From positions 124,001-188,000 of IMG/VR virus record IMGVR_UViG_3300024239_000013: a DNA stretch of 64,000 nucleotides; one strand, given 5' to 3'. Positions 1-64,000 of the stretch are shown in pieces. Position 1 is the first letter of the stretch, and the number at the start of each line of letters is the position of its first letter. The position numbers and the translations under genes were made by a program. The notes under the pieces were generated by a model. That model had not been told where the DNA came from. It ran no database searches and saw only the letters and a list, made by a program, of their open reading frames with translations.

Positions 1-1217
1 TTTCTTATTGCTCTAAGTTTTAATATATTTGCAATCTTCTGGAATTCGATTTCACTGTCTTCGTGAAGTATTTTAATGGTTTCTTCTTTATGCTCATCAG
101 AATCGTCTAAATATTCAACAACAGTTTTATAATACTTCAATTCAATCTCTAACGGTTCTGCGTCTGGATGGTCGTCAATGACAAATCTTCTGGATTCGGT
201 TTTTGTTTCATATTTAATCACCGAGAATTCATCGTTTGTGTTGAATACGATCTCCCTTTCTTCAATAATCGGATTATTAGCTATTAGTTTTTCCCCCTTT
301 AATATCTTAGATTTCTCTGACAATTCACCATATATAGCTTTTCTGATTATTCCATTCATTGTTGACACTGTCTTATTCCTCCAAGCTATCACCTTAGAAT
401 ATTCAGAATCATTCGCAAATTTATCAGTTACGAAATACTCTTTTAACTTTTCAGAAAATCCCCTTCTTACCTCCGGAGAATTGAGATTTAAAAACTCAAC
501 ACCCTCCCCATTTGAATTTACCTTAGAAATATTATCTATACTAAGTTTATTTGAATGTAATTCTTTTCTTATTATTACAGACGAATCTATTATTGCATTA
601 CCTTCTTTCTGTCTCATTATCTGATTAAGCTGAAGGGTCTTGATTCTATAGTGGTCCGCTAATTCTTCTCTGAAAGGTATACAGTCCGGCTTACCTACTG
701 GTGGTATCTGAGCAGGATCTCCCATGCATATAATTTTAATCTTATCCCTGTATTTTAATATCTCGTGAAATAAATCGTCATTTAGCATAGAAACCTCGTC
801 GATGATAAGTAGTCTAACTGTTTTTATCTGAGGCTTAAAGTCCCCTTGATTTACGAATTCTTGTTTGCCATCATTTGTTATTTTTTCAGTCAACCCAAGC
901 AACTTATGTATTGTTTGAAATGTTACTCTACTATTTCTTAATCCGCTAGTTTTCTTAATAACTCTAACAGATTTATTTGTAGGTCCAGTAACTGCTATTT
1001 TAAACCAATTATGTTTAGGATGTATCACTTCAAGAGCATATCTAACCAGTAAACTCACACAGTAAGTTTTACCGGTTCCTGCCCAACCTTTAAGAACATA
1101 AACACTATCGTCGGATTTATCATATATGAAATCCCTTAATTCTTCAAAAGCTTTCTTTTGATCTGAATTAAGGGTTTCTAGATTTATTATTGGTTTTTTG
1201 CTTTTAAATTTAGACAT
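1..1217 (-). CDS. Dda/RecD-like superfamily 1B DNA helicase (3' end runs off window)
   Basis: Not in the ORF track. Manual translation from ATG at 1217 gives Walker A GWAGTGKT, Walker B LLIIDEVSML and motif III MGDPAQIPPV. Confidence 0.88.
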   Translation of the reverse strand, partial: MSKFKSKKPIINLETLNSDQKKAFEELRDFIYDKSDDSVYVLKGWAGTGKTYCVSLLVRYALEVIHPKHNWFKIAVTGPTNKSVRVIKKTSGLRNSRVTFQTIHKLLGLTEKITNDGKQEFVNQGDFKPQIKTVRLLIIDEVSMLNDDLFHEILKYRDKIKIICMGDPAQIPPVGKPDCIPFREELADHYRIKTLQLNQIMRQKEGNAIIDSSVIIRKELHSNKLSIDNISKVNSNGEGVEFLNLNSPEVRRGFSEKLKEYFVTDKFANDSEYSKVIAWRNKTVSTMNGIIRKAIYGELSEKSKILKGEKLIANNPIIEEREIVFNTNDEFSVIKYETKTESRRFVIDDHPDAEPLEIELKYYKTVVEYLDDSDEHKEETIKILHEDSEIEFQKIANILKLRAIR

Positions 1218-1267
1218 CGCCTTTTATTTTTTTAAGTTATTTAGATGGACTGGATAACTTTTATTCA

Positions 1268-1876
1268 CTAGGGGCAGTATAATATAACCATATTATCTTT
1301 ATGTACATCTATATTTGGGTAAACCTCTCTAAATTTTTTAAGGTTGAAAGGTCTACATATCACATGAATCCCATTTTTTGTAGGGATCGTATGAACACTA
1401 TCATCTCTTCCTGTTTCGAAAATTAATTTCTGAACAAATTCAATAATTTCATTAATTCTCATATCATGGTCGCCTTCCAGATCCTTATAGTCTATATCTA
1501 CTATCCACTTTTTATCTGGATCTGAATGATGCTCCCCTGTAGAGGATGCATACGCGTTTTTTACGGCTTTGTAATTTCCTGAAGTGATATGATCCACAAT
1601 TTTCTTTAAAGTCTGCATAGCCACCTTATTTGCGTCTCTAACATTAAGTCTGAAGTATGCCCTAGCATTATGTTGGTTACATGTGGCTATGATATCAGAT
1701 TTCATACCATCAAATTGTTCCAGACTATAGATATAGTGATCTGATATATGGACCATATCCTTATTTAGATCCGGATTGTCTTTTCTTCTTTTAAGTATCT
1801 GAAGGAAGTAGAATGAATTCTCATTATCAAATTTTAAAAGATTTCTTATTGTATCAAAGTTGTTTACGATTTTCAT
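1268..1876 (-). CDS. Hypothetical protein, possible AEP/primase-like fold
   Basis: 202 aa ORF; WIVDID followed by TKNGIHV resembles AEP motifs I and II. Confidence 0.45.
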   Translation of the reverse strand: MKIVNNFDTIRNLLKFDNENSFYFLQILKRRKDNPDLNKDMVHISDHYIYSLEQFDGMKSDIIATCNQHNARAYFRLNVRDANKVAMQTLKKIVDHITSGNYKAVKNAYASSTGEHHSDPDKKWIVDIDYKDLEGDHDMRINEIIEFVQKLIFETGRDDSVHTIPTKNGIHVICRPFNLKKFREVYPNIDVHKDNMVILYCP

Positions 1877-1917
1877 GATTTTAACATATCTAATTTTTTA
1901 TTCCATTTTTATCTAAA

Positions 1918-2748
1918 TTATTCAAGAACCTCTGTTTCTATCACATCCCATCTTTCAAAAGTTCCAAATTCATATGGCGGATCTTGATCGATATACTGAT
2001 ACGTTTCATAGAATTCCTTTCTTTTCTCTTCCTTGTGTAATTGCATTGCAGTTTCTGCACCTTTTCTGGTTCTATGTAGACTGATCGTTACATATGGGCT
2101 TTCCTGGATGCAATCACTAAATACAAATTCGTATAATACATTTCCTAAATCGGGTTTAGATTCTCTGGTATTTCCAGATTCCCCCAGATTATTATATTTT
2201 TTTTCTGCTAAAAGATTATCAAGATCATTAAACATTTCTTGATATTCAATTGACCAAAGTTGTTTTTTAAAGTGCTCGTTTTCTTTTCTATAAGATTCGA
2301 ACATTCTGCTTCCCGATTGCTTTGAATATGATACATTTGCAAGTCTATCGCAAATTTTTACATAGGTAGCAAATGGAGTGTTTCTTATACCTTCATAATA
2401 TTTTGAATTTGCTCTTTCCCTTCTATTTTTCCCCTTCTCATTACTTAATGCATAGACAATATCAGCAACTTTTTCACCTAAAACTTTTTTTACGTCATTG
2501 TAAGTTTCTCTACAATCTTCAATTACATCATGCGTCCAACATGAAGCTAGCACTTCTTCTATGGTTTCATTATTGGGTAATATGTGAATATATTTACAGC
2601 CAAAATCATAAACCATTTTTAAATGAACATCATAAGGCTTACCGTCATATTTATGATTGGTTTCTGAATGTTTAAGAATAGCATATTCTCTTGCTTTGTT
2701 AATAAATTCGGACGAAAATGTTTGTTCTAAAATTCTATTGGTTGACAT
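1918..2748 (-). CDS. HD-domain (p)ppGpp hydrolase-like protein (RelA/SpoT hydrolase, Mesh1-like) with C-terminal extension
   Basis: Motifs H..YDGKPY..H, HDVIED and VKICDRLAN. Confidence 0.8.
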   Translation of the reverse strand: MSTNRILEQTFSSEFINKAREYAILKHSETNHKYDGKPYDVHLKMVYDFGCKYIHILPNNETIEEVLASCWTHDVIEDCRETYNDVKKVLGEKVADIVYALSNEKGKNRRERANSKYYEGIRNTPFATYVKICDRLANVSYSKQSGSRMFESYRKENEHFKKQLWSIEYQEMFNDLDNLLAEKKYNNLGESGNTRESKPDLGNVLYEFVFSDCIQESPYVTISLHRTRKGAETAMQLHKEEKRKEFYETYQYIDQDPPYEFGTFERWDVIETEVLE

Positions 2749-2817
2749 TTTATTATTTTTTTAATTTTATAGATCCGTAAATATAATTAAAAAATCCGGA
2801 TTAAAAAAATAAATTAA

Positions 2818-3612
2818 TTATAAAAATCTAGAAGCATATTTTTCAAAGGATTCTTTATGGAAAGTATTTGCATTTTCTCTTATGAATTCGTAATATTTGA
2901 AATAAACTTTTTCTAAATCAAAATCATTTCTTAGAGGTCTTTTTACAAAATCTAAAGAAGCTATTTTGTGATTTTTGAAATTATCGGGATTGTTTATGTC
3001 CCCTGACTGTTTATGTCCTGATATTTCATGAGGATCGCTCCAATTAAAGCAATATGACGGAACGTAATTCCAGAAGTTTTCGTCCAGATTACCCTCGTCT
3101 CTTAATTTGGTGTACCAACTTAGTCCCTCGTACCCAGTTAAATCTGATCTGAATCCTATTTCTCTAATTCTTTCCATTTTAACTATAACTGAAGCCTCCA
3201 AAGTATTCTGACACATTTCTATTCTTTCCGGAGATGCAAACATACTGGCTGCAGGTTTCCAAGCATCATTTCCATTAATCTTTATCCCATCCACTGCTTG
3301 CTCAATATGCCAGGGAAGATATATGTCATCGTCATCAGCCAGCATGAAATACTCTCCTGTTGCATGTCGGACTGCATCTCTACAAATTTGTCCTCTATTT
3401 TCGTAAGGTCTCCCAGTTTCATAATCAATGTTATTGTTGATAATTATAATATCAGGATCAGAAAATCCAAGTTCATATGGATATTCTTCGTCGGTGTTAA
3501 ATATAATCAGTTCCTTATTAGAGTATGTCTGTGCATAATACTGGGCAACGATTCTTTCAACACAAGTAAATCTTCTATATGTCGTGCAAACGAAACTAAC
3601 TTTATCCCTCAT
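2818..3612 (-). CDS. Glycosyltransferase, GT2-like
   Basis: VSFVCTTYRR, QTYSNKELII and YFMLADDDD (DxD). Confidence 0.8.
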   Translation of the reverse strand: MRDKVSFVCTTYRRFTCVERIVAQYYAQTYSNKELIIFNTDEEYPYELGFSDPDIIIINNNIDYETGRPYENRGQICRDAVRHATGEYFMLADDDDIYLPWHIEQAVDGIKINGNDAWKPAASMFASPERIEMCQNTLEASVIVKMERIREIGFRSDLTGYEGLSWYTKLRDEGNLDENFWNYVPSYCFNWSDPHEISGHKQSGDINNPDNFKNHKIASLDFVKRPLRNDFDLEKVYFKYYEFIRENANTFHKESFEKYASRFL

Positions 3613-4261
3613 AATACCCCAAATAATTTATATTACCCTCTTCAAAATTCCTCTTGTTTTCTGGACTCCATGAATAAAGAGCTCTATGTGTGCAATAATT
3701 ATTTTCCAATTCCTGAAACATCATATATTTTATATTTCTATTTTCCATCTCTTTCCCTACGATACTGTGATCCGTCTCATAACTAAATCCTAAATATCTT
3801 TTGACAACTTCACCCATCCAACTTGGACCATACCATCCACCAAAATCAGGAGATATATCATTTAGCAAATATTCAGATATCTCACTCCCTTTGGAAGATC
3901 CAAAGCATCCATTTGGAATGGTATAATCATTACCTCCGTGATAGAAAAAAACAGAATCATGTTTACCAAGATCAGATTTACTTAGAGGTCCTATAGGCTG
4001 AAAATCTACGTCAAGATAAAGCCCGCCGAATTTATTAACTATAAAAACTCTTAGAACATCAGCAACATGAGCATAATCTTTTTGTGAAAGAAACATATCA
4101 CATCTTTTTCTGATGTTCTTGGGTAGTTCCGGCAAATTAGAATCTGTCCATAAAATATGTTCCCAGTCTGGATTCATATTCTTCATTCTTTGGACAAATA
4201 TTTTCTCTCGATCTGGCATTTGATATGGACCAATCCAGATTTGATGTATTATTTTTTCCAT
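3602..4261 (-). CDS. Glycosyltransferase, GT32/OCH1-like (DxD)
   Basis: KIIHQIW, ADVLR and GGLYLDVD. Confidence 0.85.
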   Translation of the reverse strand: MEKIIHQIWIGPYQMPDREKIFVQRMKNMNPDWEHILWTDSNLPELPKNIRKRCDMFLSQKDYAHVADVLRVFIVNKFGGLYLDVDFQPIGPLSKSDLGKHDSVFFYHGGNDYTIPNGCFGSSKGSEISEYLLNDISPDFGGWYGPSWMGEVVKRYLGFSYETDHSIVGKEMENRNIKYMMFQELENNYCTHRALYSWSPENKRNFEEGNINYLGYYEG

Positions 4262-4283
4262 ATTTTATTATACCTATCTAAAT

Positions 4284-4312
4284 AAAAAAATTCCAATCTA
4301 AAGATTGGAATT
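4284..4312 (-). terminator. Intrinsic terminator-like hairpin
   Basis: aattccaatct-aa-agattggaatt inverted repeat with an adjacent A/T run. Confidence 0.6.
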
Positions 4313-4340
4313 CGGTAATATTCTAAATTGTATGTTTTAT

Positions 4341-4598
4341 TTAATGACGAAAATCATCAAAATGAATTAGGTTTTCTAATCCATTTTCTAATCCATTTTC
4401 TGATAATTTTTGATTTGGCTGCATCGCAGGAGCATCTTGAACCCATTTAGCTACACCTAGTGCTTTAACTGCTGCTCTTTCGTGGTATGCTTTATGAGGA
4501 AATGTTCCACAGTATGGACATTCTTTTTCAGGATCTAATATTGATTTACCACACCCTGAACATGTATCCTGTCTTTTTCTCTCAAGTAGATTTTTCAT
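4341..4598 (-). CDS. Small zinc-ribbon protein
   Basis: CSGC...CPYC. Confidence 0.6.
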   Translation of the reverse strand: MKNLLERKRQDTCSGCGKSILDPEKECPYCGTFPHKAYHERAAVKALGVAKWVQDAPAMQPNQKLSENGLENGLENLIHFDDFRH

Positions 4599-4613
4599 CT
4601 TCTTTATTTATTT

Positions 4614-5870
4614 TTAGATGAATCTAAGTGCTCTTGAAACCTTAATTAATTTCTTAGTTAACTCGTCAATATCTTCTCCTCTGGTTGTAATGTTAACAAG
4701 TTCTTGTAGATCCTCATTTTCTCCGATTATTCCCTTTAATCTAACAGAACCATTTTTTAAAAGATATTTTATTAATAGTGCTTTAGCATTTTTATGAATA
4801 GCTGATCCTTCCTGACCTGGATCTATGAAAACGCTTGCAGATAAGGTCTCTGCAGCTTCGGTGAAATAATCACTCAGTAATCTGTTCAATTCATTAATGG
4901 TTTCGATTTTTTCCTGTGCATTACTTCTGATGCTATATGTAGGCGTTATTAAATGTTCCTTTTCATATCTGCCTTTAGCTCTCTTGAAAGTTCTTTTAAA
5001 TATTGCGATAAAAACTGAACCAAATATTTCGTTATCTTGAATATTACATTTAACCGAATTGTCACCCGTTCTAAAATTAACACTATTTAAAGGCATCCTA
5101 TTAGAATTATTAACCCTCCATACCTCATAGCTTGAGCCATACATCGTTCCAGCTAAAGAACTTTGGCTAACTCCTACTATCCGTGCTACTAATTCCCCGT
5201 ATAATTCCCCAACTCTCTTCGTTGCTCTTGAATAGAACCTATATTTTGGAGATATCTGATCAACTTTATTTATTATAGTTCTATCGTTTTTATCACCCTT
5301 ACCAACAATTCCCATGTCATCCAGATTTTGTATAGTCGGTAATGCTACAACTGCATTAACATCTAAATCTGATAGCTCATGTCCTCCTATAACTTCTTTC
5401 ATTCTAGAAAGAATCTCTGGCATATCCATTTTGGATCCAATAGGAACAAGCTCTTCGAAATTTAATTTAGGTATATCTTTCTTTGGTATGATAGCTGCTG
5501 GTATATTATTTCTTATAATTCTTAATAGAAGAGCTCTTAAACATTCCTCTGGTGTATTGAACTTAGAAAGGTTATATCTTTCAACCCCCAATTTAGACGA
5601 AAGGTACTCATAGCAATATTCACCCTCTTCGTTTTTAAATATAGCAACCTTTGCCATAGGACCGGTTCTTCTTTCTAGAACTACCTCTCTATATCTTATT
5701 TCATAAACATCAACTCCGATGGATTTTAAGTCTCCTCCTTCTATGCTATTTCTGAATGAGTCATACATTTCCTTAGTACTATCATTAAGAGAATACCATT
5801 TTCTACCTTCGTCGAGTTCAAATTCAGAAGAATTAGATTCGAATGTTTTATAACCAAGTATTTTTTCCAT
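4614..5870 (-). CDS. Hypothetical protein, probable late/virion-internal
   Basis: 418 aa; N-terminal KILGYKTFES; TATATA motif upstream. Confidence 0.55.
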   Translation of the reverse strand: MEKILGYKTFESNSSEFELDEGRKWYSLNDSTKEMYDSFRNSIEGGDLKSIGVDVYEIRYREVVLERRTGPMAKVAIFKNEEGEYCYEYLSSKLGVERYNLSKFNTPEECLRALLLRIIRNNIPAAIIPKKDIPKLNFEELVPIGSKMDMPEILSRMKEVIGGHELSDLDVNAVVALPTIQNLDDMGIVGKGDKNDRTIINKVDQISPKYRFYSRATKRVGELYGELVARIVGVSQSSLAGTMYGSSYEVWRVNNSNRMPLNSVNFRTGDNSVKCNIQDNEIFGSVFIAIFKRTFKRAKGRYEKEHLITPTYSIRSNAQEKIETINELNRLLSDYFTEAAETLSASVFIDPGQEGSAIHKNAKALLIKYLLKNGSVRLKGIIGENEDLQELVNITTRGEDIDELTKKLIKVSRALRFI

Positions 5871-5882
5871 ATAACTATATAT

Positions 5883-7439
5883 TTAAATTCTTTTATCAAA
5901 CTGTTCAATTATCCAGTCTCTATTAGCTACTATATTTTCCATATCGATAATGTCCCTTTCCTTAACCCCAAGTGAATCTAGATCATCCAAATTTAGTATA
6001 TCCTCCATAGCTTGAATCCCGTCTAGTGAGGTTTCTTTAATTTTTTCCATCTCCTCTTTTGTATACTCCTTTCCTACAAGAGCATCAAAAACATTAAATG
6101 TTGCTTCTGTATAAATTCCAAATTCTGTGAACATTTTCATAAAAGTTGATTTAGATAAACCTTTATCCTTAGCTATAATTTCGGCTACAATACCAGAAAC
6201 TTGTTTCCAATCTTCCTCTGACATTACTCCAGATAGGAAACCTTTGTTCATCGAAATTAATGAATGTATAATTTTTGACGGTGTAAGACTTTCCCCTTCT
6301 CTGTAATAATATTCCAATGCTAATTTAATGTCACACTCCTTTTCAAATTTATTTTGTACCTCAGATATCAAATCTTCAGGATATCCAAGTCCTCTTAGAG
6401 CATCTATATAATTTCTGAAATAGTTACCATTTTTATCCCTAAGTCTATTGTTTGGTCTATTTGCATCGGTATGTATAGTTCCGTCTGGGTTTACTGTCAT
6501 TCCAATTAAGCTTAAATCGTTCGTTATTGGTAATTTTTTGTTAAGAATGTTAATCTGTACTCTTCCTTTACCGTAAGACCAAAATGTTGAATCTGTTCTA
6601 ATACACCAGTTTGTATCTGCACATACTGCTCTCTGAGCCTCTGGTGTTCTAGCTGACATCGCAATATATCCACCTTTTGAATATAATATCCCTGCTTTTG
6701 GACCAAGTTCTTTTAGACTTTTAAGTAAACCATTTTCATCTTGACCCCAAGTTTTTATGTGATCTAAAGCATCTTGGATAAGGTCTTTTAATGCAACTTT
6801 CTCGTCGCTATATTGAGGATATAATTCGACATGATCGTACTTCTTCATAGTTTTGGAGAAAGTCTTCCATGCGTTTTTAACAGTACCCTCGTCGTCTACT
6901 ACATCTTTCAATCCTTTTAACTGATTTGAAATGGTAGTTAATTCATCAAGTTCTTCTTTGGATGCTCTATTAAATGCTTTTTTCATTCTAGGAGTTAGCT
7001 CATTGTAAAACTCCTTAAGTTTTCTTCTTCTTTCTATATTTCTTAATTCGTCACCCAAACGTTCATATCCTGGTCTATGATCTTCATCATCAGGAACTAC
7101 CTTGGTAAAATCTCCTACTGGCATACTAAGCTCTGAAAGCTGTCCTTTGAATCTAGTAAGGTATGTTAATATTTCTTCTAGTTCCTCCATATGAGCTTTT
7201 TGTTCTATGTAAAATACTAAGAAAGGGAAGACATACCCAGGTTGTTTACTAAGAAGATTCTTAATTTCAATAAATTTACGATCCATTAAAATTTCTTTCT
7301 TTTCTTCATCACTCAATTCTGATGGTTTAACTTTCTTCTTCTCTGCATATTTTTTAATTAAATAATCTTTTGCAGCTTGAATATTCTCCATCAAAGGGGC
7401 AACTTCAAAAAACCCATGGAAACTTTTAATTTTATTCAT
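5883..7439 (-). CDS. Hypothetical protein, probable late/virion-internal
   Basis: 518 aa; N-terminal KIKSFHGFFE; internal TNWCI motif. Confidence 0.55.
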   Translation of the reverse strand: MNKIKSFHGFFEVAPLMENIQAAKDYLIKKYAEKKKVKPSELSDEEKKEILMDRKFIEIKNLLSKQPGYVFPFLVFYIEQKAHMEELEEILTYLTRFKGQLSELSMPVGDFTKVVPDDEDHRPGYERLGDELRNIERRRKLKEFYNELTPRMKKAFNRASKEELDELTTISNQLKGLKDVVDDEGTVKNAWKTFSKTMKKYDHVELYPQYSDEKVALKDLIQDALDHIKTWGQDENGLLKSLKELGPKAGILYSKGGYIAMSARTPEAQRAVCADTNWCIRTDSTFWSYGKGRVQINILNKKLPITNDLSLIGMTVNPDGTIHTDANRPNNRLRDKNGNYFRNYIDALRGLGYPEDLISEVQNKFEKECDIKLALEYYYREGESLTPSKIIHSLISMNKGFLSGVMSEEDWKQVSGIVAEIIAKDKGLSKSTFMKMFTEFGIYTEATFNVFDALVGKEYTKEEMEKIKETSLDGIQAMEDILNLDDLDSLGVKERDIIDMENIVANRDWIIEQFDKRI

Positions 7440-7459
7440 ATCTATAATATTTTAATTTA

Positions 7460-7469
7460 GATATATATC
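7460..7469. promoter_or_regulatory. Palindromic GATATATATC, candidate bidirectional late promoter
   Basis: Lies in the 50-bp gap between divergent genes; the RRTATATA motif recurs before many genes. Confidence 0.55.
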
Positions 7470-7489
7470 AAAAATCAAAATCAAATAAT

Positions 7490-7774
7490 ATGAAAATTAT
7501 CACTAAAATTGATGAGTTTTTGGCTACTAAAACAGCTAATCAGCCTTCAACTAAGCCTGCAGAGCCTATTACTATACCAAAAACCAGACCGGGGACTACA
7601 CCAACCCCGACCCCATCTAGGCCAAGTCCAATCAGAAGAGATAAACCTTCAGTTGAACCTGCTCCGAAGGCTAAGGTTAATGACGTTATGAAAAGATTCA
7701 TGGAGGAACTTAGAAAAACTAAAGCACCAATAAATTTCAATTTAAGCAAACTAAAAGAAAAGTATGAAGATTAA
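7490..7774 (+). CDS. Pro/Thr-rich hypothetical protein
   Basis: 94 aa; PT-rich linker; overlaps the start of the next gene. Confidence 0.7.
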   Translation: MKIITKIDEFLATKTANQPSTKPAEPITIPKTRPGTTPTPTPSRPSPIRRDKPSVEPAPKAKVNDVMKRFMEELRKTKAPINFNLSKLKEKYED

Positions 7775-9164
7775 TAAAATTAACCAAAGAATAGAGGAAG
7801 CATCTCTTAAAGGAAATCCTGCTATACCAGGAGAAGGTGGTAAAGAAGGGGGATATCTTTCTGATGTTGAAAGAAGAGCAGAAGAAAGAAATGCAGAGCT
7901 TGCTAGAAGACACGGAGGAGATATCCCTCGTTTTATGAGTTTCGTTTCACAAGCTAGACAAATACAATCTGGAAAGGAAAAAGAACTAGAAAAACTTGCA
8001 GAAAAAGCAATAAGAGCAATGTATGGAAGTATATTGGATGAGGTTGAACTTAAAATTAGATTTCCCAAACCTGGAGCAATTAAGGACATGATGGAGAAAG
8101 TCCAACCAGAGCCTATGGAAATGCCTCAATTGAAACAACTTGAAGATGCTGGCATTATTTCGGAAATACATAAGAGAAAGATTGCAAACAATATAACTCA
8201 AGGAGAAGCAAAGAACACGAAACTTATGCTAAATTTACCTGAAGTTGTTGATGGATTGGAGGAAATAATGGGGGGAGAAAATGGCAGAAAATACGTCGAT
8301 TTGCTTAATAAGATAACAGAAATTGCTGGGTTTTTTGATTGGAACATACCAATGGAGGTTCAAAAAGAAATGTGGGCTAGAGATAAATCAGGATTCTCCG
8401 GATCTGTTAAAGTGGAATGGGAAACTCCGGAAGACTCTAAAGAGAACGAAGAGAATGCACAAGACATCCTAGATAAGTTAATGAATAGCTCAGATTTACC
8501 AGAAGACGACGTGGAAGATCTTTTTGATGAGACTAAACCAACTATTCATGCATTGGGTACAGATTTTGCTATGCTGCTTCATGAAACGGTTAAAGGTATC
8601 TACGAACTAATCGCAGCTAATGCGATACCGGACGATGAGGAAGATGCAGAGATTATAATTTCAAATACGGATTCATTAGCAGATGAAATCGAGGATCTTA
8701 GATACGGTCCTGAAATTGCTGCAGATCTTAGAGATTTTATAAATGGATTTCCCGAATCTAACAAGGTTGAGAATTTAAGAGAACACGTTTTTGGTAAACT
8801 TATGTTATTACCAGCAAAACAATTCTTAGATACCATATTCTATATTCTTAGCGACGATCCTAGAGGTAAACATGCTATTCAAAAACTAATCAATGAGGTT
8901 GTAGAAGAGATTAATGATTATAAGGATGCTATAAAAAATGGGGATTTCGAATCTCCATCTGATAATGAGCCGGAAGAAGAAGGAGAAGTAGATTACGAAA
9001 ATATGTCAAAAAGAGATCTAATGGCTCTAATTGATCAGGCTTTAGATGCTGAAGATTATGATAGAGTAAGAGATCTTTCTCAATATTTAAAAGAATCGAA
9101 GCAGAGGGATCTTTTCGAAAGAGTCCATCAAAAATTAGGATATCCAGGTAAAAGAGATATTTAA
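7764..9164 (+). CDS. Hypothetical acidic protein with C-terminal UVR-like motif
   Basis: 466 aa; LLHETVKG; LIDQALDAEDYDRVRDL. Confidence 0.6.
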   Translation: MKINKINQRIEEASLKGNPAIPGEGGKEGGYLSDVERRAEERNAELARRHGGDIPRFMSFVSQARQIQSGKEKELEKLAEKAIRAMYGSILDEVELKIRFPKPGAIKDMMEKVQPEPMEMPQLKQLEDAGIISEIHKRKIANNITQGEAKNTKLMLNLPEVVDGLEEIMGGENGRKYVDLLNKITEIAGFFDWNIPMEVQKEMWARDKSGFSGSVKVEWETPEDSKENEENAQDILDKLMNSSDLPEDDVEDLFDETKPTIHALGTDFAMLLHETVKGIYELIAANAIPDDEEDAEIIISNTDSLADEIEDLRYGPEIAADLRDFINGFPESNKVENLREHVFGKLMLLPAKQFLDTIFYILSDDPRGKHAIQKLINEVVEEINDYKDAIKNGDFESPSDNEPEEEGEVDYENMSKRDLMALIDQALDAEDYDRVRDLSQYLKESKQRDLFERVHQKLGYPGKRDI

Positions 9165-9191
9165 TAAAATAAGGACAAAATAAAAAAAAAT

Positions 9192-9226
9192 AAAAAACCT
9201 AGAACTTTAAAATTCTAGGTTTTTTT
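9192..9226. terminator. Bidirectional intrinsic terminator
   Basis: aaaaaacctagaa...ttctaggtttttt between convergent genes. Confidence 0.8.
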
Positions 9227-9246
9227 ATTTTATATTCTAAATTTAT

Positions 9247-10803
9247 CTATGAATTCTTTAAACTTTCTTTTAGACGATTTCTAACATCCTCTAGAGTTGT
9301 TCTATTTTTAAATTCACCATTTAGATATATTGTTTTTAGTTCACCTTGATTTTCTCTTTCCCAATCACAGTGATCGTATAATTCATATTTACCATCAACG
9401 TCATTTTTAAATACTGATAATAAACCGGTTGCAGATTTTTTAATACCATCATCTGTAATAGGATCTTTGAAGATTTCTCTTGCTTCTCCATTTACTTCTA
9501 CGTAGGTTGCTTTCATTGCGAAACCGAAAGTATCACGTGTATTGTACTGATATGTAAATGAACCAATTCCTAAAACAACGTTGGTTGATGCGAATCCTTT
9601 TTCTGCTAATCTTCTACAAATTTCTTCTGCTCTTTCTAATGTAATAGAATCTCCATAAATTGCACCGATATGAGGATCTAAAACCTTATATCCCTGCTCG
9701 TTCACCTCCCCGCCGAAAACATCCCATAAAAGTTCAATAACACCCTTAAATTCAGGTCTATCCCATTCGTCAACATCATCGTAATACTTAAATGCTTCTA
9801 GCGCTTTTGGATTGGTATTAAGTCCGCATAAGATATCTACTGGATCCCCACTATCAGGTCTAATTACCAATTTACCATCTCTGGATAGAATTTCATCCTT
9901 TAATTCTTTGACATGACTAGTACAAACTTTCCACAAATCCCATGTATCCGATACCACAGATAGAATCCCAGTAGGATATGTCTTAATGAGTCTTCTAAAA
10001 GTTTCTAGTTCGTCTTCCTTTCCTCCTGCGCACATTACAGAATGTTCAGTTGCATTTACACTTCCACAAACCATTCCTTCTGCATGATAGTATTTACGAG
10101 CTCCGTAAATAGTTGGTAAGCTATCAGATCCCAAGAAAGAAGTAAGGTGAGAAACACCGGAAGAGATTACAGCCTCTACCGAGTCCATCCCTCTCATAGA
10201 GAAATCGTGACCTTGCCAATCAACGAACCAAGATTTTTCGGCATCTGTTTTTTCTTGCCATTTTGTAAGAATCTTTCTGTATTGGTGTGCGATGGTTGCT
10301 GAAGTCATCGGTTTCCATAAAAGATTTGATAATATAGTTTCTAGATAATTGGTAACCCAATAGAACTTAGGGTGTGTGTTGTATATGGTTAAAACCGGAA
10401 CCCTAATAGGAACTAAGCTACCTTCATCTATAGCTTTAACGTGGATTGGAAGATATCCAAGATCCCATAATTCCTGGAAGTGCGTTACATCGTAATCAGA
10501 TCCCAGATACATTGAAAGTTCTTTTTTCATTTCTTCAACAACTGGAACTAGATAAGTTGGATCGTTTTTTCTTTTAACTAACATAAGATCTCTTTCTAGA
10601 CCGTGTTGGAAAAATTCTTTTTCAAAAGCTTCGTGTATTTGCATCATCGTCATCTGCTCTCCAAAGCTAACGACTGCGTCACAACCAGAAGGTGCATATT
10701 TATTACTTCTTGGAGTGAAATTAGAGTAAACTAGTTCTGTTCCTTCTGGGTATTGTTGATGGTGTCCTGTTTTATAACCATCTGTTAAAAGTAGTGGATT
10801 CAT
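9247..10803 (-). CDS. Nicotinamide phosphoribosyltransferase-like protein (Nampt/NadV; probable Namat)
   Basis: LTDGYK.GH..QYP, HDFSMRG, ATEHSVM, VIRPDSGDP and IYGDSIT. Confidence 0.92.
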   Translation of the reverse strand: MNPLLLTDGYKTGHHQQYPEGTELVYSNFTPRSNKYAPSGCDAVVSFGEQMTMMQIHEAFEKEFFQHGLERDLMLVKRKNDPTYLVPVVEEMKKELSMYLGSDYDVTHFQELWDLGYLPIHVKAIDEGSLVPIRVPVLTIYNTHPKFYWVTNYLETILSNLLWKPMTSATIAHQYRKILTKWQEKTDAEKSWFVDWQGHDFSMRGMDSVEAVISSGVSHLTSFLGSDSLPTIYGARKYYHAEGMVCGSVNATEHSVMCAGGKEDELETFRRLIKTYPTGILSVVSDTWDLWKVCTSHVKELKDEILSRDGKLVIRPDSGDPVDILCGLNTNPKALEAFKYYDDVDEWDRPEFKGVIELLWDVFGGEVNEQGYKVLDPHIGAIYGDSITLERAEEICRRLAEKGFASTNVVLGIGSFTYQYNTRDTFGFAMKATYVEVNGEAREIFKDPITDDGIKKSATGLLSVFKNDVDGKYELYDHCDWERENQGELKTIYLNGEFKNRTTLEDVRNRLKESLKNS

Positions 10804-10821
10804 TATATTATTATTGTTTAA

Positions 10822-11700
10822 TTAAAATATGTTCATTTGTGTTACTTTACTTGTATCTCCTTTTAAATCTTCTAAGTCTGAATAAGAATTAGTTGTAAAA
10901 ATTCCTTCGAAATTTTTATTTAGCTCATCGAACCCGGCTGAAAATATACCGTGCGTTACAACTAGATATATTTTAGCATCCTGATCTTTCTCTTTAATCG
11001 CTTTAGAAAGCTCGTTGAACGTTCTTCCCCCGTCACATATGTCATCTACGATAATGTAATTTAAACCCTTTTTAATAAGCTCTGGGATTTCTGTTTTAAT
11101 AATCTTACCAATAGAAAGGTCTCTTATCTTATTAGCAGTAATTATATTTTCTATTTGGAAATTCTGGGCTACGTCAAAAACTTTCTTATAAGCTCCAGAA
11201 TCTGGACTGACTAGACATACTCTATCACGTGCACCGTTTCTATTGTCAATTTTTGTTAGTGCAAATTTAACTAGTTCGTAATTATTAATCTTAGTGTAGT
11301 TTTCTAAGCATGCTTCTAAAACATCAGAATGAGGATCCGTTACTGTAACTCTATTAAATCCTTGAGCATTGATAATTGGTGAAATAACTTTTTTAAGGTA
11401 ATTTACACTTCCCATTTCAAATTTTCTATCACTTCTAGATCCAATAAAATACGGAACATAAAGATCCACTGATTTAAACCCAATTTCTTTTAAAGCTTGG
11501 TTTGCACATATGATAATCTCTAAATCTCTAAAGTTATTCAATCTTGATTTTATCGTAACCGATTCCTCTCCGGCTATTTTCGGAAAAAGCATATTGGTAA
11601 ATTTCACATTCTGTTGACCGTCCGGGAATTTAATTATTTCATATTTTAAACTCCAAATGTCTTTTGGGTTTACTAAATTTAATATTGTTCGTGAAGACAT
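10822..11700 (-). CDS. Ribose-phosphate pyrophosphokinase-like protein (probable Adps)
   Basis: KFPDG, PYF..RSDR, DPHS, SPDSGA, IVDDICDGGRTF and VTHGIFS. Confidence 0.9.
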   Translation of the reverse strand: MSSRTILNLVNPKDIWSLKYEIIKFPDGQQNVKFTNMLFPKIAGEESVTIKSRLNNFRDLEIIICANQALKEIGFKSVDLYVPYFIGSRSDRKFEMGSVNYLKKVISPIINAQGFNRVTVTDPHSDVLEACLENYTKINNYELVKFALTKIDNRNGARDRVCLVSPDSGAYKKVFDVAQNFQIENIITANKIRDLSIGKIIKTEIPELIKKGLNYIIVDDICDGGRTFNELSKAIKEKDQDAKIYLVVTHGIFSAGFDELNKNFEGIFTTNSYSDLEDLKGDTSKVTQMNIF

Positions 11701-11712
11701 AATCTATTTTTT

Positions 11713-12381
11713 TTAATATTGTTTTCTTAATAATTCTATAACATCCCATGCATCCTCAAGTGCATTATGTGTTACCTTTCCTTTCAATCCTGCTCTTTCC
11801 TTACATAAATCTAGAGAAGGAACAGAATCGTCATCTTTCCAATCTATAAAATATACGCCAGGATCTATAATTCTCTGTCTAATTCTTATTGCTTGCTTCC
11901 ATCTAGGCAATCTTTCCAGGAAAAGCTTATCAAAAGTTCCGAAATTCTTACCTGCGACATTAATCTGTGCAGGAGTCATTCTAGAAGTTAAGATTGGGTA
12001 TGATTTTCCATTAATCACTTTCATAGGAGTATCTAGAGAAGAGACTGATACTAATCCATTTTCATATAGAAAATCATGGAATGCTTCTACGACATCTTCT
12101 TCTTTTAAAAATTGCATACCTGTCATATGAACAATATCATTCTTTTCATCCTGTGATTTTGCAGTTTGGTATTCAACCAAAGTCTCTATGAGATCCCGAT
12201 TCATATTAATGGCAAATAGAGATCCAGATATATCCTGTCTTAATATACCCACATGAAATTTAGGTAATTCGTCAAAGGGTAATTTTTTTTCAGTGTCTTC
12301 GATTATTGCTCCAATCGAAAGTATCTGATTTTTTTCGATATCGAGACCACTGGTCTCGATATCAATGCTTATGTATTTCAT
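11713..12381 (-). CDS. DEDDh 3'-5' exonuclease
   Basis: [14 protein letters not shown] and HNALEDA. Confidence 0.85.
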   Translation of the reverse strand: MKYISIDIETSGLDIEKNQILSIGAIIEDTEKKLPFDELPKFHVGILRQDISGSLFAINMNRDLIETLVEYQTAKSQDEKNDIVHMTGMQFLKEEDVVEAFHDFLYENGLVSVSSLDTPMKVINGKSYPILTSRMTPAQINVAGKNFGTFDKLFLERLPRWKQAIRIRQRIIDPGVYFIDWKDDDSVPSLDLCKERAGLKGKVTHNALEDAWDVIELLRKQY

Positions 12382-12577
12382 TTTTTTCTATTTTAGATTC
12401 ATATTTTTTACATGACTTGATCCAAATTGGATCGTAGTTATATGGGAATAGAAATGACCATTGATTAACATGGATCTTTACGTCACCATCTTTAATCTCA
12501 GCATCACATTTAGAGTGTGCATCACCAATTAAATTTTTTCTATATTTACAAGTGTAACATTTAGGCTTTTCGCTCAT
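12362..12577 (-). CDS. Small Cys-rich hypothetical protein
   Basis: CYTC, AHSKC and [10 protein letters not shown]. Confidence 0.6.
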
Positions 12578-12915
12578 CGCTTAATCTTTTGAAGTGTTCT
12601 AATGTCTTTTTTTAAACCTTCTGCTCTTTTAATCACTGGTTCCCATCCAAGTATATTTTTTGCCTTCGTTATGTCAGGATTTCTCTTTTTAGGATCGTCC
12701 TGCGGAAGAGATTTGTATTGAATCTTATTATAAGATCCTGTTAATTCTATGATCTCTTCAGCAAATTGTTTTATCGTTACTTCTTCCGGATTCCCTATAT
12801 TCATTGGATAACTATAATCACTCAGAAGGAGTCTATAAATTCCCTCTACTAGATCATCTACGTAGCAAAAACTCCTGGTTTGATTTCCGTCACCAATTCT
12901 AAAATTTACCGTCAC
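12574..12915 (-). pseudogene. C-terminal fragment of an NAD-dependent epimerase/UDP-glucuronate decarboxylase
   Basis: [16 protein letters not shown]...NIGNP...[14 protein letters not shown]. The Rossmann N-terminus is missing, and an extra A in an A7 run shifts the expected KKTLEHF tail out of frame. Confidence 0.75.
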
Positions 12916-13444
12916 TCTTATCTGATGGAATTTCTCCTATTATATCCTTATGCTTTTTTATAATAGCTTTTATCTTTATGCTGTATGAAGAGTTAGAAGA
13001 ATAGTTTCTATTTAATTTTTCTAAGTATTCTGTCCTAGTGATATTTCCTCTTTTTAGAATTCTTTCCTGATATAATTTATAATCATCCACGCTATCGTGC
13101 CATGTTTCATAAAAAGAAAATCCTCTTTTTTCTCCCTTTGCTGTTGTTGGCCTTTTTTTAGGCATTTTCATACCAAATATATTGGAATTTGATTTAGAGA
13201 TCTTACTCTTAAAATATCCAGACTCGAGAATAGCTTGAGCAAAAGCAATATCGGGAAACTCTATTCCGGATTTTAAAATCCTTTTGTATAGATTTTCCAG
13301 CGTCAGAATCAAATCATCTGGATCCTCATCTTTTTGATTGTAGTAATATGAATTTGGATAGTATTCATATACTTGATTTGCTTTTATACTCAGACTAAAA
13401 AAGACCGATAGAATTGTAATAAATAAACTTAATTTCATTTTCAT
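12899..13444 (-). CDS. GH73 glucosaminidase/muramidase with N-terminal signal peptide
   Basis: [14 protein letters not shown] and F..Y..W.DSV.DY; hydrophobic N-terminus. Confidence 0.8.
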
Positions 13445-13469
13445 ATTTTATTCTTTTTCTATTATAGTG

Positions 13470-13500
13470 CAAATTTATATAAAGAATCCGGGATAAAAAA
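13470..13500 (-). promoter_or_regulatory. Bacteroidota-type promoter (TAAATTTG -7 element)
   Basis: T-run..CG-N11-TAAATTTG; the same architecture occurs at about 2778, 20136, 41186 and 57137. Confidence 0.7.
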
Positions 13501-13538
13501 ATAATAGGTTAAGAATTATCTATTATTAGAATATATAA

Positions 13539-14366
13539 ATGAAAAAAACTATTATGTTATTAAAAAAAGGATCTAAAGGAGAAGAAGTTAAAAAACTTCA
13601 GACTAAACTAGGGATAGTTCCAGACGGAGACTTCGGATCTGGAACAGAGGCTAAAGTGAAAGAGTGGCAAAAATTAAATGGGCTTGCTGATGATGGTGTA
13701 GTTGGAGATGAAACATGGAAAAAATTATTTCCGTCCGAATCGGATAAAAATAAGGTAGTCTCTACTAAATTTAAATTAGAAGCACTTAAAGGACATGTTC
13801 CTGATTATATAATATCACAAATACCGGAAACTGCCGAGAAATTTGGCATCAATACAGTTCTTAGACTGTCACATTTTTTAGCACAATGTGCACATGAATC
13901 AGGAGGATTTAAAGTGTTCGAAGAGAATTTAAATTATTCTTCTGCTAGACTAAAGGCCGTTTTTCCTAAATACTTCCCGGGAAACCTTAACGAATCATAT
14001 AACAGAAATCCACAGAAAATAGCGAATAGGGTTTATTCTTCTAGAATGGGGAATGGCAACGAGTCATCCGGTGATGGGTGGAAATATAGAGGTAGAGGAG
14101 CAATCCAATTAACTGGGAAATCTCATTACTTGGAATTTGATAAATTTGTAGATGATAATATATTAGATAATCCTGAATTAGTAGCAACAAAATATCAACT
14201 AATGTCAGCTGCATGGTTTTTCTGGAAAAATAAAATATTTGATATATGCGATCTGGGTTCTGATACTAAAACAGTAGCCAAAGTTTCGACTAGAGTTAAT
14301 GGAGGTAGCATAGGTCTAGACGACAGGATAATGAAATTTCAGAAATTCTACAATCTATTAAAATAA
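13539..14366 (+). CDS. Endolysin: peptidoglycan-binding domain plus GH19 lysozyme/chitinase
   Basis: GSKG.EVKKLQ..DG.FG..T; FLAQCAHESGGF; YRGRGAIQLTG; VNGG..G..DR. Confidence 0.92.
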   Translation: MKKTIMLLKKGSKGEEVKKLQTKLGIVPDGDFGSGTEAKVKEWQKLNGLADDGVVGDETWKKLFPSESDKNKVVSTKFKLEALKGHVPDYIISQIPETAEKFGINTVLRLSHFLAQCAHESGGFKVFEENLNYSSARLKAVFPKYFPGNLNESYNRNPQKIANRVYSSRMGNGNESSGDGWKYRGRGAIQLTGKSHYLEFDKFVDDNILDNPELVATKYQLMSAAWFFWKNKIFDICDLGSDTKTVAKVSTRVNGGSIGLDDRIMKFQKFYNLLK

Positions 14367-14371
14367 TTAAT

Positions 14372-14407
14372 AAAAAAATCTCATAAAATTTATTTTATGA
14401 GATTTTT
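14372..14407. terminator. Bidirectional intrinsic terminator
   Basis: aaaaatctcataaaat/attttatgagattttt between convergent genes. Confidence 0.75.
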
Positions 14408-14418
14408 AATTTTCTTAT

Positions 14419-14706
14419 CTAGTCTTTTAGTAATTCTTCTATTTTATTTACAAGTTCTTCTTTTCTCTGTGTTCCAGAAATCCTGTAAACTTCTGATCCA
14501 TCTTTAAGAAAAACTAGAGTTGGTATGGATCTTATTCCATACTCCGCTGCTAAATCCGTTTCTTCATCAACATCAGATTTCTTTATTTCAACATCAGAAC
14601 CATCTTTATTATATTCTTCCATAAGAGAATTTATAATAGGATTCATCACTTTGCATGGGCCACACCATTCTGCGTGGAAATCAATTAGCTCTATTCTTTT
14701 TGCCAT
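14419..14706 (-). CDS. trxA: Thioredoxin
   Basis: WCGPC active site and IPT cis-Pro motif. Confidence 0.95.
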   Translation of the reverse strand: MAKRIELIDFHAEWCGPCKVMNPIINSLMEEYNKDGSDVEIKKSDVDEETDLAAEYGIRSIPTLVFLKDGSEVYRISGTQRKEELVNKIEELLKD

Positions 14707-14734
14707 TTTATATAATTTTATATATTATAGTCCC

Positions 14735-15550
14735 TTATGCAGATTTTGTTCTCTTTGGAGCGTTTTTAGTTCTAGCAGTTGGGTTCTCGTTATCTAGCGT
14801 ATCTATTGAAACCTGATATGTTGGTTTGAAGTCCCTTCCTGTTATCTCGTACCATCTGGTATGATTGTCTCTCTTAGCTAGCCAGTGATCATTTTCAACT
14901 TTATACTTATAAGGGTCGCCAGGTCTAACTATGATATTGGATTGTATTGACTCATCCTCTTTTGACTGTACTTTTTTAACAATTGGATCCTCCTTTTTTG
15001 ATGTGTTAGCTAAATCTTCAAGTCCTCCAGTTAAAGTTTTATCTATAGCTGAACCAATTTGAGAATATATTGGAAGATTAATATGTGGATCTGCTACATC
15101 TCCTATTGGTGGTTCTAGCACATTAACACCCTCAGCTCTAAATATATCATAATATTTCTTAACAGTTATCGGAGTTACTTTTTTATTTCCTCCCCATCCC
15201 CAAGATCCTTGTACAGCAAAAAGATTAGCTTTAGGAAAGGCCCTTTTTATTTCCTTAACCAAACCTTTTATATCGTCCTTAAAATTAAACCCCCCATTAG
15301 TTCCAATATTAATAACAACATTTCTAACATTTTCATTAACCTGATATTTAGCAACAGCTTCTTTTAAATGTTTAACATTCATTCCACTTTTCCATAAAGA
15401 TCTCTCGGATGAAGCGTTACCTATTACATCTAATGATTTTGAATTTTTTAGAATTATTGGGGTTGTTGAATCCCCGATAATAATATTAATGTCTGCATCA
15501 CTTTCATATAATTTTATAAAAGTTGAAAAGTTATGTATCTTATTTTCCAT
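14735..15550 (-). CDS. SGNH/GDSL-like hydrolase-fold protein, probable late/virion
   Basis: IIGDS, NIGTNG and DPH(I); CTS-like N-terminus. Confidence 0.5.
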   Translation of the reverse strand: MENKIHNFSTFIKLYESDADINIIIGDSTTPIILKNSKSLDVIGNASSERSLWKSGMNVKHLKEAVAKYQVNENVRNVVINIGTNGGFNFKDDIKGLVKEIKRAFPKANLFAVQGSWGWGGNKKVTPITVKKYYDIFRAEGVNVLEPPIGDVADPHINLPIYSQIGSAIDKTLTGGLEDLANTSKKEDPIVKKVQSKEDESIQSNIIVRPGDPYKYKVENDHWLAKRDNHTRWYEITGRDFKPTYQVSIDTLDNENPTARTKNAPKRTKSA

Positions 15551-15680
15551 GTTATATATACCTCAGATTAAACGTTTAATTGTAAACTATTGGCCAATGT
15601 TTCAGTCTTCCGTATCTTGGTTTTGTTGCATTATATATCATGGTTATCTCAGACTTGGTAATGTTCACATATATGACTTT

Positions 15681-16463
15681 CTATAATTCGCTCAGAAGAA
15701 TCATCTCCTTATCCCAAGCTCCTAATATCTGCCAATAGAAACCGAACGGACTTTGGACCAATAAAATCGGGTCCCTCTTTTCGTAAGCTTTTCTAAATTT
15801 ATCAGGTTCTGCTATCACATAAAATACAGGCTTCTTTTTACATATAGACATTACTTCATCAGTGTAACTCTTCATGATTGAAATAGCAATATCAGGAAAT
15901 TCAGGTACGAAAAGATCAGAGGTTTTCATAACAAGATCATATTTGTTTAATAACTTTTCTATTTTTTCATCTGTTGTATTTTGAAACCCTTCGAAGAAAA
16001 TTCTATGTTTGTCCCATTTTTTTCTATTATGTAATCTTTCTATCATAGCTTCGACCTCTCTCCTTGAATATTTCTGAGTTATTAAATCTCTTTTATACTC
16101 AAGAACTTCTATCTTGTCATCTAAATTGGAGAGGGTCCATGGGGTTGGTATAGTCTCAAGTTCATTCAAAACATCTATCGGTTTAACCCCAATTTTTTTT
16201 ATAACGTTACCAGAACTTTTAGAATCGTTATCAGATTCTGACGAATCTGATCCATTTATAAAAAATGTTGAAATTGAAGTGTTATTAATATTAGAATATC
16301 CTGATTGGTAGTTTTTGAAATCAAATAGAAATGATTCATCAAGACCTCTTGGGTAGTCATCAAGACTGCTTGAAACCTCATTACGTGTACCCTGCAAATA
16401 ATAATCCTTTTTGATGAATTTTTTATATTTATAAATTAAATCAAGTAACTTTTTTTTAATCAT
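15681..16463 (-). CDS. Hypothetical protein
   Basis: 260 aa; C-terminal DPIL..QSPFG.YW.ILGAWD. Confidence 0.7.
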   Translation of the reverse strand: MIKKKLLDLIYKYKKFIKKDYYLQGTRNEVSSSLDDYPRGLDESFLFDFKNYQSGYSNINNTSISTFFINGSDSSESDNDSKSSGNVIKKIGVKPIDVLNELETIPTPWTLSNLDDKIEVLEYKRDLITQKYSRREVEAMIERLHNRKKWDKHRIFFEGFQNTTDEKIEKLLNKYDLVMKTSDLFVPEFPDIAISIMKSYTDEVMSICKKKPVFYVIAEPDKFRKAYEKRDPILLVQSPFGFYWQILGAWDKEMILLSEL

Positions 16464-16470
16464 ATCTTAT

Positions 16471-17031
16471 CTATTTAAAAAAATTAATTATCTTCTCTTT
16501 TATTCCCATTTGTTTTATACCTTCGCTAGATCTTGAGACAAGTACAAAATTATCAAGACCATAACCTCCATTATATTCATTGCTCATATCCAGATCATCG
16601 ACAGCAACCCATTTATCCACATTAGGGTTTAACCTTAGATATTCCTTAATTTCAAGGATTCTTTTTCTTTCTGACCATCCCTTTCCGCTAAAAAGTTCAT
16701 AAGTGAGCCAATCAAAAACATCGAGATCTGGAGTTGTTGCGATTGGTTTCTTTATTATTCCCTGTGAAATGTAATAATTTCCAAGATCCTCTAGTGTCGC
16801 ATGCTTTTTCCAATCAGAAGAAACCACGATTTCTGCTTCGGTTTCCTCTAGAATTTTATTAAGGACCAAGATGGCTTTTTTATCAAAATTATCAAATCTT
16901 ACCTCTACTGGTCTTTCTGTGAATTCGACTTCGGGATTCAGCTTGAAGTATTTTGTGGCTTTCTTATGTCTACTTCCCCAATTATTACTTAGACATATAA
17001 CTCCATCATTATCTAAAAATATAACTTTCAT
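16471..17031 (-). CDS. HAD-family phosphatase (Swiss-army-knife RNA-repair type)
   Basis: VIFLDNDGV, IVVSSDW and WVAVDD. Confidence 0.8.
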   Translation of the reverse strand: MKVIFLDNDGVICLSNNWGSRHKKATKYFKLNPEVEFTERPVEVRFDNFDKKAILVLNKILEETEAEIVVSSDWKKHATLEDLGNYYISQGIIKKPIATTPDLDVFDWLTYELFSGKGWSERKRILEIKEYLRLNPNVDKWVAVDDLDMSNEYNGGYGLDNFVLVSRSSEGIKQMGIKEKIINFFK

Positions 17032-17036
17032 TTCTT

Positions 17037-17213
17037 TTATAATATTATCTTGATAACTATAGTTTCCTTTCCGTCTTGGTACTTGGTTCTTTCTTTGATC
17101 TCCGTAGTGATCTTGTCTATATTTTCATTAATAAGTCTCTGAATCTCACTTTTATTAACAACCGTTCCGTTGTAATATTTCTCTCTATAAACTATTTTGG
17201 GTTTATTTGCCAT
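17037..17213 (-). CDS. Small hypothetical protein (about 58 aa, below the ORF track cutoff)
   Basis: Manual translation MANKPKIVYREKYYNG...IVIKIIL; fills the gap in a co-oriented gene run. Confidence 0.55.
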   Translation of the reverse strand: MANKPKIVYREKYYNGTVVNKSEIQRLINENIDKITTEIKERTKYQDGKETIVIKIIL

Positions 17214-17222
17214 TTTTTATTA

Positions 17223-17498
17223 TTATTCTGTGTAAGTTAAATCGTTCCAAACCTCTTGAACTGGTTTATCCTCAAATTCATCGGATAAAATAACTGACCT
17301 TCTAGCCATATTAGATGTCCATTTTCCACCTCCGTTTAATCTAGCGTAAGTTGCAAATGCATTTAAATTCCAATGTGATTTTTTATCTGAATTTGGATTA
17401 TCTGCACAGTCTCCAAACCAGATATCTATAAATCCGTCCTTGAAATAATATCTTCTAAATTTAAACCATTTTTCAGATAACGTTTCATTTTTTATCAT
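17223..17498 (-). CDS. Hypothetical protein
   Basis: 91 aa ORF in a tightly packed co-oriented run. Confidence 0.6.
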   Translation of the reverse strand: MIKNETLSEKWFKFRRYYFKDGFIDIWFGDCADNPNSDKKSHWNLNAFATYARLNGGGKWTSNMARRSVILSDEFEDKPVQEVWNDLTYTE

Positions 17499-17520
17499 TT
17501 TTATTTCTCTTTAATATTTT

Positions 17521-17880
17521 TTAATATAAATCTTCAGAATATAAAAATCCTTCCATTCCACTTTCTTTGTTTATTATCTGATTGGATTTCTCTGCAATCA
17601 TCCATCCCTCTTTTCTATCAACAAACCTATTTTTATTGGTTAAAAATCCTTGAATATATTCTCCAATTTCACTATAAACTGATCTTAGTCCAGTTATTGA
17701 AACAATTTGATGTATGCAATTTGAATGTCTCCACCCGCAAACAACAACACCAGATTTAATATTATATGGTCTAGATCCACGAACTTCTAAAATCTCCGGT
17801 TTTTTTAACGGAATTTCTTTATACCATATAGCAGAGCATATGATATATTCAGTTTCAAAATCTACATTTAATTTTGGCAT
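17521..17880 (-). CDS. Hypothetical phage protein
   Basis: IICSAIW, G.RH..C, QGFLT...RFVDR.E and LYSEDLY. Confidence 0.7.
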   Translation of the reverse strand: MPKLNVDFETEYIICSAIWYKEIPLKKPEILEVRGSRPYNIKSGVVVCGWRHSNCIHQIVSITGLRSVYSEIGEYIQGFLTNKNRFVDRKEGWMIAEKSNQIINKESGMEGFLYSEDLY

Positions 17881-17893
17881 AATTAACTACTTT

Positions 17894-18343
17894 TTATATC
17901 TTATTAAAGGAATAACCTAAAAAAACCTCTAGATACATTCTATCGGGTTTATCCTGGGTCATTCTAAAAATAGATCCTACTCTATTTGAAAAATTATCAC
18001 ACTTGCTATAGACATTTTCGAAATAGTAAATAATAGGCTTAAGTTCATCCTCACTATATTCATCCTTTATCGGGATCATTAACCGATGAACTGGAAGATA
18101 TGTTTCTGCAGAATCCGATGTTCTATCAGAAACTTTTGAGTAAACCTCTTTATAAAATTCAGATTCTGTTTTTGGGTAAATCAATCTTGGGTTTCCGTCA
18201 GAACGATAAAATAAATCATCAAATTTATATTTTTTAATTTGACTCATATTGGATTCCTTAGATTCGGAAGAAAGTAGGGGAGTAGCAATAAATATTCCCG
18301 CACCTATTTGAACCAATCTTTTTAAAAAATGAGAACGTTTCAT
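17894..18343 (-). CDS. Hypothetical protein with Tat-like signal peptide
   Basis: MKRSHFLK followed by a hydrophobic segment. Confidence 0.55.
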   Translation of the reverse strand: MKRSHFLKRLVQIGAGIFIATPLLSSESKESNMSQIKKYKFDDLFYRSDGNPRLIYPKTESEFYKEVYSKVSDRTSDSAETYLPVHRLMIPIKDEYSEDELKPIIYYFENVYSKCDNFSNRVGSIFRMTQDKPDRMYLEVFLGYSFNKI

Positions 18344-18370
18344 AGTATATTAATTTATATCAGTATTTGG

Positions 18371-18697
18371 TTATTCTTCACAATCAAACTCTTTTTTTAG
18401 TCTTAGATAGGTTTCATATCTCCTTTCCTTTGCTAATTTTTGAGACCTCTCGATTGTTTCGACTCTTTTTTCGAATTCCTCGTCAGTTTCCTCACTCATT
18501 CTGATGATGTGTGCATTATAATGACCATCCCAAGATTCATTTTCGGAATAATATGGTTCAACCCATCCAATTGTAAATATATCATCATCTTCCAAATCTA
18601 GGTGTTTTATATCACACCATTTAAAGGGAGTATTTTTTCGATCGTAAAAAATTCGTTTCTCGACTTTTATCTTTTCGTATTTTTTATCATTTTCCAT
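18371..18697 (-). CDS. Hypothetical protein
   Basis: 108 aa; ETDEEFEKR...YLRLKKEF. Confidence 0.65.
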   Translation of the reverse strand: MENDKKYEKIKVEKRIFYDRKNTPFKWCDIKHLDLEDDDIFTIGWVEPYYSENESWDGHYNAHIIRMSEETDEEFEKRVETIERSQKLAKERRYETYLRLKKEFDCEE

Positions 18698-18966
18698 TAG
18701 ATGAAATTTTTTATATTATACGCTTCATAATCATAGAGATTAACAGAATAATGTGGGTATTCTGGATCCACAAGATAGTTTATAATACTACCGCTGACTA
18801 AGTTTCTGCTTTCCCATTCATATTGACCATCCTCATTTAATTCCGGCAAAGTGATAACCTCACATTTGATGGCCACTCCATACTCGTACTCGTAATGTAC
18901 GTCTCCGATTTTAATATCTTCAACTATCACATTACCTCTTGTTCTAGTTTTATTCTGTGCTTTCAT
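18697..18966 (-). CDS. Hypothetical protein
   Basis: Likely start MKAQNKTR, overlapping the upstream gene. Confidence 0.6.
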   Translation of the reverse strand: MKAQNKTRTRGNVIVEDIKIGDVHYEYEYGVAIKCEVITLPELNEDGQYEWESRNLVSGSIINYLVDPEYPHYSVNLYDYEAYNIKNFI

Positions 18967-19219
18967 TTTCTTTAGAGAGTTCAGCATTTTCATCTTCTCT
19001 ATTTAATTTCTCAAATTCCTTAATTTTTGAATTCATATTAAGGTATAGTACAGTAAAAATAGCTCCGCCGAAAGTTATAACTATCCAAGAATAGTCTTCA
19101 TTTTCTTTGTTATTTGGGGCAAAGATAAAAACTAGTGTGAAAATCCAACAGATAATGGACATCCATTTCAATTGTTTTCTGAAATTCTTGGCATCCCCAA
19201 TAAATTCTTTTGTTAACAT
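18950..19219 (-). CDS. Small two-TM membrane protein
   Basis: Two hydrophobic segments. Confidence 0.6.
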   Translation of the reverse strand: MLTKEFIGDAKNFRKQLKWMSIICWIFTLVFIFAPNNKENEDYSWIVITFGGAIFTVLYLNMNSKIKEFEKLNREDENAELSKENESTE

Positions 19220-19223
19220 ATAT

Positions 19224-19676
19224 TTATTTTTTTAAAATTTTTATAGCTTTATCGGTACAGATTTTGGTTAAACCGTATCCTATATCTACACAATCCATAT
19301 GATCGAAATTCTCCGATGTTTTTACAAAGTTTGGTATTTGTGAATCCAGCATATCGTTATCGTCATCCAATATAACATAATTTTCAACATCCGGATTTCT
19401 GTCCAACCACATTTGTATTTCATGACCTCTTGTAAAATTAGTATCCGGTGTTGTTCCTATGATTTCCCCGGGATAGTTTCTAAACTTCCACATATCTCTC
19501 AAAAATGAAATTCCGCTAAGCCTCCAAGTAGAGCTGACTACAATTTTAGCTCCAGTTTGATCTATTATGGATTTTAGATTCTCAACAAATTCATCATGAA
19601 AGGTTCCACCAAATTGATCATAACTTTTTGGTATTATGTTAAGAACCCCATCAAAATCTAAAAATATAACTTTCAT
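19224..19676 (-). CDS. HAD-family phosphatase (Swiss-army-knife type), second paralogue
   Basis: VIFLDFDGV, IVVSSTWR, RG.EI..WL and YVILDD. Confidence 0.82.
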   Translation of the reverse strand: MKVIFLDFDGVLNIIPKSYDQFGGTFHDEFVENLKSIIDQTGAKIVVSSTWRLSGISFLRDMWKFRNYPGEIIGTTPDTNFTRGHEIQMWLDRNPDVENYVILDDDNDMLDSQIPNFVKTSENFDHMDCVDIGYGLTKICTDKAIKILKK

Positions 19677-19679
19677 GAA

Positions 19680-20102
19680 TTACTTCTTTTTCTTTTTAAA
19701 TGAATTTTCAATTTTTTTCCAGGGATCCTTTGGTATTCTATTGTGATATTTCTCAAGATATTCCCAAGTAGATTCTATTGAATAACATATTGGATTTCCT
19801 TCCTCGTCATGGGCTCCGAATCTGTCTTTTTTTACCTCCTCGACTTTAACAATTTCGTCATTTATCTTCTTATATAAAGGTAATCCGCTCCAATCCTTCT
19901 CGCCGAAATCATTCTCATAACAAAACCACGTAAACCATTCATAACCTTCATCCCCATAAACTTCTTTGATTAAAATATCTATGACCCGATTTAATTCATC
20001 ATTAAAATCAATTAGGTCTATTTTTAGATTGTATGCAGCATTAACTTTGTCTGATTGGCTCTTTAATAAGCTTATAATTTCGGAAAATTTAACATACTCC
20101 AT
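19680..20102 (-). CDS. Hypothetical protein
   Basis: 140 aa; W..WF.YE.DFG; first gene after a TAAATTTG promoter. Confidence 0.65.
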   Translation of the reverse strand: MEYVKFSEIISLLKSQSDKVNAAYNLKIDLIDFNDELNRVIDILIKEVYGDEGYEWFTWFCYENDFGEKDWSGLPLYKKINDEIVKVEEVKKDRFGAHDEEGNPICYSIESTWEYLEKYHNRIPKDPWKKIENSFKKKKK

Positions 20103-20135
20103 TATTCTAAATAACTTTTTTAATTAATAACGTTG

Positions 20136-20167
20136 CAAATTTAATAATATGTTACGTGTTAAAAAAA
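20136..20167 (-). promoter_or_regulatory. Bacteroidota-type promoter (TAAATTTG)
   Basis: T-run-AACACG-N11-TAAATTTG upstream of the long small-ORF operon. Confidence 0.7.
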
Positions 20168-20185
20168 TATTTAGGTATATAGTTT

Positions 20186-20404
20186 ATGAAACCATGTAAA
20201 GAATATTTAGATTACATAGCAAAAAAGTTAGATTCTATGAATGCTTTATCTCCTATTAGGAATGCTAAAGATTCTGATGATAAATTAACCGGATATAAAA
20301 TACTGGAACTTATGGATCAAATGGGATCTACTGCTTTAGAATATTTAAAAAATAAAAAGGACCAGGTAATTAAACCAGATCCTTTATTTCCAGATAGGAA
20401 TTAG
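20186..20404 (+). CDS. Hypothetical protein
   Basis: 72 aa ORF preceded by GGTATATA. Confidence 0.6.
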   Translation: MKPCKEYLDYIAKKLDSMNALSPIRNAKDSDDKLTGYKILELMDQMGSTALEYLKNKKDQVIKPDPLFPDRN

Positions 20405-20407
20405 TCG

Positions 20408-20794
20408 TTATTTTTTTAAAGCAGAACCAATTGTCTCATATTCAATTTTATTTGGCTCCGAAACTTTTTTTCTATTTCGACCTAGATTTAGATTAATTCT
20501 GGATTTACCGGAAATTAAATCTGTTATTTTGCTAATTAACCTATAATAAGATTTCCAGACAAAATTAATATGATCCATTAAGATCTTATTGATGTCAAAT
20601 TCCAATTTCGGCTCATAACTACTCTTCTTTGAATTGTTACTCGATTTTTTATTTGTGATTAAATTTGAATATTGATTCATAATTTTTTCAGTAGTTTTAG
20701 ACGTTCCGATATCTTTTTTTAAAGATTTGGAGATCTTATATCCTATATTGGGGTACTTACTATAATTATTAACTCTTCCCATCTTCTGTATCAT
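20408..20794 (-). CDS. Basic hypothetical protein
   Basis: 128 aa ORF. Confidence 0.5.
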   Translation of the reverse strand: MIQKMGRVNNYSKYPNIGYKISKSLKKDIGTSKTTEKIMNQYSNLITNKKSSNNSKKSSYEPKLEFDINKILMDHINFVWKSYYRLISKITDLISGKSRINLNLGRNRKKVSEPNKIEYETIGSALKK

Positions 20795-20797
20795 TTT

Positions 20798-21883
20798 TTA
20801 ATATTTAAAAGATATTTTTGGATTTTTTACATCATCAATCCATTCAGGTGTTATTTTTTCTAAAGACTTTGTGAAAATCTCTATAGCGTTTTTTACATCT
20901 TTTTTATGAACCATTTCCACAGTTGTATGCATATACTTTAAAGGCGATGCTAAAATTGCTGTTGGAATGTTTTCTAGAAAAAATGAAACAGTATCATTTC
21001 CGTAAGAACCTATCGTATCCTGTAACTTAATATCATTTTCTTCAGCAACCGATTTAAAAAGGTTAATGATCTTCCTATGATTCTGTGCAGTGTATTCTAC
21101 ACAAGGACCTTCACCTCCTTTAACATCACAGTCTTTAGCCTTTATAGTGTTTGGATGGTTTGTATTATGACAAACATCATGAACAAGAGCAACATCAGGT
21201 TTAATTGTCTGTGCGATCAATCTAGCTCCAAATAAGCCGACTTCTTCCTGAACCGAGTTAACCACATATAAATCGTACGGAAGATCCTTATTCTTAAGGT
21301 TTTTAAGAGTCTCGGCAATGATATAGCCACCTATCTTGTTATCTAAAGATCTACCGACATAATAGTCACCAATTTCACTAAACTCAGTGTCAAAGGTAAC
21401 TATATTACCAACACCAATCCCGAGTTTTTTAACCTTTTCAGCAGAGTCTACTCCAAGGTCCACCCAAAGCTCGTGAACTTCGCTTCCCATATCGGTTCTT
21501 TTTTCTCTCATGTGAATTGCAGGGGAACCGAAAACCCCAGGAATTTTCTTGCCATCGTGTGTATGCACAAGAACGGTTTTTGATGGAGCTATCATGTTAT
21601 CCGATCCTCCGTGTGTTTTTACTCTTAAAAACCCATCACTCTCAATATAAGTAACTATCCAGGCAATTTCGTCACAGTGTGCTTCTATAACTACTTTGTA
21701 TGGAATTGATTTATCCCTATTATTTCTCTTTTTGATTGCGTATGCAGTTCCATATGCATCTAATTTAACCACATCAGCAAAATCTTTTACATAGTTAATC
21801 CATATATTTTGACCCTCAGTTTCCTGAGCAACCGGAGAATATGCATTTAAATAATTCTCTAAAAACTTTTTACTTTTTCCCAT
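20798..21883 (-). CDS. M42 family aminopeptidase
   Basis: EAHCDEI, SLDNK, VQEEVG and YMHT.VE. Confidence 0.9.
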   Translation of the reverse strand: MGKSKKFLENYLNAYSPVAQETEGQNIWINYVKDFADVVKLDAYGTAYAIKKRNNRDKSIPYKVVIEAHCDEIAWIVTYIESDGFLRVKTHGGSDNMIAPSKTVLVHTHDGKKIPGVFGSPAIHMREKRTDMGSEVHELWVDLGVDSAEKVKKLGIGVGNIVTFDTEFSEIGDYYVGRSLDNKIGGYIIAETLKNLKNKDLPYDLYVVNSVQEEVGLFGARLIAQTIKPDVALVHDVCHNTNHPNTIKAKDCDVKGGEGPCVEYTAQNHRKIINLFKSVAEENDIKLQDTIGSYGNDTVSFFLENIPTAILASPLKYMHTTVEMVHKKDVKNAIEIFTKSLEKITPEWIDDVKNPKISFKY

Positions 21884-21906
21884 TATTTATTATTTCAAAT
21901 CTATTA

Positions 21907-22125
21907 TTAAAAACCCAGTTCTTTTTTAAATTGAACTCTAAGCTCCTCTATGTTATCAATTTTTGAAACAATGCCCTCACACTTATATGGACATTTACCA
22001 TCATCAACGTCTTTTCTTTTCTGAAAAACTCCATGAACAGAACAGTCATAAGTCTCGTAATTTTCTCCGCCTGTTGCAATTATCGTTTTCTCGATTTTTA
22101 AATATTTTCTTTTTTTATTTTTCAT
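21907..22125 (-). CDS. Small zinc-binding hypothetical protein
   Basis: CSVHG...CPYKC. Confidence 0.55.
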   Translation of the reverse strand: MKNKKRKYLKIEKTIIATGGENYETYDCSVHGVFQKRKDVDDGKCPYKCEGIVSKIDNIEELRVQFKKELGF

Positions 22126-22128
22126 TTT

Positions 22129-22317
22129 TTATTTTTCTTTTTTTTCATCAATTCCTAAAAATAGGAAGAGTAAAGATAACGGAAACCCTATCAATAGGAA
22201 AACCAATAAGCTTTCATATATGGTATCATCTTGCTTTCTTAATAAAGATCCCATTAATGTTATTAAGAAAACTATTGAAAATCCAGTCCAGTTTAGTTTT
22301 TTTATAAATTTCATCAT
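22129..22317 (-). CDS. Small two-TM membrane protein
   Basis: Two hydrophobic helices. Confidence 0.6.
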   Translation of the reverse strand: MMKFIKKLNWTGFSIVFLITLMGSLLRKQDDTIYESLLVFLLIGFPLSLLFLFLGIDEKKEK

Positions 22318-22541
22318 AATATTTAAGTTTAAATTAGGTTAAAAGTTTCATATTGTCTTTTTATTAATATTATTTGTGAATTCAGGAGGACCCGCATCAT
22401 CTTTGATATTTAAAGTTTTCGTACTTTTAATTAGTTAAAGGTGCTTTAATTGCTGGAAGTGAATCATATCTCCATAGTTGAATCATAATAAAACTGTGTT
22501 TAGTATTTATTAATCCATTTATCCATCTAAGGTATTATAAT

Positions 22542-22958
22542 TTATATAGGTTTTATTGATTCAAGTTCTTCTGATAAGGTTTTAGAATTTATATTTTTTA
22601 TCATTGGGAATATTAACTCATCACATTTAATATTATTATCATTTATTTTTTGAATTTCGTCTATAATGAATTCACCATTATCGTAATGAAAACATTTGTT
22701 ACCAATGATCCATTCACCGGATGAATACTCTGTTGCTCGTAATCCACTCTTTGTTATGTATTCATAGTAATACCCCTTACCGAAAGAATGCCCATAACCA
22801 CCAGTTTTATATAAGATTTCACCATTAAAAATATATTCACTAATTTTTTCTTCACTTATCTCATTAACAAGATTTCTGACCTCATTTTCAATATCGGATT
22901 CTGTAATTGTCACAAAGTGAAATCCAAACTTTTTATTCTTATTCATTCGTTTTATCAA
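22542..22958 (-). CDS. Hypothetical protein
   Basis: 138 aa ORF between thyA-end repeats. Confidence 0.6.
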   Translation of the reverse strand: MIKRMNKNKKFGFHFVTITESDIENEVRNLVNEISEEKISEYIFNGEILYKTGGYGHSFGKGYYYEYITKSGLRATEYSSGEWIIGNKCFHYDNGEFIIDEIQKINDNNIKCDELIFPMIKNINSKTLSEELESIKPI

Positions 22959-23191
22959 TTTGATAGAGGCGATTTAATTGCTGGGTGTGATTGTAGCTTG
23001 CTTATTACTTCAACCCATTGATTACTTTCGATATTCATAGCTTCTTCAGTTTGTCCTTTATCTGCAAAATCTTTAAATAATTTAGCTAACTCTATTGCAG
23101 CTAATACATTTTCTTTTTTAGATAATTTACCTGAATATGGATTATGATCAGAAGAGCGTAAGAGAAGATTTCTCAGTTTTAATGTTGTCAT
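22955..23191 (-). CDS. Hypothetical protein fused to a copy of the ThyA C-terminal peptide
   Basis: Ends QSHPAIKSPLSN. Confidence 0.65.
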   Translation of the reverse strand: MTTLKLRNLLLRSSDHNPYSGKLSKKENVLAAIELAKLFKDFADKGQTEEAMNIESNQWVEVISKLQSHPAIKSPLSN

Positions 23192-23203
23192 AGTTTTTGT
23201 TTT

Positions 23204-24430
23204 TTAATTACTTAAAGGTGCTTTAATTGCTGGGTGTGATTGATAATTTTCTAAAATTATATCGTCACTTCCAAATGATTCAATTCCATCTCTAACAAAT
23301 ACTCTTGGAAGAGGAAATGGTTCTCTTTTGATCTGTTCTTTTGCCTGTTCAATGTGGTTTGAATATAGATGAACATCTCCTAAATTACCAATTAATTCAT
23401 CAGGAACCATATTTACTTCGTCTGCAATCATTAATAGTAGTAATCCGTATGAAGCAATGTTAAATGGTAAACCTAAAAATGTATCCACCGAACGCTGATT
23501 CCACATTAAAGAGATTGCTCTTTTAGGTATATTCATTCTATCGTAATGTTCAGTTGTTTTTACATCATCGGTATCAACATATCCTTCCATTTTTTTAGAA
23601 TATAAAATACTTCTTTCACCTTCACTCAACTCTCTCGTATAAACTTGAAATCCATAGTGACAAGGGGGAAGTACCATTCGATTTAGTTCTGATGCATTCC
23701 ACGCATTAACCATTAATCGTCTTGAGTCTGGGTTTGTTTTAAGGTCGTTGATTAGATTTGCAATTTGGTCTATATAATCAAATGTAACTTCCTTATTACC
23801 CGGAAAAATATTTGAAGGTTCATTGAATATCTTAGCTGTATTGACAATTTCCCACCTTCTCCATTGCTTACCATAAATTGGGCCTAATTCACCCCACTTC
23901 TTAGCAAACTCATCATCTGTTTTGATTTTGTTGATGAATTCTTCTTGTGTATATGGAGTTAAACCCCCACCACAATCTTCTTTTATTGGCTTCCAATTAC
24001 CACAATACCGCTTATATGCGTCTCCGTTCCATATGTTACATCCATTATCAACCAAATACTTAATATTCGTGTCTCCTCTTAAAAACCAAAGTAACTCTGT
24101 TACAATTGATTTCCAGTGCATCTTTTTAGTTGTCAATAAAGGAAACCCCTCTGACATTCCATGTCTGATTTGTCTTCCGAATACTGATAGTGTTCCTGTT
24201 CCTGTTCTGTCTTCTTTTTTTACACCATTCTCCAAAATATCCTTTAATAAATCTTGGTATTTTTGATCGATACTTACTCGAGATTCATTCTTAATATTAG
24301 ACCTCAGTCTATTAATCTCACTAATCACATCATCTCCAAGTTCAATTTTTGACATAATTGAGAGTTGTGCCACCTGATCCTCAAGTAACTTAATTAATTC
24401 ATCTTTATAATCCGTCCCTAAATTTTTCAT
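23204..24430 (-). CDS. thyA: Thymidylate synthase with N-terminal extension and internal insertions
   Basis: DRTGTGT, ELLWFL.G, LPPCH and QRSVD..LGLPFN. Confidence 0.95.
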   Translation of the reverse strand: MKNLGTDYKDELIKLLEDQVAQLSIMSKIELGDDVISEINRLRSNIKNESRVSIDQKYQDLLKDILENGVKKEDRTGTGTLSVFGRQIRHGMSEGFPLLTTKKMHWKSIVTELLWFLRGDTNIKYLVDNGCNIWNGDAYKRYCGNWKPIKEDCGGGLTPYTQEEFINKIKTDDEFAKKWGELGPIYGKQWRRWEIVNTAKIFNEPSNIFPGNKEVTFDYIDQIANLINDLKTNPDSRRLMVNAWNASELNRMVLPPCHYGFQVYTRELSEGERSILYSKKMEGYVDTDDVKTTEHYDRMNIPKRAISLMWNQRSVDTFLGLPFNIASYGLLLLMIADEVNMVPDELIGNLGDVHLYSNHIEQAKEQIKREPFPLPRVFVRDGIESFGSDDIILENYQSHPAIKAPLSN

Positions 24431-24431
24431 G

Positions 24432-25148
24432 TTAATTTTTATCTTTGTTTATTTTATTAGTAAATTCTGTTGAGGTTTTTATATTCTCGATCATTAACTT
24501 ATGCTTATCCTCATGCATCTTCGAAATCTCATCTCTTCTACCATTTTCAATAAATGTATTATAAACAAGATTTGAGAGTTTATGGTATAATTTATCCCTA
24601 ATTGCAGTAGGTGCTGATTCGATGGGAATATGAAAGACCCTTTCAATTTCATAACAATCAAACATCACCTTAAATTTAGCAGATCTGCTATATTTCTCAA
24701 GAACTTCCAATTTCACATCAATAGTAACAATTGGTCCTAATTTTACCCAAAATGTCTTACCGTCTTCCATCGGCCTTGGTATACTGACTTTAATGGATTT
24801 TGAGATCACATTATCCAGAACAAAATCCAAATATTTCTCGCTCAATGTAACCTTTAATTTTCTTTTTGGAGTTGGTTCGTAATTAGGATCTTCAAAATTT
24901 GGAATGATATTAGGATTATACTCCATCCCGGTCTCATAATTTCTAGTAAACCATATACTATATCTTTCCTCTTCCGTTAGTTCCTCTGCACAGCAATCTC
25001 CCCATTTTTCATAGAATACATCATCTAGCTTTAACTTCTCTATGAAATCACCAACATTAAGAGGGGTTTCCGAGCCATTTTCATCTAATGAAAAAGACTC
25101 TAAATAGTTATTGTATGCTCTTCTTGCAAGTGATGTTAAAATTTCCAT
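24432..25148 (-). CDS. Hypothetical protein
   Basis: 238 aa ORF. Confidence 0.65.
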   Translation of the reverse strand: MEILTSLARRAYNNYLESFSLDENGSETPLNVGDFIEKLKLDDVFYEKWGDCCAEELTEEERYSIWFTRNYETGMEYNPNIIPNFEDPNYEPTPKRKLKVTLSEKYLDFVLDNVISKSIKVSIPRPMEDGKTFWVKLGPIVTIDVKLEVLEKYSRSAKFKVMFDCYEIERVFHIPIESAPTAIRDKLYHKLSNLVYNTFIENGRRDEISKMHEDKHKLMIENIKTSTEFTNKINKDKN

Positions 25149-25297
25149 ATTTTTATTTTTTTATAGATTCATTAAATTTACATGGGTATTGTTTCCTATC
25201 TGGCGTAGTTGTTTTTATTTTAAAGGTATTCTGATAGGTTTATTGCTGCTTTTGACATACTCCCACGGTTGAAACACGTGGGATTCTACTTTCAAAC

Positions 25298-26398
25298 CTA
25301 AACCGCCAACTGTATGTTGGTCTCACATTTAGTACGGTATAAGCGAATGCCCTCGCTTAGTATATTATTTGATGCTAATAAATCTCTTGAGTGTATTTCT
25401 CCACAACTCGAACAAGCCCACTCTCTATCAGAGAGCTTTAACTCTTTATTTACAACTCCACAAGTACAAGTTTTTGATGAAGCAAACCACCTATCAACTT
25501 TTTGAACTACTGTGTTGTACTTATTGGCTACCTGTTCTAATTTCAGAACAAAACTTGAAAAACTTAAATCGGAAACTTTTCTTCCCCAAATCTTCTTCAT
25601 ACCTTCTATGTTTAAATCTTCTAAAGCTATGAAAGAGTGGTTTTTACAAAGTTCATGAGCTAACTTCCACTCAAAATCATTCCTTTTATTTGATATATCA
25701 ATATGAGTTCTTTGAAGATTCTTTAAAGATTTCCTTCTATTTTTAGATCCCTTTTTCTTTTTCGAAAGTTGTCTGTTTAGAGATTTTATAGCTTTTAAAT
25801 TACTTTTGAAAAACTCTGGGGATTGTATTTCTTGCCCATTAGATATTGTTAGATATGTTTTTAAACCAAAATCTATTCCGATGGTAGTATCACCTACTCT
25901 TTCGTATTTTATTGGTTTTAAATCACAACAAAGTACAAAGAAAATCTCTCCAAGTTTGTTTCTCTTTACTACTATTCTTTTTATTTTTTCATATTCTCTT
26001 GATTTGCTAAATTTATATCTTCTTTTATTTATTGTTAAAATATTATCTTCTATTTTCCAACCGCTTTGTTTTAGTACAAAAGAATTGAAGTGTTTAGCTT
26101 TTTTAAACTTAGGAGGTCGTTTAGCTAAACCTTTAAAAAATCTTTTATAAGCTTCATCAACTCTTTGACATATCTCTTGTACAGACTGTGAATTAAGTTC
26201 TTTCCATTTTGGATTTTTATTTCTAAGTTTAGCAATATGTTTTTGGAGTCTGTTTACATTTATATAACCTCCATATAAACTATAATATCTTTTTTGAAGC
26301 GAAATACAATAATTCCAAATCCACGCAGAAGTAGATACACTCCTATGTAGGTGCTTTAGTTTCTTTGTTTTATATGCCTTGTATGAGAGGTTATACAT
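25298..26398 (-). CDS. tnpB: TnpB RNA-guided endonuclease
   Basis: RuvC GIDFG, ALEDL and RD..AS.NI; zinc finger SSKTC.C...C..C. Confidence 0.93.
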   Translation of the reverse strand: MYNLSYKAYKTKKLKHLHRSVSTSAWIWNYCISLQKRYYSLYGGYINVNRLQKHIAKLRNKNPKWKELNSQSVQEICQRVDEAYKRFFKGLAKRPPKFKKAKHFNSFVLKQSGWKIEDNILTINKRRYKFSKSREYEKIKRIVVKRNKLGEIFFVLCCDLKPIKYERVGDTTIGIDFGLKTYLTISNGQEIQSPEFFKSNLKAIKSLNRQLSKKKKGSKNRRKSLKNLQRTHIDISNKRNDFEWKLAHELCKNHSFIALEDLNIEGMKKIWGRKVSDLSFSSFVLKLEQVANKYNTVVQKVDRWFASSKTCTCGVVNKELKLSDREWACSSCGEIHSRDLLASNNILSEGIRLYRTKCETNIQLAV

Positions 26399-26801
26399 TC
26401 TTTTGGCCTTTTATATATTTTTTAACCGCTTCTTCTGAAATATGTCCAATACTTTCACAATAGTAGGAACGTGTCCATAGTGTAGGTATTCTACTTTTTA
26501 GTTTAGAAAATTCCTTTCTTAGAATCTTACTTGTATAACCCTTCAATTGTTGTACAATATAGTGGGGTGCTAACATTAGTTTAGCTTTGATAAATATATG
26601 TACGTGGTCTGGCATTACTTCTTGTATTGATATTTCACAACCTATTTCTTCTGCTTTCTCAACTAATAACGTCTTCAATCTATCTTCCCCTTCATTCACT
26701 AAAACTTTACGTCTGTATTTAGGACACCAAATAATATGGTATGCTATATTAAAAATAGTTGCATTACTATGTGTCCATCTTTCTGCATTATTCATTTTCA
26801 A
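26391..26801 (-). CDS. tnpA: Y1 HUH transposase
   Basis: YHIIWCPKYRR, PDHVH, LKG.TS, LW.RSYY and KKYI..Q. Confidence 0.93.
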   Translation of the reverse strand: MKMNNAERWTHSNATIFNIAYHIIWCPKYRRKVLVNEGEDRLKTLLVEKAEEIGCEISIQEVMPDHVHIFIKAKLMLAPHYIVQQLKGYTSKILRKEFSKLKSRIPTLWTRSYYCESIGHISEEAVKKYIKGQKNV

Positions 26802-26858
26802 ACTTAACTTTAATTTTTCCTTTATATGGAGTCGTGTTTTTTATTAGAATGTTCCAGA

Positions 26859-27494
26859 TCATTTGGCTCGTTTAGATTTTTTAGATTCGTTTATATTATT
26901 ATTTTCCTTATATTCATTAATTTTCTTTTCAAGAATAAGATTAGCAGATCTTGCATTTTTCCAATAATAGTAAAATTTATCACAAAGAGGTTTTATTAAA
27001 TCTAATTTTTCCTTATGTATAAATTTTGCTTCTTTTACTGTCTTAACTTTATCCCCGATTACGTACATAAGTCCGGCATATTCAGGAACCTCTTCAATTT
27101 TTATTAGGTTTTCTGGTACACAATAATAAAATCGATTTGGTCTGAATTTCCACTCTTTCGTCACATAGTAATGATTAGTTACGGTTTTTTTAGTTTCTGG
27201 ATCAAATTTATATCTGTACTTTTTTACCTGATGAGTTCCTTCTCTAAGTATGGTATGCTTTTCAACTTTCTTAAAATCATTAAAAAAATCTGATCTTGAT
27301 GTCTTTATCTCAATCTCATAGCAATAACCAGATGTTTTCTGAACTAATAAAAAATCAGTTTCCCAATTATTCTTGAAAAGATATAAATTACTGACAGTGT
27401 ACTTTATTCCACCTCGATCATAATGCTTTTCTAAGACATCCTGGATCTGTTTTTCCGTGTATTTAATTTTATTATTTTCCATTAGTCCCACCAA
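26859..27494 (-). CDS. PD-(D/E)xK nuclease, MmcB-like
   Basis: ETD, YEIEIKTSRSDF, NRFYY..P and VPEYAGL. Confidence 0.7.
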   Translation of the reverse strand: MVGLMENNKIKYTEKQIQDVLEKHYDRGGIKYTVSNLYLFKNNWETDFLLVQKTSGYCYEIEIKTSRSDFFNDFKKVEKHTILREGTHQVKKYRYKFDPETKKTVTNHYYVTKEWKFRPNRFYYCVPENLIKIEEVPEYAGLMYVIGDKVKTVKEAKFIHKEKLDLIKPLCDKFYYYWKNARSANLILEKKINEYKENNNINESKKSKRAK

Positions 27495-28114
27495 CCATTT
27501 AATCCAGAACCATCAAACCAATTAGAGTAATGTGAATAATCACCTCTTTCTTTCTCTGGAATAGAATCTAGTAGCTTTCTAAATTCTTTAATGTCCTGAC
27601 CTCTGAATATATCCCAGAGCTCGTTCCATTCATTCTCCTCTATTTCTCTGGATCTATCATAGACTTTCGAATTATGCTCTTTAGCAAACTCGTCACCATC
27701 GTCAACAAGTTTATATGTTTTTCTTTCTTCGTCAGCAATCTCGAAAGACCAATTTCTAAACATAATCTTCCCGAGCTCCTTTTCGGCAATTTCTATATAT
27801 AGATCTTTTTCTATATTATTTAAAATCTGAATTGCTCTTTGCATCTTAGCAATTTTCTTGTTTCTGGTCTCCTCTACCTCTAGGCCATTGTGCATTCCCT
27901 TCTCCATTATTTCCAAGGAGGTTTTCATAATCGATATGGTGTATTTATAATCATACCATCTATGATTCCATAAATCTTTTCTAAATAAATAAACGTTTTT
28001 GAAAAATCTAGGAATCCCGTACCTTAAAGCTCGATATATTCTATTCCACCATTTTGTTCTTCTAATAAGAGTTTTTAGAGAATCTGTAAATGTTTTTGTT
28101 ATATGTACATCCAT
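27482..28114 (-). CDS. Hypothetical protein
   Basis: 210 aa, ending GWWD. Confidence 0.7.
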   Translation of the reverse strand: MDVHITKTFTDSLKTLIRRTKWWNRIYRALRYGIPRFFKNVYLFRKDLWNHRWYDYKYTISIMKTSLEIMEKGMHNGLEVEETRNKKIAKMQRAIQILNNIEKDLYIEIAEKELGKIMFRNWSFEIADEERKTYKLVDDGDEFAKEHNSKVYDRSREIEENEWNELWDIFRGQDIKEFRKLLDSIPEKERGDYSHYSNWFDGSGLNGWWD

Positions 28115-28160
28115 AAGATCATTTTCATATCATATACATGTATAAAGATTTAGTTTCAAT

Positions 28161-28199
28161 AAAAAAGGCAGATTAATTCGAATTAATCTGCCTTTTTTT
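28161..28199. terminator. Intrinsic terminator
   Basis: aaaaaaggcagattaattcgaattaatctgccttttttt, a perfect palindrome flanked by A and T runs. Confidence 0.85.
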
Positions 28200-28214
28200 G
28201 TATTATTCATATTT

Positions 28215-28685
28215 TTATTCGTCTTCTTCGCCTTTCTCACCCTCTTCTTCACCTTCTTCATCATCCACTTCTTCATCTTCTTCATCATCCACTTCTTCAT
28301 CTTCATCTTCGTCTTCTATCTCAACTTGGATATTTTCTGGACCCTCGATAAATTCAGGCGAATCTATTTCTACTTTTTCTATATCATCAGATTCTTCTGG
28401 TTCTAATTCATTCATTAACCAATCTGAAACTTCCTGAACATCATCTTTAGATGTTGCTAAGTGATCTAATGCCCACCCATGCCCATCTTTAATCAACTCA
28501 TCAACTTTAGATGGGTCTAATTTAAGAATATTTTCTATGCTACGTTTAATTGAAGCTAGATTTTGGAAAAGCATATAATTCTCCTTTTTCTTTCCACCTT
28601 CAGGGGCTAGAACTTCTTCTGCTTCCTCGTTAAAACCAGAAGCCATTTTTTTAAACTCCTCAAAAGAAGCTATCTTGTTATCCAT
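28215..28685 (-). CDS. Acidic-tailed late protein (possible scaffold/internal protein)
   Basis: KIASFEEF N-terminus; repeated EEVDDEE in a D/E-rich tail; two GATATATA motifs upstream. Confidence 0.65.
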   Translation of the reverse strand: MDNKIASFEEFKKMASGFNEEAEEVLAPEGGKKKENYMLFQNLASIKRSIENILKLDPSKVDELIKDGHGWALDHLATSKDDVQEVSDWLMNELEPEESDDIEKVEIDSPEFIEGPENIQVEIEDEDEDEEVDDEEDEEVDDEEGEEEGEKGEEDE

Positions 28686-28726
28686 ATTATATTTTTTTTA
28701 AGTTATATATCTATTTATATATCAGA

Positions 28727-31048
28727 TTAAATTAATTTCTCTTTTTTGATCCTGTCAATTACCTGTTTAGCTGATATTTTCTTGGTGCATTCAAATTCTC
28801 TTGCCGTCCCTTTATATAAAGGACACCACATCCAATCGCCTTTATCGAACGTATATTTGTTGGGTTGATTGAAACAAGAATTACAAACATCCTCCCGATG
28901 AATCCTAATGCAATTATGTGTAAATTCATTATCTTTAGAAGTAACCCCCGATATCATAACAACCTTCTTACCTAACCCGTGGGCAAGCCAAGAAAGTCCA
29001 CTGGATAGCCCTATAAAGAATTCGCAATTTTCAATAATAGCTATCATTTCATCTAGATCTCCTCCTGTCATATCCACACAGTTTCTAGGTATCGGGTTCC
29101 AATTTTCAGGAGTACCAAAGGAGCTGTACCTATCAATGCAAACTGGTATAAGTTTATTCTTTCTTAATTCTTCACAAAGTTTAAACCAAGCTTCGTTATT
29201 ATTCCAATGTTTAGCCTGTGCAGTACTGTGCATAGAGAAACAAATGTATTTACCTTTAATTTTTCTTTCTTTTACATAAGATTTCTTTATAATTGGAGAT
29301 ATCTCACTGTATTCTAAGAGAAGTTGATCAGAAAACCCTTTCTGTAAAGGAACATCAAATAGATATTCTAGACTTATGTAATTAGTGTACTTTGCCGATT
29401 CTGTGTTATCTACAAAATTTATGTTGGAATAAATACCATCAAAAAGATAGCTGAACTCACAAAAAACATCAACAATAATATTATGTTTTAACCCATATTC
29501 GTTAGCATAAGGAACAAATGCAATATTATCACCTAGAGACCTTGAAGTTAATTTAATCAATGTTCTTTCTGGTATTCTTATTTTTTCCTCATAATAGTCT
29601 TCAATCTGACCAATATTAAATTGACAATAGAAAAAATCTTCTGATTTATCTCCTAAATAGAAAAATCCAGAAATACAAGTATCTAGAGTAATTATAGACC
29701 CGGTTTCCTTTGAGAATATTTCCAGAAGATTCTTATGTGATGAATTAGCTCCCTTAATAATTATATGTCGATTTCTTATGTCCATAGATTCCCTATAGAT
29801 AATTTTAGCCCCCTCCTTAACAACTATTTCCCAATCGACATATCTATTTGGATCTGTTTTTGAATATATCCAGGATCTAGAGTCAGTAGGCATTTCTGAT
29901 TTTGTTATGATTTCTCCCGTTAATTTATCTATAAAGGAAACTGATGTGCCTGGTTTAGTTATTCTTGATTTATGTAAGAAAGGTACAGATTTAAACCAGG
30001 AATAAATGCCGGAATTCCCACTTTTATTATTCTCAATTTTCTTAGTAGATGTATAACTATCCATAAGAATTTTACCTTGATCTATTCCCAGGTAACTGGT
30101 ATATTCCATTAACATTCTAGAAACAATTACTTCCCATGAAATTAGATTTCTATATTCTTGACACTCCATTACATATGAGGGATATCTTTTAATAACATCG
30201 GATATACCATCGGCTAGCTCAGTATGATCAACCATAAGAGATTCAGAGAGACTAATCTTTTTAGTTCCTGGTAATTCTTCCTCGCACGTACCAACAACAG
30301 GGACTCCTTTTGCTATAGATTCTGTTACTGTTAGGTTTGGATGACCTGCCTCTAACATAGACGGATTTAAAAATATTTCATGTTTATTCATTTCCTCCAG
30401 TACATCTTCATACGGTAGATCGTAAATAATTTTTAATTTATCGTATGGTTCTATAGAAGAAAGGAGTTCTTTATTTCCCTTACTTGGACAGATTATAGTT
30501 ATCGGTAAATCTAAAGATCTAGCTGCATCAATACCAGGTAAAAATCCTTTCCTATCATACATAGGATTTCCACCAAGTCCATTGTTTGCCATCATTAAAA
30601 GTCTAAAATCTCCATTATTTACTTTTTCTGATCTATCTAAAAATGAATAGTCCTTTATATTTACTCCATGCTCCAGATATCTAAGATTTTTTGGTGATCC
30701 GAAATAATCAACAAGATATTTAGCATGAACGAATGAAAGCTGTGATCCCTCTATTGCCTCCATATTTTGCTTATAAACGTCCGAATTCTTTCCGAAATGG
30801 TATGCATGGTGATCGTGGTGAGAGAAGACGTATGGTATTCCTCTTTCTTTTAAAATGAGAGCAAGATTAGCCATATGAACATGCACCACATCCCATTCTC
30901 CTTTTACTACTTCATCTGTATATAGAATCTCGACATCATGGCCAAGGTCTCTCAAAACCTTTGTGTATTCCCATATTACTTTTTCCACCGCACCCCATCC
31001 ATCAGTGGGGATTGGTATATTACCTGGTGTTATTTGGGCTATTCTCAT
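28727..31048 (-). CDS. GT4 glycosyltransferase fused to a TibC/AAH-like protein O-heptosyltransferase domain
   Basis: N-terminal GWGAVEK/PS..E..(GT4); C-terminal SLGD, IGLSSGLSWLA, VVMISG and the Cys cluster CNSC..WCP..EC. Confidence 0.75.
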   Translation of the reverse strand: MRIAQITPGNIPIPTDGWGAVEKVIWEYTKVLRDLGHDVEILYTDEVVKGEWDVVHVHMANLALILKERGIPYVFSHHDHHAYHFGKNSDVYKQNMEAIEGSQLSFVHAKYLVDYFGSPKNLRYLEHGVNIKDYSFLDRSEKVNNGDFRLLMMANNGLGGNPMYDRKGFLPGIDAARSLDLPITIICPSKGNKELLSSIEPYDKLKIIYDLPYEDVLEEMNKHEIFLNPSMLEAGHPNLTVTESIAKGVPVVGTCEEELPGTKKISLSESLMVDHTELADGISDVIKRYPSYVMECQEYRNLISWEVIVSRMLMEYTSYLGIDQGKILMDSYTSTKKIENNKSGNSGIYSWFKSVPFLHKSRITKPGTSVSFIDKLTGEIITKSEMPTDSRSWIYSKTDPNRYVDWEIVVKEGAKIIYRESMDIRNRHIIIKGANSSHKNLLEIFSKETGSIITLDTCISGFFYLGDKSEDFFYCQFNIGQIEDYYEEKIRIPERTLIKLTSRSLGDNIAFVPYANEYGLKHNIIVDVFCEFSYLFDGIYSNINFVDNTESAKYTNYISLEYLFDVPLQKGFSDQLLLEYSEISPIIKKSYVKERKIKGKYICFSMHSTAQAKHWNNNEAWFKLCEELRKNKLIPVCIDRYSSFGTPENWNPIPRNCVDMTGGDLDEMIAIIENCEFFIGLSSGLSWLAHGLGKKVVMISGVTSKDNEFTHNCIRIHREDVCNSCFNQPNKYTFDKGDWMWCPLYKGTAREFECTKKISAKQVIDRIKKEKLI

Positions 31049-31052
31049 TTTT

Positions 31053-33002
31053 TTAGTCTATTCTGGTTGCAAAAATTGTACCTCTATCATTATTCTCATT
31101 GGCTGTGTATCTAGTATCATCGTCTCTAATATCGACAGTGAATCCTGCTTCTACGATTTTTCTAATAAGCTGAGTCGCTCTACCTTCATTATTATGAAAT
31201 TCAATTAGTAGATTTTTGAACCTTCTTAGATCTTCAGTTGTGACCGTGCTAAACATTTGGTATTCAGCTCCCTCTATGTCAACTTTTAGGAGATCAGCCC
31301 CTTGTATATTATATTTTTCCAGCAGATCCATGAGAGTTATGGTTTCTACCATCTGTCTTTCGCTATAACCTTCTCCGGTTCCCTCTATACTAGAGATTAA
31401 ACTGTTTTCTGGATTCACAAGCATCTCTATAAATTCCCCTGATTTATCAGAAAGTGCATATTTTGCTAATTTAACATTAGTATTATTTCTATGAATAGCA
31501 TGGAATGCCTTTGCTGCAGTTTCGTTAGGTTCAACTGCGATCACCTCAGTATCTCTACCAAATCTATCAAGAACCCATTCAGTAAAAAGACCAACATTAG
31601 CACCAATATCGATAGCTGTTTTTATTCTCTGTCCGGCAAAGAATAAATTATAAACACCGTCTACAAAGAACTGCGTATAATTCACAAAAACTGGATCGAA
31701 GTTCATATAAGGGTTGCTTGGTAATTTTTTCTTATTAATCCTTTTTTTAATAACATATTCCTCAAATATTAGAGGAATTTCATCACCTCTATTACTATAA
31801 ATTTCAATCCCAAATCCACTAAAGTTTTTATCTCCGTAAAAATCATAGAATTCTTTTGGGATCGGAACGCACCAAAAACTTTGTCCTGGTTCAATTTCTT
31901 GCATTTTAAATCCGTATATACATGCGTTAGAATCTATATCTTTAATAGAAACCCAAAAATTTCCTTTAATGCTATATAAAGGTCTAATGTCGATTTGATT
32001 ATTTTCTGGATTAAAGTTTATTTCTAATTCCTTTGATTTATTTCCCGTAGAATTCATTTTTATAGTATTTCTTATTAAACTTATATTTTCTTCTCTTGTC
32101 GGTTTCATAAATATTACGCTATCTGATTCCTGATACATACCAACATAAACCGGAAGATCCCTCATTATCAAAGGGGTCCCGATATTTATGGTTTCTCTTA
32201 TTACAAGTGGACTTGTTTCTTTATCGTTAAATAGTGCTATTGACGGAAATATAACAGCATCGCATGCTTTATAGAACAAATCAACTTCATCTCTTTCCCC
32301 CCAAATCCTACAGTTATTTGGTTTATTGTTAATTATGGGTTCCCAGTACCATTTATAATTTTCTGCTAATGTCCCGACGAAATGAAAATCAACATCCGGT
32401 AAATCCCTTGCTAAATCAAAAGTTTCTATCTGATTTTTTCTCGGGGTAAATATACCAACTTGAACTATATGCTTTCTTTTTGGATCTAATCCAAGAATTC
32501 TAATACATTCTTCTTTTGAAGGAATCTCTTTTTTATCGATTTGATTCTCGATAACCTCCATAGGAACACCAAGATCGCTAAATAAATTTACTTGCCATGG
32601 ACTAACCACAAGAAATTTATCAGGGAGGTATCTTTTTTCTTTTGGATTGATGGAAGAATCATGAAACGTTTCAAATATTTTATAATCCCTATCTTTGGAG
32701 TATATTTTATCTAGTAAAAAATCATCTACAAATTGTTCACAGGGTTCTTCGAAGTGTATTATATCGGGATTAATTCCAAAAAGCCTATCTAACAAAAGTT
32801 CGGTTTTTTTATCACCCCAAGTTATTATACGTTCTTCACCTATTTGCTTCTCTATTCTGAGTCTTACTGTATTATAAACACTCTCTTTGGATTTTTCGAA
32901 AATCCAAATATCAGCAACATTCTTTAGTTTTTCTATTTTATTTCTTAAATATTCTGGCATTCCACCAGTGGAAAGATGTGGTACTATATAAGCTATTCTC
33001 AC
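31053..33002 (-). CDS. GT4 glycosyltransferase fused to a FkbM-family methyltransferase
   Basis: PHLSTGGMP, VG.F.PRKNQ; DIGANVG, EPN, KVDIEGAE and EFH. Confidence 0.85.
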   Translation of the reverse strand: MRIAYIVPHLSTGGMPEYLRNKIEKLKNVADIWIFEKSKESVYNTVRLRIEKQIGEERIITWGDKKTELLLDRLFGINPDIIHFEEPCEQFVDDFLLDKIYSKDRDYKIFETFHDSSINPKEKRYLPDKFLVVSPWQVNLFSDLGVPMEVIENQIDKKEIPSKEECIRILGLDPKRKHIVQVGIFTPRKNQIETFDLARDLPDVDFHFVGTLAENYKWYWEPIINNKPNNCRIWGERDEVDLFYKACDAVIFPSIALFNDKETSPLVIRETINIGTPLIMRDLPVYVGMYQESDSVIFMKPTREENISLIRNTIKMNSTGNKSKELEINFNPENNQIDIRPLYSIKGNFWVSIKDIDSNACIYGFKMQEIEPGQSFWCVPIPKEFYDFYGDKNFSGFGIEIYSNRGDEIPLIFEEYVIKKRINKKKLPSNPYMNFDPVFVNYTQFFVDGVYNLFFAGQRIKTAIDIGANVGLFTEWVLDRFGRDTEVIAVEPNETAAKAFHAIHRNNTNVKLAKYALSDKSGEFIEMLVNPENSLISSIEGTGEGYSERQMVETITLMDLLEKYNIQGADLLKVDIEGAEYQMFSTVTTEDLRRFKNLLIEFHNNEGRATQLIRKIVEAGFTVDIRDDDTRYTANENNDRGTIFATRID

Positions 33003-33058
33003 TTCAGTTACTTTTAATGTGGATTATAGTAGATAAAATAGATTTAATTTCGTAAATT

Positions 33059-34044
33059 GTATTGAAAAGGTGCCTTTTATACAAAATTAAATTATACTAT
33101 AGACTGTCCACAATTAGGACAGAATTTCCAACTTTTCTTTTTCATTCTGGTTCCACATTTTGTGCAGTATGATCTGATTTCGGAAACTTCCATAGGTTTA
33201 GCTGATTTTGGCAGAATCTTATATTCTGATGAATATGCCCAAATTGTTGAATATGTTCCATGATCCCTTCCGAAAGATTGTTCGGATTTTTCACCTTTCT
33301 CTATCCTACCGGTTTCAATTAAATCCGGATTGACTAAATTATTGGTAGTTGAATATGTAAAATCAGATAAATTTGAGCTTATTGAGTTCGTTGACGAATA
33401 ATAAGAAATGTTTGTTGTTTTAGTGGAATCACCTAGATTGGTTTTTCCGATTACACTACCGGAAGAGTCTGAAGTCACCAGATTTACAAGATTTCCGATG
33501 TATGTACCGTTCCAACTATTATGTGGTACGTATGTTGGAAACGGAAGTGAGAAATGGTTCATAAAGACCTCCGGATAAAACTCAACTTTAATATTGCCAT
33601 TATTTTCAATGGCTTTCTTAACTTCTTCGGAGGAATCCACATCATATGTAGAAAAAAGAAGTTTTTTGTTCTCGTCTATGTGTCTATCTAAGAAATATCT
33701 CTGTCCTGGTTTAATAACTAAACCCGACTTACTGATCAAATTTCCATTCAAATAAATTTTTGCTAAATATGAAATTTGTGTTGGGTTGAAGAGCTCTATT
33801 TGAAACTCCTGTCCATCTTCAAGATAAACTACATCATCGTCTGATCCGTAGATCTTTTGTCTGTTGTTGGATATTGCTACCCAAGCTTCTGGATTTTGCT
33901 GCAGAATATTACTACACAGCACTTTGTTTTTGTTTTTCATTTTATTTACCTTTTTTTTAAAATCTCTTCGTTACTCATTTAAATGAATAACTCAAAGGCC
34001 TTTATTGGCCCGAGACAATAAGTATGAAAGGCACCTTTCAATAC
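33059..34044. repeat. Pair of about 24-bp palindromic inverted repeats (33059-33082 and 34022-34044) enclosing one gene
   Basis: GTATTGAAAAGGTGCCTTTTATAC versus reverse complement GTATTGAAAGGTGCCTTTCATAC. Confidence 0.8.
33092..33940 (-). CDS. Hypothetical phage protein with C-terminal double zinc ribbon
   Basis: IELFNPT, ETGRIEKG and CTKCG...FCPNCG. Confidence 0.75.
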   Translation of the reverse strand: MKNKNKVLCSNILQQNPEAWVAISNNRQKIYGSDDDVVYLEDGQEFQIELFNPTQISYLAKIYLNGNLISKSGLVIKPGQRYFLDRHIDENKKLLFSTYDVDSSEEVKKAIENNGNIKVEFYPEVFMNHFSLPFPTYVPHNSWNGTYIGNLVNLVTSDSSGSVIGKTNLGDSTKTTNISYYSSTNSISSNLSDFTYSTTNNLVNPDLIETGRIEKGEKSEQSFGRDHGTYSTIWAYSSEYKILPKSAKPMEVSEIRSYCTKCGTRMKKKSWKFCPNCGQSIV

Positions 34045-34069
34045 GAATTTTAATATATATATTTATAGT

Positions 34070-34513
34070 CTAATAATCTTCTCTAAAATCTCTATCATCA
34101 TAAGAAGGATAGTCATCATCGTCCCACTCATCCTCATCTAAGAATCCTCTTTCATGATAGTTTATAAGCGATTCCCAAGAATCCCCATCTTTAAACCAAA
34201 CATAAGCCGCGCTAGGAGGTAATTCTGTAACCCATTCAATTTTAGAATCATTTTCCCAACCTTCAGGAATAAGTTCATCTAAGATTTCTATAAAGTTCTT
34301 AACGTCAGATAAAACGTCAGATTCAAATGGGTAATCCTCTATATAAATTTCAAGATGACCTGAAAAATTTATTTCAGCATACTTTGAAAATAATTCACAA
34401 AAAATAAGAAAGTCGTCATTTAGCTCTACTGAATTTTTGAATTCTTCTAGATCACTTTTATCGAACTTTTTATTTGATGTTAATTCTACATTTAAAAAAT
34501 AATCCGTTTTCAT
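34070..34513 (-). CDS. Acidic hypothetical protein
   Basis: 147 aa ORF; GGTATATA upstream. Confidence 0.6.
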   Translation of the reverse strand: MKTDYFLNVELTSNKKFDKSDLEEFKNSVELNDDFLIFCELFSKYAEINFSGHLEIYIEDYPFESDVLSDVKNFIEILDELIPEGWENDSKIEWVTELPPSAAYVWFKDGDSWESLINYHERGFLDEDEWDDDDYPSYDDRDFREDY

Positions 34514-34557
34514 TTACTATTTTTATTTTACCTATATACCCAAAAATAAAAATGATT

Positions 34558-35016
34558 TTATTGACCTTTTTTGAACATTTTCTTAAAATATCTAATCTGA
34601 AAGTCTATTAAATCCATTGGTGATTTAAAATTCTCAGGATTTTCTACTTTACAGTTGAATAAATCTAAATTATAATCGTCGAAGATATACTTTATTATAT
34701 TAGATTTACCTAATAAATCGCTTGTTACTAATGTAAAATTCTGTGAAATATTATTTTCTTTTAATATCAGATTTATATAGGATCTTAAATTGTCAATATA
34801 ACAAGAATTTCTTCCTTCCGATGCTATTTTTTCCAATGAATATAAAGATTTTTTAACATTCTCATGTTTAATTATATACTCTTCTCTTAGAATATTAATT
34901 TCTATGTAGTTAACTGTATCATCTTTGTCACTAAACACTGATATGTAAATAGAAGCAAGATCTTCTATACTGTCTATACCATTGAAAGTTGAAACGTTGA
35001 AAGAAAGAAATTCCAT
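34558..35016 (-). CDS. Hypothetical protein
   Basis: 152 aa ORF. Confidence 0.55.
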   Translation of the reverse strand: MEFLSFNVSTFNGIDSIEDLASIYISVFSDKDDTVNYIEINILREEYIIKHENVKKSLYSLEKIASEGRNSCYIDNLRSYINLILKENNISQNFTLVTSDLLGKSNIIKYIFDDYNLDLFNCKVENPENFKSPMDLIDFQIRYFKKMFKKGQ

Positions 35017-35034
35017 AAAGTATTGTTTTTCTTG

Positions 35035-35328
35035 CTATTTGGTTCTTTTTTTCCTAGTTTCTTCTGACATTTTTCTACAAAAAAGTCTCATTGTTTTTTT
35101 ACCGTCGGGAGATTGAAAAATAATGCTACTCTCGGAATCAGCAAATAAAACAAAATTGAGCTGACCAGGTTCAGATTCGGTACTACTCCATGCCATCACT
35201 ACAGGCTCGTCATCATCAAACTGAAAAACCCATTCAGCTTGTTCGAATTGTTCGATTCCTAGTATTTCCTTAATTTCACCTTCTGTAGGTAAATTTCCTT
35301 CTATGATAAAGTCTTTTGATTTTTCCAT
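35035..35328 (-). CDS. Hypothetical protein
   Basis: 97 aa ORF. Confidence 0.6.
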   Translation of the reverse strand: MEKSKDFIIEGNLPTEGEIKEILGIEQFEQAEWVFQFDDDEPVVMAWSSTESEPGQLNFVLFADSESSIIFQSPDGKKTMRLFCRKMSEETRKKRTK

Positions 35329-35329
35329 G

Positions 35330-35933
35330 TTATATAAAATTTTGACAAAATGATTTTCTGTGATATTTAGTAATTCCTATTTCTTTTATAGCTTTAATGT
35401 GATCTGCAGTACCATATCCAACATTTCTAATCCATAAATAATTTGGAAATTCCGAATCTAGATTTTGCATTAACTGATCCCTATGGACCTTAGCAAGAAT
35501 AGAAGCTGCAGAGATTTGTAATATTTTGGAATCACCCTTTACTACACATTCATATGGAATGTTATTGTGGCCTATAAATCTGTCACCATCAACATAAAGG
35601 AAATCTGGGGTTTTTGAACATGCATCTATAGCTCTTTTCATAGCTAAGTAAGTTGCTTGTAAAATGTTAATCTGATCTATCTCCAGAGGAGAACTAGCTC
35701 CAATTCCCCAAGATATTGCATTTTCTTTAATGACATTAGCTATCTCTTCCCTTTTTTTTGCGCTTTTGATAGATTTACTATCTTTTATTCTAGGATCTGA
35801 AAATCCCTCAGGTAATATCACAGCTGCTGCAACAACCGGTCCTGCTAGACATCCTCTGCCTTCAGCCCACCTCGTCCACGCCAGCAATAAATTTCAGCTC
35901 GCGAAGAAGAGGTGGATTATTTTTTTCTATCAT
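35330..35933 (-). CDS. rnhB: Ribonuclease HII interrupted by a 7-nt insertion (recoded gene or pseudogene)
   Basis: ATG 35933 gives MIEKNNPPLLRELKFIAGVDEVG*; GRGCLAGPVV, DSK, VDG, KGD, SAASILAKV.RD and HRKSF follow in another frame. Removing 7 nt gives a 198-aa intact protein. Confidence 0.88.
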
Positions 35934-36006
35934 TATTTATATTTTTAATTGATTTCCTTATTCTATCTATGGTTTCTTCTGAATGTTTCGTTCCATAGAA
36001 TGGATT
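35917..36006 (-). pseudogene. Homing endonuclease remnant (NUMOD3 motif)
   Basis: Translates NPFYGTKHSEETIDRIRKS...*; an in-frame stop lies just upstream and there is no start codon. Confidence 0.65.
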
Positions 36007-36060
36007 TTTTATCCTTCATCTTTTTCTTTATATTCAAAACTAGGATTCCTATCTGGACCC

Positions 36061-37638
36061 TTATTTGAGTTTTATTGTGGTGTATTCACCTTTAATAAAG
36101 TTTATATGTTGAGCCTTACCGTCATGATGTATTATAACATGAGACTGCAACCACCCGCTAGGGCCTAGGTTATAGTTAACCCTCAATTTAGTGGATGTTC
36201 CTACAGCTAAAGCTCCATCTTTTCTTCCTGGGCAGTGATAATGACCAACTACTATCTTGGTATTTAGTTTTCTGAATTGTAATAACGAACCTCTCGATCC
36301 ATTTGATCCAATATCTCCATGTTGACCTAATTCCCATCCATTAACAACAAAACTATCACTCCTACCTAAGGTTCTGAATTCTGGATATCTTTGATTGATT
36401 AGATATGGAATAACCCCATTTGGCGCTTCTCCTTTCAGTATCAAAGAACTATATTCCATGTATTCTATAGAATTTTTTAGTGTTGGCGCTTTTCTCCAAT
36501 CGGTTCCCTTTAACCATCGGTCTAGAAAATCGTCATGATTACTTCTAACTATGGTAACATTATACTCAGAAAATTTACCCAATCCATCTAGCATAGAATC
36601 TATTTCACCTTTTAGTGAATTAGTTCCATCCATTTCCCTTTGAAATTGTACAAACGGGTCTTTTATCTCGTGATGATTTATAGAAAGACCGTCAAAAACA
36701 TCATGGAGGACTATATTATCTGGTTTTATTATCTTGAACATGTCAAGAGTTTTTTGAATGACCCTATCGTCATGTTGTCCGTAGTGGAGATCTCCTAATA
36801 TAGCTGCTGATATGCTTTCGTTTTGACTTATAACATTTTTTCCCAAATCGGGATCATATTTTACATTATAATATAAATCATTAAAATCCCCATCGTCAGT
36901 TGCTGTTACCTGTCTAGCAAAAAATGTCGAAGAATCTTTTATTTCTACAATCACAAATCCTAGAGTATGATGAAATTCTCCTTTTTTTCCAGATTTAGAA
37001 TCCGTATAATTTTTAACCGTACATGCTCCAGTTGTCATCATCATCTTGGGTAGATTTCCCTCCAATACTGGTATAGTTTCTAAATGTACCTTAGGAGATC
37101 CAAAAACACAAGAATTAATTCCGCTCATACCTTGAAGTCCTGTCATTGGATCTACTGCTGTAGGCTGTATCTTAACATCCGACATGATCCACATATGTTT
37201 ATGTACTTCATGTCTATTAGCATCCAGATATTCTTCTATTCTAGGAGACCAGGTATCATAGTTCTTGTCAGTAAAAACTGATGTTGGATTCTTATATCTA
37301 CCAGCTATAATATGGATATCTGCATTTATAAAATTAGCATAAGCTTCTATATTAGAAATGAAGGTCTCGTGTACAGGTGTATCATTTTGTGCCCAAGTGA
37401 TTATAAATTTCTTCTTCTTCTTATTGAATTTTCTTTCTCTGGCTTTTATTAATTGTGGGGATTCTTGGATGGCTTTTTCAGTTATGCCTAGTTTAGAGAT
37501 CCAGCTTTGGACAGTTCTTTCGGATTTACCTAGATATTGGCTTAGCTGTTTCATTCTCTCGTCCCAGCTTAGTTTTCTATTCCAATAAATCCCAGAAAGG
37601 TCCGAAATATTTTCTGGAGTTAAGTCTGAAAACTTCAT
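36061..37638 (-). CDS. HTH plus metallophosphoesterase-fold protein (T5 A1-like)
   Basis: N-terminal HTH (SERTVQSW); IITWAQN; GDLH, SNHD, HGD.GSNGSRG and GHYH. Confidence 0.6.
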   Translation of the reverse strand: MKFSDLTPENISDLSGIYWNRKLSWDERMKQLSQYLGKSERTVQSWISKLGITEKAIQESPQLIKARERKFNKKKKKFIITWAQNDTPVHETFISNIEAYANFINADIHIIAGRYKNPTSVFTDKNYDTWSPRIEEYLDANRHEVHKHMWIMSDVKIQPTAVDPMTGLQGMSGINSCVFGSPKVHLETIPVLEGNLPKMMMTTGACTVKNYTDSKSGKKGEFHHTLGFVIVEIKDSSTFFARQVTATDDGDFNDLYYNVKYDPDLGKNVISQNESISAAILGDLHYGQHDDRVIQKTLDMFKIIKPDNIVLHDVFDGLSINHHEIKDPFVQFQREMDGTNSLKGEIDSMLDGLGKFSEYNVTIVRSNHDDFLDRWLKGTDWRKAPTLKNSIEYMEYSSLILKGEAPNGVIPYLINQRYPEFRTLGRSDSFVVNGWELGQHGDIGSNGSRGSLLQFRKLNTKIVVGHYHCPGRKDGALAVGTSTKLRVNYNLGPSGWLQSHVIIHHDGKAQHINFIKGEYTTIKLK

Positions 37639-37680
37639 TTATTGTCGTTTAAGGTTATAGTATTTTATATCTATCTAATG

Positions 37681-37715
37681 AATAAAGGTTTCAGAAAAAA
37701 TCGGAAACCTTTATT
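37681..37715. terminator. Inverted repeat (terminator overlapping a GAAAC promoter element)
   Basis: aataaaggtttc...gaaacctttatt. Confidence 0.5.
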
Positions 37716-37737
37716 ATATATTAAAAAATATTAATTT

Positions 37738-38037
37738 TTATTTAGTTTTTACATCACTAGATTCTAAAATATTTATTGTTGATATTATATCGGAACAAAC
37801 TTCATATTTTTCATCCACCTCGCACTTTTTCAAATATGAAGTTAGAAATGAACTGAACTGTGGTTTTTCCAACTTAAAAATAACCCCTTGTATAGAAGGA
37901 TCTTTGTCTGTTGGAAAGGTTACAAAAATAGAAGCACTTTCCCAATTGTTTAGAATAGCGTTTTTTATTTTTTTATAAAACATATCACCTATAAATTCTG
38001 ATAGGTTATTTAAGTCCATAAATTCGTCCGGTTTCAT
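37738..38037 (-). CDS. Hypothetical protein (E.YE.C motif)
   Basis: 99 aa; shares EKYE.C with 55600..55959. Confidence 0.6.
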   Translation of the reverse strand: MKPDEFMDLNNLSEFIGDMFYKKIKNAILNNWESASIFVTFPTDKDPSIQGVIFKLEKPQFSSFLTSYLKKCEVDEKYEVCSDIISTINILESSDVKTK

Positions 38038-38054
38038 GTCTTTTTTAATCAGAT

Positions 38055-38438
38055 TTAACCAACACCAAATATTACTTTAAGTCCAATAGCTATTATTGCA
38101 CCGAATAATATCCAAAGAGCTTTATTTACTCCATTTTGCCAAGATTGTAACTCTTTCAATGAGCTATTAAGCTCTAGATAATCTTCATATCTATCCTCCT
38201 CTTGAAGCCTAAATTTAGTATTTTCGTTAACTTTTACTATTACTCCATCTTCTGGATCCAGTAATTTTTTCTTAATGTCAGATATATCATCTTTTAAAGA
38301 CTTCTGATCTAATCTCAATCCTTCTATACCGTTTTGTAGGTGTTTTATATCACCATTTGGCATATTGGATTTAAGTCTAGACAACTCATCCAGTATTTGT
38401 TTCATTAGTAAAGTCTGCGTTACTTCTTTTTCGTCCAT
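38055..38438 (-). CDS. Coiled-coil protein with C-terminal TM helix (XhlA/holin-like architecture)
   Basis: Coiled coil followed by ALWILFGAIIAIGLKVIFG; GATATATA upstream. Confidence 0.55.
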   Translation of the reverse strand: MDEKEVTQTLLMKQILDELSRLKSNMPNGDIKHLQNGIEGLRLDQKSLKDDISDIKKKLLDPEDGVIVKVNENTKFRLQEEDRYEDYLELNSSLKELQSWQNGVNKALWILFGAIIAIGLKVIFGVG

Positions 38439-38543
38439 TTGTTACTATTCTTTTGGATTTATTGCCCAATTTCCAAAAGTGTGTTACGTTATTATATATC
38501 AAAAAAAATCCCCTAAAGGGGATTAAAAAAAGTCTTTATTTAA

Positions 38544-38765
38544 TTATCTTATCATTTTATTTGGAGGTATTTCCAATGTTATCTCCGGAAAATCACCAAA
38601 CACTTCAAAACATTCCTCTGATGCATTTACGTGAAAGAATCCGTAGTATGAATCATCTTCATTACCAAATTCGTCTTCTAATATTTCCGCACCCATTAGA
38701 GATATTATCTCACATGCTTGTATGTGGGATTTTGGATCTGCTGTTTTGATATAAAATTCTAACAA
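38544..38765 (-). CDS. Hypothetical protein
   Basis: 73 aa ORF. Confidence 0.5.
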   Translation of the reverse strand: MLEFYIKTADPKSHIQACEIISLMGAEILEDEFGNEDDSYYGFFHVNASEECFEVFGDFPEITLEIPPNKMIR

Positions 38766-38768
38766 AGC

Positions 38769-39059
38769 TTATTTATTATTTAAAATCCGATTAGTTGGTA
38801 TATCTGAATGAACCTTGTAATATTTATTATCATTAACGTCCATAATTACCATTAGAATAGAATCCATAGACCCTATAATTTTATAAGTGTTCCCATCATA
38901 TTCAAATTCTGAACCAAGATGTTCCAATTCCAATTTAGATCTTCTTATAAATTTTGTTTGATTCCTTCTGTAGAGTTTAGCATAATGCTCTTTTAAGGAT
39001 TCTGAAGGTGTTCCAATACTGCTAAATTCCAAATCAAGTTTAAATGTTTTTGATTCCAT
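38769..39059 (-). CDS. Hypothetical protein
   Basis: 96 aa ORF. Confidence 0.6.
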   Translation of the reverse strand: MESKTFKLDLEFSSIGTPSESLKEHYAKLYRRNQTKFIRRSKLELEHLGSEFEYDGNTYKIIGSMDSILMVIMDVNDNKYYKVHSDIPTNRILNNK

Positions 39060-39109
39060 TTATCTATTTTTTTAATTATTTATTTATGCTCTCCTAAGAA
39101 GAAATTAAG

Positions 39110-39904
39110 CTAGACATTTGATTGTTTTAATATTTCTTTTTCTTTATTAAAACAGTGCAAAGAAGTTATATGCATTGCAAAATACCCTGGCTTAACTTTA
39201 TTCCATCTTATAGGGTCTCTTTTCTTTAAAATGTCCAATACCCACATTAACTTTCTACAAGCCATATAAATATCATCCCTAAAATGTCTAATATAGTCAC
39301 AAGATCTAATATAATAAACCATATGTAAATTATCTCCTCTTCTCATGAAGTGGTATCCGATTGTGCAAGGAACTCTTTCTCCGTGGACCGTTCCTGTATC
39401 TTCAGGAAACCATATGGGTAAAAATGCCTGTCTAGTAAAAGGCTCTCTTTCTAAAAGATTTACAACATCACCAAAGTCCCCATATTCGTATCTAATACCT
39501 TTTAAGTTATTTCTTTGTAATCTATTAGTTTCTTCGTCCATCGGAGCTCTTTTAGGCCAAATCCTTTCTGGGTATGTGTGGGAGAACTTATCATTCCCCC
39601 CAAACTTCTCATTATTTTTTACTGCAAATGGCCAATAACTATGAGAAGGTGGTGGATTTACTGGTAATTTTCCTACTCTTTCCTCAAAGTGATCGTCTGC
39701 CCATGGAAGATTAGGTTTTACTTCTTTTACAAGATCGTCTATAGTATGGGGAATAAAGAATTGGAAAGAGTGATTCATAGTTTCCCACATGTCATCAGGT
39801 GATTCTATACCTTGCCATTTCTCAGTTTTTACGACATATCCATAATTACGAAGTCTTTCTTTAGTCCATTTAATTGCATCAGAGGGTTTATAAAATGTCT
39901 TCAT
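39110..39904 (-). CDS. Thymidylate-synthase-fold pyrimidine (hydroxy)methyltransferase, probably dCMP-specific
   Basis: TRQA, VPCT, RSCD...FRDD (Asp where ThyA has Asn) and SLH. Confidence 0.75.
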   Translation of the reverse strand: MKTFYKPSDAIKWTKERLRNYGYVVKTEKWQGIESPDDMWETMNHSFQFFIPHTIDDLVKEVKPNLPWADDHFEERVGKLPVNPPPSHSYWPFAVKNNEKFGGNDKFSHTYPERIWPKRAPMDEETNRLQRNNLKGIRYEYGDFGDVVNLLEREPFTRQAFLPIWFPEDTGTVHGERVPCTIGYHFMRRGDNLHMVYYIRSCDYIRHFRDDIYMACRKLMWVLDILKKRDPIRWNKVKPGYFAMHITSLHCFNKEKEILKQSNV

Positions 39905-39969
39905 TTATCTTTTCTTTTATACATTTTAGTAGATTCTGATGATATTATTTCACATTACTAGGAAAAAAA

Positions 39970-40653
39970 TTAAATGGTCAATATTATAGGAGGATTCACT
40001 GGCTCGTATTTAAAATTCAGATGGCTTGCATTTATGAAATTAACTATTCTTTCACCATCATTTCCATAGTTTATTCTACGTAATCCATATCCCTCGTGAA
40101 TGTGGCCAAAAACATGAACATTTAATCCATGAATATCATACAATTTATCTCTAAGATATTTGCATCCTACACTTTCCTGAGTTCTAATTGTTGAATCAAG
40201 AATACCATAAGGTGGTCCATGTGTAATTAGAACATTAGTATCCACTGGGATTAAATCCCAGTGATTTTGAATATCTTCATCTCTATTAAAAGCCCAATCA
40301 AAAAATCTCGGTGTAACTGGGCTTCCCCAAAATTTTATACCATCAATCTCAATACCACTATCGTTTAGGTACGTCACGCTTTTATATTTTTCTTTTAATA
40401 AAGATTCAACGATCTCAGGATTTTCCTCGAATATGAAATCATGGTTCCCTGGAATGAAAATTTTCTTTCTGAATCCAATACTATCGAACCAATTTAGAAA
40501 ATTCTCAACTTCGAAAAGTTCACCTCTATAAGAAATGTCCCCCGAATGAATTAATATGGCATCGGGATAATCTTCTAAAATTTGTTTCAGTTTTTCATTA
40601 AGGTACTTATTACCATGTTTAGTGTGGGTGTCTGATATAAATACTAATTCCAT
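39970..40653 (-). CDS. Calcineurin-like metallophosphoesterase
   Basis: SDTH, HSGD, GNHD, THGPP and GHIHE. Confidence 0.9.
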   Translation of the reverse strand: MELVFISDTHTKHGNKYLNEKLKQILEDYPDAILIHSGDISYRGELFEVENFLNWFDSIGFRKKIFIPGNHDFIFEENPEIVESLLKEKYKSVTYLNDSGIEIDGIKFWGSPVTPRFFDWAFNRDEDIQNHWDLIPVDTNVLITHGPPYGILDSTIRTQESVGCKYLRDKLYDIHGLNVHVFGHIHEGYGLRRINYGNDGERIVNFINASHLNFKYEPVNPPIILTI

Positions 40654-40654
40654 A

Positions 40655-41161
40655 TTATTGTGCTAGTCTTTCTTTTATTTTTTCTATAATTAGATCTTTG
40701 GAAGATATATTTTCCAATATACTTTGTGTTTTATTTTTTATTTTTCTTAGATCCAAATAAGCTTCTTCTAATTTTTTGTCCTCGTTAGCTTCCATTTCTT
40801 CATTAATTTTTAGAAGATCGTCATTATATCTTTTTTTTGCCATAGATATCATTTCATCATAAACGGATTTGTTAATGTCCTCATTAAAGAAAAGCTTATG
40901 GTTACTGATTTTTATTTTTCTATCTGTAACACGAACTAAGTATTTCCTATCTTTGGGAACTATGTAAAACGTAGATCTATCTGGAGATAAAGTAAAATAA
41001 ACTCTATTCTCTTTATTACTAACCAGAGTCCTAAATATTCCCAAAATTCTTTTCTGTCTTTCCGTTCTTTGCTCTTTATTCCATGGTTTACCTGTGACTA
41101 ATCTTAGACTTTTAAATAGGAAAATAGAAATCTTTTTTCGGAATCTTCTTAATATTCTCAT
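40655..41161 (-). CDS. Basic hypothetical protein
   Basis: Start moved to ATG 41161 because a TAATTTTG promoter at 41186-41193 overlaps the track's TTG start. Confidence 0.6.
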   Translation of the reverse strand: MRILRRFRKKISIFLFKSLRLVTGKPWNKEQRTERQKRILGIFRTLVSNKENRVYFTLSPDRSTFYIVPKDRKYLVRVTDRKIKISNHKLFFNEDINKSVYDEMISMAKKRYNDDLLKINEEMEANEDKKLEEAYLDLRKIKNKTQSILENISSKDLIIEKIKERLAQ

Positions 41162-41227
41162 CTTTAAGTTTATTATATTATTGAGCAAAATTAAATTAAA
41201 AACTCGGTTAAAAAAAAATTATTGCGG

Positions 41228-41262
41228 AAAAAAAAATCTTATTCTGATAGGAATAAGATTTT
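41228..41262 (-). terminator. Intrinsic terminator
   Basis: aaaatcttatt...aataagatttt with an A/T run. Confidence 0.6.
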
Positions 41263-41285
41263 AAAATAATATTTTTAAATTATTA

Positions 41286-41723
41286 TTAGCTCAATAACAA
41301 TTCATCAGGACCGTTTCCTTTCTTGGGGTTTTTCTTAGCAGTTTTTTTAACTGGTTTCTTAGATCCTTTTTTATTTGGATATTTTTTTGTAGCTTTTTTA
41401 ACTTCTCCAGCAGGGATAACATTTTCTTCAGGTTTCTCTAATTCTTCTTCCTTGAATTCTTTTATTACATCAGGTTCAGCTTCTTCTATTAACTCCGGAT
41501 CTGGAGCTTCTACAATACCTAGAGGCCTTGCTATACCAGATCCTGAAGTCGTTGCATAACCACTTCCACCGCTGTATACATAACTAGACCCTCCTCCGTT
41601 AAAAGGTTTTACCTGGGGGTTGTCTTTTTTCGAATTTTTCGTCGATACCTGGATATAGAAATAAAGCAATCCAATAAGGGTGACCATAATTAAACATGCA
41701 ATAATTGTTTCGGTAGTAATCAT
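41286..41723 (-). CDS. Membrane-anchored protein with acidic then Lys-rich tail
   Basis: N-terminal TM segment; G/S linker; KKxKK tail. Confidence 0.65.
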   Translation of the reverse strand: MITTETIIACLIMVTLIGLLYFYIQVSTKNSKKDNPQVKPFNGGGSSYVYSGGSGYATTSGSGIARPLGIVEAPDPELIEEAEPDVIKEFKEEELEKPEENVIPAGEVKKATKKYPNKKGSKKPVKKTAKKNPKKGNGPDELLLS

Positions 41724-41788
41724 AATTTATATTTTTTAAATTATATATCGCTAAAAAATAAAGTTTCGGTAAAATATCATATTATGTT

Positions 41789-42631
41789 CTAATCTGACTT
41801 GTTTAAAATGACATGTGTCCAAGCATCACCCCGACCTATTTTTCTGATACTTGTTATAGAGGTTTGAAAAATTTTAGCTATTTCGGTCACTTTAACATTT
41901 TCAAATAACATAGTTTTTATTTCAACGATTTGTGATTCAGTCAGTTTAACAGAAGATCCTCCTGAATCTGGAAATCTTCCACCTTCCCAACCTAAGCTTA
42001 CATACTTTTCATACTCGGAGGAGTTTATTTTTATACATTCTCCCGTTTCTAGATTTCTTATCCATTTCTTTCCGAACTGTGAGTTTTTATTCCCCTTACC
42101 ATGGGATTTTTTTGATTCCTTCATCTTTAAAATCGCTTCCGGTGTATGCTTTCGGTCTTTAAACATGTCCAGTCTATATGCACCCTTTTCATAGAGTTCT
42201 TTGGCTTTATTAACAGCCCTTTCTCTTCCTCCCCTTGTGCTCTCGATAAATCTATTTCTATAGTCATCGTCTTTTAATTTCTCGACTAATGCTTTATTTC
42301 CGGCCCGACAAAAATCTCTCAGATGAGTCTCGTTTATTATCCCACCGCCACCTCCCGGTTGTAAATTCATACACATCGGATCATTCAATAGATCCTCGTT
42401 AACTAATAAAATCTCTCTGTTTCTTAATGATTCTCTGTCGTCGAAATATTCCAAAATCTCCTTGGTGTGTGCTTCCTTACCATGCCTTCTTATCGAATTT
42501 CTTATTCTTTTTCCCCCACCCATATAACCATCATTTAGTTTATCTGTTGAGTGCATTCCAATATAATATCTTTTGGTTTTGGTGCAAGTTATTTTGTAGA
42601 TGTAGTGGTATTTATGTTCTTTTCTTGCCAT
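41789..42631 (-). CDS. Free-standing GIY-YIG homing endonuclease (Seg-like)
   Basis: YIYKIT...YYIGMH, Y.GGG, NUMOD3-like KHTPE...KNSQFG and C-terminal HTH; GGATATATA upstream. Confidence 0.88.
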   Translation of the reverse strand: MARKEHKYHYIYKITCTKTKRYYIGMHSTDKLNDGYMGGGKRIRNSIRRHGKEAHTKEILEYFDDRESLRNREILLVNEDLLNDPMCMNLQPGGGGGIINETHLRDFCRAGNKALVEKLKDDDYRNRFIESTRGGRERAVNKAKELYEKGAYRLDMFKDRKHTPEAILKMKESKKSHGKGNKNSQFGKKWIRNLETGECIKINSSEYEKYVSLGWEGGRFPDSGGSSVKLTESQIVEIKTMLFENVKVTEIAKIFQTSITSIRKIGRGDAWTHVILNKSD

Positions 42632-42685
42632 TTCTATACTTTAGTTTAGATTATATATCCAAACTAAAGTACGAAATCGCGTCAG

Positions 42686-43158
42686 TGGAGACGGAGGGAA
42701 TCGAACCCTCGTCTTGATCAAATGTCCAATGGAATCATTCACAGGCTTAGATAATTTTTCTAAATTAACAAAATATGAAGTTTGATGTACGTGGGAAACA
42801 AAACTTCCAAAAAACCTGGTCGGCAACTAGTTATTTTATACAGGTCTGCCCCTGCCACCCGCACTCTTTCGCCCCCTGTATAGATCGACTACGATCAGAT
42901 GCTCAAGGTCAGCCTTGACTATTAAGGGAGCCATCTGGATTTTATTTTTCGTTTTTCTGTTTCTAGGTAAACGAATAACCACATGCTTAAGCAGCTACTG
43001 TGTAACTTACTTTAGAACTAGGAGTACCAAACGAGTTGATTACATCCCAAACATTTTTTTCGCCATTTAAAGCTTGTATAGGTTATTATAGAGTTTCCGA
43101 TACTAACTCTGCCTGCATCTCAAAGAACTGAATCTGTCAATCGAAACCGATCGTCCCC
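42686..43158 (-). ncRNA. ssrA: tmRNA, about 473 nt; tag GEKNVWDVINSFGTPSSKVSYTVAA at 42987-43064
   Basis: 5' GGGGACG pairs with 3' CGTCTCC-A including G3:U70; T-arm GAGGGTTCGATTCCCTC; tag ends AA-stop; CCA is not encoded. Confidence 0.93.
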
Positions 43159-43205
43159 TTTAAATATTAAACTATCAAATATGGATTTTGTTTCAATCCT
43201 TATCC

Positions 43206-44132
43206 TTATTTATCTGAATAAAGGTTGAAATTTTTAGATACTGAATTTACTATATCGTCTCTTAATATTAGTCTAGAAGACATTAACGATCCAAAGAATT
43301 CGTCCTCTGTCTCTTTATTTCTTGACATTTCATTCTTAAATCCCCAAACGTGTAAAAATCCTTTCTCAGCTATTTCTTCTAAATTGGATTCTATAAAAGG
43401 AGATATCCCATTTTTAGCCCCAGTCGGTATATATTTTCCCTCAATTAAAAATTTAGCTTTTAGTTCTTTACTCTTAGCATATTCGTACAAAAATCTTTGC
43501 TCAGCTAAAAGTATATAGGCAACACCTTCGAATGACGGATTTATATCATTTATATTTCTGATGTATTCTAAAGCTGAAGCTGAATATTCCTTAGCATCGT
43601 TTATGTCTCTAAAGTAAACTATAGATGTGTTATACGCAAGATCTCCCCAATTAATATGATATTTATTAGAAAGGTATTTTTTAGTGTCCAAATATTCAGG
43701 ATTAGGATAGAACCAAAGGTCTCCTTCAGAAACTTCTTCTTTATGAGCGCAGAAAACATCACAGTCACTCAAATCTAATTTAAATCTAATTTCAGCATCT
43801 AAATCAATCATAATGAAATTTTCTTGACAGTGCTGCATAGCAAAGAATTTTCCAGCAGCCCAAAATATAGATGGATTAAATTCATTAAAAGATATTTCGT
43901 TTGGTAATATTGGGTAAACTTCATCAAAATGTTTCAGTAGATCTATAGATTCATAGTAGTCATATGTGTCTTTATCACAATATAAAACTGGAGATAGTTT
44001 ATTTATTTCTCTTGAAAAAAATGTTGTTCTTATTGTCATTGCAATTTCCCATGGTCTTTTTGATGGTCTATTTCTGCCCTGGAACTTTCTTGGTAAATGC
44101 CAATCAACATAAAGAGCTTTAGATGGATTCAT
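43206..44132 (-). CDS. Nucleotide-diphospho-sugar transferase-like protein
   Basis: FWAAGK, FIMIDLD (DxD), N.SI, AEQ and HVWG. Confidence 0.6.
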   Translation of the reverse strand: MNPSKALYVDWHLPRKFQGRNRPSKRPWEIAMTIRTTFFSREINKLSPVLYCDKDTYDYYESIDLLKHFDEVYPILPNEISFNEFNPSIFWAAGKFFAMQHCQENFIMIDLDAEIRFKLDLSDCDVFCAHKEEVSEGDLWFYPNPEYLDTKKYLSNKYHINWGDLAYNTSIVYFRDINDAKEYSASALEYIRNINDINPSFEGVAYILLAEQRFLYEYAKSKELKAKFLIEGKYIPTGAKNGISPFIESNLEEIAEKGFLHVWGFKNEMSRNKETEDEFFGSLMSSRLILRDDIVNSVSKNFNLYSDK

Positions 44133-44213
44133 TCTTATTATTTTTTAGATAATTTCTACATATTTATAGTACATTTTTTTAAAAAAAATTCATCATTACA
44201 TATAAAAATTAAT

Positions 44214-44249
44214 AAAAAAACCCTCTACTAAAATATAGTAGAGGGTTTT
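44214..44249 (-). terminator. Intrinsic terminator
   Basis: aaaaccctctacta/tagtagagggtttt followed by a T run on the minus strand. Confidence 0.85.
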
Positions 44250-44256
44250 ATTTTAC

Positions 44257-44404
44257 AGGATTGTTTTTGTGTGATATGTATAATATTTCTTAATTTGCTG
44301 TAACAATCCTTTAATTTACGGAATCCTTTTTTTATATTTGATCAATTTAAGAAATTGAACCTATGTCAGTATTAATTACTAATTTATTTTGCGGTAAAGA
44401 TTCC
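44257..44404 (-). ncRNA. Candidate tandem small structured RNAs (units 44320-44404 and 44257-44310)
   Basis: Each unit has a terminal stem (GGAATCTT/AGGATTCC; AGGATTGTT/AACAATCCT), the shared motif TTAC(C/A)GCAAA and a 3' GTAAA. The pair is bounded by TATATA and a terminator. Confidence 0.6.
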
Positions 44405-44427
44405 TTTATTTATATATTATATGTTTT

Positions 44428-44688
44428 TTATTCAGAAATGTTTCGATAATATTCGACATATTTATTTCTTATTTCTAAAGCTTTTCTAAAATAGCTAAAG
44501 TTTACTTTAGATGTAGAGAATATAGCATTGTGAAAATACTCTATTTCTTTATCTGTTGCTTTATTGCAGATAGTATCATATTCATTCAAAGTTACGTTAT
44601 AATAATGCAATATAGCATTATCTATAGCAGCATCTATATAGTCTTCCTTTCTTAGTGATTCTTTAACCTCAGGCCTTAATTTCTTCAT
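44428..44688 (-). CDS. Hypothetical protein
   Basis: 86 aa ORF overlapping the end of the upstream gene. Confidence 0.6.
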   Translation of the reverse strand: MKKLRPEVKESLRKEDYIDAAIDNAILHYYNVTLNEYDTICNKATDKEIEYFHNAIFSTSKVNFSYFRKALEIRNKYVEYYRNISE

Positions 44689-46090
44689 ATCTTGGAGAGT
44701 TTATTATTTCATACATAATACTCAAAGGTGTTATTTCTTTACCTCCTAATACAGATTTCATAATAGATGGGGAAAAACCAGATATTAAAGCGGTTCCAAG
44801 TTCATTAAATCTAACAGGAACGTTTCCTTCCCTACTTCTAACATTCCAAAATATGATGGAAGGAAGCTTATATCCGCTTTCCTCGTATTTAGACCTAATC
44901 ATCTCCATAGCAGAAAGACTTTTACCTTTAGATATTGCAATGTCAAATTCCATATCCGAAACGATAAGAATTTTAGAAGGCATAGCTTCATCAGGAACTT
45001 CATTTTTATTAGCTTGATCTAATATAACTGTAAAAACTTTCTCTAAGTTAGTATTCATACCCCACTCAGAATAGATCATCTGTTCATACCTTTCTTTTAA
45101 AGAACCTGAAACTTTTTCCAATTTAGGACTTTCAGAAAAAGTGATAAAACAATCTTTGAATGGTCCATTATTTCTTTCAGAGATATAAAGACCTAAAGAA
45201 ACCGCAACGTCCATGCACGTTAAATTACCACTTCCATTAATCTTAGCTTCCATTGAACCCGAAACATCTACTAAAGGAAGTATCATATCATTAGATCCCT
45301 CTAAATAATTAGGAAGTGATTTCCATTGTTCATTAGCTACCTCGAATACACCTTTACTTAATGATTTTATAACATCATATGGGTACACTGCACCAGCATT
45401 AATCTTAACAGTTCTTTCCTCTGGTGATTTTGTTAACTCAGCAATATATTCATCATACCTTTCACTATCATTTTTCTTAAAAGAAGCTTGATATCTAGCA
45501 GCTGCGACTGAAGGTATCTTAGAATATTCTATTTCGTTGAATTTTTTAGAACACATTTTTTGTTCAACAACTTCGGTATTTTCTACTAGAAGTTTTCTAT
45601 ATTCTTTTGGAGTTAATTTTAAATGTTTTCTTAATGAATTTGCAACCTTTCCTTTTCTTGGCATCCATTTAGCACAAAGTTTATTTCCCGAATAAAGAGC
45701 ATCTTTAATTAAGTCGAATGCCTTAACTTCAACTTTTGTTCCTTCGAAATTAAGTAAATCGTCCCATCTACCATATTCAGGAATGAATTTTAGATTCTTA
45801 GATATTGTAACCGGATGATTATCTGCAAGATAAGAAGTGCATAATCTAAAAACTCTTCTTTCTCCAGCACCTTCTCTTATATCTCTAGCCCAGAACAATA
45901 TCTTAAGTGCCTCTTCCGGAGATTCATTGAATGCTAAAGAGAATTCTCTAACTACTGAACTCTCGTCACTAGATCTCATAGAACCGATAGAGAAGAAAAG
46001 ATCTACTACTCTCTTAAGCGATGATGAGTTTGTCACCATACCATTTAAAGTTAAAGAGTTTTTTTGCTGTAAAGAAGAAATTAAATCCAT
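44669..46090 (-). CDS. DUF2828-type TROVE/Ro60-like protein with C-terminal vWA domain
   Basis: RDIREGAGER, YGRWDDL, AKWMPR; MIDAS DVSGSM, TN, SDMEFD and FWN. Confidence 0.8.
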   Translation of the reverse strand: MDLISSLQQKNSLTLNGMVTNSSSLKRVVDLFFSIGSMRSSDESSVVREFSLAFNESPEEALKILFWARDIREGAGERRVFRLCTSYLADNHPVTISKNLKFIPEYGRWDDLLNFEGTKVEVKAFDLIKDALYSGNKLCAKWMPRKGKVANSLRKHLKLTPKEYRKLLVENTEVVEQKMCSKKFNEIEYSKIPSVAAARYQASFKKNDSERYDEYIAELTKSPEERTVKINAGAVYPYDVIKSLSKGVFEVANEQWKSLPNYLEGSNDMILPLVDVSGSMEAKINGSGNLTCMDVAVSLGLYISERNNGPFKDCFITFSESPKLEKVSGSLKERYEQMIYSEWGMNTNLEKVFTVILDQANKNEVPDEAMPSKILIVSDMEFDIAISKGKSLSAMEMIRSKYEESGYKLPSIIFWNVRSREGNVPVRFNELGTALISGFSPSIMKSVLGGKEITPLSIMYEIINSPRYEEIKA

Positions 46091-46159
46091 AAAATAATTA
46101 GAAATTTAATATTTATAGAAAAAATTGAAAAAAAGTTCCAAAAAAAATATTAAAAAAAA

Positions 46160-46474
46160 CTAATACTGGAATCTTTGGACTTGGTCTATACCATTTTGGA
46201 CTATTTCTGGTCCAGGTGCCATTATAACTGAAAGTCCATCAGAAAGCTCATATAGATCTTTTAAATATTCCTCTATTGAACTAATTTTATTCTTATCGAT
46301 ATTAAGTTTAATCAAAATATCATTCACAATATTTTTCAATTCAGTATTGAAGTTTTCGGTATCGTGAAAATTAAAATACTTTTCATATTTTTTAACTAAA
46401 TCAATAATCTCTGATTTTTCAACATCAGTTAAATTATCTGCGGAATATGATTCAAATTCTAATATTTTTTTCAT
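46160..46474 (-). CDS. Hypothetical late protein
   Basis: MKKILEFESY N-terminus. Confidence 0.6.
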   Translation of the reverse strand: MKKILEFESYSADNLTDVEKSEIIDLVKKYEKYFNFHDTENFNTELKNIVNDILIKLNIDKNKISSIEEYLKDLYELSDGLSVIMAPGPEIVQNGIDQVQRFQY

Positions 46475-46513
46475 AAGATATATATTTCAATAACTTTTAA
46501 ATTTTTTTAATGT

Positions 46514-46858
46514 ATGAAAAACATTTACGAGAATGATGAATTAGGACATTCTGAAAATCAATTAATTGACGACGGTGCTAGAGAAGAAGGTTCTGCATCT
46601 TGGGACGGAGAAGAAGAATCTATAGAGGATTTTAGCTCCGAAGAAGGTATTGATAATAATCAATTAGAAGAAACCCCAGATTCCGATAATCTTCCAGATC
46701 AAGAAGAAGAAAATGCTGATGTTTCCTTTGTAGAAGATGAGGATGTGGATGAGGATGATTACGAGGACTCAGACGAAGAAGAAAGTAAAAATACCCTACC
46801 GGATAATTCCAGAAGGGTACTTAGCTATTCAGATTATATTTCTTCTCTTAATCAGTAG
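46514..46858 (+). CDS. Highly acidic late protein
   Basis: D/E-rich; C-terminal RVLSYSDY; GATATATA upstream. Confidence 0.65.
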   Translation: MKNIYENDELGHSENQLIDDGAREEGSASWDGEEESIEDFSSEEGIDNNQLEETPDSDNLPDQEEENADVSFVEDEDVDEDDYEDSDEEESKNTLPDNSRRVLSYSDYISSLNQ

Positions 46859-47120
46859 TAGTTTTACCTAGATTTTTTCTAATCAATTTTCTTACATAGT
46901 GAGAAACAGAAACTGGTGCTTCACCTTTAGCAAGAGCCTCTTTAGAGATTTTTCTACCTAAGTCGGTTAAATCTTCCTTAGATAGAAGCACCTGTATTTT
47001 TTCAGTTTTTTCAGATTGTTCAGACTCTGATATAGGATTCTCTTGATCTTCAAAAGAATCAGATCCTATAACTTGGTTGAATGTTTTTAAGTTGTCCATA
47101 TTTTTTATATTATTTTTCAA
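46848..47120 (-). CDS. Ribbon-helix-helix-like protein
   Basis: KIQVLLS...SVSHYVRKLI. Confidence 0.5.
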   Translation of the reverse strand: MKNNIKNMDNLKTFNQVIGSDSFEDQENPISESEQSEKTEKIQVLLSKEDLTDLGRKISKEALAKGEAPVSVSHYVRKLIRKNLGKTTTD

Positions 47121-48567
47121 ATTCTATTCCTGCATGAGGTTCACCTTTAGCTTTAGCTACCTGGTATTTATTTGTTGGCTCCTCACTTATAACAAAAGCT
47201 TTATGTGGATTAACTATTAAACCTGCTTTTCTCATAAAAGCTCTGTTTGCTAAGAATGGTGTACTTTTATCTGTTCTGTCATTCGGAGAAACCCTAACTT
47301 TGGGTATGGTTACACCATCTATAGTAACATTCAATTCTATCATTGGCCTTGTGTGAATGTGTTTACCTACTTCTGCATCAGAATAACCAACTATATCATT
47401 TACAAATTTTTTATCCCCAACCCTCCATATCAGTTTATTTCCTTTTTCTTCTACCTCGTCTGCATGAATAGTGCAAGATTTTGCACCATTACCAGTATCA
47501 AATTTAGCTACCATCTTACCAATTCCAGGAAGACTTATACTTTCTAGGTATCCTATTTCTAGAGATGAATAAGCCCAATTTTCTTTGTCTAAGATATAAT
47601 CTAATACATCATCAACTATCGGTTTACCTATTGCTTTAGATATACCTTCAGTTCCTGGAGAAGAGTTGACTTCTAGAATATATGGTTTTTTGGTTTTTTC
47701 GTCAATCATTATATCAACCCCACACCAGTGACATCCAACTGCGTTAGCTGCTTTACAAGCTATATCAACTAGTTCTTCTGGAATTTCAAAATTAGAAACC
47801 TTTCCACCTAAAGAATAGTTTGTTCTGAAGTCTTTTTCCACCGCTTCTCTTTTCATAGAACCTAGTATTATGCAATTGTCATCAGATTGTTTAAGCGGGT
47901 CAAATTTCTTAACTATAACTTGTATTCTAAGATCAGATTTTGAATTGATTTTTTCTTGTATTAATATCTCGTTAGTTTCGTCCAGTTTTCTGATTGTTTG
48001 ATAAACTGATTTTAGAGATGCGTAAGAATCAACTATAGAAACTCCAATTCCTTGTGTTCCTGAAAGAAGTTTCATAATGATAGGGAATTTTCCTCCTACT
48101 GCTTCTAGTGCCTTATCTAGATAATCCTCATTAGGGACTAATGAATATTTAGGAACAGGTAGACCATTTTCTTCCATTATCTGAGAAGTTATAAATTTAT
48201 TTTCACAAACTTCCATGGATTCTAACGTATTTACAGTGAAGTATCTAGCTTCTTCTAGAGAAAGCAAGATCTGTTTAGTGTGAGAATTTTCTAAAACTCC
48301 TCTTCTTGGAACTATTACTGTTGAATTAGGTTCTATTAGAATCTGCTCTTCTTCAGTTTTTATGAGGTGTCCATTATAAACCTTTTCTAATGTTGCATCA
48401 TTAACATCTACAATGTGACATTCTACTCCTCTTTTTTTACACTCTTCCATAAAAGAGGCAGACGTTTTACTCCCCTTAACATTTCCTGTTAATACTATAA
48501 CCTTGGTAGTTTCAGATTTAGCTTCGTTTAAAAAGGAGAAAAAATTAAGTATCTTCTTATTTGACAT
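47110..48567 (-). CDS. RimK-like ATP-grasp ligase fused to a retropepsin-like (RimK-associated) protease domain
   Basis: G.QG.GV, FRTN.SLGG, GVD, LEVNSSPG; AKFDTG. Confidence 0.88.
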   Translation of the reverse strand: MSNKKILNFFSFLNEAKSETTKVIVLTGNVKGSKTSASFMEECKKRGVECHIVDVNDATLEKVYNGHLIKTEEEQILIEPNSTVIVPRRGVLENSHTKQILLSLEEARYFTVNTLESMEVCENKFITSQIMEENGLPVPKYSLVPNEDYLDKALEAVGGKFPIIMKLLSGTQGIGVSIVDSYASLKSVYQTIRKLDETNEILIQEKINSKSDLRIQVIVKKFDPLKQSDDNCIILGSMKREAVEKDFRTNYSLGGKVSNFEIPEELVDIACKAANAVGCHWCGVDIMIDEKTKKPYILEVNSSPGTEGISKAIGKPIVDDVLDYILDKENWAYSSLEIGYLESISLPGIGKMVAKFDTGNGAKSCTIHADEVEEKGNKLIWRVGDKKFVNDIVGYSDAEVGKHIHTRPMIELNVTIDGVTIPKVRVSPNDRTDKSTPFLANRAFMRKAGLIVNPHKAFVISEEPTNKYQVAKAKGEPHAGIEFEK

Positions 48568-48633
48568 CAAATTTCTTATTATTTTATCAGTGTATATATC
48601 AATATCGCTTTAAGTGTTTGTGTGAAATTAATA

Positions 48634-48942
48634 TTAAATATACCCAATAATAGAACCACCAGATAGTATTCTTTTAAGAATTAAAGCATTCTTTATTGAC
48701 ACCAAATCGTATACAATAGCATCTTCTTCCTCTAATATAAAGAAATCTATTAGATCGTCTAATTTCATCGACTTAATGTCATACGGTAAATCTGATTTTA
48801 TATAACTGCATCGATCATTCAGGATGTAATCTGCTTCCTCTATCATTAATAGAGAATATTCCCTATATTCATCAAAAGAGTTTAAAGCAAAATTTATAAT
48901 AGGGCTAATAGTCACTGGATTATTTTCTATTAATAACTTCAT
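48634..48942 (-). CDS. Hypothetical protein
   Basis: 102 aa ORF. Confidence 0.55.
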   Translation of the reverse strand: MKLLIENNPVTISPIINFALNSFDEYREYSLLMIEEADYILNDRCSYIKSDLPYDIKSMKLDDLIDFFILEEEDAIVYDLVSIKNALILKRILSGGSIIGYI

Positions 48943-49120
48943 TTTTTATTTCTCTTATTTTTAAGTATAATGATGTTATGTATTCCACAGATTCATAGGA
49001 ACCTGATAGTGAATCTGACTTACCTATCACATCATTTAAAAATTCTTCGTCACTTTTGTATTTTTTTCTTCTCTCTAGAAGAACTTTCAATTCCGGTAAA
49101 TATCTATTATTAAATCCCAT
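48920..49120 (-). CDS. Hypothetical protein
   Basis: MGFNNRY; translationally coupled to the polymerase gene. Confidence 0.6.
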   Translation of the reverse strand: MGFNNRYLPELKVLLERRKKYKSDEEFLNDVIGKSDSLSGSYESVEYITSLYLKIREIKNEVINRK

Positions 49121-50268
49121 TAGAATAAAGCATTAATCATGAAAAGATTTGGACTTATTTTATTATATCCCATAACTTCAATAAATCTATTAATAGGATC
49201 CAAAATAGTCTTTGTGAATTGTTCATCATAATCTATAGGAGGAGCAAACTCATATGGGAATGTTCCTTGTGGATATGCAAATACATTATTATCAGTAGCT
49301 GATTTGACCTTAACAAAATAATAATTAACCTTCTCCCCGCTTCTAATTAAAGAATACTTACTCTTATATTTAGAAGAGTTCAATAGATAGTTGTGATACC
49401 CCGATGCTCTAACATGTATTGGGCAAGCTTTTGCAACCTCAAATCCTGTAGTATCATTTAATATGAATTTTTCGTAATTATTGATATTAACAGAAGCTGA
49501 TATATTTTTAGGTTCTTGTACCTTGAATTCTTTTTTAATTGTCTTTAGCTCTCTAACAAATTCCCTGATATCAAAATTTCTACCTTTTGAGAAGATAAAC
49601 TTTGTTAAATAAACTAGTTTTTCTCTAACAAAAGGTGGAGTACCTCCTTTTATCATTTCAACTCCAGTAAACTTTAACTGAGAAAGAGGTTCTGTATGTA
49701 TACCGGAATCGTAAGATAAATTGGCAACGTATTTCTTTTTACCCAGGAATATTGCATTAAATGACAAAGTCTCTAATTCGAAATCTTGGTAATTGTCAGT
49801 GTTCCATTTCTTGGAATATATTTCGAAGCATTTCTTTAGATATTCATTGAGTCTATATTTATTAATATCTAGGATTAAATCTTTTGCTTCCCCTGGATAG
49901 TCACAAGAATCTACAACTTCCTGGAATGTAACATAATTAGAATCCGTATCTCCATAGATAACTAAAGGATTATTAACCTTTTTGACTTTAGTGATACCTA
50001 GCTTTTCGTGTAATTCTGTATCAAGATGCCAATGGTCATGGAAATACTTATGTAATATTTTTTCTGAGTATTTTATAAGGTCTTGACCCTGGAGTGTAAC
50101 TGCTTCAGCAACGTCGGGATTGAAACATACAAACCAGTTATTACCAATCGCACCATAGATAGAGTTCATAGTTAATTTTATAGCTTGCTCCTCGTTTTTA
50201 AGCTCGTTTTTCAGTGAAGTAAGCTGCTCTATCTTATTCTCAATCTCTATTCTTTCTTCTTCTGTCAT
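49120..50268 (-). CDS. Family B DNA polymerase, C-terminal subunit (split gene)
   Basis: Starts in the fingers domain; KLTMNSIYG, YGDTDS, KKKY and G.E; no exonuclease domain or motif A. Confidence 0.9.
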   Translation of the reverse strand: MTEEERIEIENKIEQLTSLKNELKNEEQAIKLTMNSIYGAIGNNWFVCFNPDVAEAVTLQGQDLIKYSEKILHKYFHDHWHLDTELHEKLGITKVKKVNNPLVIYGDTDSNYVTFQEVVDSCDYPGEAKDLILDINKYRLNEYLKKCFEIYSKKWNTDNYQDFELETLSFNAIFLGKKKYVANLSYDSGIHTEPLSQLKFTGVEMIKGGTPPFVREKLVYLTKFIFSKGRNFDIREFVRELKTIKKEFKVQEPKNISASVNINNYEKFILNDTTGFEVAKACPIHVRASGYHNYLLNSSKYKSKYSLIRSGEKVNYYFVKVKSATDNNVFAYPQGTFPYEFAPPIDYDEQFTKTILDPINRFIEVMGYNKISPNLFMINALF

Positions 50269-50377
50269 GTTAATTAGAAATTATGTAATTTATATGAAGT
50301 AAAAAATATTTGTTCCGAAATTTTTATATATTTTCCAACTATATATATGGTGTTATTAACTACGAAAATATACTTAA

Positions 50378-51952
50378 ATGACAATAAATGATTTTATAAA
50401 TAGCTCCGGAAGAGTTTCTTCTACCAAAAGTAATGAAAAATGGGTATCTAAGAATTTTCCTGAAGATTTTGAAAAAATTAAGAACCATACGAAAAAAATA
50501 GGACTTATTCCAATTTCATTTTCAGAAGAAATATACCATTATATAAATAATTTAAAAAAACCATACGTTTGTAAAGAATGCGGAATAAATAAACCTAAAT
50601 TTAATGGTCTATTGAATGGTTATCAAGAATATTGCTCTTCTAAATGTTCCAATTCTTCAAAGGACGTTAAAAATAAAAAGAAGATCTCCTATGTAAAAAA
50701 ATATGGAGTTGATAATCCTTCGAAATCAAAAGTAGTCATAGAAAAAATTCAAGAAACTTTCAATTCAAAATATGGAGGTAATCCATTAAAATTAGAATCA
50801 TTTAGAAAAAAAATAGAAGAGACAAATATTGAAAGATATGGCGAAAAATCTCCAATGAAAAGGGGAAGCTTAATAAGAGAGAAAATAGAAGAAAGAAAAA
50901 TTTCTGATTTTTTGAAAAAATATGAGCATCTAGAAATAATAGATTTCGAAAACAATAAAAATGGGGAAGTTATAATAAAATGTCAAAAATGTCAAAATGA
51001 ATTCTCAATAAGTAAGTGGAATTTACATCAAAGAAATAAATTTAACGTAAAAGGTGATATATGTACAATCTGTAATCCTATAGGAAACATAACGGAATCC
51101 AAAATAGAATTATTCATAGAGGATTTTCTAATTGAATCTAATCTAAAATACGATAAGAATAACAGAAAGATAATCTCAGGAAAAGAAATAGACTTCTATG
51201 TGCCAGAAGCTAAAATTGGTATAGAGGTAAATGGATTATTTTGGCATTCTGATAAATTTAAGGAAAGCTATTATCATCTAAATAAAACCAAGGAAGCAGA
51301 AAGTAAGGGTATTCTATTAATTCACATTTTTGAAGACGAGATCTTATATAAACCAGAAACGGTTAAATCTAGACTCAGATCCATATTTGGATTAAATGAA
51401 AATAGAATATTTGCAAGAAATTGTAAAATAAAAGAAATATCAAAAAAGGAATCAGGTAAGTTCATGAAGGAGAATCATTTACAGGGGAACGCAGGATGCA
51501 ACGTTTCTTTTGGATTATATTATAATGAAAATCTAGTTTCAGTAATGACCTTCGGAGGTCTTAGAAAAAGTTTAGGATCTAATAATAAGAATGGACATTG
51601 GGAACTTATAAGATTTTGTAATAAGTCTAATACTAGTGTGATCGGAGGTGCGTCCAAGTTATTTAATAAATTCATAGAAAAATACAAACCAGAAAATGTA
51701 ATATCATACTGCGACAGAAGATGGTCAAATGGAGATTTTTATACAAAAATAGGATTTACGCTTGATTCTGAAACAAAACCCAACTATTACTACTTTAAAA
51801 ACGGTATAAGAGAATCCAGATTTAAATATAGAAAGGACGTTTTAGTTAAAATGGGATTTTCTCCAGATAAAAGTGAATCTGAAATTATGCTAGATAGAGG
51901 ATATATGAGAATATATGATTGTGGTAGTTATAAGTTCAAATGGATTTTTTAA
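50378..51952 (+). CDS. Free-standing homing endonuclease (Hef-like; zinc finger, KYG repeats, PD-(D/E)xK)
   Basis: C..C/CS..C, KYGVDNP repeats, EIDFY..IEVNG..WH, ELIRFC..GGASKL and SYCDRRW. Confidence 0.75.
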   Translation: MTINDFINSSGRVSSTKSNEKWVSKNFPEDFEKIKNHTKKIGLIPISFSEEIYHYINNLKKPYVCKECGINKPKFNGLLNGYQEYCSSKCSNSSKDVKNKKKISYVKKYGVDNPSKSKVVIEKIQETFNSKYGGNPLKLESFRKKIEETNIERYGEKSPMKRGSLIREKIEERKISDFLKKYEHLEIIDFENNKNGEVIIKCQKCQNEFSISKWNLHQRNKFNVKGDICTICNPIGNITESKIELFIEDFLIESNLKYDKNNRKIISGKEIDFYVPEAKIGIEVNGLFWHSDKFKESYYHLNKTKEAESKGILLIHIFEDEILYKPETVKSRLRSIFGLNENRIFARNCKIKEISKKESGKFMKENHLQGNAGCNVSFGLYYNENLVSVMTFGGLRKSLGSNNKNGHWELIRFCNKSNTSVIGGASKLFNKFIEKYKPENVISYCDRRWSNGDFYTKIGFTLDSETKPNYYYFKNGIRESRFKYRKDVLVKMGFSPDKSESEIMLDRGYMRIYDCGSYKFKWIF

Positions 51953-51965
51953 TATGAAATTTAAT

Positions 51966-52004
51966 AAAAAAACCCAATCTACTTTTTTAGATTGGGTTTT
52001 TTTT
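51966..52004. terminator. Bidirectional intrinsic terminator
   Basis: aaaaaaacccaatcta/tagattgggttttttt between convergent genes. Confidence 0.85.
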
Positions 52005-52020
52005 ATTTATATAGAGTTTT

Positions 52021-52791
52021 TTATTTTTCAACTAATCCTATAGCAATCGAAGTAGAAGACTGTTCAGAAACTAAAACTAGTCTGTTTTCGTGAACATAAA
52101 CCTGACATGTCTCTTGCTCCATATGTGATAATTGATTTTTGTAGATATTAGGTGAAGATGTAGAATTAGAATTCTCAAAAAGAATTTCAGAAGAACCTAT
52201 ATTCAATTTATAGTTGAAAGAATCACCAATGGCATGTACACTTTTGTCGTTTACCTCAAAACAAAGAATCTCTTCCGAATTTGTTTCAAGTCCACATAAA
52301 GAAGTAACTGTACTAAAATCCGATTGATAAATTCTGAAATTCACATCATAATCTTCCTTAGAGTGAACTATATTTAAGATGCTATCTTCTACATAAGAAA
52401 GTAAGGAAAGATCAGCACATCTTAATTTAATGCTAAGTGAAGCTGAAACCAATTTGAGTTCATTAGCAACGCAAGATCCGTCCGATTTCGTCAGTGAAAA
52501 TTCAATGAAAACCTCCTCTTCCGGTCTAAAGTGCTTAAATGCTTCTATTAGTCGGGTAACATCAACTATACCAATTTTTATACGATCGTCTTCTACTTCT
52601 TTCCAATCGATAACACCTTCTAATACATCATTTCTGACAACGCTTGAAAATTTCATTACTGATTTATCAGGGGTGTGTACTTTAGAGAATAGACTTTCTT
52701 CAGTTAATTCCAAGATGACACTTCGATCAACTGCCTTCAGTCTTTTTAGAAACGTGATCAAATTTGGAATGCTTGTAATTCTTAATTTCAT
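52021..52791 (-). CDS. Probable sliding clamp (gp45/PCNA-like)
   Basis: About 256 aa with a two-repeat beta-alpha-beta pattern; lies between the topoisomerase and polymerase genes. Confidence 0.5.
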   Translation of the reverse strand: MKLRITSIPNLITFLKRLKAVDRSVILELTEESLFSKVHTPDKSVMKFSSVVRNDVLEGVIDWKEVEDDRIKIGIVDVTRLIEAFKHFRPEEEVFIEFSLTKSDGSCVANELKLVSASLSIKLRCADLSLLSYVEDSILNIVHSKEDYDVNFRIYQSDFSTVTSLCGLETNSEEILCFEVNDKSVHAIGDSFNYKLNIGSSEILFENSNSTSSPNIYKNQLSHMEQETCQVYVHENRLVLVSEQSSTSIAIGLVEK

Positions 52792-52830
52792 TTTTTTTAA
52801 ATTGTTTAATATTCTAGTCAATTTTTCTTT

Positions 52831-54237
52831 TTAAATTTCATCTTCTTCTGAATTTTCCTCAACAATTTCATCTTCCTCAACAACTTGGAAAATCTCTATT
52901 CCATCGGATTGGGTCGGCTCAAATAATGCAGTGTTTGTAAATTTGGTATTTTTCCCCTTAGGCATTTTTTGGATTTCCTTCATTTTGCTCTTATAGAGTC
53001 TTTCTTGTTCTTTTATTTCCTTCTTAACTTTAGCAATTTTTTTCTTTAACTCTTGTATATCAATTTGAGTTTGCTTAATGTGCTCTATGCTAAGTTTTAC
53101 TGCTTCTATTCTTTGAAGTCTAGAGGATATCCACGATTCATATTCTCCTAAGAATTCTAAGATCTCGTCATTTTTCCTTTTCTTAGCAACCATAAAATTT
53201 AAAAATTTCAATTTAGCCTCTAAGAAAGCAAGTTCTCTCGAATAGTCTAATTCGTCTCTAATTAGTCTTTTTAGCTTGACATATTCTAAATGACCTCTAA
53301 AATGATCTAGATACTCCTTGACAGAACTGAATTCCATAACATTCCCATCCTTTACAAAAATAACGTCTTCCTTTACTATTATTTTTGATAATTTAGAAAT
53401 TATATTACACATATCTCTAAATGCATCAGGACTCGATATTCCTCTAAGAGAAACTAGCAAATCACACTTACTCTGTGATCTATTTTCTATTCTGTAATCA
53501 TGACCGCTTCTCTCTAGCTTATCTTCTAACTTATTAATAAAACTATCGTATCTCATAACAGGAGGAAGATCAAAAATTCGAATTATTTTTTTATTTTGAT
53601 CTATTTCCATACCACTTTCTATTAACCAGGTATTTTCCTCGTTCATGTATTTAGTGATTTTTCCTGAAAAGTCCTTAAAATATGGTTTTAATAACTTTGG
53701 AGTTCCTTTTAAATATTCCACTACATCTTCATATTTCCTAGGAAGTATATTACTTCTATATCCAACTGCTATACCAACAACATGTGTCAGAAGTCCAAGT
53801 GGAAATTCTACATGAATCCAATCGTGACCACCCTCACTATTTTTTTCATTAAGATCGTAATTTTTAGATATAATCTCTTTGATTTTTTGGTTAATCTTAA
53901 CAGACGTATATCTAGGTGCTGAAGGACTCGGATTAACCGGGGATCCAAAAAATCCATCACCTTCTAATATACCATACGAACACCCAAAAGGTCTGGCAAG
54001 TTTAGATATTGCTCCAGCTAGAGAGGAATCTCCATGGTGATATAACCCTGTTTTTATAACCTCACCAACCAAACCAACTGTTTTATTAAATTTACTTGGA
54101 GAATTTTCTAATATTAATCTTTGAACCGGGGTTAAAGCATCATAAAAATTTGGAATTCCCCTACTTTGTAAAACGTACAGAGCATATGTTCTGTATTGCG
54201 TGTTTATCTGATCTGATATGTTTAATTGATTATTCAT
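52831..54237 (-). CDS. Type IIA topoisomerase, DNA-breakage subunit (gp52-like)
   Basis: RGIP..D.L.PVQR, YHHGD.S, G.FG, APRYT and GIAVG. Confidence 0.9.
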   Translation of the reverse strand: MNNQLNISDQINTQYRTYALYVLQSRGIPNFYDALTPVQRLILENSPSKFNKTVGLVGEVIKTGLYHHGDSSLAGAISKLARPFGCSYGILEGDGFFGSPVNPSPSAPRYTSVKINQKIKEIISKNYDLNEKNSEGGHDWIHVEFPLGLLTHVVGIAVGYRSNILPRKYEDVVEYLKGTPKLLKPYFKDFSGKITKYMNEENTWLIESGMEIDQNKKIIRIFDLPPVMRYDSFINKLEDKLERSGHDYRIENRSQSKCDLLVSLRGISSPDAFRDMCNIISKLSKIIVKEDVIFVKDGNVMEFSSVKEYLDHFRGHLEYVKLKRLIRDELDYSRELAFLEAKLKFLNFMVAKKRKNDEILEFLGEYESWISSRLQRIEAVKLSIEHIKQTQIDIQELKKKIAKVKKEIKEQERLYKSKMKEIQKMPKGKNTKFTNTALFEPTQSDGIEIFQVVEEDEIVEENSEEDEI

Positions 54238-54252
54238 TATTTTATGTTACCT

Positions 54253-54573
54253 TTATTTTCTTAGAAAAATAATCACTGATTCTATAATTACCCCGACACT
54301 ACTTTGAAGAAATGGAAATATTAAATAATTAATAAAAGGATCAGATGTTACCCAAGGTAAGATAGATCCAAGAACACCATCATGTGTAAGGTATCCAAAA
54401 ATTAAAAATCCAGCCCAGAATCCTAGACATCTTATACAACTTAATAAATTCCCAAGAATCGGGAATTTTACCAATGTCCACCTTCTAGGTTTATCTAATA
54501 TAGACCCGTTCACAATACCGGAAGTTATTGTCCATCCGATAAATAATAAAAATAATATTTCCATATTAATCAA
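54253..54573 (-). CDS. Small membrane protein (DUF1360-like)
   Basis: TM segments; LLSC..C.GFW. Confidence 0.6.
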
Positions 54574-55603
54574 AATAATCTAATGCTTTAATTTGTTCTT
54601 CTGTTAAATTTTCTGGTATCATTATGTGGATTTTTACCAGGATGTCACCAGTACCAAATCCATTGAATTCCGGTAGACCCTTTGAATGAAGTCTTAATGT
54701 TTTACCTGGAGAAGTTCCAGGAGGTATTCTTATCCTCAATAGAGATCCCTTTAAATCTGGTAATTCTAGATCTGATCCAAGACAAGCTTCTTTAAATGTA
54801 AGAAATTTATTATGGATTAGATTTATTCCATCTCTAACATAAACGGGATGCACATATTCTTCTATAATTACAACTAAATCCCCAGGGTTGGATGGCATTT
54901 TTGCCCAATCTCCCTTACCTACAACTAGATACGAAACCCCACTAATGGATCCTTTAGGAATACTAACATCTATTTCCTCTTCTTTTTTAACCGTACCTGT
55001 CCCAGAACAATGTCTACAATGAACCTTTGGTATGCTTCCTGCTCCTTTACAAGTTCCACAAACTTCTTGCATTACAACCTCGCCAAAAGAATGATGTACT
55101 GTTTTATTAACTCTTCCAAGACCACCACAATTTGGACAATTGGAGATTTCTGCATTGTGAGCACCAGTACCTTTGCACGGATCGCATATAACTCTACGAT
55201 TAACCTTAATTCTCTTAACCGCCCCCTTCATCATCTCTTCCAGAGTTATGCTAACATAGGCATTTATATTTCTTCCTTTGTTTATCATCGGTTCGTATGC
55301 TTCTCTTTTTCCATTAAAGAAGGATGAAAAGTCCCCACTTTGAAAAGGATTGGCTCCTCTGAAAGCATCTCTGAATAGATCCTCAAAAGGATTAGATCCA
55401 CCAGAGAAAGTGTTTGGATTGTCATATTTAGATTTTTTTGCAGGATCTGATAGAATTTCATAAGCCTCAGCAATCTCTTTAAATTTATCCTCGCTTCCAC
55501 TTTTGTCCGGATGGTGTTTTACAGCTAATTTCCTGTATGCTTTTTTAATCTCCTCAGGAGAAGAGTTTCTAGAAACTCCTAATATTTTGTAGTAATCTTT
55601 CAT
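54566..55603 (-). CDS. dnaJ: DnaJ co-chaperone
   Basis: J domain with HPD; four CxxCxGxG repeats; C-terminal domain. Confidence 0.95.
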
Positions 55604-55959
55604 TGTTCAAAATTGATTCCAAATATATCCTTTATTCTTATTACACCCTCGGAAGGGTCAAGTTTATCTCTATCCCTCCATCTTTCCTTGAGCTTCTGAG
55701 ATAGATCCAATACTTCTTTACAGATTTCATATTTCTCTAAATCCTCCCAGTATGAAAGAGTTCTTTTAACAAAACTGTCGATTTGATTCTCACTATCGAA
55801 AATATAGAGGAAATCTATAGTTTGTTCTCTCAGAGAATCTAGGAAAATGTCCTGTATGGCTCTTTCTATATGTTTTTTTAGAATATTATACTGTGGATGC
55901 TTTTCTGGTTCTTCGTAACCCCCACTAAAAAAATACTCGCTGTTATTAAAGCTTTCCAT
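55600..55959 (-). CDS. Hypothetical protein (E.YE.C motif)
   Basis: 119 aa ORF. Confidence 0.6.
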
Positions 55960-55960
55960 A

Positions 55961-56188
55961 CTATTTTATTTCCTCTAGTTTAGATTTTATAGAATAAAAA
56001 TATTTTGTATCAAATAACTCCAAAAAATCACCTACAAGAGAATCTACAGTTTCCTTTCCATAATTCTCTACCAAATAGTCATATCTAACAGAAGCTTCTA
56101 TTCCTCTATCTATATTGTATTTAATCTGAGTATTTTCTGGACCATTTAACGATTTTTCAAAATCTTCTATTTCTTTACTATTTTCCAT
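55961..56188 (-). CDS. Hypothetical protein
   Basis: 75 aa ORF. Confidence 0.55.
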   Translation of the reverse strand: MENSKEIEDFEKSLNGPENTQIKYNIDRGIEASVRYDYLVENYGKETVDSLVGDFLELFDTKYFYSIKSKLEEIK

Positions 56189-56197
56189 ATTAAAAAA

Positions 56198-57112
56198 TTA
56201 TTTTTTTTCTAAAAATTTCAAAAGAGCTTTGTCTTTCATTTTTACTTCGAATTCTATATCGTGATTTAGTCCATAAGTTTCAACACTTTCCCATATCCAA
56301 TCAGTATGAGCAACCTCTTTTGCTGAACTGTCCTCGTAAATTTTTTTAGATTCTGAATAATGAGTTATAGCTGGTATGTCTTCTGGCCAAGTAGAAAGAC
56401 AAAGTTCTAGAGCTTGTCTTTCGTCAAGATGTGATGGGTTGCATTGATTATGTAAATAATCAAAAGTGACAGGGATTCCAATTTTATTATATATCAAATG
56501 GTATAAATCATAGGCTGTGTACTGGGACTTTTTATCATCAACTTCAACAACCAGTCTTTTTTTAGCTGATTCTGAAAGTCTTTCAAAATTCAAACAGAAT
56601 CTTTCCGCAGCTTCTTCTTTTGTTGGTTTGGTTGTATTTACGTGAATGTTTATTGGATAAAATGTGGTTTTGTCAAGATCCATTAAATCGAATATTTCTG
56701 CATGTTGATTTAATTCCTTTATGGCTTTTTCAACGACGTCTGGATTATTAGAAGCTAAAACGCTATATGGCGAAGGGTGAAATGTGATTCTTTGATTTGT
56801 TCTTTTTACAAAGTCTCCGCAAGATTTTAAAATTAAGGAAATCTGATTATAGTCGGGTAGATCACTTATCTCGTATTCTGAAGACCAAGGAAATATATCA
56901 CTTGACATTCTATACATTCTTATATTGTTATCATCATTCCACTCTAAAACTCTTCTGAGATCGGTAACATTCTTTAAAGCAAGTTCGGATGCATATTCCA
57001 GACCTCTTTCCAGAAATGTTTTTTTAACCATTCCTCTATTAGTAGTTACTTTATCTTTACCTTCCGAAAGAGTCAGATTTATACAGCAATAACCGTATCT
57101 TCTATCCATCAT
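56198..57112 (-). CDS. uvsE: UV damage endonuclease UvsE/UvdE
   Basis: GYCCIN, RMSSD.FP, FHP, FD.LH, HYSES, AH.D and EVK.K. Confidence 0.9.
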   Translation of the reverse strand: MMDRRYGYCCINLTLSEGKDKVTTNRGMVKKTFLERGLEYASELALKNVTDLRRVLEWNDDNNIRMYRMSSDIFPWSSEYEISDLPDYNQISLILKSCGDFVKRTNQRITFHPSPYSVLASNNPDVVEKAIKELNQHAEIFDLMDLDKTTFYPINIHVNTTKPTKEEAAERFCLNFERLSESAKKRLVVEVDDKKSQYTAYDLYHLIYNKIGIPVTFDYLHNQCNPSHLDERQALELCLSTWPEDIPAITHYSESKKIYEDSSAKEVAHTDWIWESVETYGLNHDIEFEVKMKDKALLKFLEKK

Positions 57113-57136
57113 TAATTTTTTAATTATTATATTCTA

Positions 57137-57170
57137 CAAATATAAATAAAAATTTCGATATTAAAAAAAA
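57137..57170 (-). promoter_or_regulatory. Bacteroidota-type promoter (TATATTTG)
   Basis: T-run-AATATCG-N11-TATATTTG. Confidence 0.65.
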
Positions 57171-57171
57171 A

Positions 57172-58959
57172 TTATTTCCCAGAACTTAACCATTTCTTTC
57201 TCTCATTAGCAGACTTACCAAAAGCCATCTCTAGATGTTTTTTAGTTTCATTGTCCTCCTTAAGAACTGTTATTTTTTTATTTTTCATAACATAATCCCA
57301 GTCCTCAAGAGAAAGAGAACCAAGTCCTTTAAGGTATCTAACGTTTGATTTTTCACCCTTCCCTGAATTCTTTTTAAAATCTTCTAATGAATAATAATAT
57401 TTTTTAACCCTGTCCCCTACTGTAACCAATGGGGTTTCTAGAAAATGGATTCTTCCTTGTTTAATCATCCAAGGAAACCACATATAAAAAAGATTTATTA
57501 ATAGCGATGTAATGTGTGCACCGTCTGGGTCTTGATCAGTTGCTATAACGACTCTCTCAAAAGGACAAGCTAGATTCTGCCCTTCAGGGTCTAGATTTAA
57601 AATCTGCATAAGCTCTAAGATCTCTCTGTTTTCCGATAGATCGGAAAGACTTCTTGCATTTTTAATTTTTCCCTTTAAAGCATATACACCATCTTTCTTG
57701 GGGTCTCTTTTTTGTAAAATAGATCCCATTGCACTTAGACCCTCTACTATAAATAGATTCTCAGCTTTTGTCGAAGTTGCAGGGAAGTATTTATTAGAAT
57801 GCTTGATTCTGATAGATTTCTTCTCCCTTCTAATTTTTTTAAGCTCCGTGTCCTTTCTCCTATCATCTACTGATTTTTTTATTCTTTTAAATACGTCGCT
57901 CTTGAAAAATTTATTTAATGCAGAATCAAAGTTCCTCACTATTGTAGGCTCTACTTCCTCCCTCTTAGAAACGAATTTAGTCTTATTTTGGTCACCAAAT
58001 CTAACTATCTTAGGTGAGAGATTCAGAATGATTAAAGTGTCGTAAAAGTGGTGTCCTAGCGTGTCATCTAGCTGAATGTTTATCCTGTCTTGAATTATTT
58101 TTTGGTGGATTCCTGTACAAAGAGCACTATTCACAAAAGAGAAAGTTCCAGAATCTGGTTTTTTTTCCCAGATGAGAATTTCACCTATTGATGTTTTACT
58201 AGACCAATCTGGCTTTAGTTCAGATGATATATTTTCAGTCTTTCCGTCCCAAGTAAATTCAATCTTTAAAGAAGCTGTTTTTTCCTCAGTTTCTAAAACT
58301 CTTTTTTTCAAACAGAGATATGATTTAATTGTTGAATAATCCCATTTGGTATTATCAAAAACACTTGAATTTGGTATGAATGTAACGGTAGTACCTGTTT
58401 GTTTTGATTTTGGTTTATTTGTAATAATCGGTTTTTCTGAAATGAATTTATTCCATGACTGTCTATAAATTTCTTTTGAATTAATGGTCTCGATTTGGAA
58501 GAATACTGAAAGTGCATTAACTAGGCTCACCCCCATTCCATTAGTACCTACTATAGATTCACTTATATTATCGTTATCGAAATTCGAACCAGCTCTTAGC
58601 ATAGATACTGCAGTTTCTATGTTACTCAATTTACTTTTTTTGTTTATGGCTGATCCATTAGTAAACCCATCTCCAGTATCAGTTATGCTTATTGAATTAT
58701 GTTTAGAGTCAACTATAACAGAGATCTTTTTCATCGGAGTGGACATTCTCTTTGCTTCATCAACTGAATTAGCAAATACCTCATCAAATAATTTATACAT
58801 TCCTATTGAATGTTCTCTTAAAACAGATTTAATAAAGCCGTCTCCGATTATAGGTAACGTTTCTTCTGATCTTTTTACTGAACCAACATACATGGTTGGT
58901 CTTTTTATAATGTGTTCAAAATCCGTAAGTACTTCAATGGTCTTATTAACTTTACTCAT
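57172..58959 (-). CDS. Type IIA topoisomerase, ATPase/TOPRIM subunit (fused gp39+gp60-like)
   Basis: RP.MY.GS, E...NS.DE, GTNG.G, EGLSA, LKGK, D.D.DG.HI and YLKGLG. Confidence 0.93.
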   Translation of the reverse strand: MSKVNKTIEVLTDFEHIIKRPTMYVGSVKRSEETLPIIGDGFIKSVLREHSIGMYKLFDEVFANSVDEAKRMSTPMKKISVIVDSKHNSISITDTGDGFTNGSAINKKSKLSNIETAVSMLRAGSNFDNDNISESIVGTNGMGVSLVNALSVFFQIETINSKEIYRQSWNKFISEKPIITNKPKSKQTGTTVTFIPNSSVFDNTKWDYSTIKSYLCLKKRVLETEEKTASLKIEFTWDGKTENISSELKPDWSSKTSIGEILIWEKKPDSGTFSFVNSALCTGIHQKIIQDRINIQLDDTLGHHFYDTLIILNLSPKIVRFGDQNKTKFVSKREEVEPTIVRNFDSALNKFFKSDVFKRIKKSVDDRRKDTELKKIRREKKSIRIKHSNKYFPATSTKAENLFIVEGLSAMGSILQKRDPKKDGVYALKGKIKNARSLSDLSENREILELMQILNLDPEGQNLACPFERVVIATDQDPDGAHITSLLINLFYMWFPWMIKQGRIHFLETPLVTVGDRVKKYYYSLEDFKKNSGKGEKSNVRYLKGLGSLSLEDWDYVMKNKKITVLKEDNETKKHLEMAFGKSANERKKWLSSGK

Positions 58960-59012
58960 TCTTTAATATTATGTTTATTATTATATACAGATATTTTTAA
59001 TTTGTTCTCAAT

Positions 59013-59039
59013 AAAAAACCTCCAATATAGGAGGTTTTT
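59013..59039. terminator. Intrinsic terminator
   Basis: aaaaaacctcc-aatata-ggaggttttt. Confidence 0.8.
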
Positions 59040-59062
59040 ATATATTTGGTATTTTTTTTTGG

Positions 59063-59278
59063 TTATTTATTAAAAACACTCGAAATAATTTCATCAACAA
59101 GATTAACATCATGTAATTCTTTCATCGTGTTATACAGGTCTAATCCAACTGTTTTATTTTCCACCTCAATATCATCTTTAATAATTGAGATCATAATCTT
59201 TGTATTACCATACAATTCTTTTAATTCTATTTCTCTAGACAACAGTTCCTGTTTCTTTTTTTCTAAATTATTTTCCAT
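59063..59278 (-). CDS. Hypothetical protein
   Basis: 71 aa ORF. Confidence 0.55.
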   Translation of the reverse strand: MENNLEKKKQELLSREIELKELYGNTKIMISIIKDDIEVENKTVGLDLYNTMKELHDVNLVDEIISSVFNK

Positions 59279-59306
59279 ATTTCCCTTAAATTTTATTATT
59301 TTTTAA

Positions 59307-59855
59307 TTAGTTTTTCGGGGTAAAATAGATCTCGAAAATTTGTTTAGGCTCAATGTAAGTCATATAATATTCTTCCATTTCTTTACTAGATTCAGCTTTT
59401 TTCTTATGAGAAACAGGTATACACATCACATAATCAACTCCGGTTTTATTGATTATTCCCTTAACTATAAATTCAGAATCTACGAAAATATTAATTTCGT
59501 CAGTGTATTCCTCGTCTTCTGGTCTGTCAGCTCTTTCTATTCTGCTTCCATAAATAGCATTTTTTCTAGCGGCCATTCTTTTTCTTTCCTTAGCAACTTC
59601 GTCTGCAACATAAGCTGGAGTTCTTTTTCCTTGAGAAGGTATATCAGCCATAACTGTAATGGTTTCGATTTTTCCATTTTCTTGGTCATCTATAAATTTA
59701 TCGATAACCGATATGATCTCAGGAACTTTTATCACCATAGCTGGTTTCATTCCAGGGTTTTTTACAAATTCAGGCTCATTATAAACTGGTATTCCCGCCT
59801 TTATTTCAAACTCATTAACCGGTGAATAGCTTTCAAATTCTAAAAGATGTTTCAT
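59307..59855 (-). CDS. Hypothetical late protein
   Basis: MKHLLEFESY; GGATATATA upstream. Confidence 0.65.
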   Translation of the reverse strand: MKHLLEFESYSPVNEFEIKAGIPVYNEPEFVKNPGMKPAMVIKVPEIISVIDKFIDDQENGKIETITVMADIPSQGKRTPAYVADEVAKERKRMAARKNAIYGSRIERADRPEDEEYTDEINIFVDSEFIVKGIINKTGVDYVMCIPVSHKKKAESSKEMEEYYMTYIEPKQIFEIYFTPKN

Positions 59856-59902
59856 TATTTAAAATATATTTTTTTTACTATATATCCAAATTAAGGATAT
59901 TT

Positions 59903-61147
59903 TTATTTAGATTGTAATGCTCTCATTCTACGTGCTTTTTCTTGAGCACCCTTTTGATAAAATGCGAGATTTGCTCTTAGTCTATTTTGTTCCTCTTTAG
60001 ATATATCTTTAAAAAAGGGAGCATTTATTATTGCATTAGTTTTTTCAACGGCTATTTCTGGATTTCCTATATAATATGCTGCTAAAGAGTATTCATCTAG
60101 TAATCTCCATTGCCATATCTCAGGTTCTATAAATAGAATATCTGATGTTCCTTTAGTTTTTATTGCTAAGTCACCATAGGCAAATGCAATTAAATATCTT
60201 TTTTGATCCCTTAGTTTTCTCATAACATGGAAAACAGATTCCAATCTAGTTGGTCTATATTCCCATGCTTTAGAATATAAATTAGTTACAGTTTCGTCAT
60301 CCACCCCCATTTTTTCACTAATCTTAGCTATCATGTAAAGAGAATAGTAAACTTCCTCTTCCCATTCGCCCATTTGGACTCTCTTTTTATAAGCTTCTAT
60401 TGATTTTTCTAACTGATTTGAATCTCTATAACTTTGAGCAAGATAGAACATATACCTAGAATTATCTGGCTCTTTAATTAATGCTTCTTCCAATATCTTT
60501 GCATCATTAGCATATTTTTCTTCTAATGAAGATGCTCTTTTTAGTGGTGATATATCAGCTAAAACATAGCAATTTTTTACTTGCCCTTGAAGTGGATTTG
60601 CAGATTCTTCATCTAAAAACAGATATTCGTGTAATACACCTTTATAAATCCAGTTCTGATCTGATTTAACTATTTGTGCTCTATAATATTGAAGTCCACT
60701 AAGTTTATATGAGATTTGATAACAGTCTGGTTTATTGTCCAATCCTGCAAAAGGATTTACCCCCGGTTCTGTATAAAATGTATCGTCGGCATCGATTATC
60801 CATCTATAATCACATTTACCTTTTGCTAAATTCAAGCTCTCTGTTCTATTAACTTCAAAATTAACCCAAGGTCTTTCATACAATTCCCCAGGTATATTGA
60901 GTTCTTTCATGGTCTCATTGATGACATCTATTGTCTTATCTGTAGATCCAGTATCTACTATTACCCAATACTTTATAAAGGGAGCTACTGCAGTCAAACA
61001 TCTTTTTATCGTGTCTTCTTCATCTTTAACGATCATAACCAAACATAAACTGATTGTTTGATCTTTGGAATTTGATAAAGGTTTAATGATTGGACTGGTC
61101 ATCTTAACTGAATTAAATCTCTTATTAGATTTTTTATTTTTGCTCAT
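59903..61147 (-). CDS. GT2 glycosyltransferase with TPR repeats
   Basis: LVMIVKDE, VDTGSTD, IDADD, GVLHE; TPR-like FYLAQSYRD. Confidence 0.88.
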   Translation of the reverse strand: MSKNKKSNKRFNSVKMTSPIIKPLSNSKDQTISLCLVMIVKDEEDTIKRCLTAVAPFIKYWVIVDTGSTDKTIDVINETMKELNIPGELYERPWVNFEVNRTESLNLAKGKCDYRWIIDADDTFYTEPGVNPFAGLDNKPDCYQISYKLSGLQYYRAQIVKSDQNWIYKGVLHEYLFLDEESANPLQGQVKNCYVLADISPLKRASSLEEKYANDAKILEEALIKEPDNSRYMFYLAQSYRDSNQLEKSIEAYKKRVQMGEWEEEVYYSLYMIAKISEKMGVDDETVTNLYSKAWEYRPTRLESVFHVMRKLRDQKRYLIAFAYGDLAIKTKGTSDILFIEPEIWQWRLLDEYSLAAYYIGNPEIAVEKTNAIINAPFFKDISKEEQNRLRANLAFYQKGAQEKARRMRALQSK

Positions 61148-61165
61148 TTTAATTTGATTTAGATA

Positions 61166-61819
61166 TTATAGCGTATCTTTTTGTTTTTTTCCTCTTTTTC
61201 TTGAAATATTTATTTTCTCAACCTCTCCTATTGGACCTAAATTTAGAGTAATGTTATATTTTTCATCAAGATCCTCCTTTATTTTTTGTTTATTTCTATT
61301 CAAGTTCTTTATAGGGAAATCGTGGACTGATATATTGAAATTGTCAAATAACCAAAATTTAAGATGATAATATTTTTTATCGAATATCGAATATTCCAAT
61401 TTTTTATTTTTAGCTCTCATTTTAGTCTCAAATAAATGCTTACTTTTAAAATAAAATTCTATAAAAAACCAGTTATTTGACTTACCAGAGATCTTTAAAT
61501 TTTTACCAAAATCTAATAGGTACAGAACTCTTTTATGATCAAGTTCCATTTTATAATATTTTAGACTGTTTATATTTAATATAGAATCTATCGAATCTGG
61601 TATATTTTCAGATTCACAATATAAGTTTAGAAAACAGGTTATTTCGTTAGTTTCGAAATTTTTAATAGATCTTACATCTATATCATTTGAACCTTTTAAT
61701 ATAGATATAAAATATTCCAGAGATTCATTTAATAGATTTCTCTGGAATATTTCTTTTTCTTTATTCTCACTAAGAGTTTCCTTTAAGGATTTAACGAAAT
61801 CCCTAGTGGCTTTTTTCAT
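61166..61819 (-). CDS. Hypothetical protein
   Basis: 217 aa ORF. Confidence 0.55.
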   Translation of the reverse strand: MKKATRDFVKSLKETLSENKEKEIFQRNLLNESLEYFISILKGSNDIDVRSIKNFETNEITCFLNLYCESENIPDSIDSILNINSLKYYKMELDHKRVLYLLDFGKNLKISGKSNNWFFIEFYFKSKHLFETKMRAKNKKLEYSIFDKKYYHLKFWLFDNFNISVHDFPIKNLNRNKQKIKEDLDEKYNITLNLGPIGEVEKINISRKRGKKQKDTL

Positions 61820-61831
61820 CCGTAAAGGTGT

Positions 61832-62452
61832 TTATTTATTAAAACCTAATTTTTTTGACACTGATTTTAAAACTCCTTCTCTTCCTGAAGTTGCATCTAT
61901 TTTTACTAGCTTTCTACTTCTTTCGTAAAAATCGATAAGAGGGAAGGTTTTTTCGTGATATTCGTCAAATCTTTTATCGATAATTTTATCGCTAGTATCA
62001 TCTTTCCTATTTTCTTTCTTAGCTCTTTCCTTGATTCTTTCTTTAGCTACATCCTCGGGTAGATCTAGAAATAGTGCATGATTTAATCCTAGACCCATTT
62101 TACCTAACATCGAATCAAGTCTCTTCGCTTGTTTAATTGTTCTTGGAAACCCATCAAATATAATACCCTTCTCGATATCAATATTTTTAAGCTCCTTTCT
62201 TAAAATTTTAATCATCATATCATCAGGTAAAAAATTACCTGCCTCAATTATCTTTTTAAGCTCAGGGTCATCAGATTTTCTTATCAGGTCTCCAGTTGAT
62301 ATGTGATTTATTCCATATTTGTCCATCAATTGTTTGGACAAAGTTCCCTTTCCTGATCCAGGAGCACCCAAGATAACAAGGATTTTTCCTTGTTTATCTG
62401 GGAGTTCCCTTTCATTTAAGAATCCACTAAAACTCTTAATTATATTTTCCAT
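61832..62452 (-). CDS. adk: Adenylate kinase with CTS-like N-terminal extension
   Basis: GAPGSGKGT, HISTGDLIR, DGFPRT..QA and R.DD. Confidence 0.92.
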   Translation of the reverse strand: MENIIKSFSGFLNERELPDKQGKILVILGAPGSGKGTLSKQLMDKYGINHISTGDLIRKSDDPELKKIIEAGNFLPDDMMIKILRKELKNIDIEKGIIFDGFPRTIKQAKRLDSMLGKMGLGLNHALFLDLPEDVAKERIKERAKKENRKDDTSDKIIDKRFDEYHEKTFPLIDFYERSRKLVKIDATSGREGVLKSVSKKLGFNK

Positions 62453-62471
62453 TTTTTATTTATATATATTC

Positions 62472-64000
62472 TTAAGATCCACAAGAGATACAATCTTCAG
62501 GATTATCTAAACTACAAGTTATTCCAGAAGCAACCTCATTAGCTGCTTTACTTAACTCCTCACTTGTCATTCCATCTAAATCAATTTTATTTTCAGATTT
62601 AATATTATCAGGTTCAGATTTGGTTGAGCTTTCTTCTGTTATTCTCTGAGCTTTTTTCAACTTCTCTGCGTCTATACCCAGACCTGCTAATGCATCCACT
62701 GCAGATTTAGTTCTTAGATAATACATTCCGGTTTTAAGACCTAGCTGCCAAGAATGGAAGTGTGCTGCTGTAAGTTTAGCCGAATTAACATTCTCTATAA
62801 ATAGATTTAGAGATTGAGATTGACAAATAAACTTACCTCTTTCTGCTGACATTTCAATAAGATCCTTTTGTTTAAGCTCCCAAACTGTTTTATAGATTTC
62901 TCTAATGTTTTCAGGAATCTGTTGAATATTTTGGATCGAACCTTTGTTGAATATGATTAAGTTTTTCATATCTTCATTCCAAAGATCTAATGCAATTAAA
63001 TCTCTAACTAGATGTTTATTAACCAAAATAAATTCTCCACTTAAAGTTCTTCTAGTGTAAATATTAGAAGTGAAAGGCTCAAAAGCTTCATTATTACCCA
63101 TGATCTGTGCAGTAGAAGCAGTTGGCATAGGTGCTAATAATAATGAATTTCTGGTTCCATGTTTCATCACGTCTTTTCTAAGTTTCTCCCAGTCCCATCT
63201 TCCTGAAAGATCGCTATCATTAAATCCCCATAAGTTGAATTGGAATTCTCCTCTGCTTAAAGGAGATCCATCAAAGGTTTCATATTTACCATCTTTTTTA
63301 GCAAGATCCATCGAAGCGGTCATTGCTGCAAAATAGATAGTTTCAAAAATTTCCTCGTTGGTCTTCCTAGCTTCTTGTGAAGTGAAAGGAAGTTTCATAA
63401 TAGCAAAAAGGTCTGCTAATCCCTGAATACCGATACCGATAGGTCTGTGTCTTAAATTAGATTTTCTAGTTTCTGGTGTTGGGTAATAATTAACGTCGAT
63501 AACTTTATTAAGGTTTAAAGTTATCTGATAAACAACATCATAAAGAGCATTATGGTCAACTTCACATTTACCCTTAGATATCTTTGTAGTTCTTGCGTCG
63601 GTTGATTTTAGGAACCTGTTAACCGGAATAGAAGCAAGATTACAAACAGCTTGCTCGTCCTTGTCCGTGTATTCTAAAATCTCAGTACAAAGATTTGAAC
63701 TCTTAATAGTACCCAGATTTTTTTGATTTGATTTTTTATTAGCAGCATCTTTATAAAGCATAAATGGATTACCTGTCTCAATTTGAGCTTCTATAATCTT
63801 TGACCAAAGATCTCTTGCTCTCATTACTTTTTTAGCTTTACCAGCTTTTTCTGCTTCTTCATAAGCTCTTTCAAATTCGTCCCCGTATTTTTCCCATAAT
63901 CCAGGAACCTCAGAAGGTGAGAACAAGCTCCATTCTTCGTCATTTTTTACTCTCTTCATGAAAAGATCTGGTGTCCATAAAGCAAGGAATAAATCTCTAG
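62472..64000 (-). CDS. nrdA: Class Ia ribonucleotide reductase alpha subunit (5' part outside window)
   Basis: SNLCTEI, VCNLAS, APMPTAST, LKTGMYY and C-terminal C..C; the frame stays open to the window edge. Confidence 0.95.
   Translation of the reverse strand, partial: RDLFLALWTPDLFMKRVKNDEEWSLFSPSEVPGLWEKYGDEFERAYEEAEKAGKAKKVMRARDLWSKIIEAQIETGNPFMLYKDAANKKSNQKNLGTIKSSNLCTEILEYTDKDEQAVCNLASIPVNRFLKSTDARTTKISKGKCEVDHNALYDVVYQITLNLNKVIDVNYYPTPETRKSNLRHRPIGIGIQGLADLFAIMKLPFTSQEARKTNEEIFETIYFAAMTASMDLAKKDGKYETFDGSPLSRGEFQFNLWGFNDSDLSGRWDWEKLRKDVMKHGTRNSLLLAPMPTASTAQIMGNNEAFEPFTSNIYTRRTLSGEFILVNKHLVRDLIALDLWNEDMKNLIIFNKGSIQNIQQIPENIREIYKTVWELKQKDLIEMSAERGKFICQSQSLNLFIENVNSAKLTAAHFHSWQLGLKTGMYYLRTKSAVDALAGLGIDAEKLKKAQRITEESSTKSEPDNIKSENKIDLDGMTSEELSKAANEVASGITCSLDNPEDCISCGS

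What the first reader, a model, noticed from the sequence alone, without database searches (positions are those of the whole stretch)
4614..62452. Shared CTS-like N-terminal tag suggests enzymes are packaged into the capsid
Seen: unrelated proteins begin with a K/N-[IL]-x-x-[FY]-x-x-[FY]...E pattern: 5870 (KILGYKTFES), 7439 (KIKSFHGFFE), 15550 (KIHNFSTFIKLYES), 28685 (KIASFEEF), 46474 (KILEFESY), 48567 (KILNFFSFLNE), 59855 (HLLEFESY) and 62452 (IIKSFSGFLNE). Each has a TATATA element upstream. Similar motifs occur at the C-terminus of 4341..4598 (LIHFDDF) and 46514..46858 (VLSYSDY). Established: T4 internal proteins use the capsid targeting sequence MKTYQEFIAE, cleaved after E. Inference: adenylate kinase, the RimK-protease fusion and the SGNH-like protein may be packaged and injected.
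Basis: partly seen in the sequence, partly recalled or inferred. Interest (0 to 1): 0.68.

Follow-up and report, generated by a model that had tools for sequence, protein, structure and literature searches.

The report
Shared capsid-targeting-like leader on phage proteins
About one in ten proteins of this 319-kb uncultured giant phage, including an adenylate kinase and a glutamate ligase, starts with the same short leader, which resembles the tag phage T4 uses to load proteins into its head; this predicts, without proving, a large set of proteins delivered into the host with the DNA.

Summary
All eight N-termini and their upstream ATATATA elements are at the stated coordinates. Genome-wide (319,334 bp, 440 ORFs), 42 proteins from 31 unrelated families start with M-x(1-4)-[KRNH]-[ILV]-x-x-[FY]-x-x-[FY]. 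About 2 are expected, and none of 82,788 interior positions scores as high.

The phage has a T4-type capsid protein (gp23) and prohead protease (gp21/S77). The tag core [FY]xx[FY][ILV]xE also occurs in:
- T4's own ipII and ipIII leaders and the gp23 maturation site;
- 14 tandem 14-residue repeats of this phage's protease-scaffold fusion.

Further support:
- Orthologues down to about 50-60% identity keep the tag.
- Cellular adenylate kinases lack it.
- It goes with a phage-specific GATATATA promoter that also precedes tail and head genes, never with host-type promoter boxes.
- A hydrophobic-x-Glu site follows it in 82% of tags.

The same leader is enriched in the 735-kb LR756501 genome (57 ORFs against 4.4 expected).

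Best reading (confidence 0.6): a T4-type capsid-targeting propeptide, greatly expanded. Packaging and cleavage are untested. The C-terminal motifs are at chance level. "SGNH-like" is unverified.

The parts
4614..5870 (-). Tagged protein of 418 aa with no family match. Tag lies in codons 1-16 (about 5823-5870). The first hydrophobic-x-Glu site ends at residue 21.
   Evidence: no Pfam, PHROG or NCBIfam match
5875..5883 (-). AATATATAG element, 12 nt before the ATG of 4614-5870
5883..7439 (-). Tagged protein of 518 aa with no family match. Orthologues keep SFxxF, then a hydrophobic-x-Glu site (L-M-E or variants) followed by N.
7461..7469 (-). GATATATAT element, 29 nt before the ATG of 5883-7439
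   Evidence: also present before most orthologues
14735..15550 (-). L-Y-E ends at residue 16.
15552..15560 (-). TATATATAA element, 9 nt before the ATG
28215..28685 (-). Tagged protein of 156 aa with no family match. F-N-E ends at residue 20.
28703..28723 (-). Two GATATATAA elements, 25 and 37 nt before the ATG
46160..46474 (-). Tagged protein of 104 aa with no family match. No hydrophobic-x-Glu site near the tag (the first ends at residue 69).
46478..46486 (-). AATATATAT element, 11 nt before the ATG
47110..48567 (-). Tagged RimK-family alpha-L-glutamate ligase of 485 aa. The ATP-grasp domain starts at about residue 22-34, just after the tag; L-N-E ends at residue 15. The C-terminal 160 aa resemble PF05618 only weakly.
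   Evidence: tag and promoter are kept in 23 of 25 distinct orthologue N-termini
48592..48600 (-). GATATATAC element, 32 nt before the ATG
59307..59855 (-). Tagged protein of 182 aa with no family match. V-N-E ends at residue 15.
59878..59886 (-). GATATATAG element, 30 nt before the ATG
61832..62452 (-). Tagged adenylate kinase of 206 aa. Residues 1-22 are an extension that solved cellular adenylate kinases lack. L-N-E ends at residue 14.
62460..62470 (-). Overlapping ATATATA elements, 15-17 nt before the ATG, in the 19-nt gap behind the ribonucleotide reductase gene (62472-63959)

Best explanation
The shared N-terminus is a T4-type capsid-targeting propeptide, much expanded in this lineage.

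Proposed mechanism:
1. Tagged proteins are made mainly from a phage-specific late-type promoter (GATATATA).
2. The leader, M-x(1-4)-[KRN]-[ILV]-x-x-[FY]-x-x-[FY]-[ILV]-x-E, takes them into the scaffolding core of the prohead.
3. There the gp21-type protease removes the leader after a Glu in a hydrophobic-x-Glu site, as it does for the capsid protein propeptide and the scaffold.
4. The mature proteins stay in the head and leave it with the DNA at infection.

Predicted cargo:
- an adenylate kinase;
- a RimK-type glutamate ligase;
- one CHAP and two SLT cell-wall hydrolases;
- 11 leucine-rich-repeat paralogues;
- about 25 proteins with no family match.

Shown here: the tag, its position specificity, its conservation, its promoter association, the T4-type head module, and the sequence core shared with T4 leaders and with this phage's scaffold repeats.

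Inferred, not shown: targeting, cleavage, packaging and ejection.
For: 1. Position-specific and far beyond chance: 39-42 N-termini against about 2 expected, and none in protein interiors. The tagged proteins fall into 31 unrelated families.

2. T4-type head module:
- gp23 capsid protein (PF07068, E 2.5e-41). It aligns end to end with T4 gp23 at tblastn E 1e-7.
- gp21-type S77 protease, matching the PHROG 'head maturation protease' at E 8e-39.
- The protease is fused to a scaffold-like C-terminal part. The PTm1 orthologue is annotated 'prohead core scaffolding protein and protease'.

3. The 7-residue core [FYW]xx[FYW][ILVM]xE:
- In this genome it occurs 21 times at N-termini (2.3 expected), 14 times in the protease's tandem 14-residue repeats (0.07 expected), and only 34 times elsewhere in 97,748 residues.
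- In the T4 record it hits the ipII and ipIII leaders, two further ORF N-termini, and residues 59-65 of gp23, which end at Glu65. That Glu65 is the known maturation cleavage site rests on my own knowledge.

4. A [ILVMF]-x-E site lies within 12 residues after the second aromatic in 28 of 34 non-redundant tags, against 25% at control positions. The predicted propeptides are 12-23 aa long, matching the 10-20 aa of T4 leaders (PMC5694885).

5. In this phage's capsid protein the last Glu before the conserved fold sits in S-L-N-E|S (residue 43). This is the same L-N-E|S/A as the tag consensus.

6. Selection acts on the protein:
- Synonymous codons and I/L/V and F/Y exchanges occur at the anchor positions.
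- Adenylate kinase orthologues at 60-86% identity keep K6, F8, F11, N13 and E14 invariant.
- RimK orthologues down to 51% identity keep the tag.
- Head-module orthologues keep it.

7. The tag is an add-on. The adenylate kinase core aligns from residue 23 to residue 2 of solved cellular enzymes. The RimK domain starts just after the tag.

8. Promoter class:
- [GA]ATATATA precedes 20 of 42 tagged genes against 46 of 398 untagged ones (p 9e-8).
- The same element precedes the tail sheath, tail fibre, head closure and prohead protease genes.
- The host-type Bacteroidota -7 box TAnnTTTG precedes 0 of 42 tagged genes against 44 of 398 untagged ones (p 0.014).

9. The cargo fits the model:
- Cell-wall hydrolases (CHAP, two SLT) are classic ejection proteins.
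- Replication enzymes and shell or tail proteins are untagged.
- The helical 382-aa protein next to the capsid gene carries the tag in 43 relatives.

10. The same leader is enriched in related giant phages:
- LR756501 (735 kb): 57 against 4.4 expected.
- G003 (246 kb): 24 against 1.5.
- T4 itself: 4 against 0.9.
Against: - There is no proteomic or biochemical evidence. The phage is known only from metagenomes.
- The adenylate kinase gene lies 19 nt behind the ribonucleotide reductase large-subunit gene, in a nucleotide-metabolism and topoisomerase neighbourhood. Four of five orthologous loci lack the ATATATA element. It may be made early and act in the cytoplasm.
- Half of the tagged genes have no ATATATA within 60 nt. 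Ten of these lie inside the tandem LRR array and are probably co-transcribed.
- The full 14-column PSSM does not recognise the T4 leaders; only the 7-residue core does, ranking them 1st and 6th of 270 ORFs.
- Six of 34 tags have no nearby hydrophobic-x-Glu site, including window gene 46160-46474.
- The helical hydrophobic moment of the tags barely differs from that of other N-termini (0.45 against 0.40, p 0.05).
- Two cultured phages that matched in the capsid-protein search, PTm1 and MaF61, show no enrichment. The tag is therefore not universal in the wider group.
- Forty-two different cargo proteins would exceed what has been shown by experiment for T4.
Confidence: 0.6

Rival explanations
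1. The leader is only a substrate site or pro-sequence for the phage protease. It is cut in the cytoplasm to switch the proteins on or off late in infection, and the proteins are never packaged.
For: - The shared core also marks the scaffold repeats and the T4 gp23 cleavage site, so it could be purely a cleavage determinant.
- The adenylate kinase sits in a nucleotide-metabolism gene cluster.
- The cell-wall hydrolases could be lysis enzymes that need timed activation.
Against: - By established knowledge of T4, the protease becomes active only inside the finished prohead (PMC9958956).
- The capsid protein's own candidate site (S-L-N-E) has no aromatic residues. The conserved aromatic and [KRN][ILV] part of the tag is therefore not needed for cutting and must do something else.
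- The short leader sits far from the catalytic domains, which start at residue 63 in the CHAP protein and about 161-170 in the SLT proteins. A 12-20 aa leader is unlikely to inhibit them.
Confidence: 0.12
2. The leader is an uncleaved interaction or localisation peptide for another shared partner. Candidates are a chaperone or unfoldase, the membrane, a replication or assembly factory, or the outside of the virion.
For: - The position-specific, conserved aromatic pattern suggests a docking peptide.
- Six tags have no nearby Glu site.
- Leucine-rich-repeat proteins could be surface or decoration proteins.
Against: - A hydrophobic-x-Glu site follows 82% of tags, against 25% at control positions.
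- The core matches T4 leaders that are known to be cut.
- The tag is too polar for a signal peptide or membrane anchor: mean hydrophobicity is -0.15 and charged residues are interspersed.
- Tagged proteins cluster in the head-assembly module beside the capsid and protease genes.
Confidence: 0.15
3. The shared N-terminus has no function of its own as a peptide. It is either a promoter-plus-leader DNA cassette spread by recombination, or a constraint on translation initiation in an AT-rich genome.
For: - The tag often comes with the ATATATA element.
- The genome is 31% G+C, and many N-termini start M-K or M-N.
Against: - Codons at the anchor positions vary (TTT/TTC, ATA/ATT/ATC, four Leu codons, GAA/GAG), with conservative I/L/V and F/Y exchanges.
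- Upstream sequences differ apart from the 8-mer.
- Adenylate kinase orthologues keep the tag but not the promoter element.
- An AT-rich initiation region would not give an i, i+3, i+6 aromatic pattern.
- PTm1 (30% G+C) shows no enrichment.
Confidence: 0.05

Closest known systems
Capsid targeting sequence (CTS) of phage T4 internal proteins IPII and IPIII (Mullaney and Black 1996, as cited in PMC5694885 and PMC9958956)
   Same: - A short N-terminal leader on otherwise unrelated proteins.
- A phage with a gp23 capsid protein and a gp21 protease.
- The core [FY]xx[F][IL]xE ending in Glu.
- A predicted propeptide of 12-23 aa, against 10-20 aa in T4.
- Enzymes among the cargo (T4 Alt).
   Different: - The leader here is 2-4 residues longer, with an added [KRN]-[ILV] position, and prefers N at P2.
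- It is carried by 42 or more proteins in 31 families (about 10% of ORFs), against a handful in T4.
- The full-length PSSM does not detect the T4 leaders.
- Function here is inferred only.
Long propeptides of head and ejection proteins in phiKZ-like giant phages (phiKZ, 201phi2-1, SPN3US; PMC5694885)
   Same: - Giant phages with many internal head proteins.
- A homologous prohead protease cutting after Glu.
- N-terminal similarity between paralogues, suggested to act in targeting.
   Different: - Those propeptides are mostly over 100 residues long.
- Their motif has a small residue at P3 (A/S/G-x-E).
- No single short consensus is shared by dozens of unrelated proteins.
- Here P3 is I/L/V/M/F.
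Cargo-loading peptides of encapsulins (own knowledge)
   Same: A short terminal peptide, shared by unrelated enzymes, directs them into an HK97-fold protein shell.
   Different: - Encapsulin peptides are usually C-terminal, bind the shell protein directly and are not removed.
- No protease, scaffold or DNA is involved.
- This is an analogy only, not a membership claim.
Ejection proteins of T7 (gp14-16) and P22 (gp7, gp16, gp20) (PMC8402733; T7 from own knowledge)
   Same: - Proteins carried in the head and sent into the cell ahead of or with the DNA.
- They include a lytic transglycosylase (T7 gp16), as in the two tagged SLT proteins here.
   Different: They are incorporated by specific assembly interactions, not by a shared cleavable leader.

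Membership tests
T4-type capsid targeting sequence (CTS) propeptide | Short leader at the extreme N-terminus of otherwise unrelated proteins | tested here: met
   42 N-termini against none in protein interiors; 31 unrelated families
T4-type capsid targeting sequence (CTS) propeptide | The phage encodes a gp23-type capsid protein and a gp21-type (S77) prohead protease | tested here: met
   PF07068 at E 2.5e-41, PF03420 at 33.8 bits, PHROG 207 at E 8e-39
T4-type capsid targeting sequence (CTS) propeptide | Sequence likeness to the T4 ipII and ipIII leader | tested here: inconclusive
   The 7-residue core is shared and ranks T4 leaders 1st and 6th of 270 T4 ORFs. The full 14-column PSSM does not score them. 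Leaders in LR756501 are one residue longer than the T4 leader.
T4-type capsid targeting sequence (CTS) propeptide | The leader ends in a hydrophobic-x-Glu protease site | tested here: met
   28 of 34 tags against 25% at control positions; 13 of 34 exactly at +3 against 6.5%
T4-type capsid targeting sequence (CTS) propeptide | The leader is actually removed by the prohead protease | not testable with these tools
   Needs N-terminomics or an in-vitro cleavage assay
T4-type capsid targeting sequence (CTS) propeptide | Tagged proteins are found in proheads and virions, and the tag suffices to load a foreign protein | not testable with these tools
   The phage is uncultured. The one complex prediction gave no verdict.
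T4-type capsid targeting sequence (CTS) propeptide | Expression at the time of head assembly | tested here: inconclusive
   Promoter-motif association only: 20 of 42 against 46 of 398, and no host-type boxes. Metatranscriptome contigs were uninformative.
phiKZ-type giant-phage propeptides | Cleavage motif with a small residue at P3 (A/S/G-x-E) and propeptides mostly over 100 aa | tested here: not met
   P3 is I/L/V/M/F and the predicted propeptides are 12-23 aa
Sec, Tat or lipoprotein signal peptide | An uninterrupted hydrophobic core after a basic N-region (plus a lipobox Cys for lipoproteins) | tested here: not met
   Mean hydrophobicity of residues 2-16 is -0.15. Charged and polar residues alternate with the aromatics, and there is no Cys.

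The most novel reading that the evidence does not exclude
The tag is a single copy of the scaffold's own 14-residue repeat, so cargo is loaded by mimicking the scaffold.
- Tagged proteins would co-assemble with the repeat helix of the protease-scaffold fusion and be released by the same cut that dismantles the scaffold.
- If so, a one-line sequence rule would read out the whole injected protein set of the largest known phages: about 40 proteins here, and 57 to about 200 candidates in the 735-kb genome.
- That set would include metabolic enzymes and arrays of fast-evolving leucine-rich-repeat effectors.
Probability: 0.3. Interest if true: 0.85.

Novelty: new variant of a known kind. Interest (0 to 1): 0.72.

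Why it matters
How proteins are selected for the scaffolding core of T4-type heads is still described as mysterious, and in T4 the leader is shared by only two or three proteins (PMC9958956). This lineage uses the same kind of leader on dozens of unrelated proteins. It also carries a matching repeat in its scaffold.

That has three consequences:
- It gives many natural examples from which to define the targeting rule.
- It gives a candidate binding partner to test.
- It gives a cheap way to predict the injected protein set of uncultured giant phages, including the 634-735 kb Mahaphage genomes, for which no virion data exist.

The predicted cargo points to early host takeover and cell-wall penetration functions that could be tested directly. 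It comprises cell-wall hydrolases, a glutamate ligase, an adenylate kinase and an array of 11 leucine-rich-repeat paralogues.

Tried and rejected
- Complex prediction: the scaffold-repeat region (residues 270-500 of the protease fusion) was tested against the full-length tagged adenylate kinase. Score 0.00, verdict 'no answer'. This is evidence neither for nor against binding.
- AlphaFold2 model of the 661-aa protease fusion: mean pLDDT 45, too poor to use. It draws the repeats as one long helix.
- HMM search of the T4 record with the 16-column tag alignment: nothing found, because the model is too short for the tool's first look. It was replaced by scripted scans.
- Megablast of window DNA against GenBank phages: no match.
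- Reads: near-identical DNA occurs in 11 studies. The RNA-library contigs are short and may be DNA carry-over, so they show neither transcript starts nor timing.
- Amphipathic-helix idea: the hydrophobic moment barely differs from other N-termini, so I make no such claim.
- C-terminal version of the tag: rejected as chance, 4 against 2 expected.
- Family scans (Pfam, PHROGs, NCBIfam) of the six window-tagged proteins without a family gave nothing.
- I did not run a fold search on the helical 382-aa model, because coiled-coil matches are uninformative.
- The papers searched do not mention such a leader in jumbo or huge phages. Only open-access texts were covered.
- Technical note: the minus-strand references omit the start codon. 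Residue numbers from those calls are one lower than the true ones.

Full report
**What the window is**

The 64-kb window is bases 124,001-188,000 of a single 319,334-bp IMG/VR virus record (31.4% G+C, CheckV completeness 100%). A simple ORF call gives 440 genes covering 92% of the genome, 381 of them on the minus strand.

The phage belongs to the T4 superfamily:
- It has a gp23-type major capsid protein (PF07068, E 2.5e-41). This protein aligns over its whole length with T4 gp23 (tblastn E 1e-7).
- It has a gp21-type S77 prohead protease (PHROG 'head maturation protease', E 8e-39).

Its closest phage records by capsid and protease are:
- the Lak phages;
- the uncultured genomes of 462 to 735 kb, LR745206 and LR756500-LR756504. 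Four of these lengths (634, 636, 642 and 735 kb) are those of the 'Mahaphage' genomes predicted to infect Bacteroidetes (PMC7162821).

More than 80 IMG/VR contigs carry capsid genes 72-91% identical to this one. Near-identical DNA occurs in subsurface, wastewater, freshwater and river metagenomes from 11 studies.

**The observation**

The pattern is not a window curiosity:
- [KRNH][ILV]xx[FY]xx[FY] lies in the first 16 residues of 39 of 440 proteins, against 1.5-2.1 expected.
- A PSSM built from these N-termini finds 42 at 12 bits or more, and none among 82,788 interior positions.
- The motif always begins at residue 2-5.
- With the first 25 residues removed, the 42 proteins fall into 31 BLASTP-unrelated families. 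These are an 11-member tandem array at genome 38,668-48,374, a pair, and 29 singletons that include all eight window genes.

**What the tagged proteins are**

Family matches:
- adenylate kinase (window 61832-62452);
- RimK-family alpha-L-glutamate ligase (window 47110-48567; TIGR00768 above its cut-off);
- a CHAP domain protein;
- two SLT lytic transglycosylases;
- the 11 tandem paralogues, which have leucine-rich repeats.

The RimK protein's C-terminal 160 residues resemble the RimK-associated 'Zn_protease' family only weakly. Most other tagged proteins match no family in Pfam, PHROGs or NCBIfam.

The tag is an add-on:
- The adenylate kinase core aligns from residue 23 onto residue 2 of solved cellular enzymes.
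- The RimK domain starts right after the tag.

None of the replication or nucleotide enzymes I examined is tagged (topoisomerase subunits, ribonucleotide reductase, NAMPT). Nor is any shell, portal, sheath or fibre protein.

**Link to head assembly**

Several tagged or near-tagged genes sit in the head module, and their orthologues keep the leader in dozens of related contigs.
- The 382-aa protein beside the capsid gene is tagged in 43 relatives. Its model is all-helical and scaffold-like (pLDDT 81).

The protease gene encodes 662 residues.
- The protease domain is residues about 18-233.
- Residues about 290-490 are 14 tandem copies of a 14-residue unit, with a 42-nt DNA period.
- Ten to fourteen copies are conserved in every relative examined. 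These include a 246-kb phage (G003) whose protease fusion is only 39% identical, and the 642-kb and 735-kb genomes.
- Each unit contains Y-x-x-Y-[LIV]-A-E, the same 7-residue core as the tag.

Genome-wide, [FYW]xx[FYW][ILVM]xE occurs:
- 21 times at N-termini (2.3 expected);
- 14 times in these repeats (0.07 expected);
- 34 times in the remaining 97,748 residues.

The protease fusion also has the highest density of hydrophobic-x-Glu sites among the long proteins: 36 sites, 5.4 per 100 residues, against 2.2 +/- 1.2. This fits a scaffold that the protease chops up.

**Link to T4**

I read the T4 record itself.
- The ipII and ipIII leaders (M-K-T-Y-Q-E-F-I-A-E) contain the same core. So do a 54-aa ORF and a 98-aa ORF.
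- The core also matches residues 59-65 of gp23, which end at Glu65. That Glu65 is the known maturation cleavage site rests on my own knowledge.
- The core therefore looks like an extended gp21-family substrate and targeting motif: aromatics at P7 and P4, an aliphatic residue at P3, and Glu at P1.
- The tag PSSM restricted to these columns ranks T4 leaders 1st and 6th of 270 ORFs. The full 14-column PSSM does not score them, because the leader here is a few residues longer.

In this phage:
- A [ILVMF]-x-E site follows the second aromatic within 12 residues in 28 of 34 non-redundant tags, against 25% at control positions. This predicts propeptides of 12-23 residues, the size range of T4 leaders (PMC5694885).
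- In the capsid protein the last Glu before the conserved fold is in S-L-N-E|S at residue 43. This matches the tag consensus [IL]-N-E|[SA].

**Selection and expression**

Selection acts on the peptide, not the DNA:
- Anchor positions use synonymous codons and I/L/V and F/Y exchanges.
- Adenylate kinase orthologues at 60-86% identity keep K6, F8, F11, N13 and E14.
- Twenty-three of 25 distinct RimK orthologue N-termini, down to 51% identity, keep both the tag and the GATATATA element. Two homologues, at 46% and 36% identity, keep neither.

Expression, as far as promoter motifs show:
- GATATATA is the most enriched upstream 8-mer: 38 of its 55 genomic copies lie within 60 nt of a start codon.
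- It precedes the prohead protease, tail sheath, tail fibre and head-closure genes, so I take it for the late promoter.
- It precedes 20 of 42 tagged genes against 46 of 398 untagged ones (p 9e-8).
- The Bacteroidota host-type -7 box TAnnTTTG precedes 0 of 42 tagged genes against 44 of 398 untagged ones (p 0.014).

**Breadth**

Core within the first 20 residues, observed against expected:

| Genome | Observed | Expected | Poisson p |
|---|---|---|---|
| This phage (319 kb) | 21 | 3.0 | 1e-11 |
| LR756501 (735 kb) | 57 | 4.4 | 1e-42 |
| G003 (246 kb, gp23-type) | 24 | 1.5 | 7e-21 |
| T4 | 4 | 0.9 | 0.012 |
| G001 (192 kb, gp23-type) | 4 | 1.5 | 0.065 |
| Tenacibaculum phage PTm1 | 2 | 1.5 | 0.45 |
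| Flavobacterium phage MaF61 | 0 | 0.4 | 1.0 |

- In LR756501 the leader is typically M-I-K-x-[FY]-x-x-[FY]-I-[NK]-E-[AS], one residue longer than T4's.
- Leucine-rich-repeat arrays in other gp23-type phages carry their own lineage-specific shared leaders.

**Interpretation**

The best-supported reading is a T4-type capsid-targeting propeptide, greatly expanded in this lineage (confidence 0.6). Tagged proteins would enter the scaffolding core, lose the leader to the prohead protease, and be ejected with the DNA.

Shown here:
- the tag;
- its conservation;
- the head module;
- the shared core;
- the promoter association.

Inferred:
- targeting;
- cleavage;
- packaging;
- ejection.

The main caveats are these:
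- There are no virion data.
- The adenylate kinase gene lies 19 nt behind the ribonucleotide reductase gene, and 4 of 5 orthologous loci lack the promoter element.
- Some tags have no Glu site.
- The number of predicted cargo proteins is unusually large.

Rivals:
- a protease pro-sequence without packaging (0.12);
- an uncleaved docking peptide for another partner (0.15);
- a non-functional promoter-leader cassette or translation constraint (0.05).

That the tag mimics one scaffold repeat and loads cargo by co-assembly is an attractive but untested extension. The single complex prediction gave no verdict.

**Novelty**

The kind of element is known from T4. New here:
- the consensus;
- the scale (about 10% of genes, 31 families, enzymes and an LRR array);
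- the matching scaffold repeats;
- the reach into the largest known phage genomes.

I found no mention of such a leader in the open-access literature on jumbo or huge phages.

Noticed in passing
Genome C1:276072-278060 (locus L015:72-2060, minus strand); outside the window: The prohead protease is fused to a C-terminal part holding 14 tandem 14-residue repeats (42-nt period). Each repeat has a Y-x-x-Y-[LIV]-A-E unit. The repeats are conserved in relatives up to the 735-kb LR756501 genome.
   Followed up: yes
Genome C1:38668-48374 (locus L005:2668-12374, plus strand): Eleven tandem leucine-rich-repeat paralogues of 231-315 aa all start with nearly the same leader. Similar arrays with their own shared leaders occur in other gp23-type phage contigs (G001, G003).
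   Followed up: partly
Genome C1:105279-119104 (just upstream of the window): A second family of about 11 small proteins (72-161 aa) shares a different N-terminal module, M-E-K-E-F-[IV]-P-Y..A-L-x-L-K-E-L-G-F or M-E-D-T..T-A-K-L-A-K-E-K-G-F. Function unknown.
   Followed up: no
Genome C1:294776-297163 (locus L016:776-3163, minus strand): A 795-aa acidic protein behind a GATATATA element has 43 hydrophobic-x-Glu sites (5.4 per 100 aa), matching the protease-scaffold fusion in density. It may be a second core or scaffold protein that the protease degrades.
   Followed up: no
Genome C1:289775-293036: Two adjacent ORFs of 555 and 529 aa have similar N-termini (M-A-G-F-[LV]-D) and a similar internal stretch (G-R-P-K-[VI]-Q-F-Y-K-N-Y-L). 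Only the 555-aa one was scanned, and it matches the portal PHROG (E 2e-62). They may be a duplicated portal gene.
   Followed up: no
Genome C1:272503-274239: A 578-aa ORF lies between the capsid gene and the tagged 382-aa gene. It is absent at this position in most related contigs, where the two genes are adjacent. It may be an inserted mobile gene.
   Followed up: no
window 46514-46858 (+): A 114-aa protein that is extremely rich in Asp and Glu, transcribed divergently from tagged gene 46160-46474. No family match. Its C-terminal motif is at chance level.
   Followed up: partly
window 9247-10803, 28727-33002, 52831-54237, 57172-58959, 59903-61147, 62472-63959: Window context: NAMPT-type phosphoribosyltransferase; two large glycosyltransferase proteins, one with an FkbM methyltransferase domain; type II topoisomerase A-like and B-like subunits; a family-2 glycosyltransferase; and the ribonucleotide reductase large subunit. 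Tagged genes are scattered among these.
   Followed up: partly
whole genome, upstream regions: The Bacteroidota-type -7 promoter box TAnnTTTG precedes 44 untagged genes and no tagged gene. This fits a Bacteroidota host and a separate early gene class.
   Followed up: partly
T4 record NC_000866: about 19130 (54-aa ORF) and about 20396 (98-aa ORF), minus strand: Two small T4 ORFs besides ipI-III start with leaders like the capsid targeting sequence (M-K-T-F-K-E-F-I-K-E and M-T-R-K-Y-V-K-W-I-A-E). I did not check whether they are known head proteins.
   Followed up: no
window 44000-49900: Near-identical DNA (half or more of the sampled words) is present in 16 runs from wastewater, river, freshwater and subsurface samples and two unnamed organisms; holders of any part span 11 studies. 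The phage is widespread, so a culture should be obtainable.
   Followed up: partly

What the first reader, a model, noticed from the sequence alone, without database searches (positions are those of the whole stretch)
33059..34063. Gene bracketed by palindromic inverted repeats, with a hammerhead-like three-way junction in its 5' UTR
Seen: two about 24-bp sites, each palindromic around a TG/CA core, sit in inverted orientation just downstream of a TATATA element and just after the stop codon. The 5' UTR (34015-33963) reads TCTC-G-[GGCC aataaa GGCC]-TTTGA-[GTTATTCAT ttaa ATGAGTAAC]-GAA-GAGA. This has type III hammerhead topology with the GA/GAA pairs, but lacks the canonical CUGANGA core and the UH cleavage site. 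Inference: possible mRNA end-to-end pairing or processing, an autoregulatory RNA element, or recombinase/operator sites defining a cassette.
Basis: partly seen in the sequence, partly recalled or inferred. Interest (0 to 1): 0.62.

Follow-up and report, generated by a model that had tools for sequence, protein, structure and literature searches.

The report
Phage mRNA that pairs its ends
The two "inverted repeats" are the two strands of an RNA helix that ties the start of one phage messenger RNA to its tail, next to a new conserved three-way RNA junction (not a hammerhead); together they probably allow translation only when the whole message is present.

Summary

Comparison with 121 homologous loci from viral and metagenome contigs shows two conserved RNA elements on the sense strand:
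- **Three-way junction.** It sits in the 5' leader of this one gene family and is a motif absent from Rfam. The junction letters U-N-G-A and R-A-W hold in 97 of 97 distinct sequences, and every helix pair shows compensatory changes. A covariance model hits once per genome.
- **Long-range helix P0.** It pairs the first roughly 15-30 nt of the mRNA with the 3' UTR just after the stop codon. More than 20 unrelated arm sequences exist, and each matches its own partner. The helix appears in the minimum-energy fold of 21 of 21 full-length mRNAs. Its mismatches favour G-U over A-C.

The palindromy of each site is seen only in part of the family, including the window's own clade.

It is not a hammerhead: the CUGANGA core and the cleavage nucleotide are missing. 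It is not an invertible or mobile cassette: orientation is the same in all 41 neighbour comparisons and synteny is kept.

The 5' arm is also complementary to the translation start region, and this co-varies (p=5e-5). I infer a three-partner switch in which the 3' arm frees the start site. That step is not demonstrated.

The parts
34052..34067 (-). Promoter-like box TATAAATATATATATT. It belongs to the phage-wide (G)ATATATA(A) motif.
   Evidence: In this genome 83 genes have a TATATA box within 60 nt of their ATG, mostly 10-40 nt away. Here the box lies about 115 nt upstream of the ATG, so the leader is unusually long. A related box sits upstream of the 5' arm in most homologous loci. No sigma-70 consensus is found on this strand. 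The transcription start is inferred, not mapped.
34022..34050 (-). 5' arm, the 5' strand of long-range helix P0. It is also an alternative partner (anti-start-site) of the translation initiation region.
33954..34024 (-). Three-way junction of the leader. P1 pairs 34016-34012 with 33966-33962 and has an outer extension. P2 is the hairpin 34011-33996. J2/3 is UUGA at 33995-33992. P3 is the hairpin 33991-33970. J3/1 is GAA at 33969-33967.
   Evidence: It is the MFE fold. Covariation is shown. Covariance model R1 scores 73.5 bits here and has no other hit in the genome. The junction letters are invariant.
33938..33961 (-). A-rich spacer, AAGGTAAA and the ATG: the translation initiation region. It can pair with the UGCCUUU segment of the 5' arm.
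33092..33940 (-). ORF of 282 aa. It has an Ig-like beta-sandwich (residues 17-125), a disordered S/T/N-rich linker, a beta-hairpin carrying the ETGRIEKG motif, and a C-terminal zinc ribbon. The family is found only in viruses and its function is unknown.
33054..33082 (-). 3' arm, the 3' strand of helix P0. It starts 10 nt after the stop codon.
33031..33092 (-). Local 3' stem (33092-33080 pairing with 33054-33042) that encloses the 3' arm, followed by the U-rich CTATTTTATCT. This is the probable end of the transcript, and it is an alternative fold to P0.
   Evidence: (I6). Distant relatives carry a clean intrinsic terminator 3-10 nt after the 3' arm. The simple terminator scan finds none here.

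Best explanation
**What it is.** The region is one monocistronic transcription unit of an uncultivated jumbo phage. It runs promoter box, 5' arm, three-way junction, A-rich start region, 282-aa ORF, 3' arm, terminator. The two repeats are not DNA sites. They are the two strands of an RNA helix (P0) that joins the first nucleotides of the mRNA to its 3' UTR across about 950 nt.

Directly beside the 5' strand, the leader folds into a conserved three-way junction with invariant U-N-G-A and R-A-W linkers. This is compatible with tandem sheared G-A pairs, as in a k-junction. It is not a ribozyme core.

**How it probably works.** The 5' arm has a second, weaker partner, which is the translation start region.
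1. While only the 5' part of the mRNA exists, or after the 3' end has been lost, the 5' arm can mask the start site.
2. Once the 3' arm is made, its longer complementarity captures the 5' arm and frees the start site.
3. Translation is thereby licensed on complete mRNAs, and the paired ends should also shield the mRNA from end-dependent nucleases.

The junction may be the docking site of a protein, possibly the encoded zinc-ribbon protein.

**Shown and inferred.** Shown: the junction, P0, its sense-strand RNA nature, and the co-varying complementarity between the 5' arm and the start region. Inferred: the direction of the switch, the stabilising effect, and any protein binding.
For: **Junction**
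- On the hand alignment, 91% of cells are paired and 18 of 21 pairs show compensatory change. 0 of 500 shuffles reach this, and slid controls give 37-54%.
- On 67 independent metagenome sequences, 95.9% are paired and 21 of 21 pairs are compensatory.
- The model hits once in the window and in each of 36 viral loci, including L022 and L039, which were not in the seed. It hits 70 of 79 metagenome loci.
- It hits once in the own genome and gives one significant hit in each of five other phage records (195-430 kb).
- Junction letters U, G, A and A are invariant in 97 of 97 distinct sequences.
- Many conserved G-U pairs show that the folded strand is the sense strand.

**Helix P0**
- Cognate duplexes are -20 to -38 kcal/mol, against about -5 to -15 between different arm types, in 17 of 19 arm types.
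- The cognate mean is -25.5 against a permuted mean of -11.1 +/- 1.1, p=5e-5.
- About 55 of 66 further loci have it, with new arm sequences.
- It is present in the MFE of 21 of 21 full-length mRNAs.
- Mismatches are G-U type in 23 contexts and A-C type in 7, p=0.005.
- In distant clades an intrinsic terminator follows the 3' arm.

**Switch**
- The 5' arm against its own start region averages -6.8 against -4.9 +/- 0.4 permuted, p=5e-5 at three clustering levels. Three ORF control segments show no effect, p=0.13-0.87.
- The modelled unpaired probability of the start region rises from 0.56 to 0.71 with the cognate 3' UTR. A scrambled 3' UTR leaves it at 0.56. Wilcoxon p=1e-5, n=27.
- L039 has no 3' arm and also has no arm-like sequence in its leader; it has a plain AGGAGG site.
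Against: - No RNA ends, structure probing or expression data exist.
- The only read data are assembled contigs. One contig from an RNA library crosses the box and the 5' arm (34006-34229), so read-through from the upstream gene, or DNA carry-over, cannot be excluded.
- The pairing between the 5' arm and the start region is short (5-7 bp, about -7 kcal/mol).
- A model-free test, the longest shared word between the start region and the 3' arm, is not significant (p=0.18).
- In the window's own clade each arm is a near-palindrome and can fold on itself, so P0 competes with two local hairpins.
- L024/L025 and L039 keep the junction but lack a 3' arm, so P0 is not indispensable.
- After collapsing related contexts by eye (not computed), the G-U versus A-C count is about 17 to 6.
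- The function of the protein is unknown.
Confidence: 0.6

Rival explanations
1. P0 is mainly an RNase III-type processing stalk. The 5' and 3' flanks pair as they do around rRNA, and the duplex is cut. This excises or matures the mRNA from longer precursors, or triggers its decay as in icaR.
For: P0 is 14-30 bp and lies next to P1, so the two could give about two helical turns. In L028, L042 and L043 the 5' arm follows a tRNA gene and its terminator hairpin, with no TATATA box. In L043 the complementarity reaches about 30 bp. A contig from an RNA library crosses the 5' arm, which would fit read-through precursors.
Against: No cleavage data exist. This reading does not explain why the start region co-varies with the 5' arm. 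It is compatible with the best explanation rather than exclusive of it.
Confidence: 0.2
2. The junction, with or without P0, is the operator for autogenous control. The zinc-ribbon protein binds its own leader and represses or stabilises its mRNA, as T4 gp32, gp43 and RegA or ribosomal proteins do. The end pairing would be secondary.
For: The motif is single-copy and strictly linked to this gene family over 36-100% protein identity. The junction letters are invariant while the helices vary. The protein ends in a basic zinc ribbon.
Against: Nothing shows that the protein binds RNA. Its fold is a generic beta-sandwich, best Z 6. RNA cannot be tested with the complex predictor. This reading does not explain the 3' arm.
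Confidence: 0.12
3. The repeats are DNA sites: inverted repeats for a recombinase (an invertible or mobile cassette), or paired operators for a dimeric DNA-binding protein.
For: In the window's clade each site is a 23-24-bp near-palindrome with an asymmetric TG/CA centre. The pair is unique in the genome.
Against: - The gene has the same orientation as its upstream neighbour in 29 of 29 loci and as its downstream neighbour in 12 of 12.
- Synteny is kept.
- No recombinase domain was found in the seven neighbouring proteins scanned.
- No inversion joint appears in the contigs (weak evidence).
- Arms in many clades are not palindromic yet are always inverted.
- The two copies differ by bulges.
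- Mismatches are biased towards G-U on the sense strand.
Confidence: 0.03
4. The leader is a self-cleaving ribozyme (a hammerhead variant) or a small-molecule riboswitch.
For: It has a three-helix topology with G-A-rich linkers and absolutely conserved junction nucleotides.
Against: - The linker is 4 nt (U-N-G-A), not CUGANGA.
- No nucleotide lies between P1 and P2 where the hammerhead cleavage site would be.
- The first letter of the GAA-like linker is A in 51 of 97 sequences.
- No Rfam ribozyme or riboswitch model matches at E<=10.
- Only four positions are invariant, which is few for a ligand pocket.
- The gene is not metabolic.
Confidence: 0.03

Closest known systems
hok mRNA fold-back inhibition (fbi) in the hok/sok system of plasmid R1
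   Same: The 5' end of an mRNA pairs with its 3' end. Whether the 3' partner is present decides which alternative fold the 5' region takes, and so whether the start site is open.
   Different: In hok the end pairing keeps the mRNA inert, and 3' trimming activates it. Here the inferred logic is the reverse. There is no antisense RNA, no small toxin ORF and no overlapping reading frame. An extra conserved three-way junction is present.
icaR mRNA 5'/3'-UTR pairing in Staphylococcus aureus (PMC3868564)
   Same: A 3' UTR segment of a bacterial mRNA pairs with its own 5' UTR and changes translation. The duplex is a possible RNase III substrate.
   Different: In icaR the 3' UTR pairs with the Shine-Dalgarno region and represses. 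Here the 3' arm pairs with the 5'-terminal arm, which is itself the element complementary to the start region. icaR is one species-level case. This one is conserved with compensatory change across more than 100 phage loci.
hbs mRNA 5'/3'-UTR interaction in Bacillus subtilis (PMC5737220)
   Same: A 14-bp long-range helix between the UTRs of a short monocistronic mRNA modulates nuclease access and couples stability to translation.
   Different: In hbs the helix overlaps an RNase Y site, and no alternative pairing with the start site is described. The present helix reaches up to about 30 bp and lies at the extreme 5' end.
k-junction RNAs: TPP riboswitch junctions and the DUF-3268 motif (PMC10573300, PMC4005666)
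   Same: It is a three-way junction in which one strand carries a short loop followed by G-A, and the opposite strand carries (G/A)-A next to the same helix. The third helix sits on the non-bulged strand. [quoted passage not shown]
   Different: The open helix here would be the T helix, not the C helix as in the DUF-3268 crystal construct, so this is a permuted order. Only two free loop nucleotides plus a wobble pair precede G-A. One extra nucleotide follows the conserved A. No Rfam model matches, DUF3268 included. The 3D fold is untested.
Type III hammerhead ribozyme
   Same: The order is open helix, hairpin, purine-rich linker, hairpin, GAA-like linker, open helix.
   Different: It lacks three of the seven core nucleotides and the cleavage nucleotide, and it has no Rfam match. 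It is not a member.

Membership tests
Hammerhead ribozyme (type III) | Three helices around a central core, with helix III open | tested here: met
   The MFE fold and the consensus structure give an open P1 and the hairpins P2 and P3.
Hammerhead ribozyme (type III) | Conserved CUGANGA between helices I and II | tested here: not met
   The linker is 4 nt, U-N-G-A, in 97 of 97 distinct sequences.
Hammerhead ribozyme (type III) | Cleavage nucleotide H17 between helices III and I | tested here: not met
   P1 and P2 occupy adjacent alignment columns with no linker. In the window the only candidate is a G that pairs with U.
Hammerhead ribozyme (type III) | Match to the Rfam hammerhead covariance models | tested here: not met
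   No hammerhead hit at E<=10 in the window region or in two relatives.
k-junction | Tandem G-A / A-G next to one helix: G1b-A2b on the bulged strand and (G)2n-A1n on the other strand | tested here: inconclusive
   The sequence is compatible. G and A of J2/3 and the A of J3/1 are invariant, and position 2n is G or A. The pairing geometry cannot be tested.
k-junction | Loop L1-L3 before G-A, third helix directly after A1n, and a kinked 3D fold | not testable with these tools
   Two free nucleotides plus a closing G-U precede G-A, and one extra nucleotide (A or U) follows the conserved A. FRET or crystallography is needed, as in PMC10573300.
DUF3268 RNA and other Rfam families | Score against the family's covariance model | tested here: not met
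   cmscan against all 4227 families found nothing at the leader or the arms at gathering score. At E<=10 only chance-level hits of 11-19 bits appeared.
5'/3'-UTR pairing of bacterial mRNAs (icaR, hbs, hok type) | Complementary segments in the 5' and 3' UTR of one transcript, conserved between relatives | tested here: met
5'/3'-UTR pairing of bacterial mRNAs (icaR, hbs, hok type) | Both segments lie on one RNA molecule, and the pairing changes expression or decay | not testable with these tools
   Only assembled contigs of RNA libraries were available, and they show no ends.
Invertible DNA segment or mobile cassette | Both orientations or varying locations occur, with a recombinase nearby | tested here: not met
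   Orientation is the same in 29 of 29 and 12 of 12 loci. Synteny is kept. No recombinase domain was found in the seven neighbouring proteins scanned.
Intrinsic terminator hairpins | G+C-rich hairpin followed by a U tract at the end of a gene | tested here: inconclusive
   The scan finds none on the - strand here. The 3' arm lies inside a long A+U-rich stem followed by a U-rich tail. The 5' site lies downstream of the promoter box. Distant clades have a separate, clean terminator after a non-palindromic 3' arm.

The most novel reading that the evidence does not exclude
This would be a prokaryotic counterpart of the eukaryotic closed loop: an mRNA integrity checkpoint written entirely in RNA. 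The extreme 5' end masks the start site until the 3' UTR, transcribed last and lost first in 3'-to-5' decay, captures it. Only complete messages of this gene would then be translated. A k-junction-like three-way junction would set the geometry or recruit the encoded zinc-ribbon protein for feedback.
Probability: 0.35. Interest if true: 0.85.

Novelty: new variant of a known kind. Interest (0 to 1): 0.72.

Why it matters
Pairing between the two ends of a bacterial or phage mRNA is known from only a handful of single-species cases (icaR, hbs, hok). Here the same principle is backed by natural compensatory changes in more than 100 loci and more than 20 unrelated arm sequences. As far as I know that is unusually strong comparative support for a helix spanning a whole coding region.

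The finding gives three things:
- a new, well-defined RNA motif, absent from Rfam, with a covariance model ready for use;
- a candidate new k-junction;
- a testable three-partner design (5' arm, start region, 3' arm) that could show how phages tie translation to mRNA completeness, and that could be reused in synthetic mRNA design.

It also marks an uncharacterised protein family, found only in viruses and conserved in many huge phages, as tightly regulated and therefore worth studying.

Tried and rejected
- **Rfam.** The whole window at gathering score gives only a tmRNA elsewhere. Permissive scans of the region and of two relatives give nothing relevant.
- **Hammerhead.** Rejected on the core and on the cleavage site.
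- **Genome-wide repeated regulatory motif, like promoter-stem-loop cassettes.** Rejected, because the core occurs only at these two places in 319 kb.
- **Protein function.** Pfam gives only the zinc ribbon, PHROGs only unknown families, Foldseek against the PDB nothing at E<=0.001, and VIA-align only a generic Ig-like sandwich at Z<=6. The Atlas shows clusters of viral hypothetical proteins only.
- **Reads.** All runs are stored as contigs. Fragments of the ORF occur in three metatranscriptome runs from two studies. No joints and no ends are visible, and nothing covers the 3' arm or the junction. This is uninformative for processing and only weakly against inversion.
- **Longest shared word between the start region and the 3' arm.** Not significant, p=0.18.
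- **Simple sigma-70 and terminator scan.** It finds nothing on the gene's strand.
- **Bulk catalogue of candidate structured RNAs from IMG/VR (PMC10690425).** Its supplementary files are not held. I cannot say whether the junction is among its unnamed entries.
- **Long-range anti-SD idea.** UUUUACC after the 3' arm could pair with GGUAAAA. This was seen by eye in one subclade and, more weakly, in the window's own group. It is not conserved, so it was dropped.

Full report
**Setting**

The window is bases 124001-188000 of a 319,334-bp IMG/VR virus record that CheckV rates complete. It is A+T-rich (about 32% G+C), and 370 of 416 called genes lie on the - strand. Its closest DNA matches are Flavobacterium and Cellulophaga phages, through the T5 A1-like gene. 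A Bacteroidota host is therefore likely but not shown. Near-identical DNA occurs in subsurface, wastewater, freshwater and river metagenomes.

**Check of the observation**

Read on the - strand, the region runs in this order:
- The upstream gene stops at 34072-34070.
- A TATA-rich box lies at 34067-34052.
- The first site lies at 34044-34022.
- The leader follows, and the ATG is at 33940.
- The 282-aa ORF runs to the TAA at 33094-33092.
- The second site lies at 33082-33059.

The two sites are reverse complements apart from one single-base bulge on each strand (or one bulge and one C-A mismatch, depending on the alignment). Each is a near-palindrome around TG/CA. The core pattern is over-represented: 3 matches against 0.30 expected, and 0 of 100 shuffles reach that. 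It occurs nowhere else in the genome.

The three-way junction is the minimum-energy structure of the 59-nt piece (z = -4.29) and also of the 129-nt leader (z = -2.9).

**The gene**

The product has these parts:
- a well-conserved N-terminal domain, modelled as an Ig-like beta-sandwich with pLDDT above 90;
- a disordered S/T/N-rich linker of variable length;
- a beta-hairpin carrying ETGRIEKG, which packs on the sandwich;
- a basic C-terminal zinc ribbon (PF13240).

Structure searches give only generic sandwiches. Foldseek finds nothing at E<=0.001, and VIA-align gives Z<=6. The family has more than 735 members in metagenomes, on contigs up to 430 kb. Where taxonomy is known, 96-100% of members are viral. 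The function is unknown.

**Related loci**

I fetched 42 loci from IMG/VR and 79 more from metagenome contigs. Protein identity to the window's product runs from 36 to 63%.

In 29 of the 42 viral loci the upstream 147-aa gene is homologous, and in 12 the downstream glycosyltransferase is. The orientation is always the same. The gene is therefore a stable resident. In distant clades the neighbours differ: tRNA genes upstream in L028, L042 and L043, and an HNH endonuclease gene in L029 and L032. The RNA elements still travel with the gene.

**The three-way junction**

Nearly every leader folds into the same shape on its own.
- With a hand-drawn structure on a MAFFT alignment, 91.2% of cells are paired and 18 of 21 pairs show changes on both sides. 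No shuffle out of 500 reaches this, and sliding the partners drops pairing to 37-54%.
- Covariance model R1 finds exactly one hit in the window and in each of 36 viral loci, always on the sense strand just upstream of the gene. This includes L022 and L039, which were not in the seed.
- R1 hits once in the 319-kb genome. It gives one significant hit in each of five other phage records (195-430 kb).
- R1 hits 70 of the 79 metagenome loci.
- On those independent sequences, 95.9% of cells are paired and 21 of 21 pairs have compensatory changes. This alignment is fitted to the model, which favours it.
- The linkers are fixed. J2/3 is U-N-G-A and J3/1 is R-A-W, with U, G, A and A invariant in all 97 distinct sequences.
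- Several positions are conserved G-U or U-G pairs. These would be C-A on the other strand, so the folded molecule is the sense RNA.

No Rfam family matches. The hammerhead core and its cleavage nucleotide are absent. The pattern is what a k-junction would need: a short loop followed by G-A on one strand, R-A on the other strand next to the same helix, and the third helix on the non-bulged strand (PMC10573300, PMC4005666). The helix order is permuted and the loop lengths differ, so I call it k-junction-like and untested.

**The long-range helix P0**

Across the family the two flanking sites change completely, yet they stay complementary to each other. Examples are GTGAAACACCGATAA in L034, TTGAAACCTTGTTG in L037, TAGAGCCTGAC in L033 and CTGGGGAGCC in L096.
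- Cognate duplex energies are -20 to -38 kcal/mol. Duplexes between different arm types are about -5 to -15. This holds for 17 of 19 arm types.
- A permutation test on 18 representatives gives -25.5 against -11.1 +/- 1.1, p=5e-5.
- About 55 of 66 testable metagenome loci have the helix.
- When whole mRNAs of 850-1040 nt are folded, the helix between the first 36 and the last 48 nt is part of the MFE structure in 21 of 21 cases, with 10-27 pairs.
- The arms are individually palindromic in the window's clade and some relatives but not in others, so palindromy is not the conserved feature.
- The 5' arm ends within a few nucleotides of the outer P1 helix. The 3' arm starts 1-16 nt after the stop codon.
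- In distant clades the 3' arm is followed after 3-10 nt by a clean intrinsic terminator.

An RNA-blind alignment of one arm with the reverse complement of the other gives transition mismatches that would be G-U in the sense RNA in 23 distinct contexts. It gives A-C in 7 contexts (p=0.005). After collapsing related contexts by eye (not computed) the count is about 17 to 6. Together with the constant orientation of the gene, this rules out an invertible segment. It also makes DNA operators unlikely.

Two lineages (L024/L025 and L039) have lost the 3' arm because the next gene follows at once. They keep the junction.

**Promoter**

(G)ATATATA(A) is a general upstream motif of this phage. 83 genes have a TATATA box within 60 nt of their ATG, mostly 10-40 nt away, and some only 5-13 nt away. 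The target gene has its box about 115 nt upstream, so the 5' arm should begin at or near the transcript's first nucleotide. This is inferred and has not been mapped. One contig from an RNA library crosses the box and the arm, so some read-through, or DNA carry-over, is possible.

**A third partner**

The 5' arm is also complementary, over 5-7 bp, to the sequence at or just before the start codon. That sequence changes between clades in step with the arm:

| Start region | 5' arm segment |
|---|---|
| AAGGUA | UGCCUU |
| GCACUAU | GUGGUGC |
| CAGGU | GCCUG |
| CCAGA | UCUGG |
| AAUCUUU | AGAGGUU |

- Cognate pairs are more stable than permuted pairs: -6.8 against -4.9 +/- 0.4, p=5e-5, at three clustering thresholds.
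- Three control segments inside the ORF show no such effect, p=0.13-0.87.
- In a two-strand partition-function model, the start region is unpaired with probability 0.56 in the 5' part alone. This rises to 0.71 when the cognate 3' UTR is added and stays at 0.56 with a scrambled one (n=27, Wilcoxon p=1e-5). For the window the values are 0.44, 0.84 and 0.37.
- A model-free shared-word test was not significant (p=0.18), and the helix is short. I therefore treat this layer as moderately supported.

**Mechanism proposed**

The 5' arm acts as an anti-start-site element, and the 3' arm acts as its stronger decoy. During synthesis, or after 3'-to-5' decay has removed the tail, the 5' arm can mask the start site. 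Once the 3' arm exists, it captures the 5' arm and the start site opens. The paired ends should also hide the 5' end from end-dependent nucleases, and they place the stop codon close to the start region in space.

The invariant junction probably fixes the geometry or binds a protein. The encoded zinc-ribbon protein is the obvious candidate, because the motif is single-copy and specific to this gene.

An RNase III role for P0 is compatible with this. It would suit the clades in which the gene follows tRNA genes without a promoter box. All of these functional steps are inferences.

**Comparison and novelty**

End-to-end pairing of bacterial mRNAs is known from icaR (PMC3868564), hbs (PMC5737220) and hok (my own knowledge). 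This case shares the principle but differs in several ways:
- its wiring, because the 3' arm binds the 5' end and not the ribosome site;
- the attached junction;
- its occurrence in phages;
- the depth of its comparative support.

The junction is a new motif with respect to Rfam 15. A bulk catalogue of IMG/VR candidate RNAs exists (PMC10690425), but its files could not be searched.

No alternative genetic code was used. No toxin, effector, or animal or plant virus sequence was involved.

Noticed in passing
window 42683-43158 (-): A phage-encoded tmRNA. It matches Rfam RF00023 at 78.8 bits (gathering score 47) and E=6e-29 over the full model, and it is 476 nt long. ARAGORN did not report it. 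This may be relevant, because the proposed switch would also limit translation of truncated messages.
   Followed up: no
whole genome G000, for example genome positions 48970, 53200, 62526, 76768 and 82818: The (G)ATATATA(A) box lies only 5-13 nt before the ATG of several genes, which suggests leaderless or near-leaderless mRNAs. 83 genes have the box within 60 nt of their ATG.
   Followed up: partly
L028, L042 and L043, upstream of the homologous gene: In these relatives the 5' arm follows directly on a tRNA gene and a terminator-like hairpin, with no TATATA box. In L029 and L032 the upstream ORF carries an HNH-endonuclease-like motif, recognised by eye and not scanned.
   Followed up: no
window 35330-35887 (-) and 36061-37638 (-): Two genes lie a few genes upstream of the target: an RNase HII gene (PF01351, E=1e-33) and a T5 A1-like 'DNA transfer protein' (phrog_1745, E=1e-145).
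   Followed up: no
window 28727-33002 (-): Two large multi-domain glycosyltransferase genes lie directly downstream. One combines GT1 with an FkbM methyltransferase domain, and the other combines GT4/GT1 with a GT9 domain.
   Followed up: no
L024 and L025 (leader): These loci have lost the 3' arm but keep a palindromic 5' hairpin of changed sequence (GTATTAGG...CCCTTATAC). In that clade the local 5' hairpin may therefore have a role of its own.
   Followed up: partly
window 33269-33286 and 33596-33613 (+): Two terminator-like hairpins with T tracts lie on the antisense strand inside the ORF, against 0.5 expected from shuffles. They may be chance, or they may stop antisense transcription.
   Followed up: no

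What the first reader, a model, noticed from the sequence alone, without database searches (positions are those of the whole stretch)
35858..36006. Candidate 7-nt ribosomal hop in RNase HII, with a 5' hairpin and an adjacent homing-endonuclease remnant
Seen: the minus strand reads GAC GAG GTG GGC TGA A GGC AGA GGA. A take-off GGC (35865-67), stop TGA, one nucleotide and a matching landing GGC (35858-60) sit in the middle of the catalytic DEVGRG motif. Hopping GGC to GGC restores the motif exactly and gives 198 aa; the rest of the gene shows no decay. Immediately upstream, 35915-35867 folds in register (CCACCTCTTCTTCGCGAGC with GCTGGCGTGGACGAGGTGG, 16 of 19 positions paired), which is unusually GC-rich for this genome and ends at the take-off codon. 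A NUMOD3 remnant overlaps the start codon. Established: T4 gene 60 bypassing uses matched codons, a stop and an upstream stem-loop, and forms a mobile cassette with the upstream mobA endonuclease. Inference: this is an independent, miniature bypass cassette that destroys an endonuclease target while keeping rnhB expressed.
Basis: partly seen in the sequence, partly recalled or inferred. Interest (0 to 1): 0.92.

Follow-up and report, generated by a model that had tools for sequence, protein, structure and literature searches.

The report
Mobile ribosome-hop cassette in phage rnhB
A giant phage's RNase HII gene is cut in its catalytic motif by a 6-7 base insert carrying a stop codon; the insert travels with a homing endonuclease and a hairpin, the gene stays under strong selection, and a short ribosome hop best explains this, which would be the first natural case of its kind.

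Summary
It is not private to this genome and not an assembly error. I found 20 distinct versions in independent metagenome assemblies. All read GAG GTG GGC, then a stop, then 0 or 1 base, then GGN, inside the DEVGRG motif of RNase HII. All three stop codons occur. The landing codon is GGC, GGT or GGA. Three independent versions have a 6-base, in-frame insert instead of 7.

Every version carries the same conserved hairpin of -26 to -34 kcal/mol; uninterrupted alleles give -2 to -8. The hairpin's 3' arm includes the first two bases of the take-off codon.

The insert belongs to a roughly 740-nt cassette with a GIY-YIG/NUMOD3 homing endonuclease. Near-identical genome pairs exist with and without the cassette. 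The endonuclease is intact in eight loci, decayed in others including this window, and gone in two. The hairpin, the insert and an intact downstream reading frame persist throughout, with dN/dS of 0.006-0.13.

Several versions have no start codon from which the downstream piece could be made separately. Only a frame-independent hop from GGC to the next GGN explains all versions with one mechanism. The hop itself is inferred; no protein data exist. I rate it a new variant of translational bypassing, independent of T4 gene 60.

The parts
35865..35933 (-). rnhB N piece: ATG plus 22 codons ending at the take-off codon GGC (35867-35865). It encodes MIEKNNPPLLRELKFIAGVDEVG, including the catalytic Asp and Glu of DEVGRG.
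   Evidence: Across the cassette versions, 7 of the 8 third-codon positions in the loop and inner arm vary while the peptide is kept. The piece is therefore translated in this frame and is under selection.
35861..35864 (-). Untranslated gap: stop codon TGA plus one base (A).
   Evidence: In relatives the gap is TGA-A, TAG-A, TAG-T, TGA or TAA. A stop directly follows GGC in all 20 distinct sequences.
35858..35860 (-). Landing codon GGC. Decoding would resume at AGA (Arg of GRG).
   Evidence: Relatives have GGC, GGT or GGA.
35330..35860 (-). rnhB C piece: 176 codons from the landing codon, plus the stop codon.
   Evidence: Pfam RNase_HII 1.2e-33; PDB 7uwh 1.8e-38. The frame is intact in every full-length relative. 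dN/dS is 0.006-0.13. The DGD and KGDS catalytic motifs are invariant.
35866..35916 (-). 5' hairpin of 17 pairs. The outer stem is UCCACCUC paired with GAGGUGGG. Its 3' arm contains the first two bases of the take-off codon.
   Evidence: MFE -29 kcal/mol, z = -4.2. 95% of cells are paired across 13 distinct rows, against 35-56% when partners are slid. The hairpin is present in all cassette alleles (-26 to -34 kcal/mol) and absent from all plain alleles (-2 to -8).
35917..36009 (-). Remnant of the GIY-YIG/NUMOD3 homing endonuclease gene: the last 31 codons (30 aa plus stop). It overlaps the rnhB start codon.
   Evidence: Pfam NUMOD3 3.7e-5; tblastn 80% identity to residues 194-223 of the intact gene; alignment with L059 shows an internal deletion of about 590 nt.
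36010..36060 (-). Leader of the cassette: the sequence that lies between the upstream gene's stop codon and the endonuclease start in intact cassettes.
   Evidence: Alignment with L059.
36061..37638 (-). Upstream 525-aa gene of unknown function. It marks the left boundary of the cassette.
   Evidence: No Pfam family above threshold.

Best explanation
This is a mobile cassette in the RNase HII gene of a group of uncultured giant phages. It has four parts:
- a free-standing GIY-YIG/NUMOD3 homing endonuclease gene;
- a replacement 5' end for rnhB that encodes a strong hairpin;
- a recoded GAG GTG GGC;
- a 6-7 nt insert (a stop codon, with or without one extra base, plus a second glycine codon) placed between the Gly and Arg codons of the catalytic DEVGRG motif.

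Inferred mechanism. The ribosome translates the 23-codon N piece and pauses with peptidyl-tRNA-Gly on GGC in the P site and a stop codon in the A site. The anticodon lets go. The mRNA moves 6 or 7 bases. The same tRNA re-pairs with the next GGN. Decoding resumes at the Arg codon and gives an uninterrupted DEVGRG enzyme of 198 aa.

The hairpin refolds behind the ribosome and its 3' arm takes in the first two bases of the take-off codon. It probably pulls the mRNA forward and blocks re-pairing at the take-off site. This is what is proposed for the 5' stem-loop of T4 gene 60.

The insert most likely also disrupts the endonuclease's target in the conserved motif-coding DNA. That would protect genomes that carry the cassette.

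Shown here: the anatomy, its recurrence, its mobility, its persistence after endonuclease loss, selection on both pieces, and the lack of an independent start. Inferred: the hop itself, the hairpin's role and the target protection.
For: 1. Recurrence. There are 20 distinct cassette sequences from viral and metagenome contigs. They were found with a pattern that constrained only the 5' arm and the loop. All have GAY GAG GTG GGC followed by a stop.
2. All three stop codons occur at the same position, and no sense codon does.
3. Three independent versions have a 6-nt in-frame insert: L012 TAA-GGC, L042 TGA-GGA and L066 TGA-GGC. The other 17 have 7 nt. Only a frame-independent hop serves both lengths.
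4. Linkage. In the unbiased protein-based sample, every allele with the insert has the hairpin and the special N-terminus, and every plain allele has neither.
5. Mobility. The tree needs at least 6 gains or losses. The pairs L020/L027 and L014/L015 are about 99% identical and L068/L002 is 99-100% identical downstream of the landing codon; L012/L007 is a looser sister pair (about 90-95%). Each pair differs by the cassette, whose right edge lies 0-30 nt past the landing codon.
6. The endonuclease is intact in 8 loci, a remnant in others (including the window, L013, L021, L066, L067 and L068) and gone in L005 and L061. The hairpin, the insert and a 176-177-codon downstream frame are kept in all.
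7. Selection. L005 versus L061 (both without endonuclease): dS 0.855, dN/dS 0.006. The all-cassette clade L053/L069/L054/L058: dS about 1, dN/dS about 0.06. The first 20 codons after the landing site show 7-12 synonymous against 0-3 non-synonymous codon differences.
8. In L012, L020, L042, L051/54/58, L053/69 and L066 there is no ATG, GTG or TTG in the downstream frame between the last stop and the landing codon.
9. The N piece evolves as coding sequence in its own frame and supplies the catalytic Asp-Glu that the C piece lacks.
10. Literature. Synthetic stop-hops, in which 9 nt specify one amino acid, work in E. coli. Short natural counterparts of gene 60 have long been expected, and no natural in-frame stop hop was known in 2016 (PMC5009743). 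In the gene 60 family the endonuclease is likewise lost while the bypass cassette stays (bioRxiv 10.1101/2022.08.31.505936).
Against: - There is no protein, reporter or transcript evidence. The hop is inferred from sequence comparison alone.
- The landing codon is GGA in 7 of the 20 distinct sequences. That is a wobble mismatch for a tRNA-Gly(GCC) leaving GGC, so strict codon matching is not kept.
- Hairpin covariation is weak: two double changes, both in one sequence, and 51 of 500 shuffles reach the observed score. Part of the conservation may reflect recent spread of the cassette.
- Because the cassette spreads horizontally, much of the divergence between distant carriers predates invasion. 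The selection argument rests on the cassette-only and endonuclease-less clades.
- Release factor should compete at the stop codon, and synthetic stop-hops are inefficient. The yield is unknown.
- The window's genes lack Shine-Dalgarno sequences: 1 of 61 starts against a 10% background. The tempting idea that GAGGUGG acts as an internal SD 6-7 nt before the landing codon is therefore doubtful in this host.
Confidence: 0.7

Rival explanations
1. The 7-nt versions use a +1 frameshift at GGC-stop, and the 6-nt versions use stop-codon readthrough. Either way the product is a full-length enzyme with two extra residues (DEVG-x-G-RG).
For: A stop codon in the A site is a classic +1 stimulator, as in prfB (own knowledge; review PMC5009743). 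In 7-nt versions the +1 frame after GGC-T reads GAA, AGA or AGT, then GGN, and continues into the C piece. A GAGGUG element sits just upstream.
Against: Two different mechanisms would be needed for one conserved element, because three independent versions are in frame. GGC cannot re-pair in the +1 frame (GCU). The extra residue would be Glu, Arg or Ser, so it is unconstrained, right beside the catalytic Asp-Glu and ahead of the GRG motif. No relative in the sample has an insertion there. The genome does not use SD sequences.
Confidence: 0.14
2. The interrupted rnhB is dead. The endonuclease's drive spreads a gene-killing insert, and intact downstream frames only reflect recent invasions.
For: Near-isogenic pairs show very recent gain or loss of the cassette. 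The cassette region is less diverged than the rest of the gene, so many carriers may be young.
Against: Carriers whose endonuclease has decayed or vanished still have intact 176-codon frames. Cassette-only clades show dS of 0.5-1.0 with dN/dS of 0.006-0.07 and invariant catalytic motifs. The stop codon, the GGC and the hairpin are kept in all 20 versions, and the only length change seen is 6 versus 7 nt. The N piece keeps AGVDEVG through synonymous changes.
Confidence: 0.07
3. The C piece is made separately, by internal initiation or termination-reinitiation. It acts without the N piece or associates with it non-covalently.
For: Some versions have TTG, GTG or ATG in the C frame a few codons before the landing site. 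The window has TTG at 35887.
Against: Seven distinct versions have no canonical start there, and in the 6-nt versions the stop abuts the landing codon. The putative starts vary with synonymous wobble of the N frame (GAT/GAC). The C piece lacks the catalytic Asp-Glu, yet the N piece that encodes them is conserved as coding sequence.
Confidence: 0.04
4. The 6-7 nt are removed or skipped at the RNA level, or they are an assembly or sequencing artefact.
For: Nothing found supports this. It is listed because RNA was not examined.
Against: Twenty distinct versions come from many independent assemblies. No known bacterial or phage system excises 6-7 nt. There is no homopolymer run that would allow polymerase slippage.
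Confidence: 0.03

Closest known systems
Phage T4 gene 60 bypass cassette with the mobA homing endonuclease
   Same: A glycine take-off codon is followed by a stop and then a glycine landing codon. An mRNA stem-loop involves the take-off codon, and a 5' stem-loop is thought to drive forward movement. The insert lies in an essential motif-coding region beside a free-standing homing endonuclease. The endonuclease is often decayed or lost while the bypass element stays. Genomes exist with and without the cassette (bioRxiv 10.1101/2022.08.31.505936; here).
   Different: - The gap is 3-4 nt (a hop of 6-7 nt) rather than 50 nt.
- The gene is rnhB, not a topoisomerase subunit.
- The endonuclease is GIY-YIG/NUMOD3 rather than the HNH-type MobA.
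- The take-off codon sits in the 3' arm of an upstream hairpin, not the 5' arm of a take-off stem-loop.
- The nascent chain is only 23 aa.
- The target gene is not split into two genes.
- The hosts appear not to use SD sequences.
- I saw no sign of common descent, but I did not formally compare the sequences.
[quoted passage not shown]
   Same: The 6-nt versions (GGC TAA GGC, GGC TGA GGC) have exactly this form. The 7-nt versions are the out-of-frame equivalent (PMC5009743).
   Different: Those are engineered or accidental, inefficient and without dedicated stimulators. This one is natural, conserved, and tied to a hairpin and a mobile element. The review states that no natural in-frame stop hop was known.
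Magnusiomyces capitatus mitochondrial byp elements
   Same: Mobile inserts are rendered harmless by bypassing. Take-off and landing codons are not always perfectly matched and two-out-of-three pairing is tolerated (PMC5009743). The GGA landing codons here are similar.
   Different: Byps are 27-55 nt, number 81 per genome, have an unused sense codon in the A site, occur in mitochondria and have no endonuclease partner.
prfB (RF2) programmed +1 frameshift
   Same: A stop codon in the A site and a purine-rich SD-like element just upstream.
   Different: prfB needs a P-site codon that re-pairs in the +1 frame (CUU U) and an SD at a 3-nt spacing. Here GGC cannot re-pair at +1, three versions are in frame, and the genome lacks SD usage.
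Proposed short bypass in the terminase genes of Streptomyces phage Hau3 and prophage Strep C.1, and the reported 29-nt hop in Prevotella loescheii plaA
   Same: Candidate short natural bypasses in a phage and in a member of the Bacteroidota (PMC5009743).
   Different: Different genes and signals. They have no endonuclease link and neither is well established.

Membership tests
Programmed translational bypassing (hopping) | The take-off and landing codons can be read by the same peptidyl-tRNA. | tested here: inconclusive
   The take-off codon is GGC in 20 of 20 sequences. The landing codon is GGC or GGT in 13 and GGA in 7 distinct sequences. GGA matches only two of three bases for a GCC anticodon. 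The host's tRNA set is unknown, and the window has no tRNA genes.
Programmed translational bypassing (hopping) | A slow-to-decode codon (stop or rare codon) occupies the A site at take-off. | tested here: met
   A stop codon follows GGC in all 20 distinct sequences. TGA, TAG and TAA all occur.
Programmed translational bypassing (hopping) | Coding resumes independently of frame. | tested here: met
   Both 6-nt (3 independent) and 7-nt (17) versions exist. The downstream frames are intact in the 6-nt versions L012 and L042 (L066 is cut by the contig end) and in every full-length 7-nt version.
Programmed translational bypassing (hopping) | A stimulatory mRNA structure involves the take-off region. 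| tested here: met
   A conserved 17-pair hairpin includes two bases of the take-off codon and is strictly linked to the insert. Its function as a stimulator is not tested.
Programmed translational bypassing (hopping) | A single polypeptide spans the gap and lacks the gap-encoded residues. | not testable with these tools
   This needs mass spectrometry or a reporter assay. Indirect support: both pieces are under selection and there is no independent start.
T4 gene 60 / MobA cassette family (by descent) | Insertion in the topoisomerase II large-subunit gene, with a homologous gap of about 50 nt and a MobA-type element. | tested here: not met
   The gene is rnhB, the gap is 3-4 nt and the endonuclease is GIY-YIG/NUMOD3. 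The element resembles that family in how it works but does not belong to it.
RNase HII (Pfam PF01351) | A profile match and the four acidic catalytic residues. | tested here: met
   The C piece scores 1.2e-33 over profile positions 7-198 and matches PDB RNase HII entries at 1e-35 to 1e-38. Asp-Glu lie in the N piece. DGD and KGDS are invariant in the C piece. All four residues are together only if the two pieces are joined.
GIY-YIG homing endonuclease (free-standing, Seg-like) | A GIY-YIG catalytic domain plus NUMOD3 DNA-binding motifs. | tested here: inconclusive
   The intact relative (L017) gives NUMOD3 at 2.4e-15, above the cut-off. Its GIY-YIG domain gives 2.7e-4 and 21.6 bits, just under the cut-off of 22.6. 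The window keeps only the last 30 aa (NUMOD3, 24 bits).
GIY-YIG homing endonuclease (free-standing, Seg-like) | Presence/absence polymorphism at one site, with co-conversion of flanking sequence. | tested here: met
   Four sister pairs exist with and without the cassette. Differences extend a variable 0-30 nt past the landing codon.
GIY-YIG homing endonuclease (free-standing, Seg-like) | The enzyme cleaves the cassette-free allele, and the cassette-bearing allele is immune. | not testable with these tools
   This needs an in-vitro cleavage assay or a co-infection experiment.
prfB-type +1 programmed frameshift | The P-site codon can re-pair in the +1 frame, and the site must change frame. | tested here: not met
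   GGC would have to re-pair on GCU, which gives no match. Three versions need no frame change.

The most novel reading that the evidence does not exclude
This is the first natural, selected 'stop-hop': a frame-independent ribosomal bypass of only 6-7 nt. It would be driven by a 5' hairpin that captures the take-off codon. It arose independently of T4 gene 60 as part of a GIY-YIG homing-endonuclease cassette. It works in hosts that appear not to use Shine-Dalgarno pairing. If so, pairing an endonuclease with a bypass insert that disrupts its target would be a recurrent evolutionary solution rather than a one-off. The natural series of variants (three stop codons, three landing codons, two gap lengths) would amount to a ready-made mutational analysis.
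Probability: 0.65. Interest if true: 0.9.

Novelty: new variant of a known kind. Interest (0 to 1): 0.85.

Why it matters
Programmed translational bypassing has two established natural systems: the T4 gene 60 family and yeast mitochondrial byps. The field's main review says that shorter counterparts of gene 60 have long been presumed to exist. It also says that no natural in-frame stop hop is known (PMC5009743).

This locus offers such a case in a different gene, with a different endonuclease family and a minimal gap. It comes with about 20 natural variants that already indicate which features are kept: GGC, the stop codon and the hairpin. They also show which features are free: gap length, stop identity, and the third base of the landing codon.

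It would show that pairing a homing endonuclease with a bypass insert that disrupts its target evolved more than once. It would give a compact system of about 75 nt for studying how mRNA refolding behind the ribosome moves the message.

It also has a practical side. Gene callers will annotate such genes as broken, so similar cases are probably being missed.

Tried and rejected
- A near-identity DNA search of cultured phage records found nothing. A protein search found only relatives below 46% identity. The group is known only from metagenomes, so no annotated record could be consulted.
- The genome collection gave one hit, a GC-rich Chloroflexota MAG contig. On inspection it is a chance match, so it gives no clue to the host.
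- I looked for the same trick elsewhere. I scanned 80 loci holding relatives of the endonuclease (32-46% identity) for matched codon, stop, matched codon junctions. The only hits with a strong hairpin were the rnhB sites themselves. The other candidates lay inside longer open frames. The same scan of the whole window gave only chance gene junctions without hairpins.
- I considered GAGGUGG as an internal Shine-Dalgarno sequence placed 6-7 nt before the landing codon, as in gene 60. I downgraded this idea because only 1 of 61 gene starts in the window has an SD core, against a 10% background.
- I rejected stop-codon reassignment. All three stop codons occur at the site, and most versions also need a frame change.
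- The covariation test of the hairpin was not decisive.
- Literature searches for bypassing together with RNase HII or GIY-YIG found no prior report of this element.
The two pieces were analysed separately.
Full report
**1. The observation**

On the minus strand the window reads ATG (35933-35931), then 22 codons ending GAC GAG GTG GGC (GGC at 35867-35865). Next come TGA (35864-35862), one A (35861) and GGC AGA GGA (from 35860).

- The first piece encodes MIEKNNPPLLRELKFIAGVDEVG.
- The second piece is 176 codons and begins GRGCLAGPVVAAAV. It matches Pfam RNase_HII at 1.2e-33 over profile positions 7-198 of 199. It aligns from residue 19 of E. coli RNase HII, PDB 7uwh.
- The break therefore falls exactly between the Gly and the Arg of DEVGRG. 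The catalytic Asp-Glu lie on the short piece.
- The 76-nt stretch around the site folds at -29 kcal/mol, z = -4.2, and none of 200 shuffles folds as well.
- The stem has 17 pairs. Its outer part is UCCACCUC paired with GAGGUGGG. The last two G's are the first two bases of the take-off codon.
- Upstream, 35917-36009 encodes the last 30 aa of a NUMOD3-containing protein (Pfam 3.7e-5, above the cut-off).

**2. The insert is not private and not an artefact**

A scan of viral contigs with the C piece returned 36 loci. L001 is the window's own 319-kb contig.

Among the 27 close relatives, loci either had an insert at the same place or were uninterrupted.

I ran two DNA-pattern scans of viral contigs and one of metagenome contigs. 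Two of these scans, including the metagenome scan, constrained only the 5' arm and the loop. Together they raised the number of distinct cassette sequences to 20.

- All 20 read GAY GAG GTG GGC followed by a stop codon.
- The 7-nt forms are TGA-A-GGC (most), TGA-A-GGA, TGA-A-GGT, TAG-A-GGT, TAG-A-GGA and TAG-T-GGA.
- Three forms have a 6-nt in-frame insert: TAA-GGC (L012), TGA-GGA (L042) and TGA-GGC (L066).
- The three short forms sit on three different cassette subtypes, so they arose independently.

**3. The insert is part of a mobile cassette**

In eight loci (L012, L014, L017, L020, L023, L042, L059, L062) a 222-225-aa open reading frame lies between the upstream 525-aa gene and rnhB. Its stop codon directly precedes the hairpin.

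That protein gives NUMOD3 at 2.4e-15. It gives GIY-YIG at 2.7e-4, just under Pfam's cut-off.

On a tree of the C piece, cassette and plain alleles are interleaved. Well-supported branches force at least six changes.

- The pairs L020/L027 and L014/L015 are about 99% identical in both flanks. L068/L002 is 99-100% identical downstream of the landing codon. L012/L007 is a looser sister pair, about 90-95% identical.
- They differ by a block of about 740 nt.
- The block replaces the native intergenic region and the first 13 or so codons of rnhB.
- The block ends 0-30 nt beyond the landing codon.
- A variable right edge is what recombinational repair with co-conversion would leave.

**4. The endonuclease decays, but the insert, the hairpin and the gene do not**

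The window and L068 share an internal deletion of about 590 nt in the endonuclease gene, relative to L059. L013, L021, L066 and L067 carry other remnants. In L005 and L061 the endonuclease is gone; the spacer is only 78-81 nt.

Every cassette locus whose contig reaches far enough has an intact 176-177-codon downstream frame. The DGD and KGDS catalytic motifs are invariant.

**5. Selection**

Pairwise dN/dS among cassette carriers is 0.006-0.13.

Because the cassette moves horizontally, comparisons between distant carriers mostly reflect history before invasion. The informative comparisons are within groups that most likely inherited the cassette.

| Comparison | State | dS | dN/dS |
|---|---|---|---|
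| L005 vs L061 | both lack the endonuclease | 0.855 | 0.006 |
| L053/L069 vs L054/L058 | all-cassette clade, same subtype, no endonuclease | about 1.0 | about 0.06 |
| L013 vs L021 | endonuclease remnants | 0.51 | 0.039 |

Within such groups the first 20 codons after the landing site differ by 7-12 synonymous and 0-3 non-synonymous codon changes. Translation therefore enters this frame at or just before the landing codon.

The N piece also evolves as coding sequence. Seven of the eight third-codon positions in the loop and inner arm vary, and Val19 uses all four codons. AGVDEVG is retained.

**6. What this rules out**

- Independent initiation of the C piece. Seven distinct versions have no ATG, GTG or TTG in the C frame between the last stop and the landing codon. 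In the 6-nt versions the stop abuts the landing codon.
- Stop-codon reassignment. All three stops occur, and most versions also need a frame change.
- A dead gene. This does not fit sections 4 and 5. It also does not fit the fact that the only length variation among the 20 versions is 6 versus 7 nt at a single position.
- A +1 frameshift. This could serve the 7-nt versions, giving DEVG-E/R/S-G-RG. It cannot serve the three in-frame versions, which would then need readthrough.

A hop from GGC to the next GGN explains every version with one mechanism. It restores the canonical motif with no extra residues.

**7. The hairpin**

Cassette alleles fold at -26 to -34 kcal/mol over the 70 nt before the landing codon. 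Plain alleles fold at -2 to -8. The link between hairpin and insert has no exception.

Across 13 distinct rows, 95% of cells are paired. Only 35-56% are paired when partners are slid.

Synonymous variation falls on loop and bulge positions or keeps pairing (A-U to G-U, G-C to G-U). GAG GTG GGC, CCT and GCT never vary.

True compensatory changes are few: two pairs, both in L042. The shuffle control is not significant (51 of 500). The structure is therefore conserved, but covariation does not prove it.

The hairpin persists where the endonuclease is gone. Its role therefore belongs to rnhB expression, not to endonuclease expression.

- At take-off only the inner part of the hairpin can be folded.
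- Zipping up the outer stem pulls the message forward.
- It also buries the take-off codon, so the peptidyl-tRNA can re-pair only downstream.

**8. An idea I downgraded**

GAGGUGG is also a near-perfect Shine-Dalgarno sequence. It sits 6-7 nt before the landing codon, the spacing reported for the GAG element of gene 60.

However, only 1 of 61 long reading frames in the window has an SD core upstream, against a 10% background. This suggests a host with SD-independent initiation, possibly a member of the Bacteroidota (my inference). The SD role is therefore doubtful here.

**9. Comparison with what is known**

The architecture mirrors T4 gene 60 with mobA: a glycine take-off codon, a stop, a glycine landing codon, stem-loops, an adjacent homing endonuclease that is often lost, and genomes with and without the cassette.

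It differs in gene, endonuclease family, gap length (3-4 nt against 50), the position of the take-off codon in the structure, and the length of the nascent peptide. It is not a member of that family by descent.

The 6-nt versions are formally identical to the synthetic 'stop-hops' in which 9 nt specify one amino acid. The 2016 review says that no natural case is known. It also says that shorter counterparts of gene 60 'have long been presumed' to exist (PMC5009743).

The imperfectly matched landing codons recall the two-out-of-three pairing discussed for yeast mitochondrial byps.

Searches of the paper library found no report linking bypassing with RNase HII. They found none linking a GIY-YIG cassette with bypassing outside the gene 60 family.

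**10. Limits**

- There are no protein or RNA data.
- The efficiency of the hop is unknown, and release factor must compete at the stop.
- The GGA landing codons are a mismatch for the expected tRNA.
- The endonuclease's target and the protective role of the insert are inferred.
- The phage group has no cultured member and the host is unknown.

**11. Verdict**

- The element is a new variant of programmed translational bypassing. It very probably arose independently of gene 60.
- My confidence that the interrupted gene is functional and the cassette is mobile is about 0.9.
- My confidence that the mechanism is a hop is about 0.7.

Noticed in passing
window 42683-43158 (-): A full-length tmRNA gene: Rfam RF00023, 78.8 bits against a gathering score of 47, covering model positions 1-374 across 476 nt, so it contains about 100 nt of insertions. 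ARAGORN did not call it.
   Followed up: partly
window 41789-42631 (-): A second, intact GIY-YIG-type endonuclease ORF of 280 aa, 30% identical to the rnhB-cassette enzyme. It lies immediately downstream of the tmRNA gene. I did not test whether it is a homing element that targets the tmRNA locus.
   Followed up: no
whole window, upstream of 61 ORFs of at least 120 aa: Gene starts are almost devoid of Shine-Dalgarno cores: 1 of 61 against a 10% background. The leaders are A/T-rich. This points to a host with SD-independent initiation, such as a member of the Bacteroidota.
   Followed up: partly
L068:200-1348 versus window 35330-36110 and L002: L068 has the window's exact cassette, including the same deletion in the endonuclease gene. 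Its rnhB C piece is nearly identical to the plain allele L002 (dS versus the window is 1.9). The endonuclease-less cassette, or the gene body, has therefore been exchanged by recombination just after the landing codon.
   Followed up: partly
L054:5188-5600 (-) and L051, L058: In this cassette subtype the endonuclease position holds a different 61-aa ORF (MSDRRTEYRAAGLG..., hydrophobic). The open frame of the N piece extends to 40 codons.
   Followed up: no
L053 and L069 (upstream of the cassette): My motif search did not find the usual upstream 525-aa gene, so the cassette-bearing rnhB may sit in a different neighbourhood in these contigs.
   Followed up: no
window 36061-37638 (-): The 525-aa gene upstream of the cassette is conserved in nearly all related loci but matches no Pfam family above threshold. 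Its C-terminal part has His/Asp-rich motifs (GDLHYGQHDD, VGHYHCPG) reminiscent of a metallophosphoesterase. That resemblance is only my impression.
   Followed up: no
window about 5888 (-) and about 12393 (-): Two places have long open frames in the same frame separated by a single stop codon flanked by like codons: ATT TAA ATA with 517 and 422 codons, and AAA TAG AAA. They have no hairpin and are probably ordinary gene junctions.
   Followed up: no
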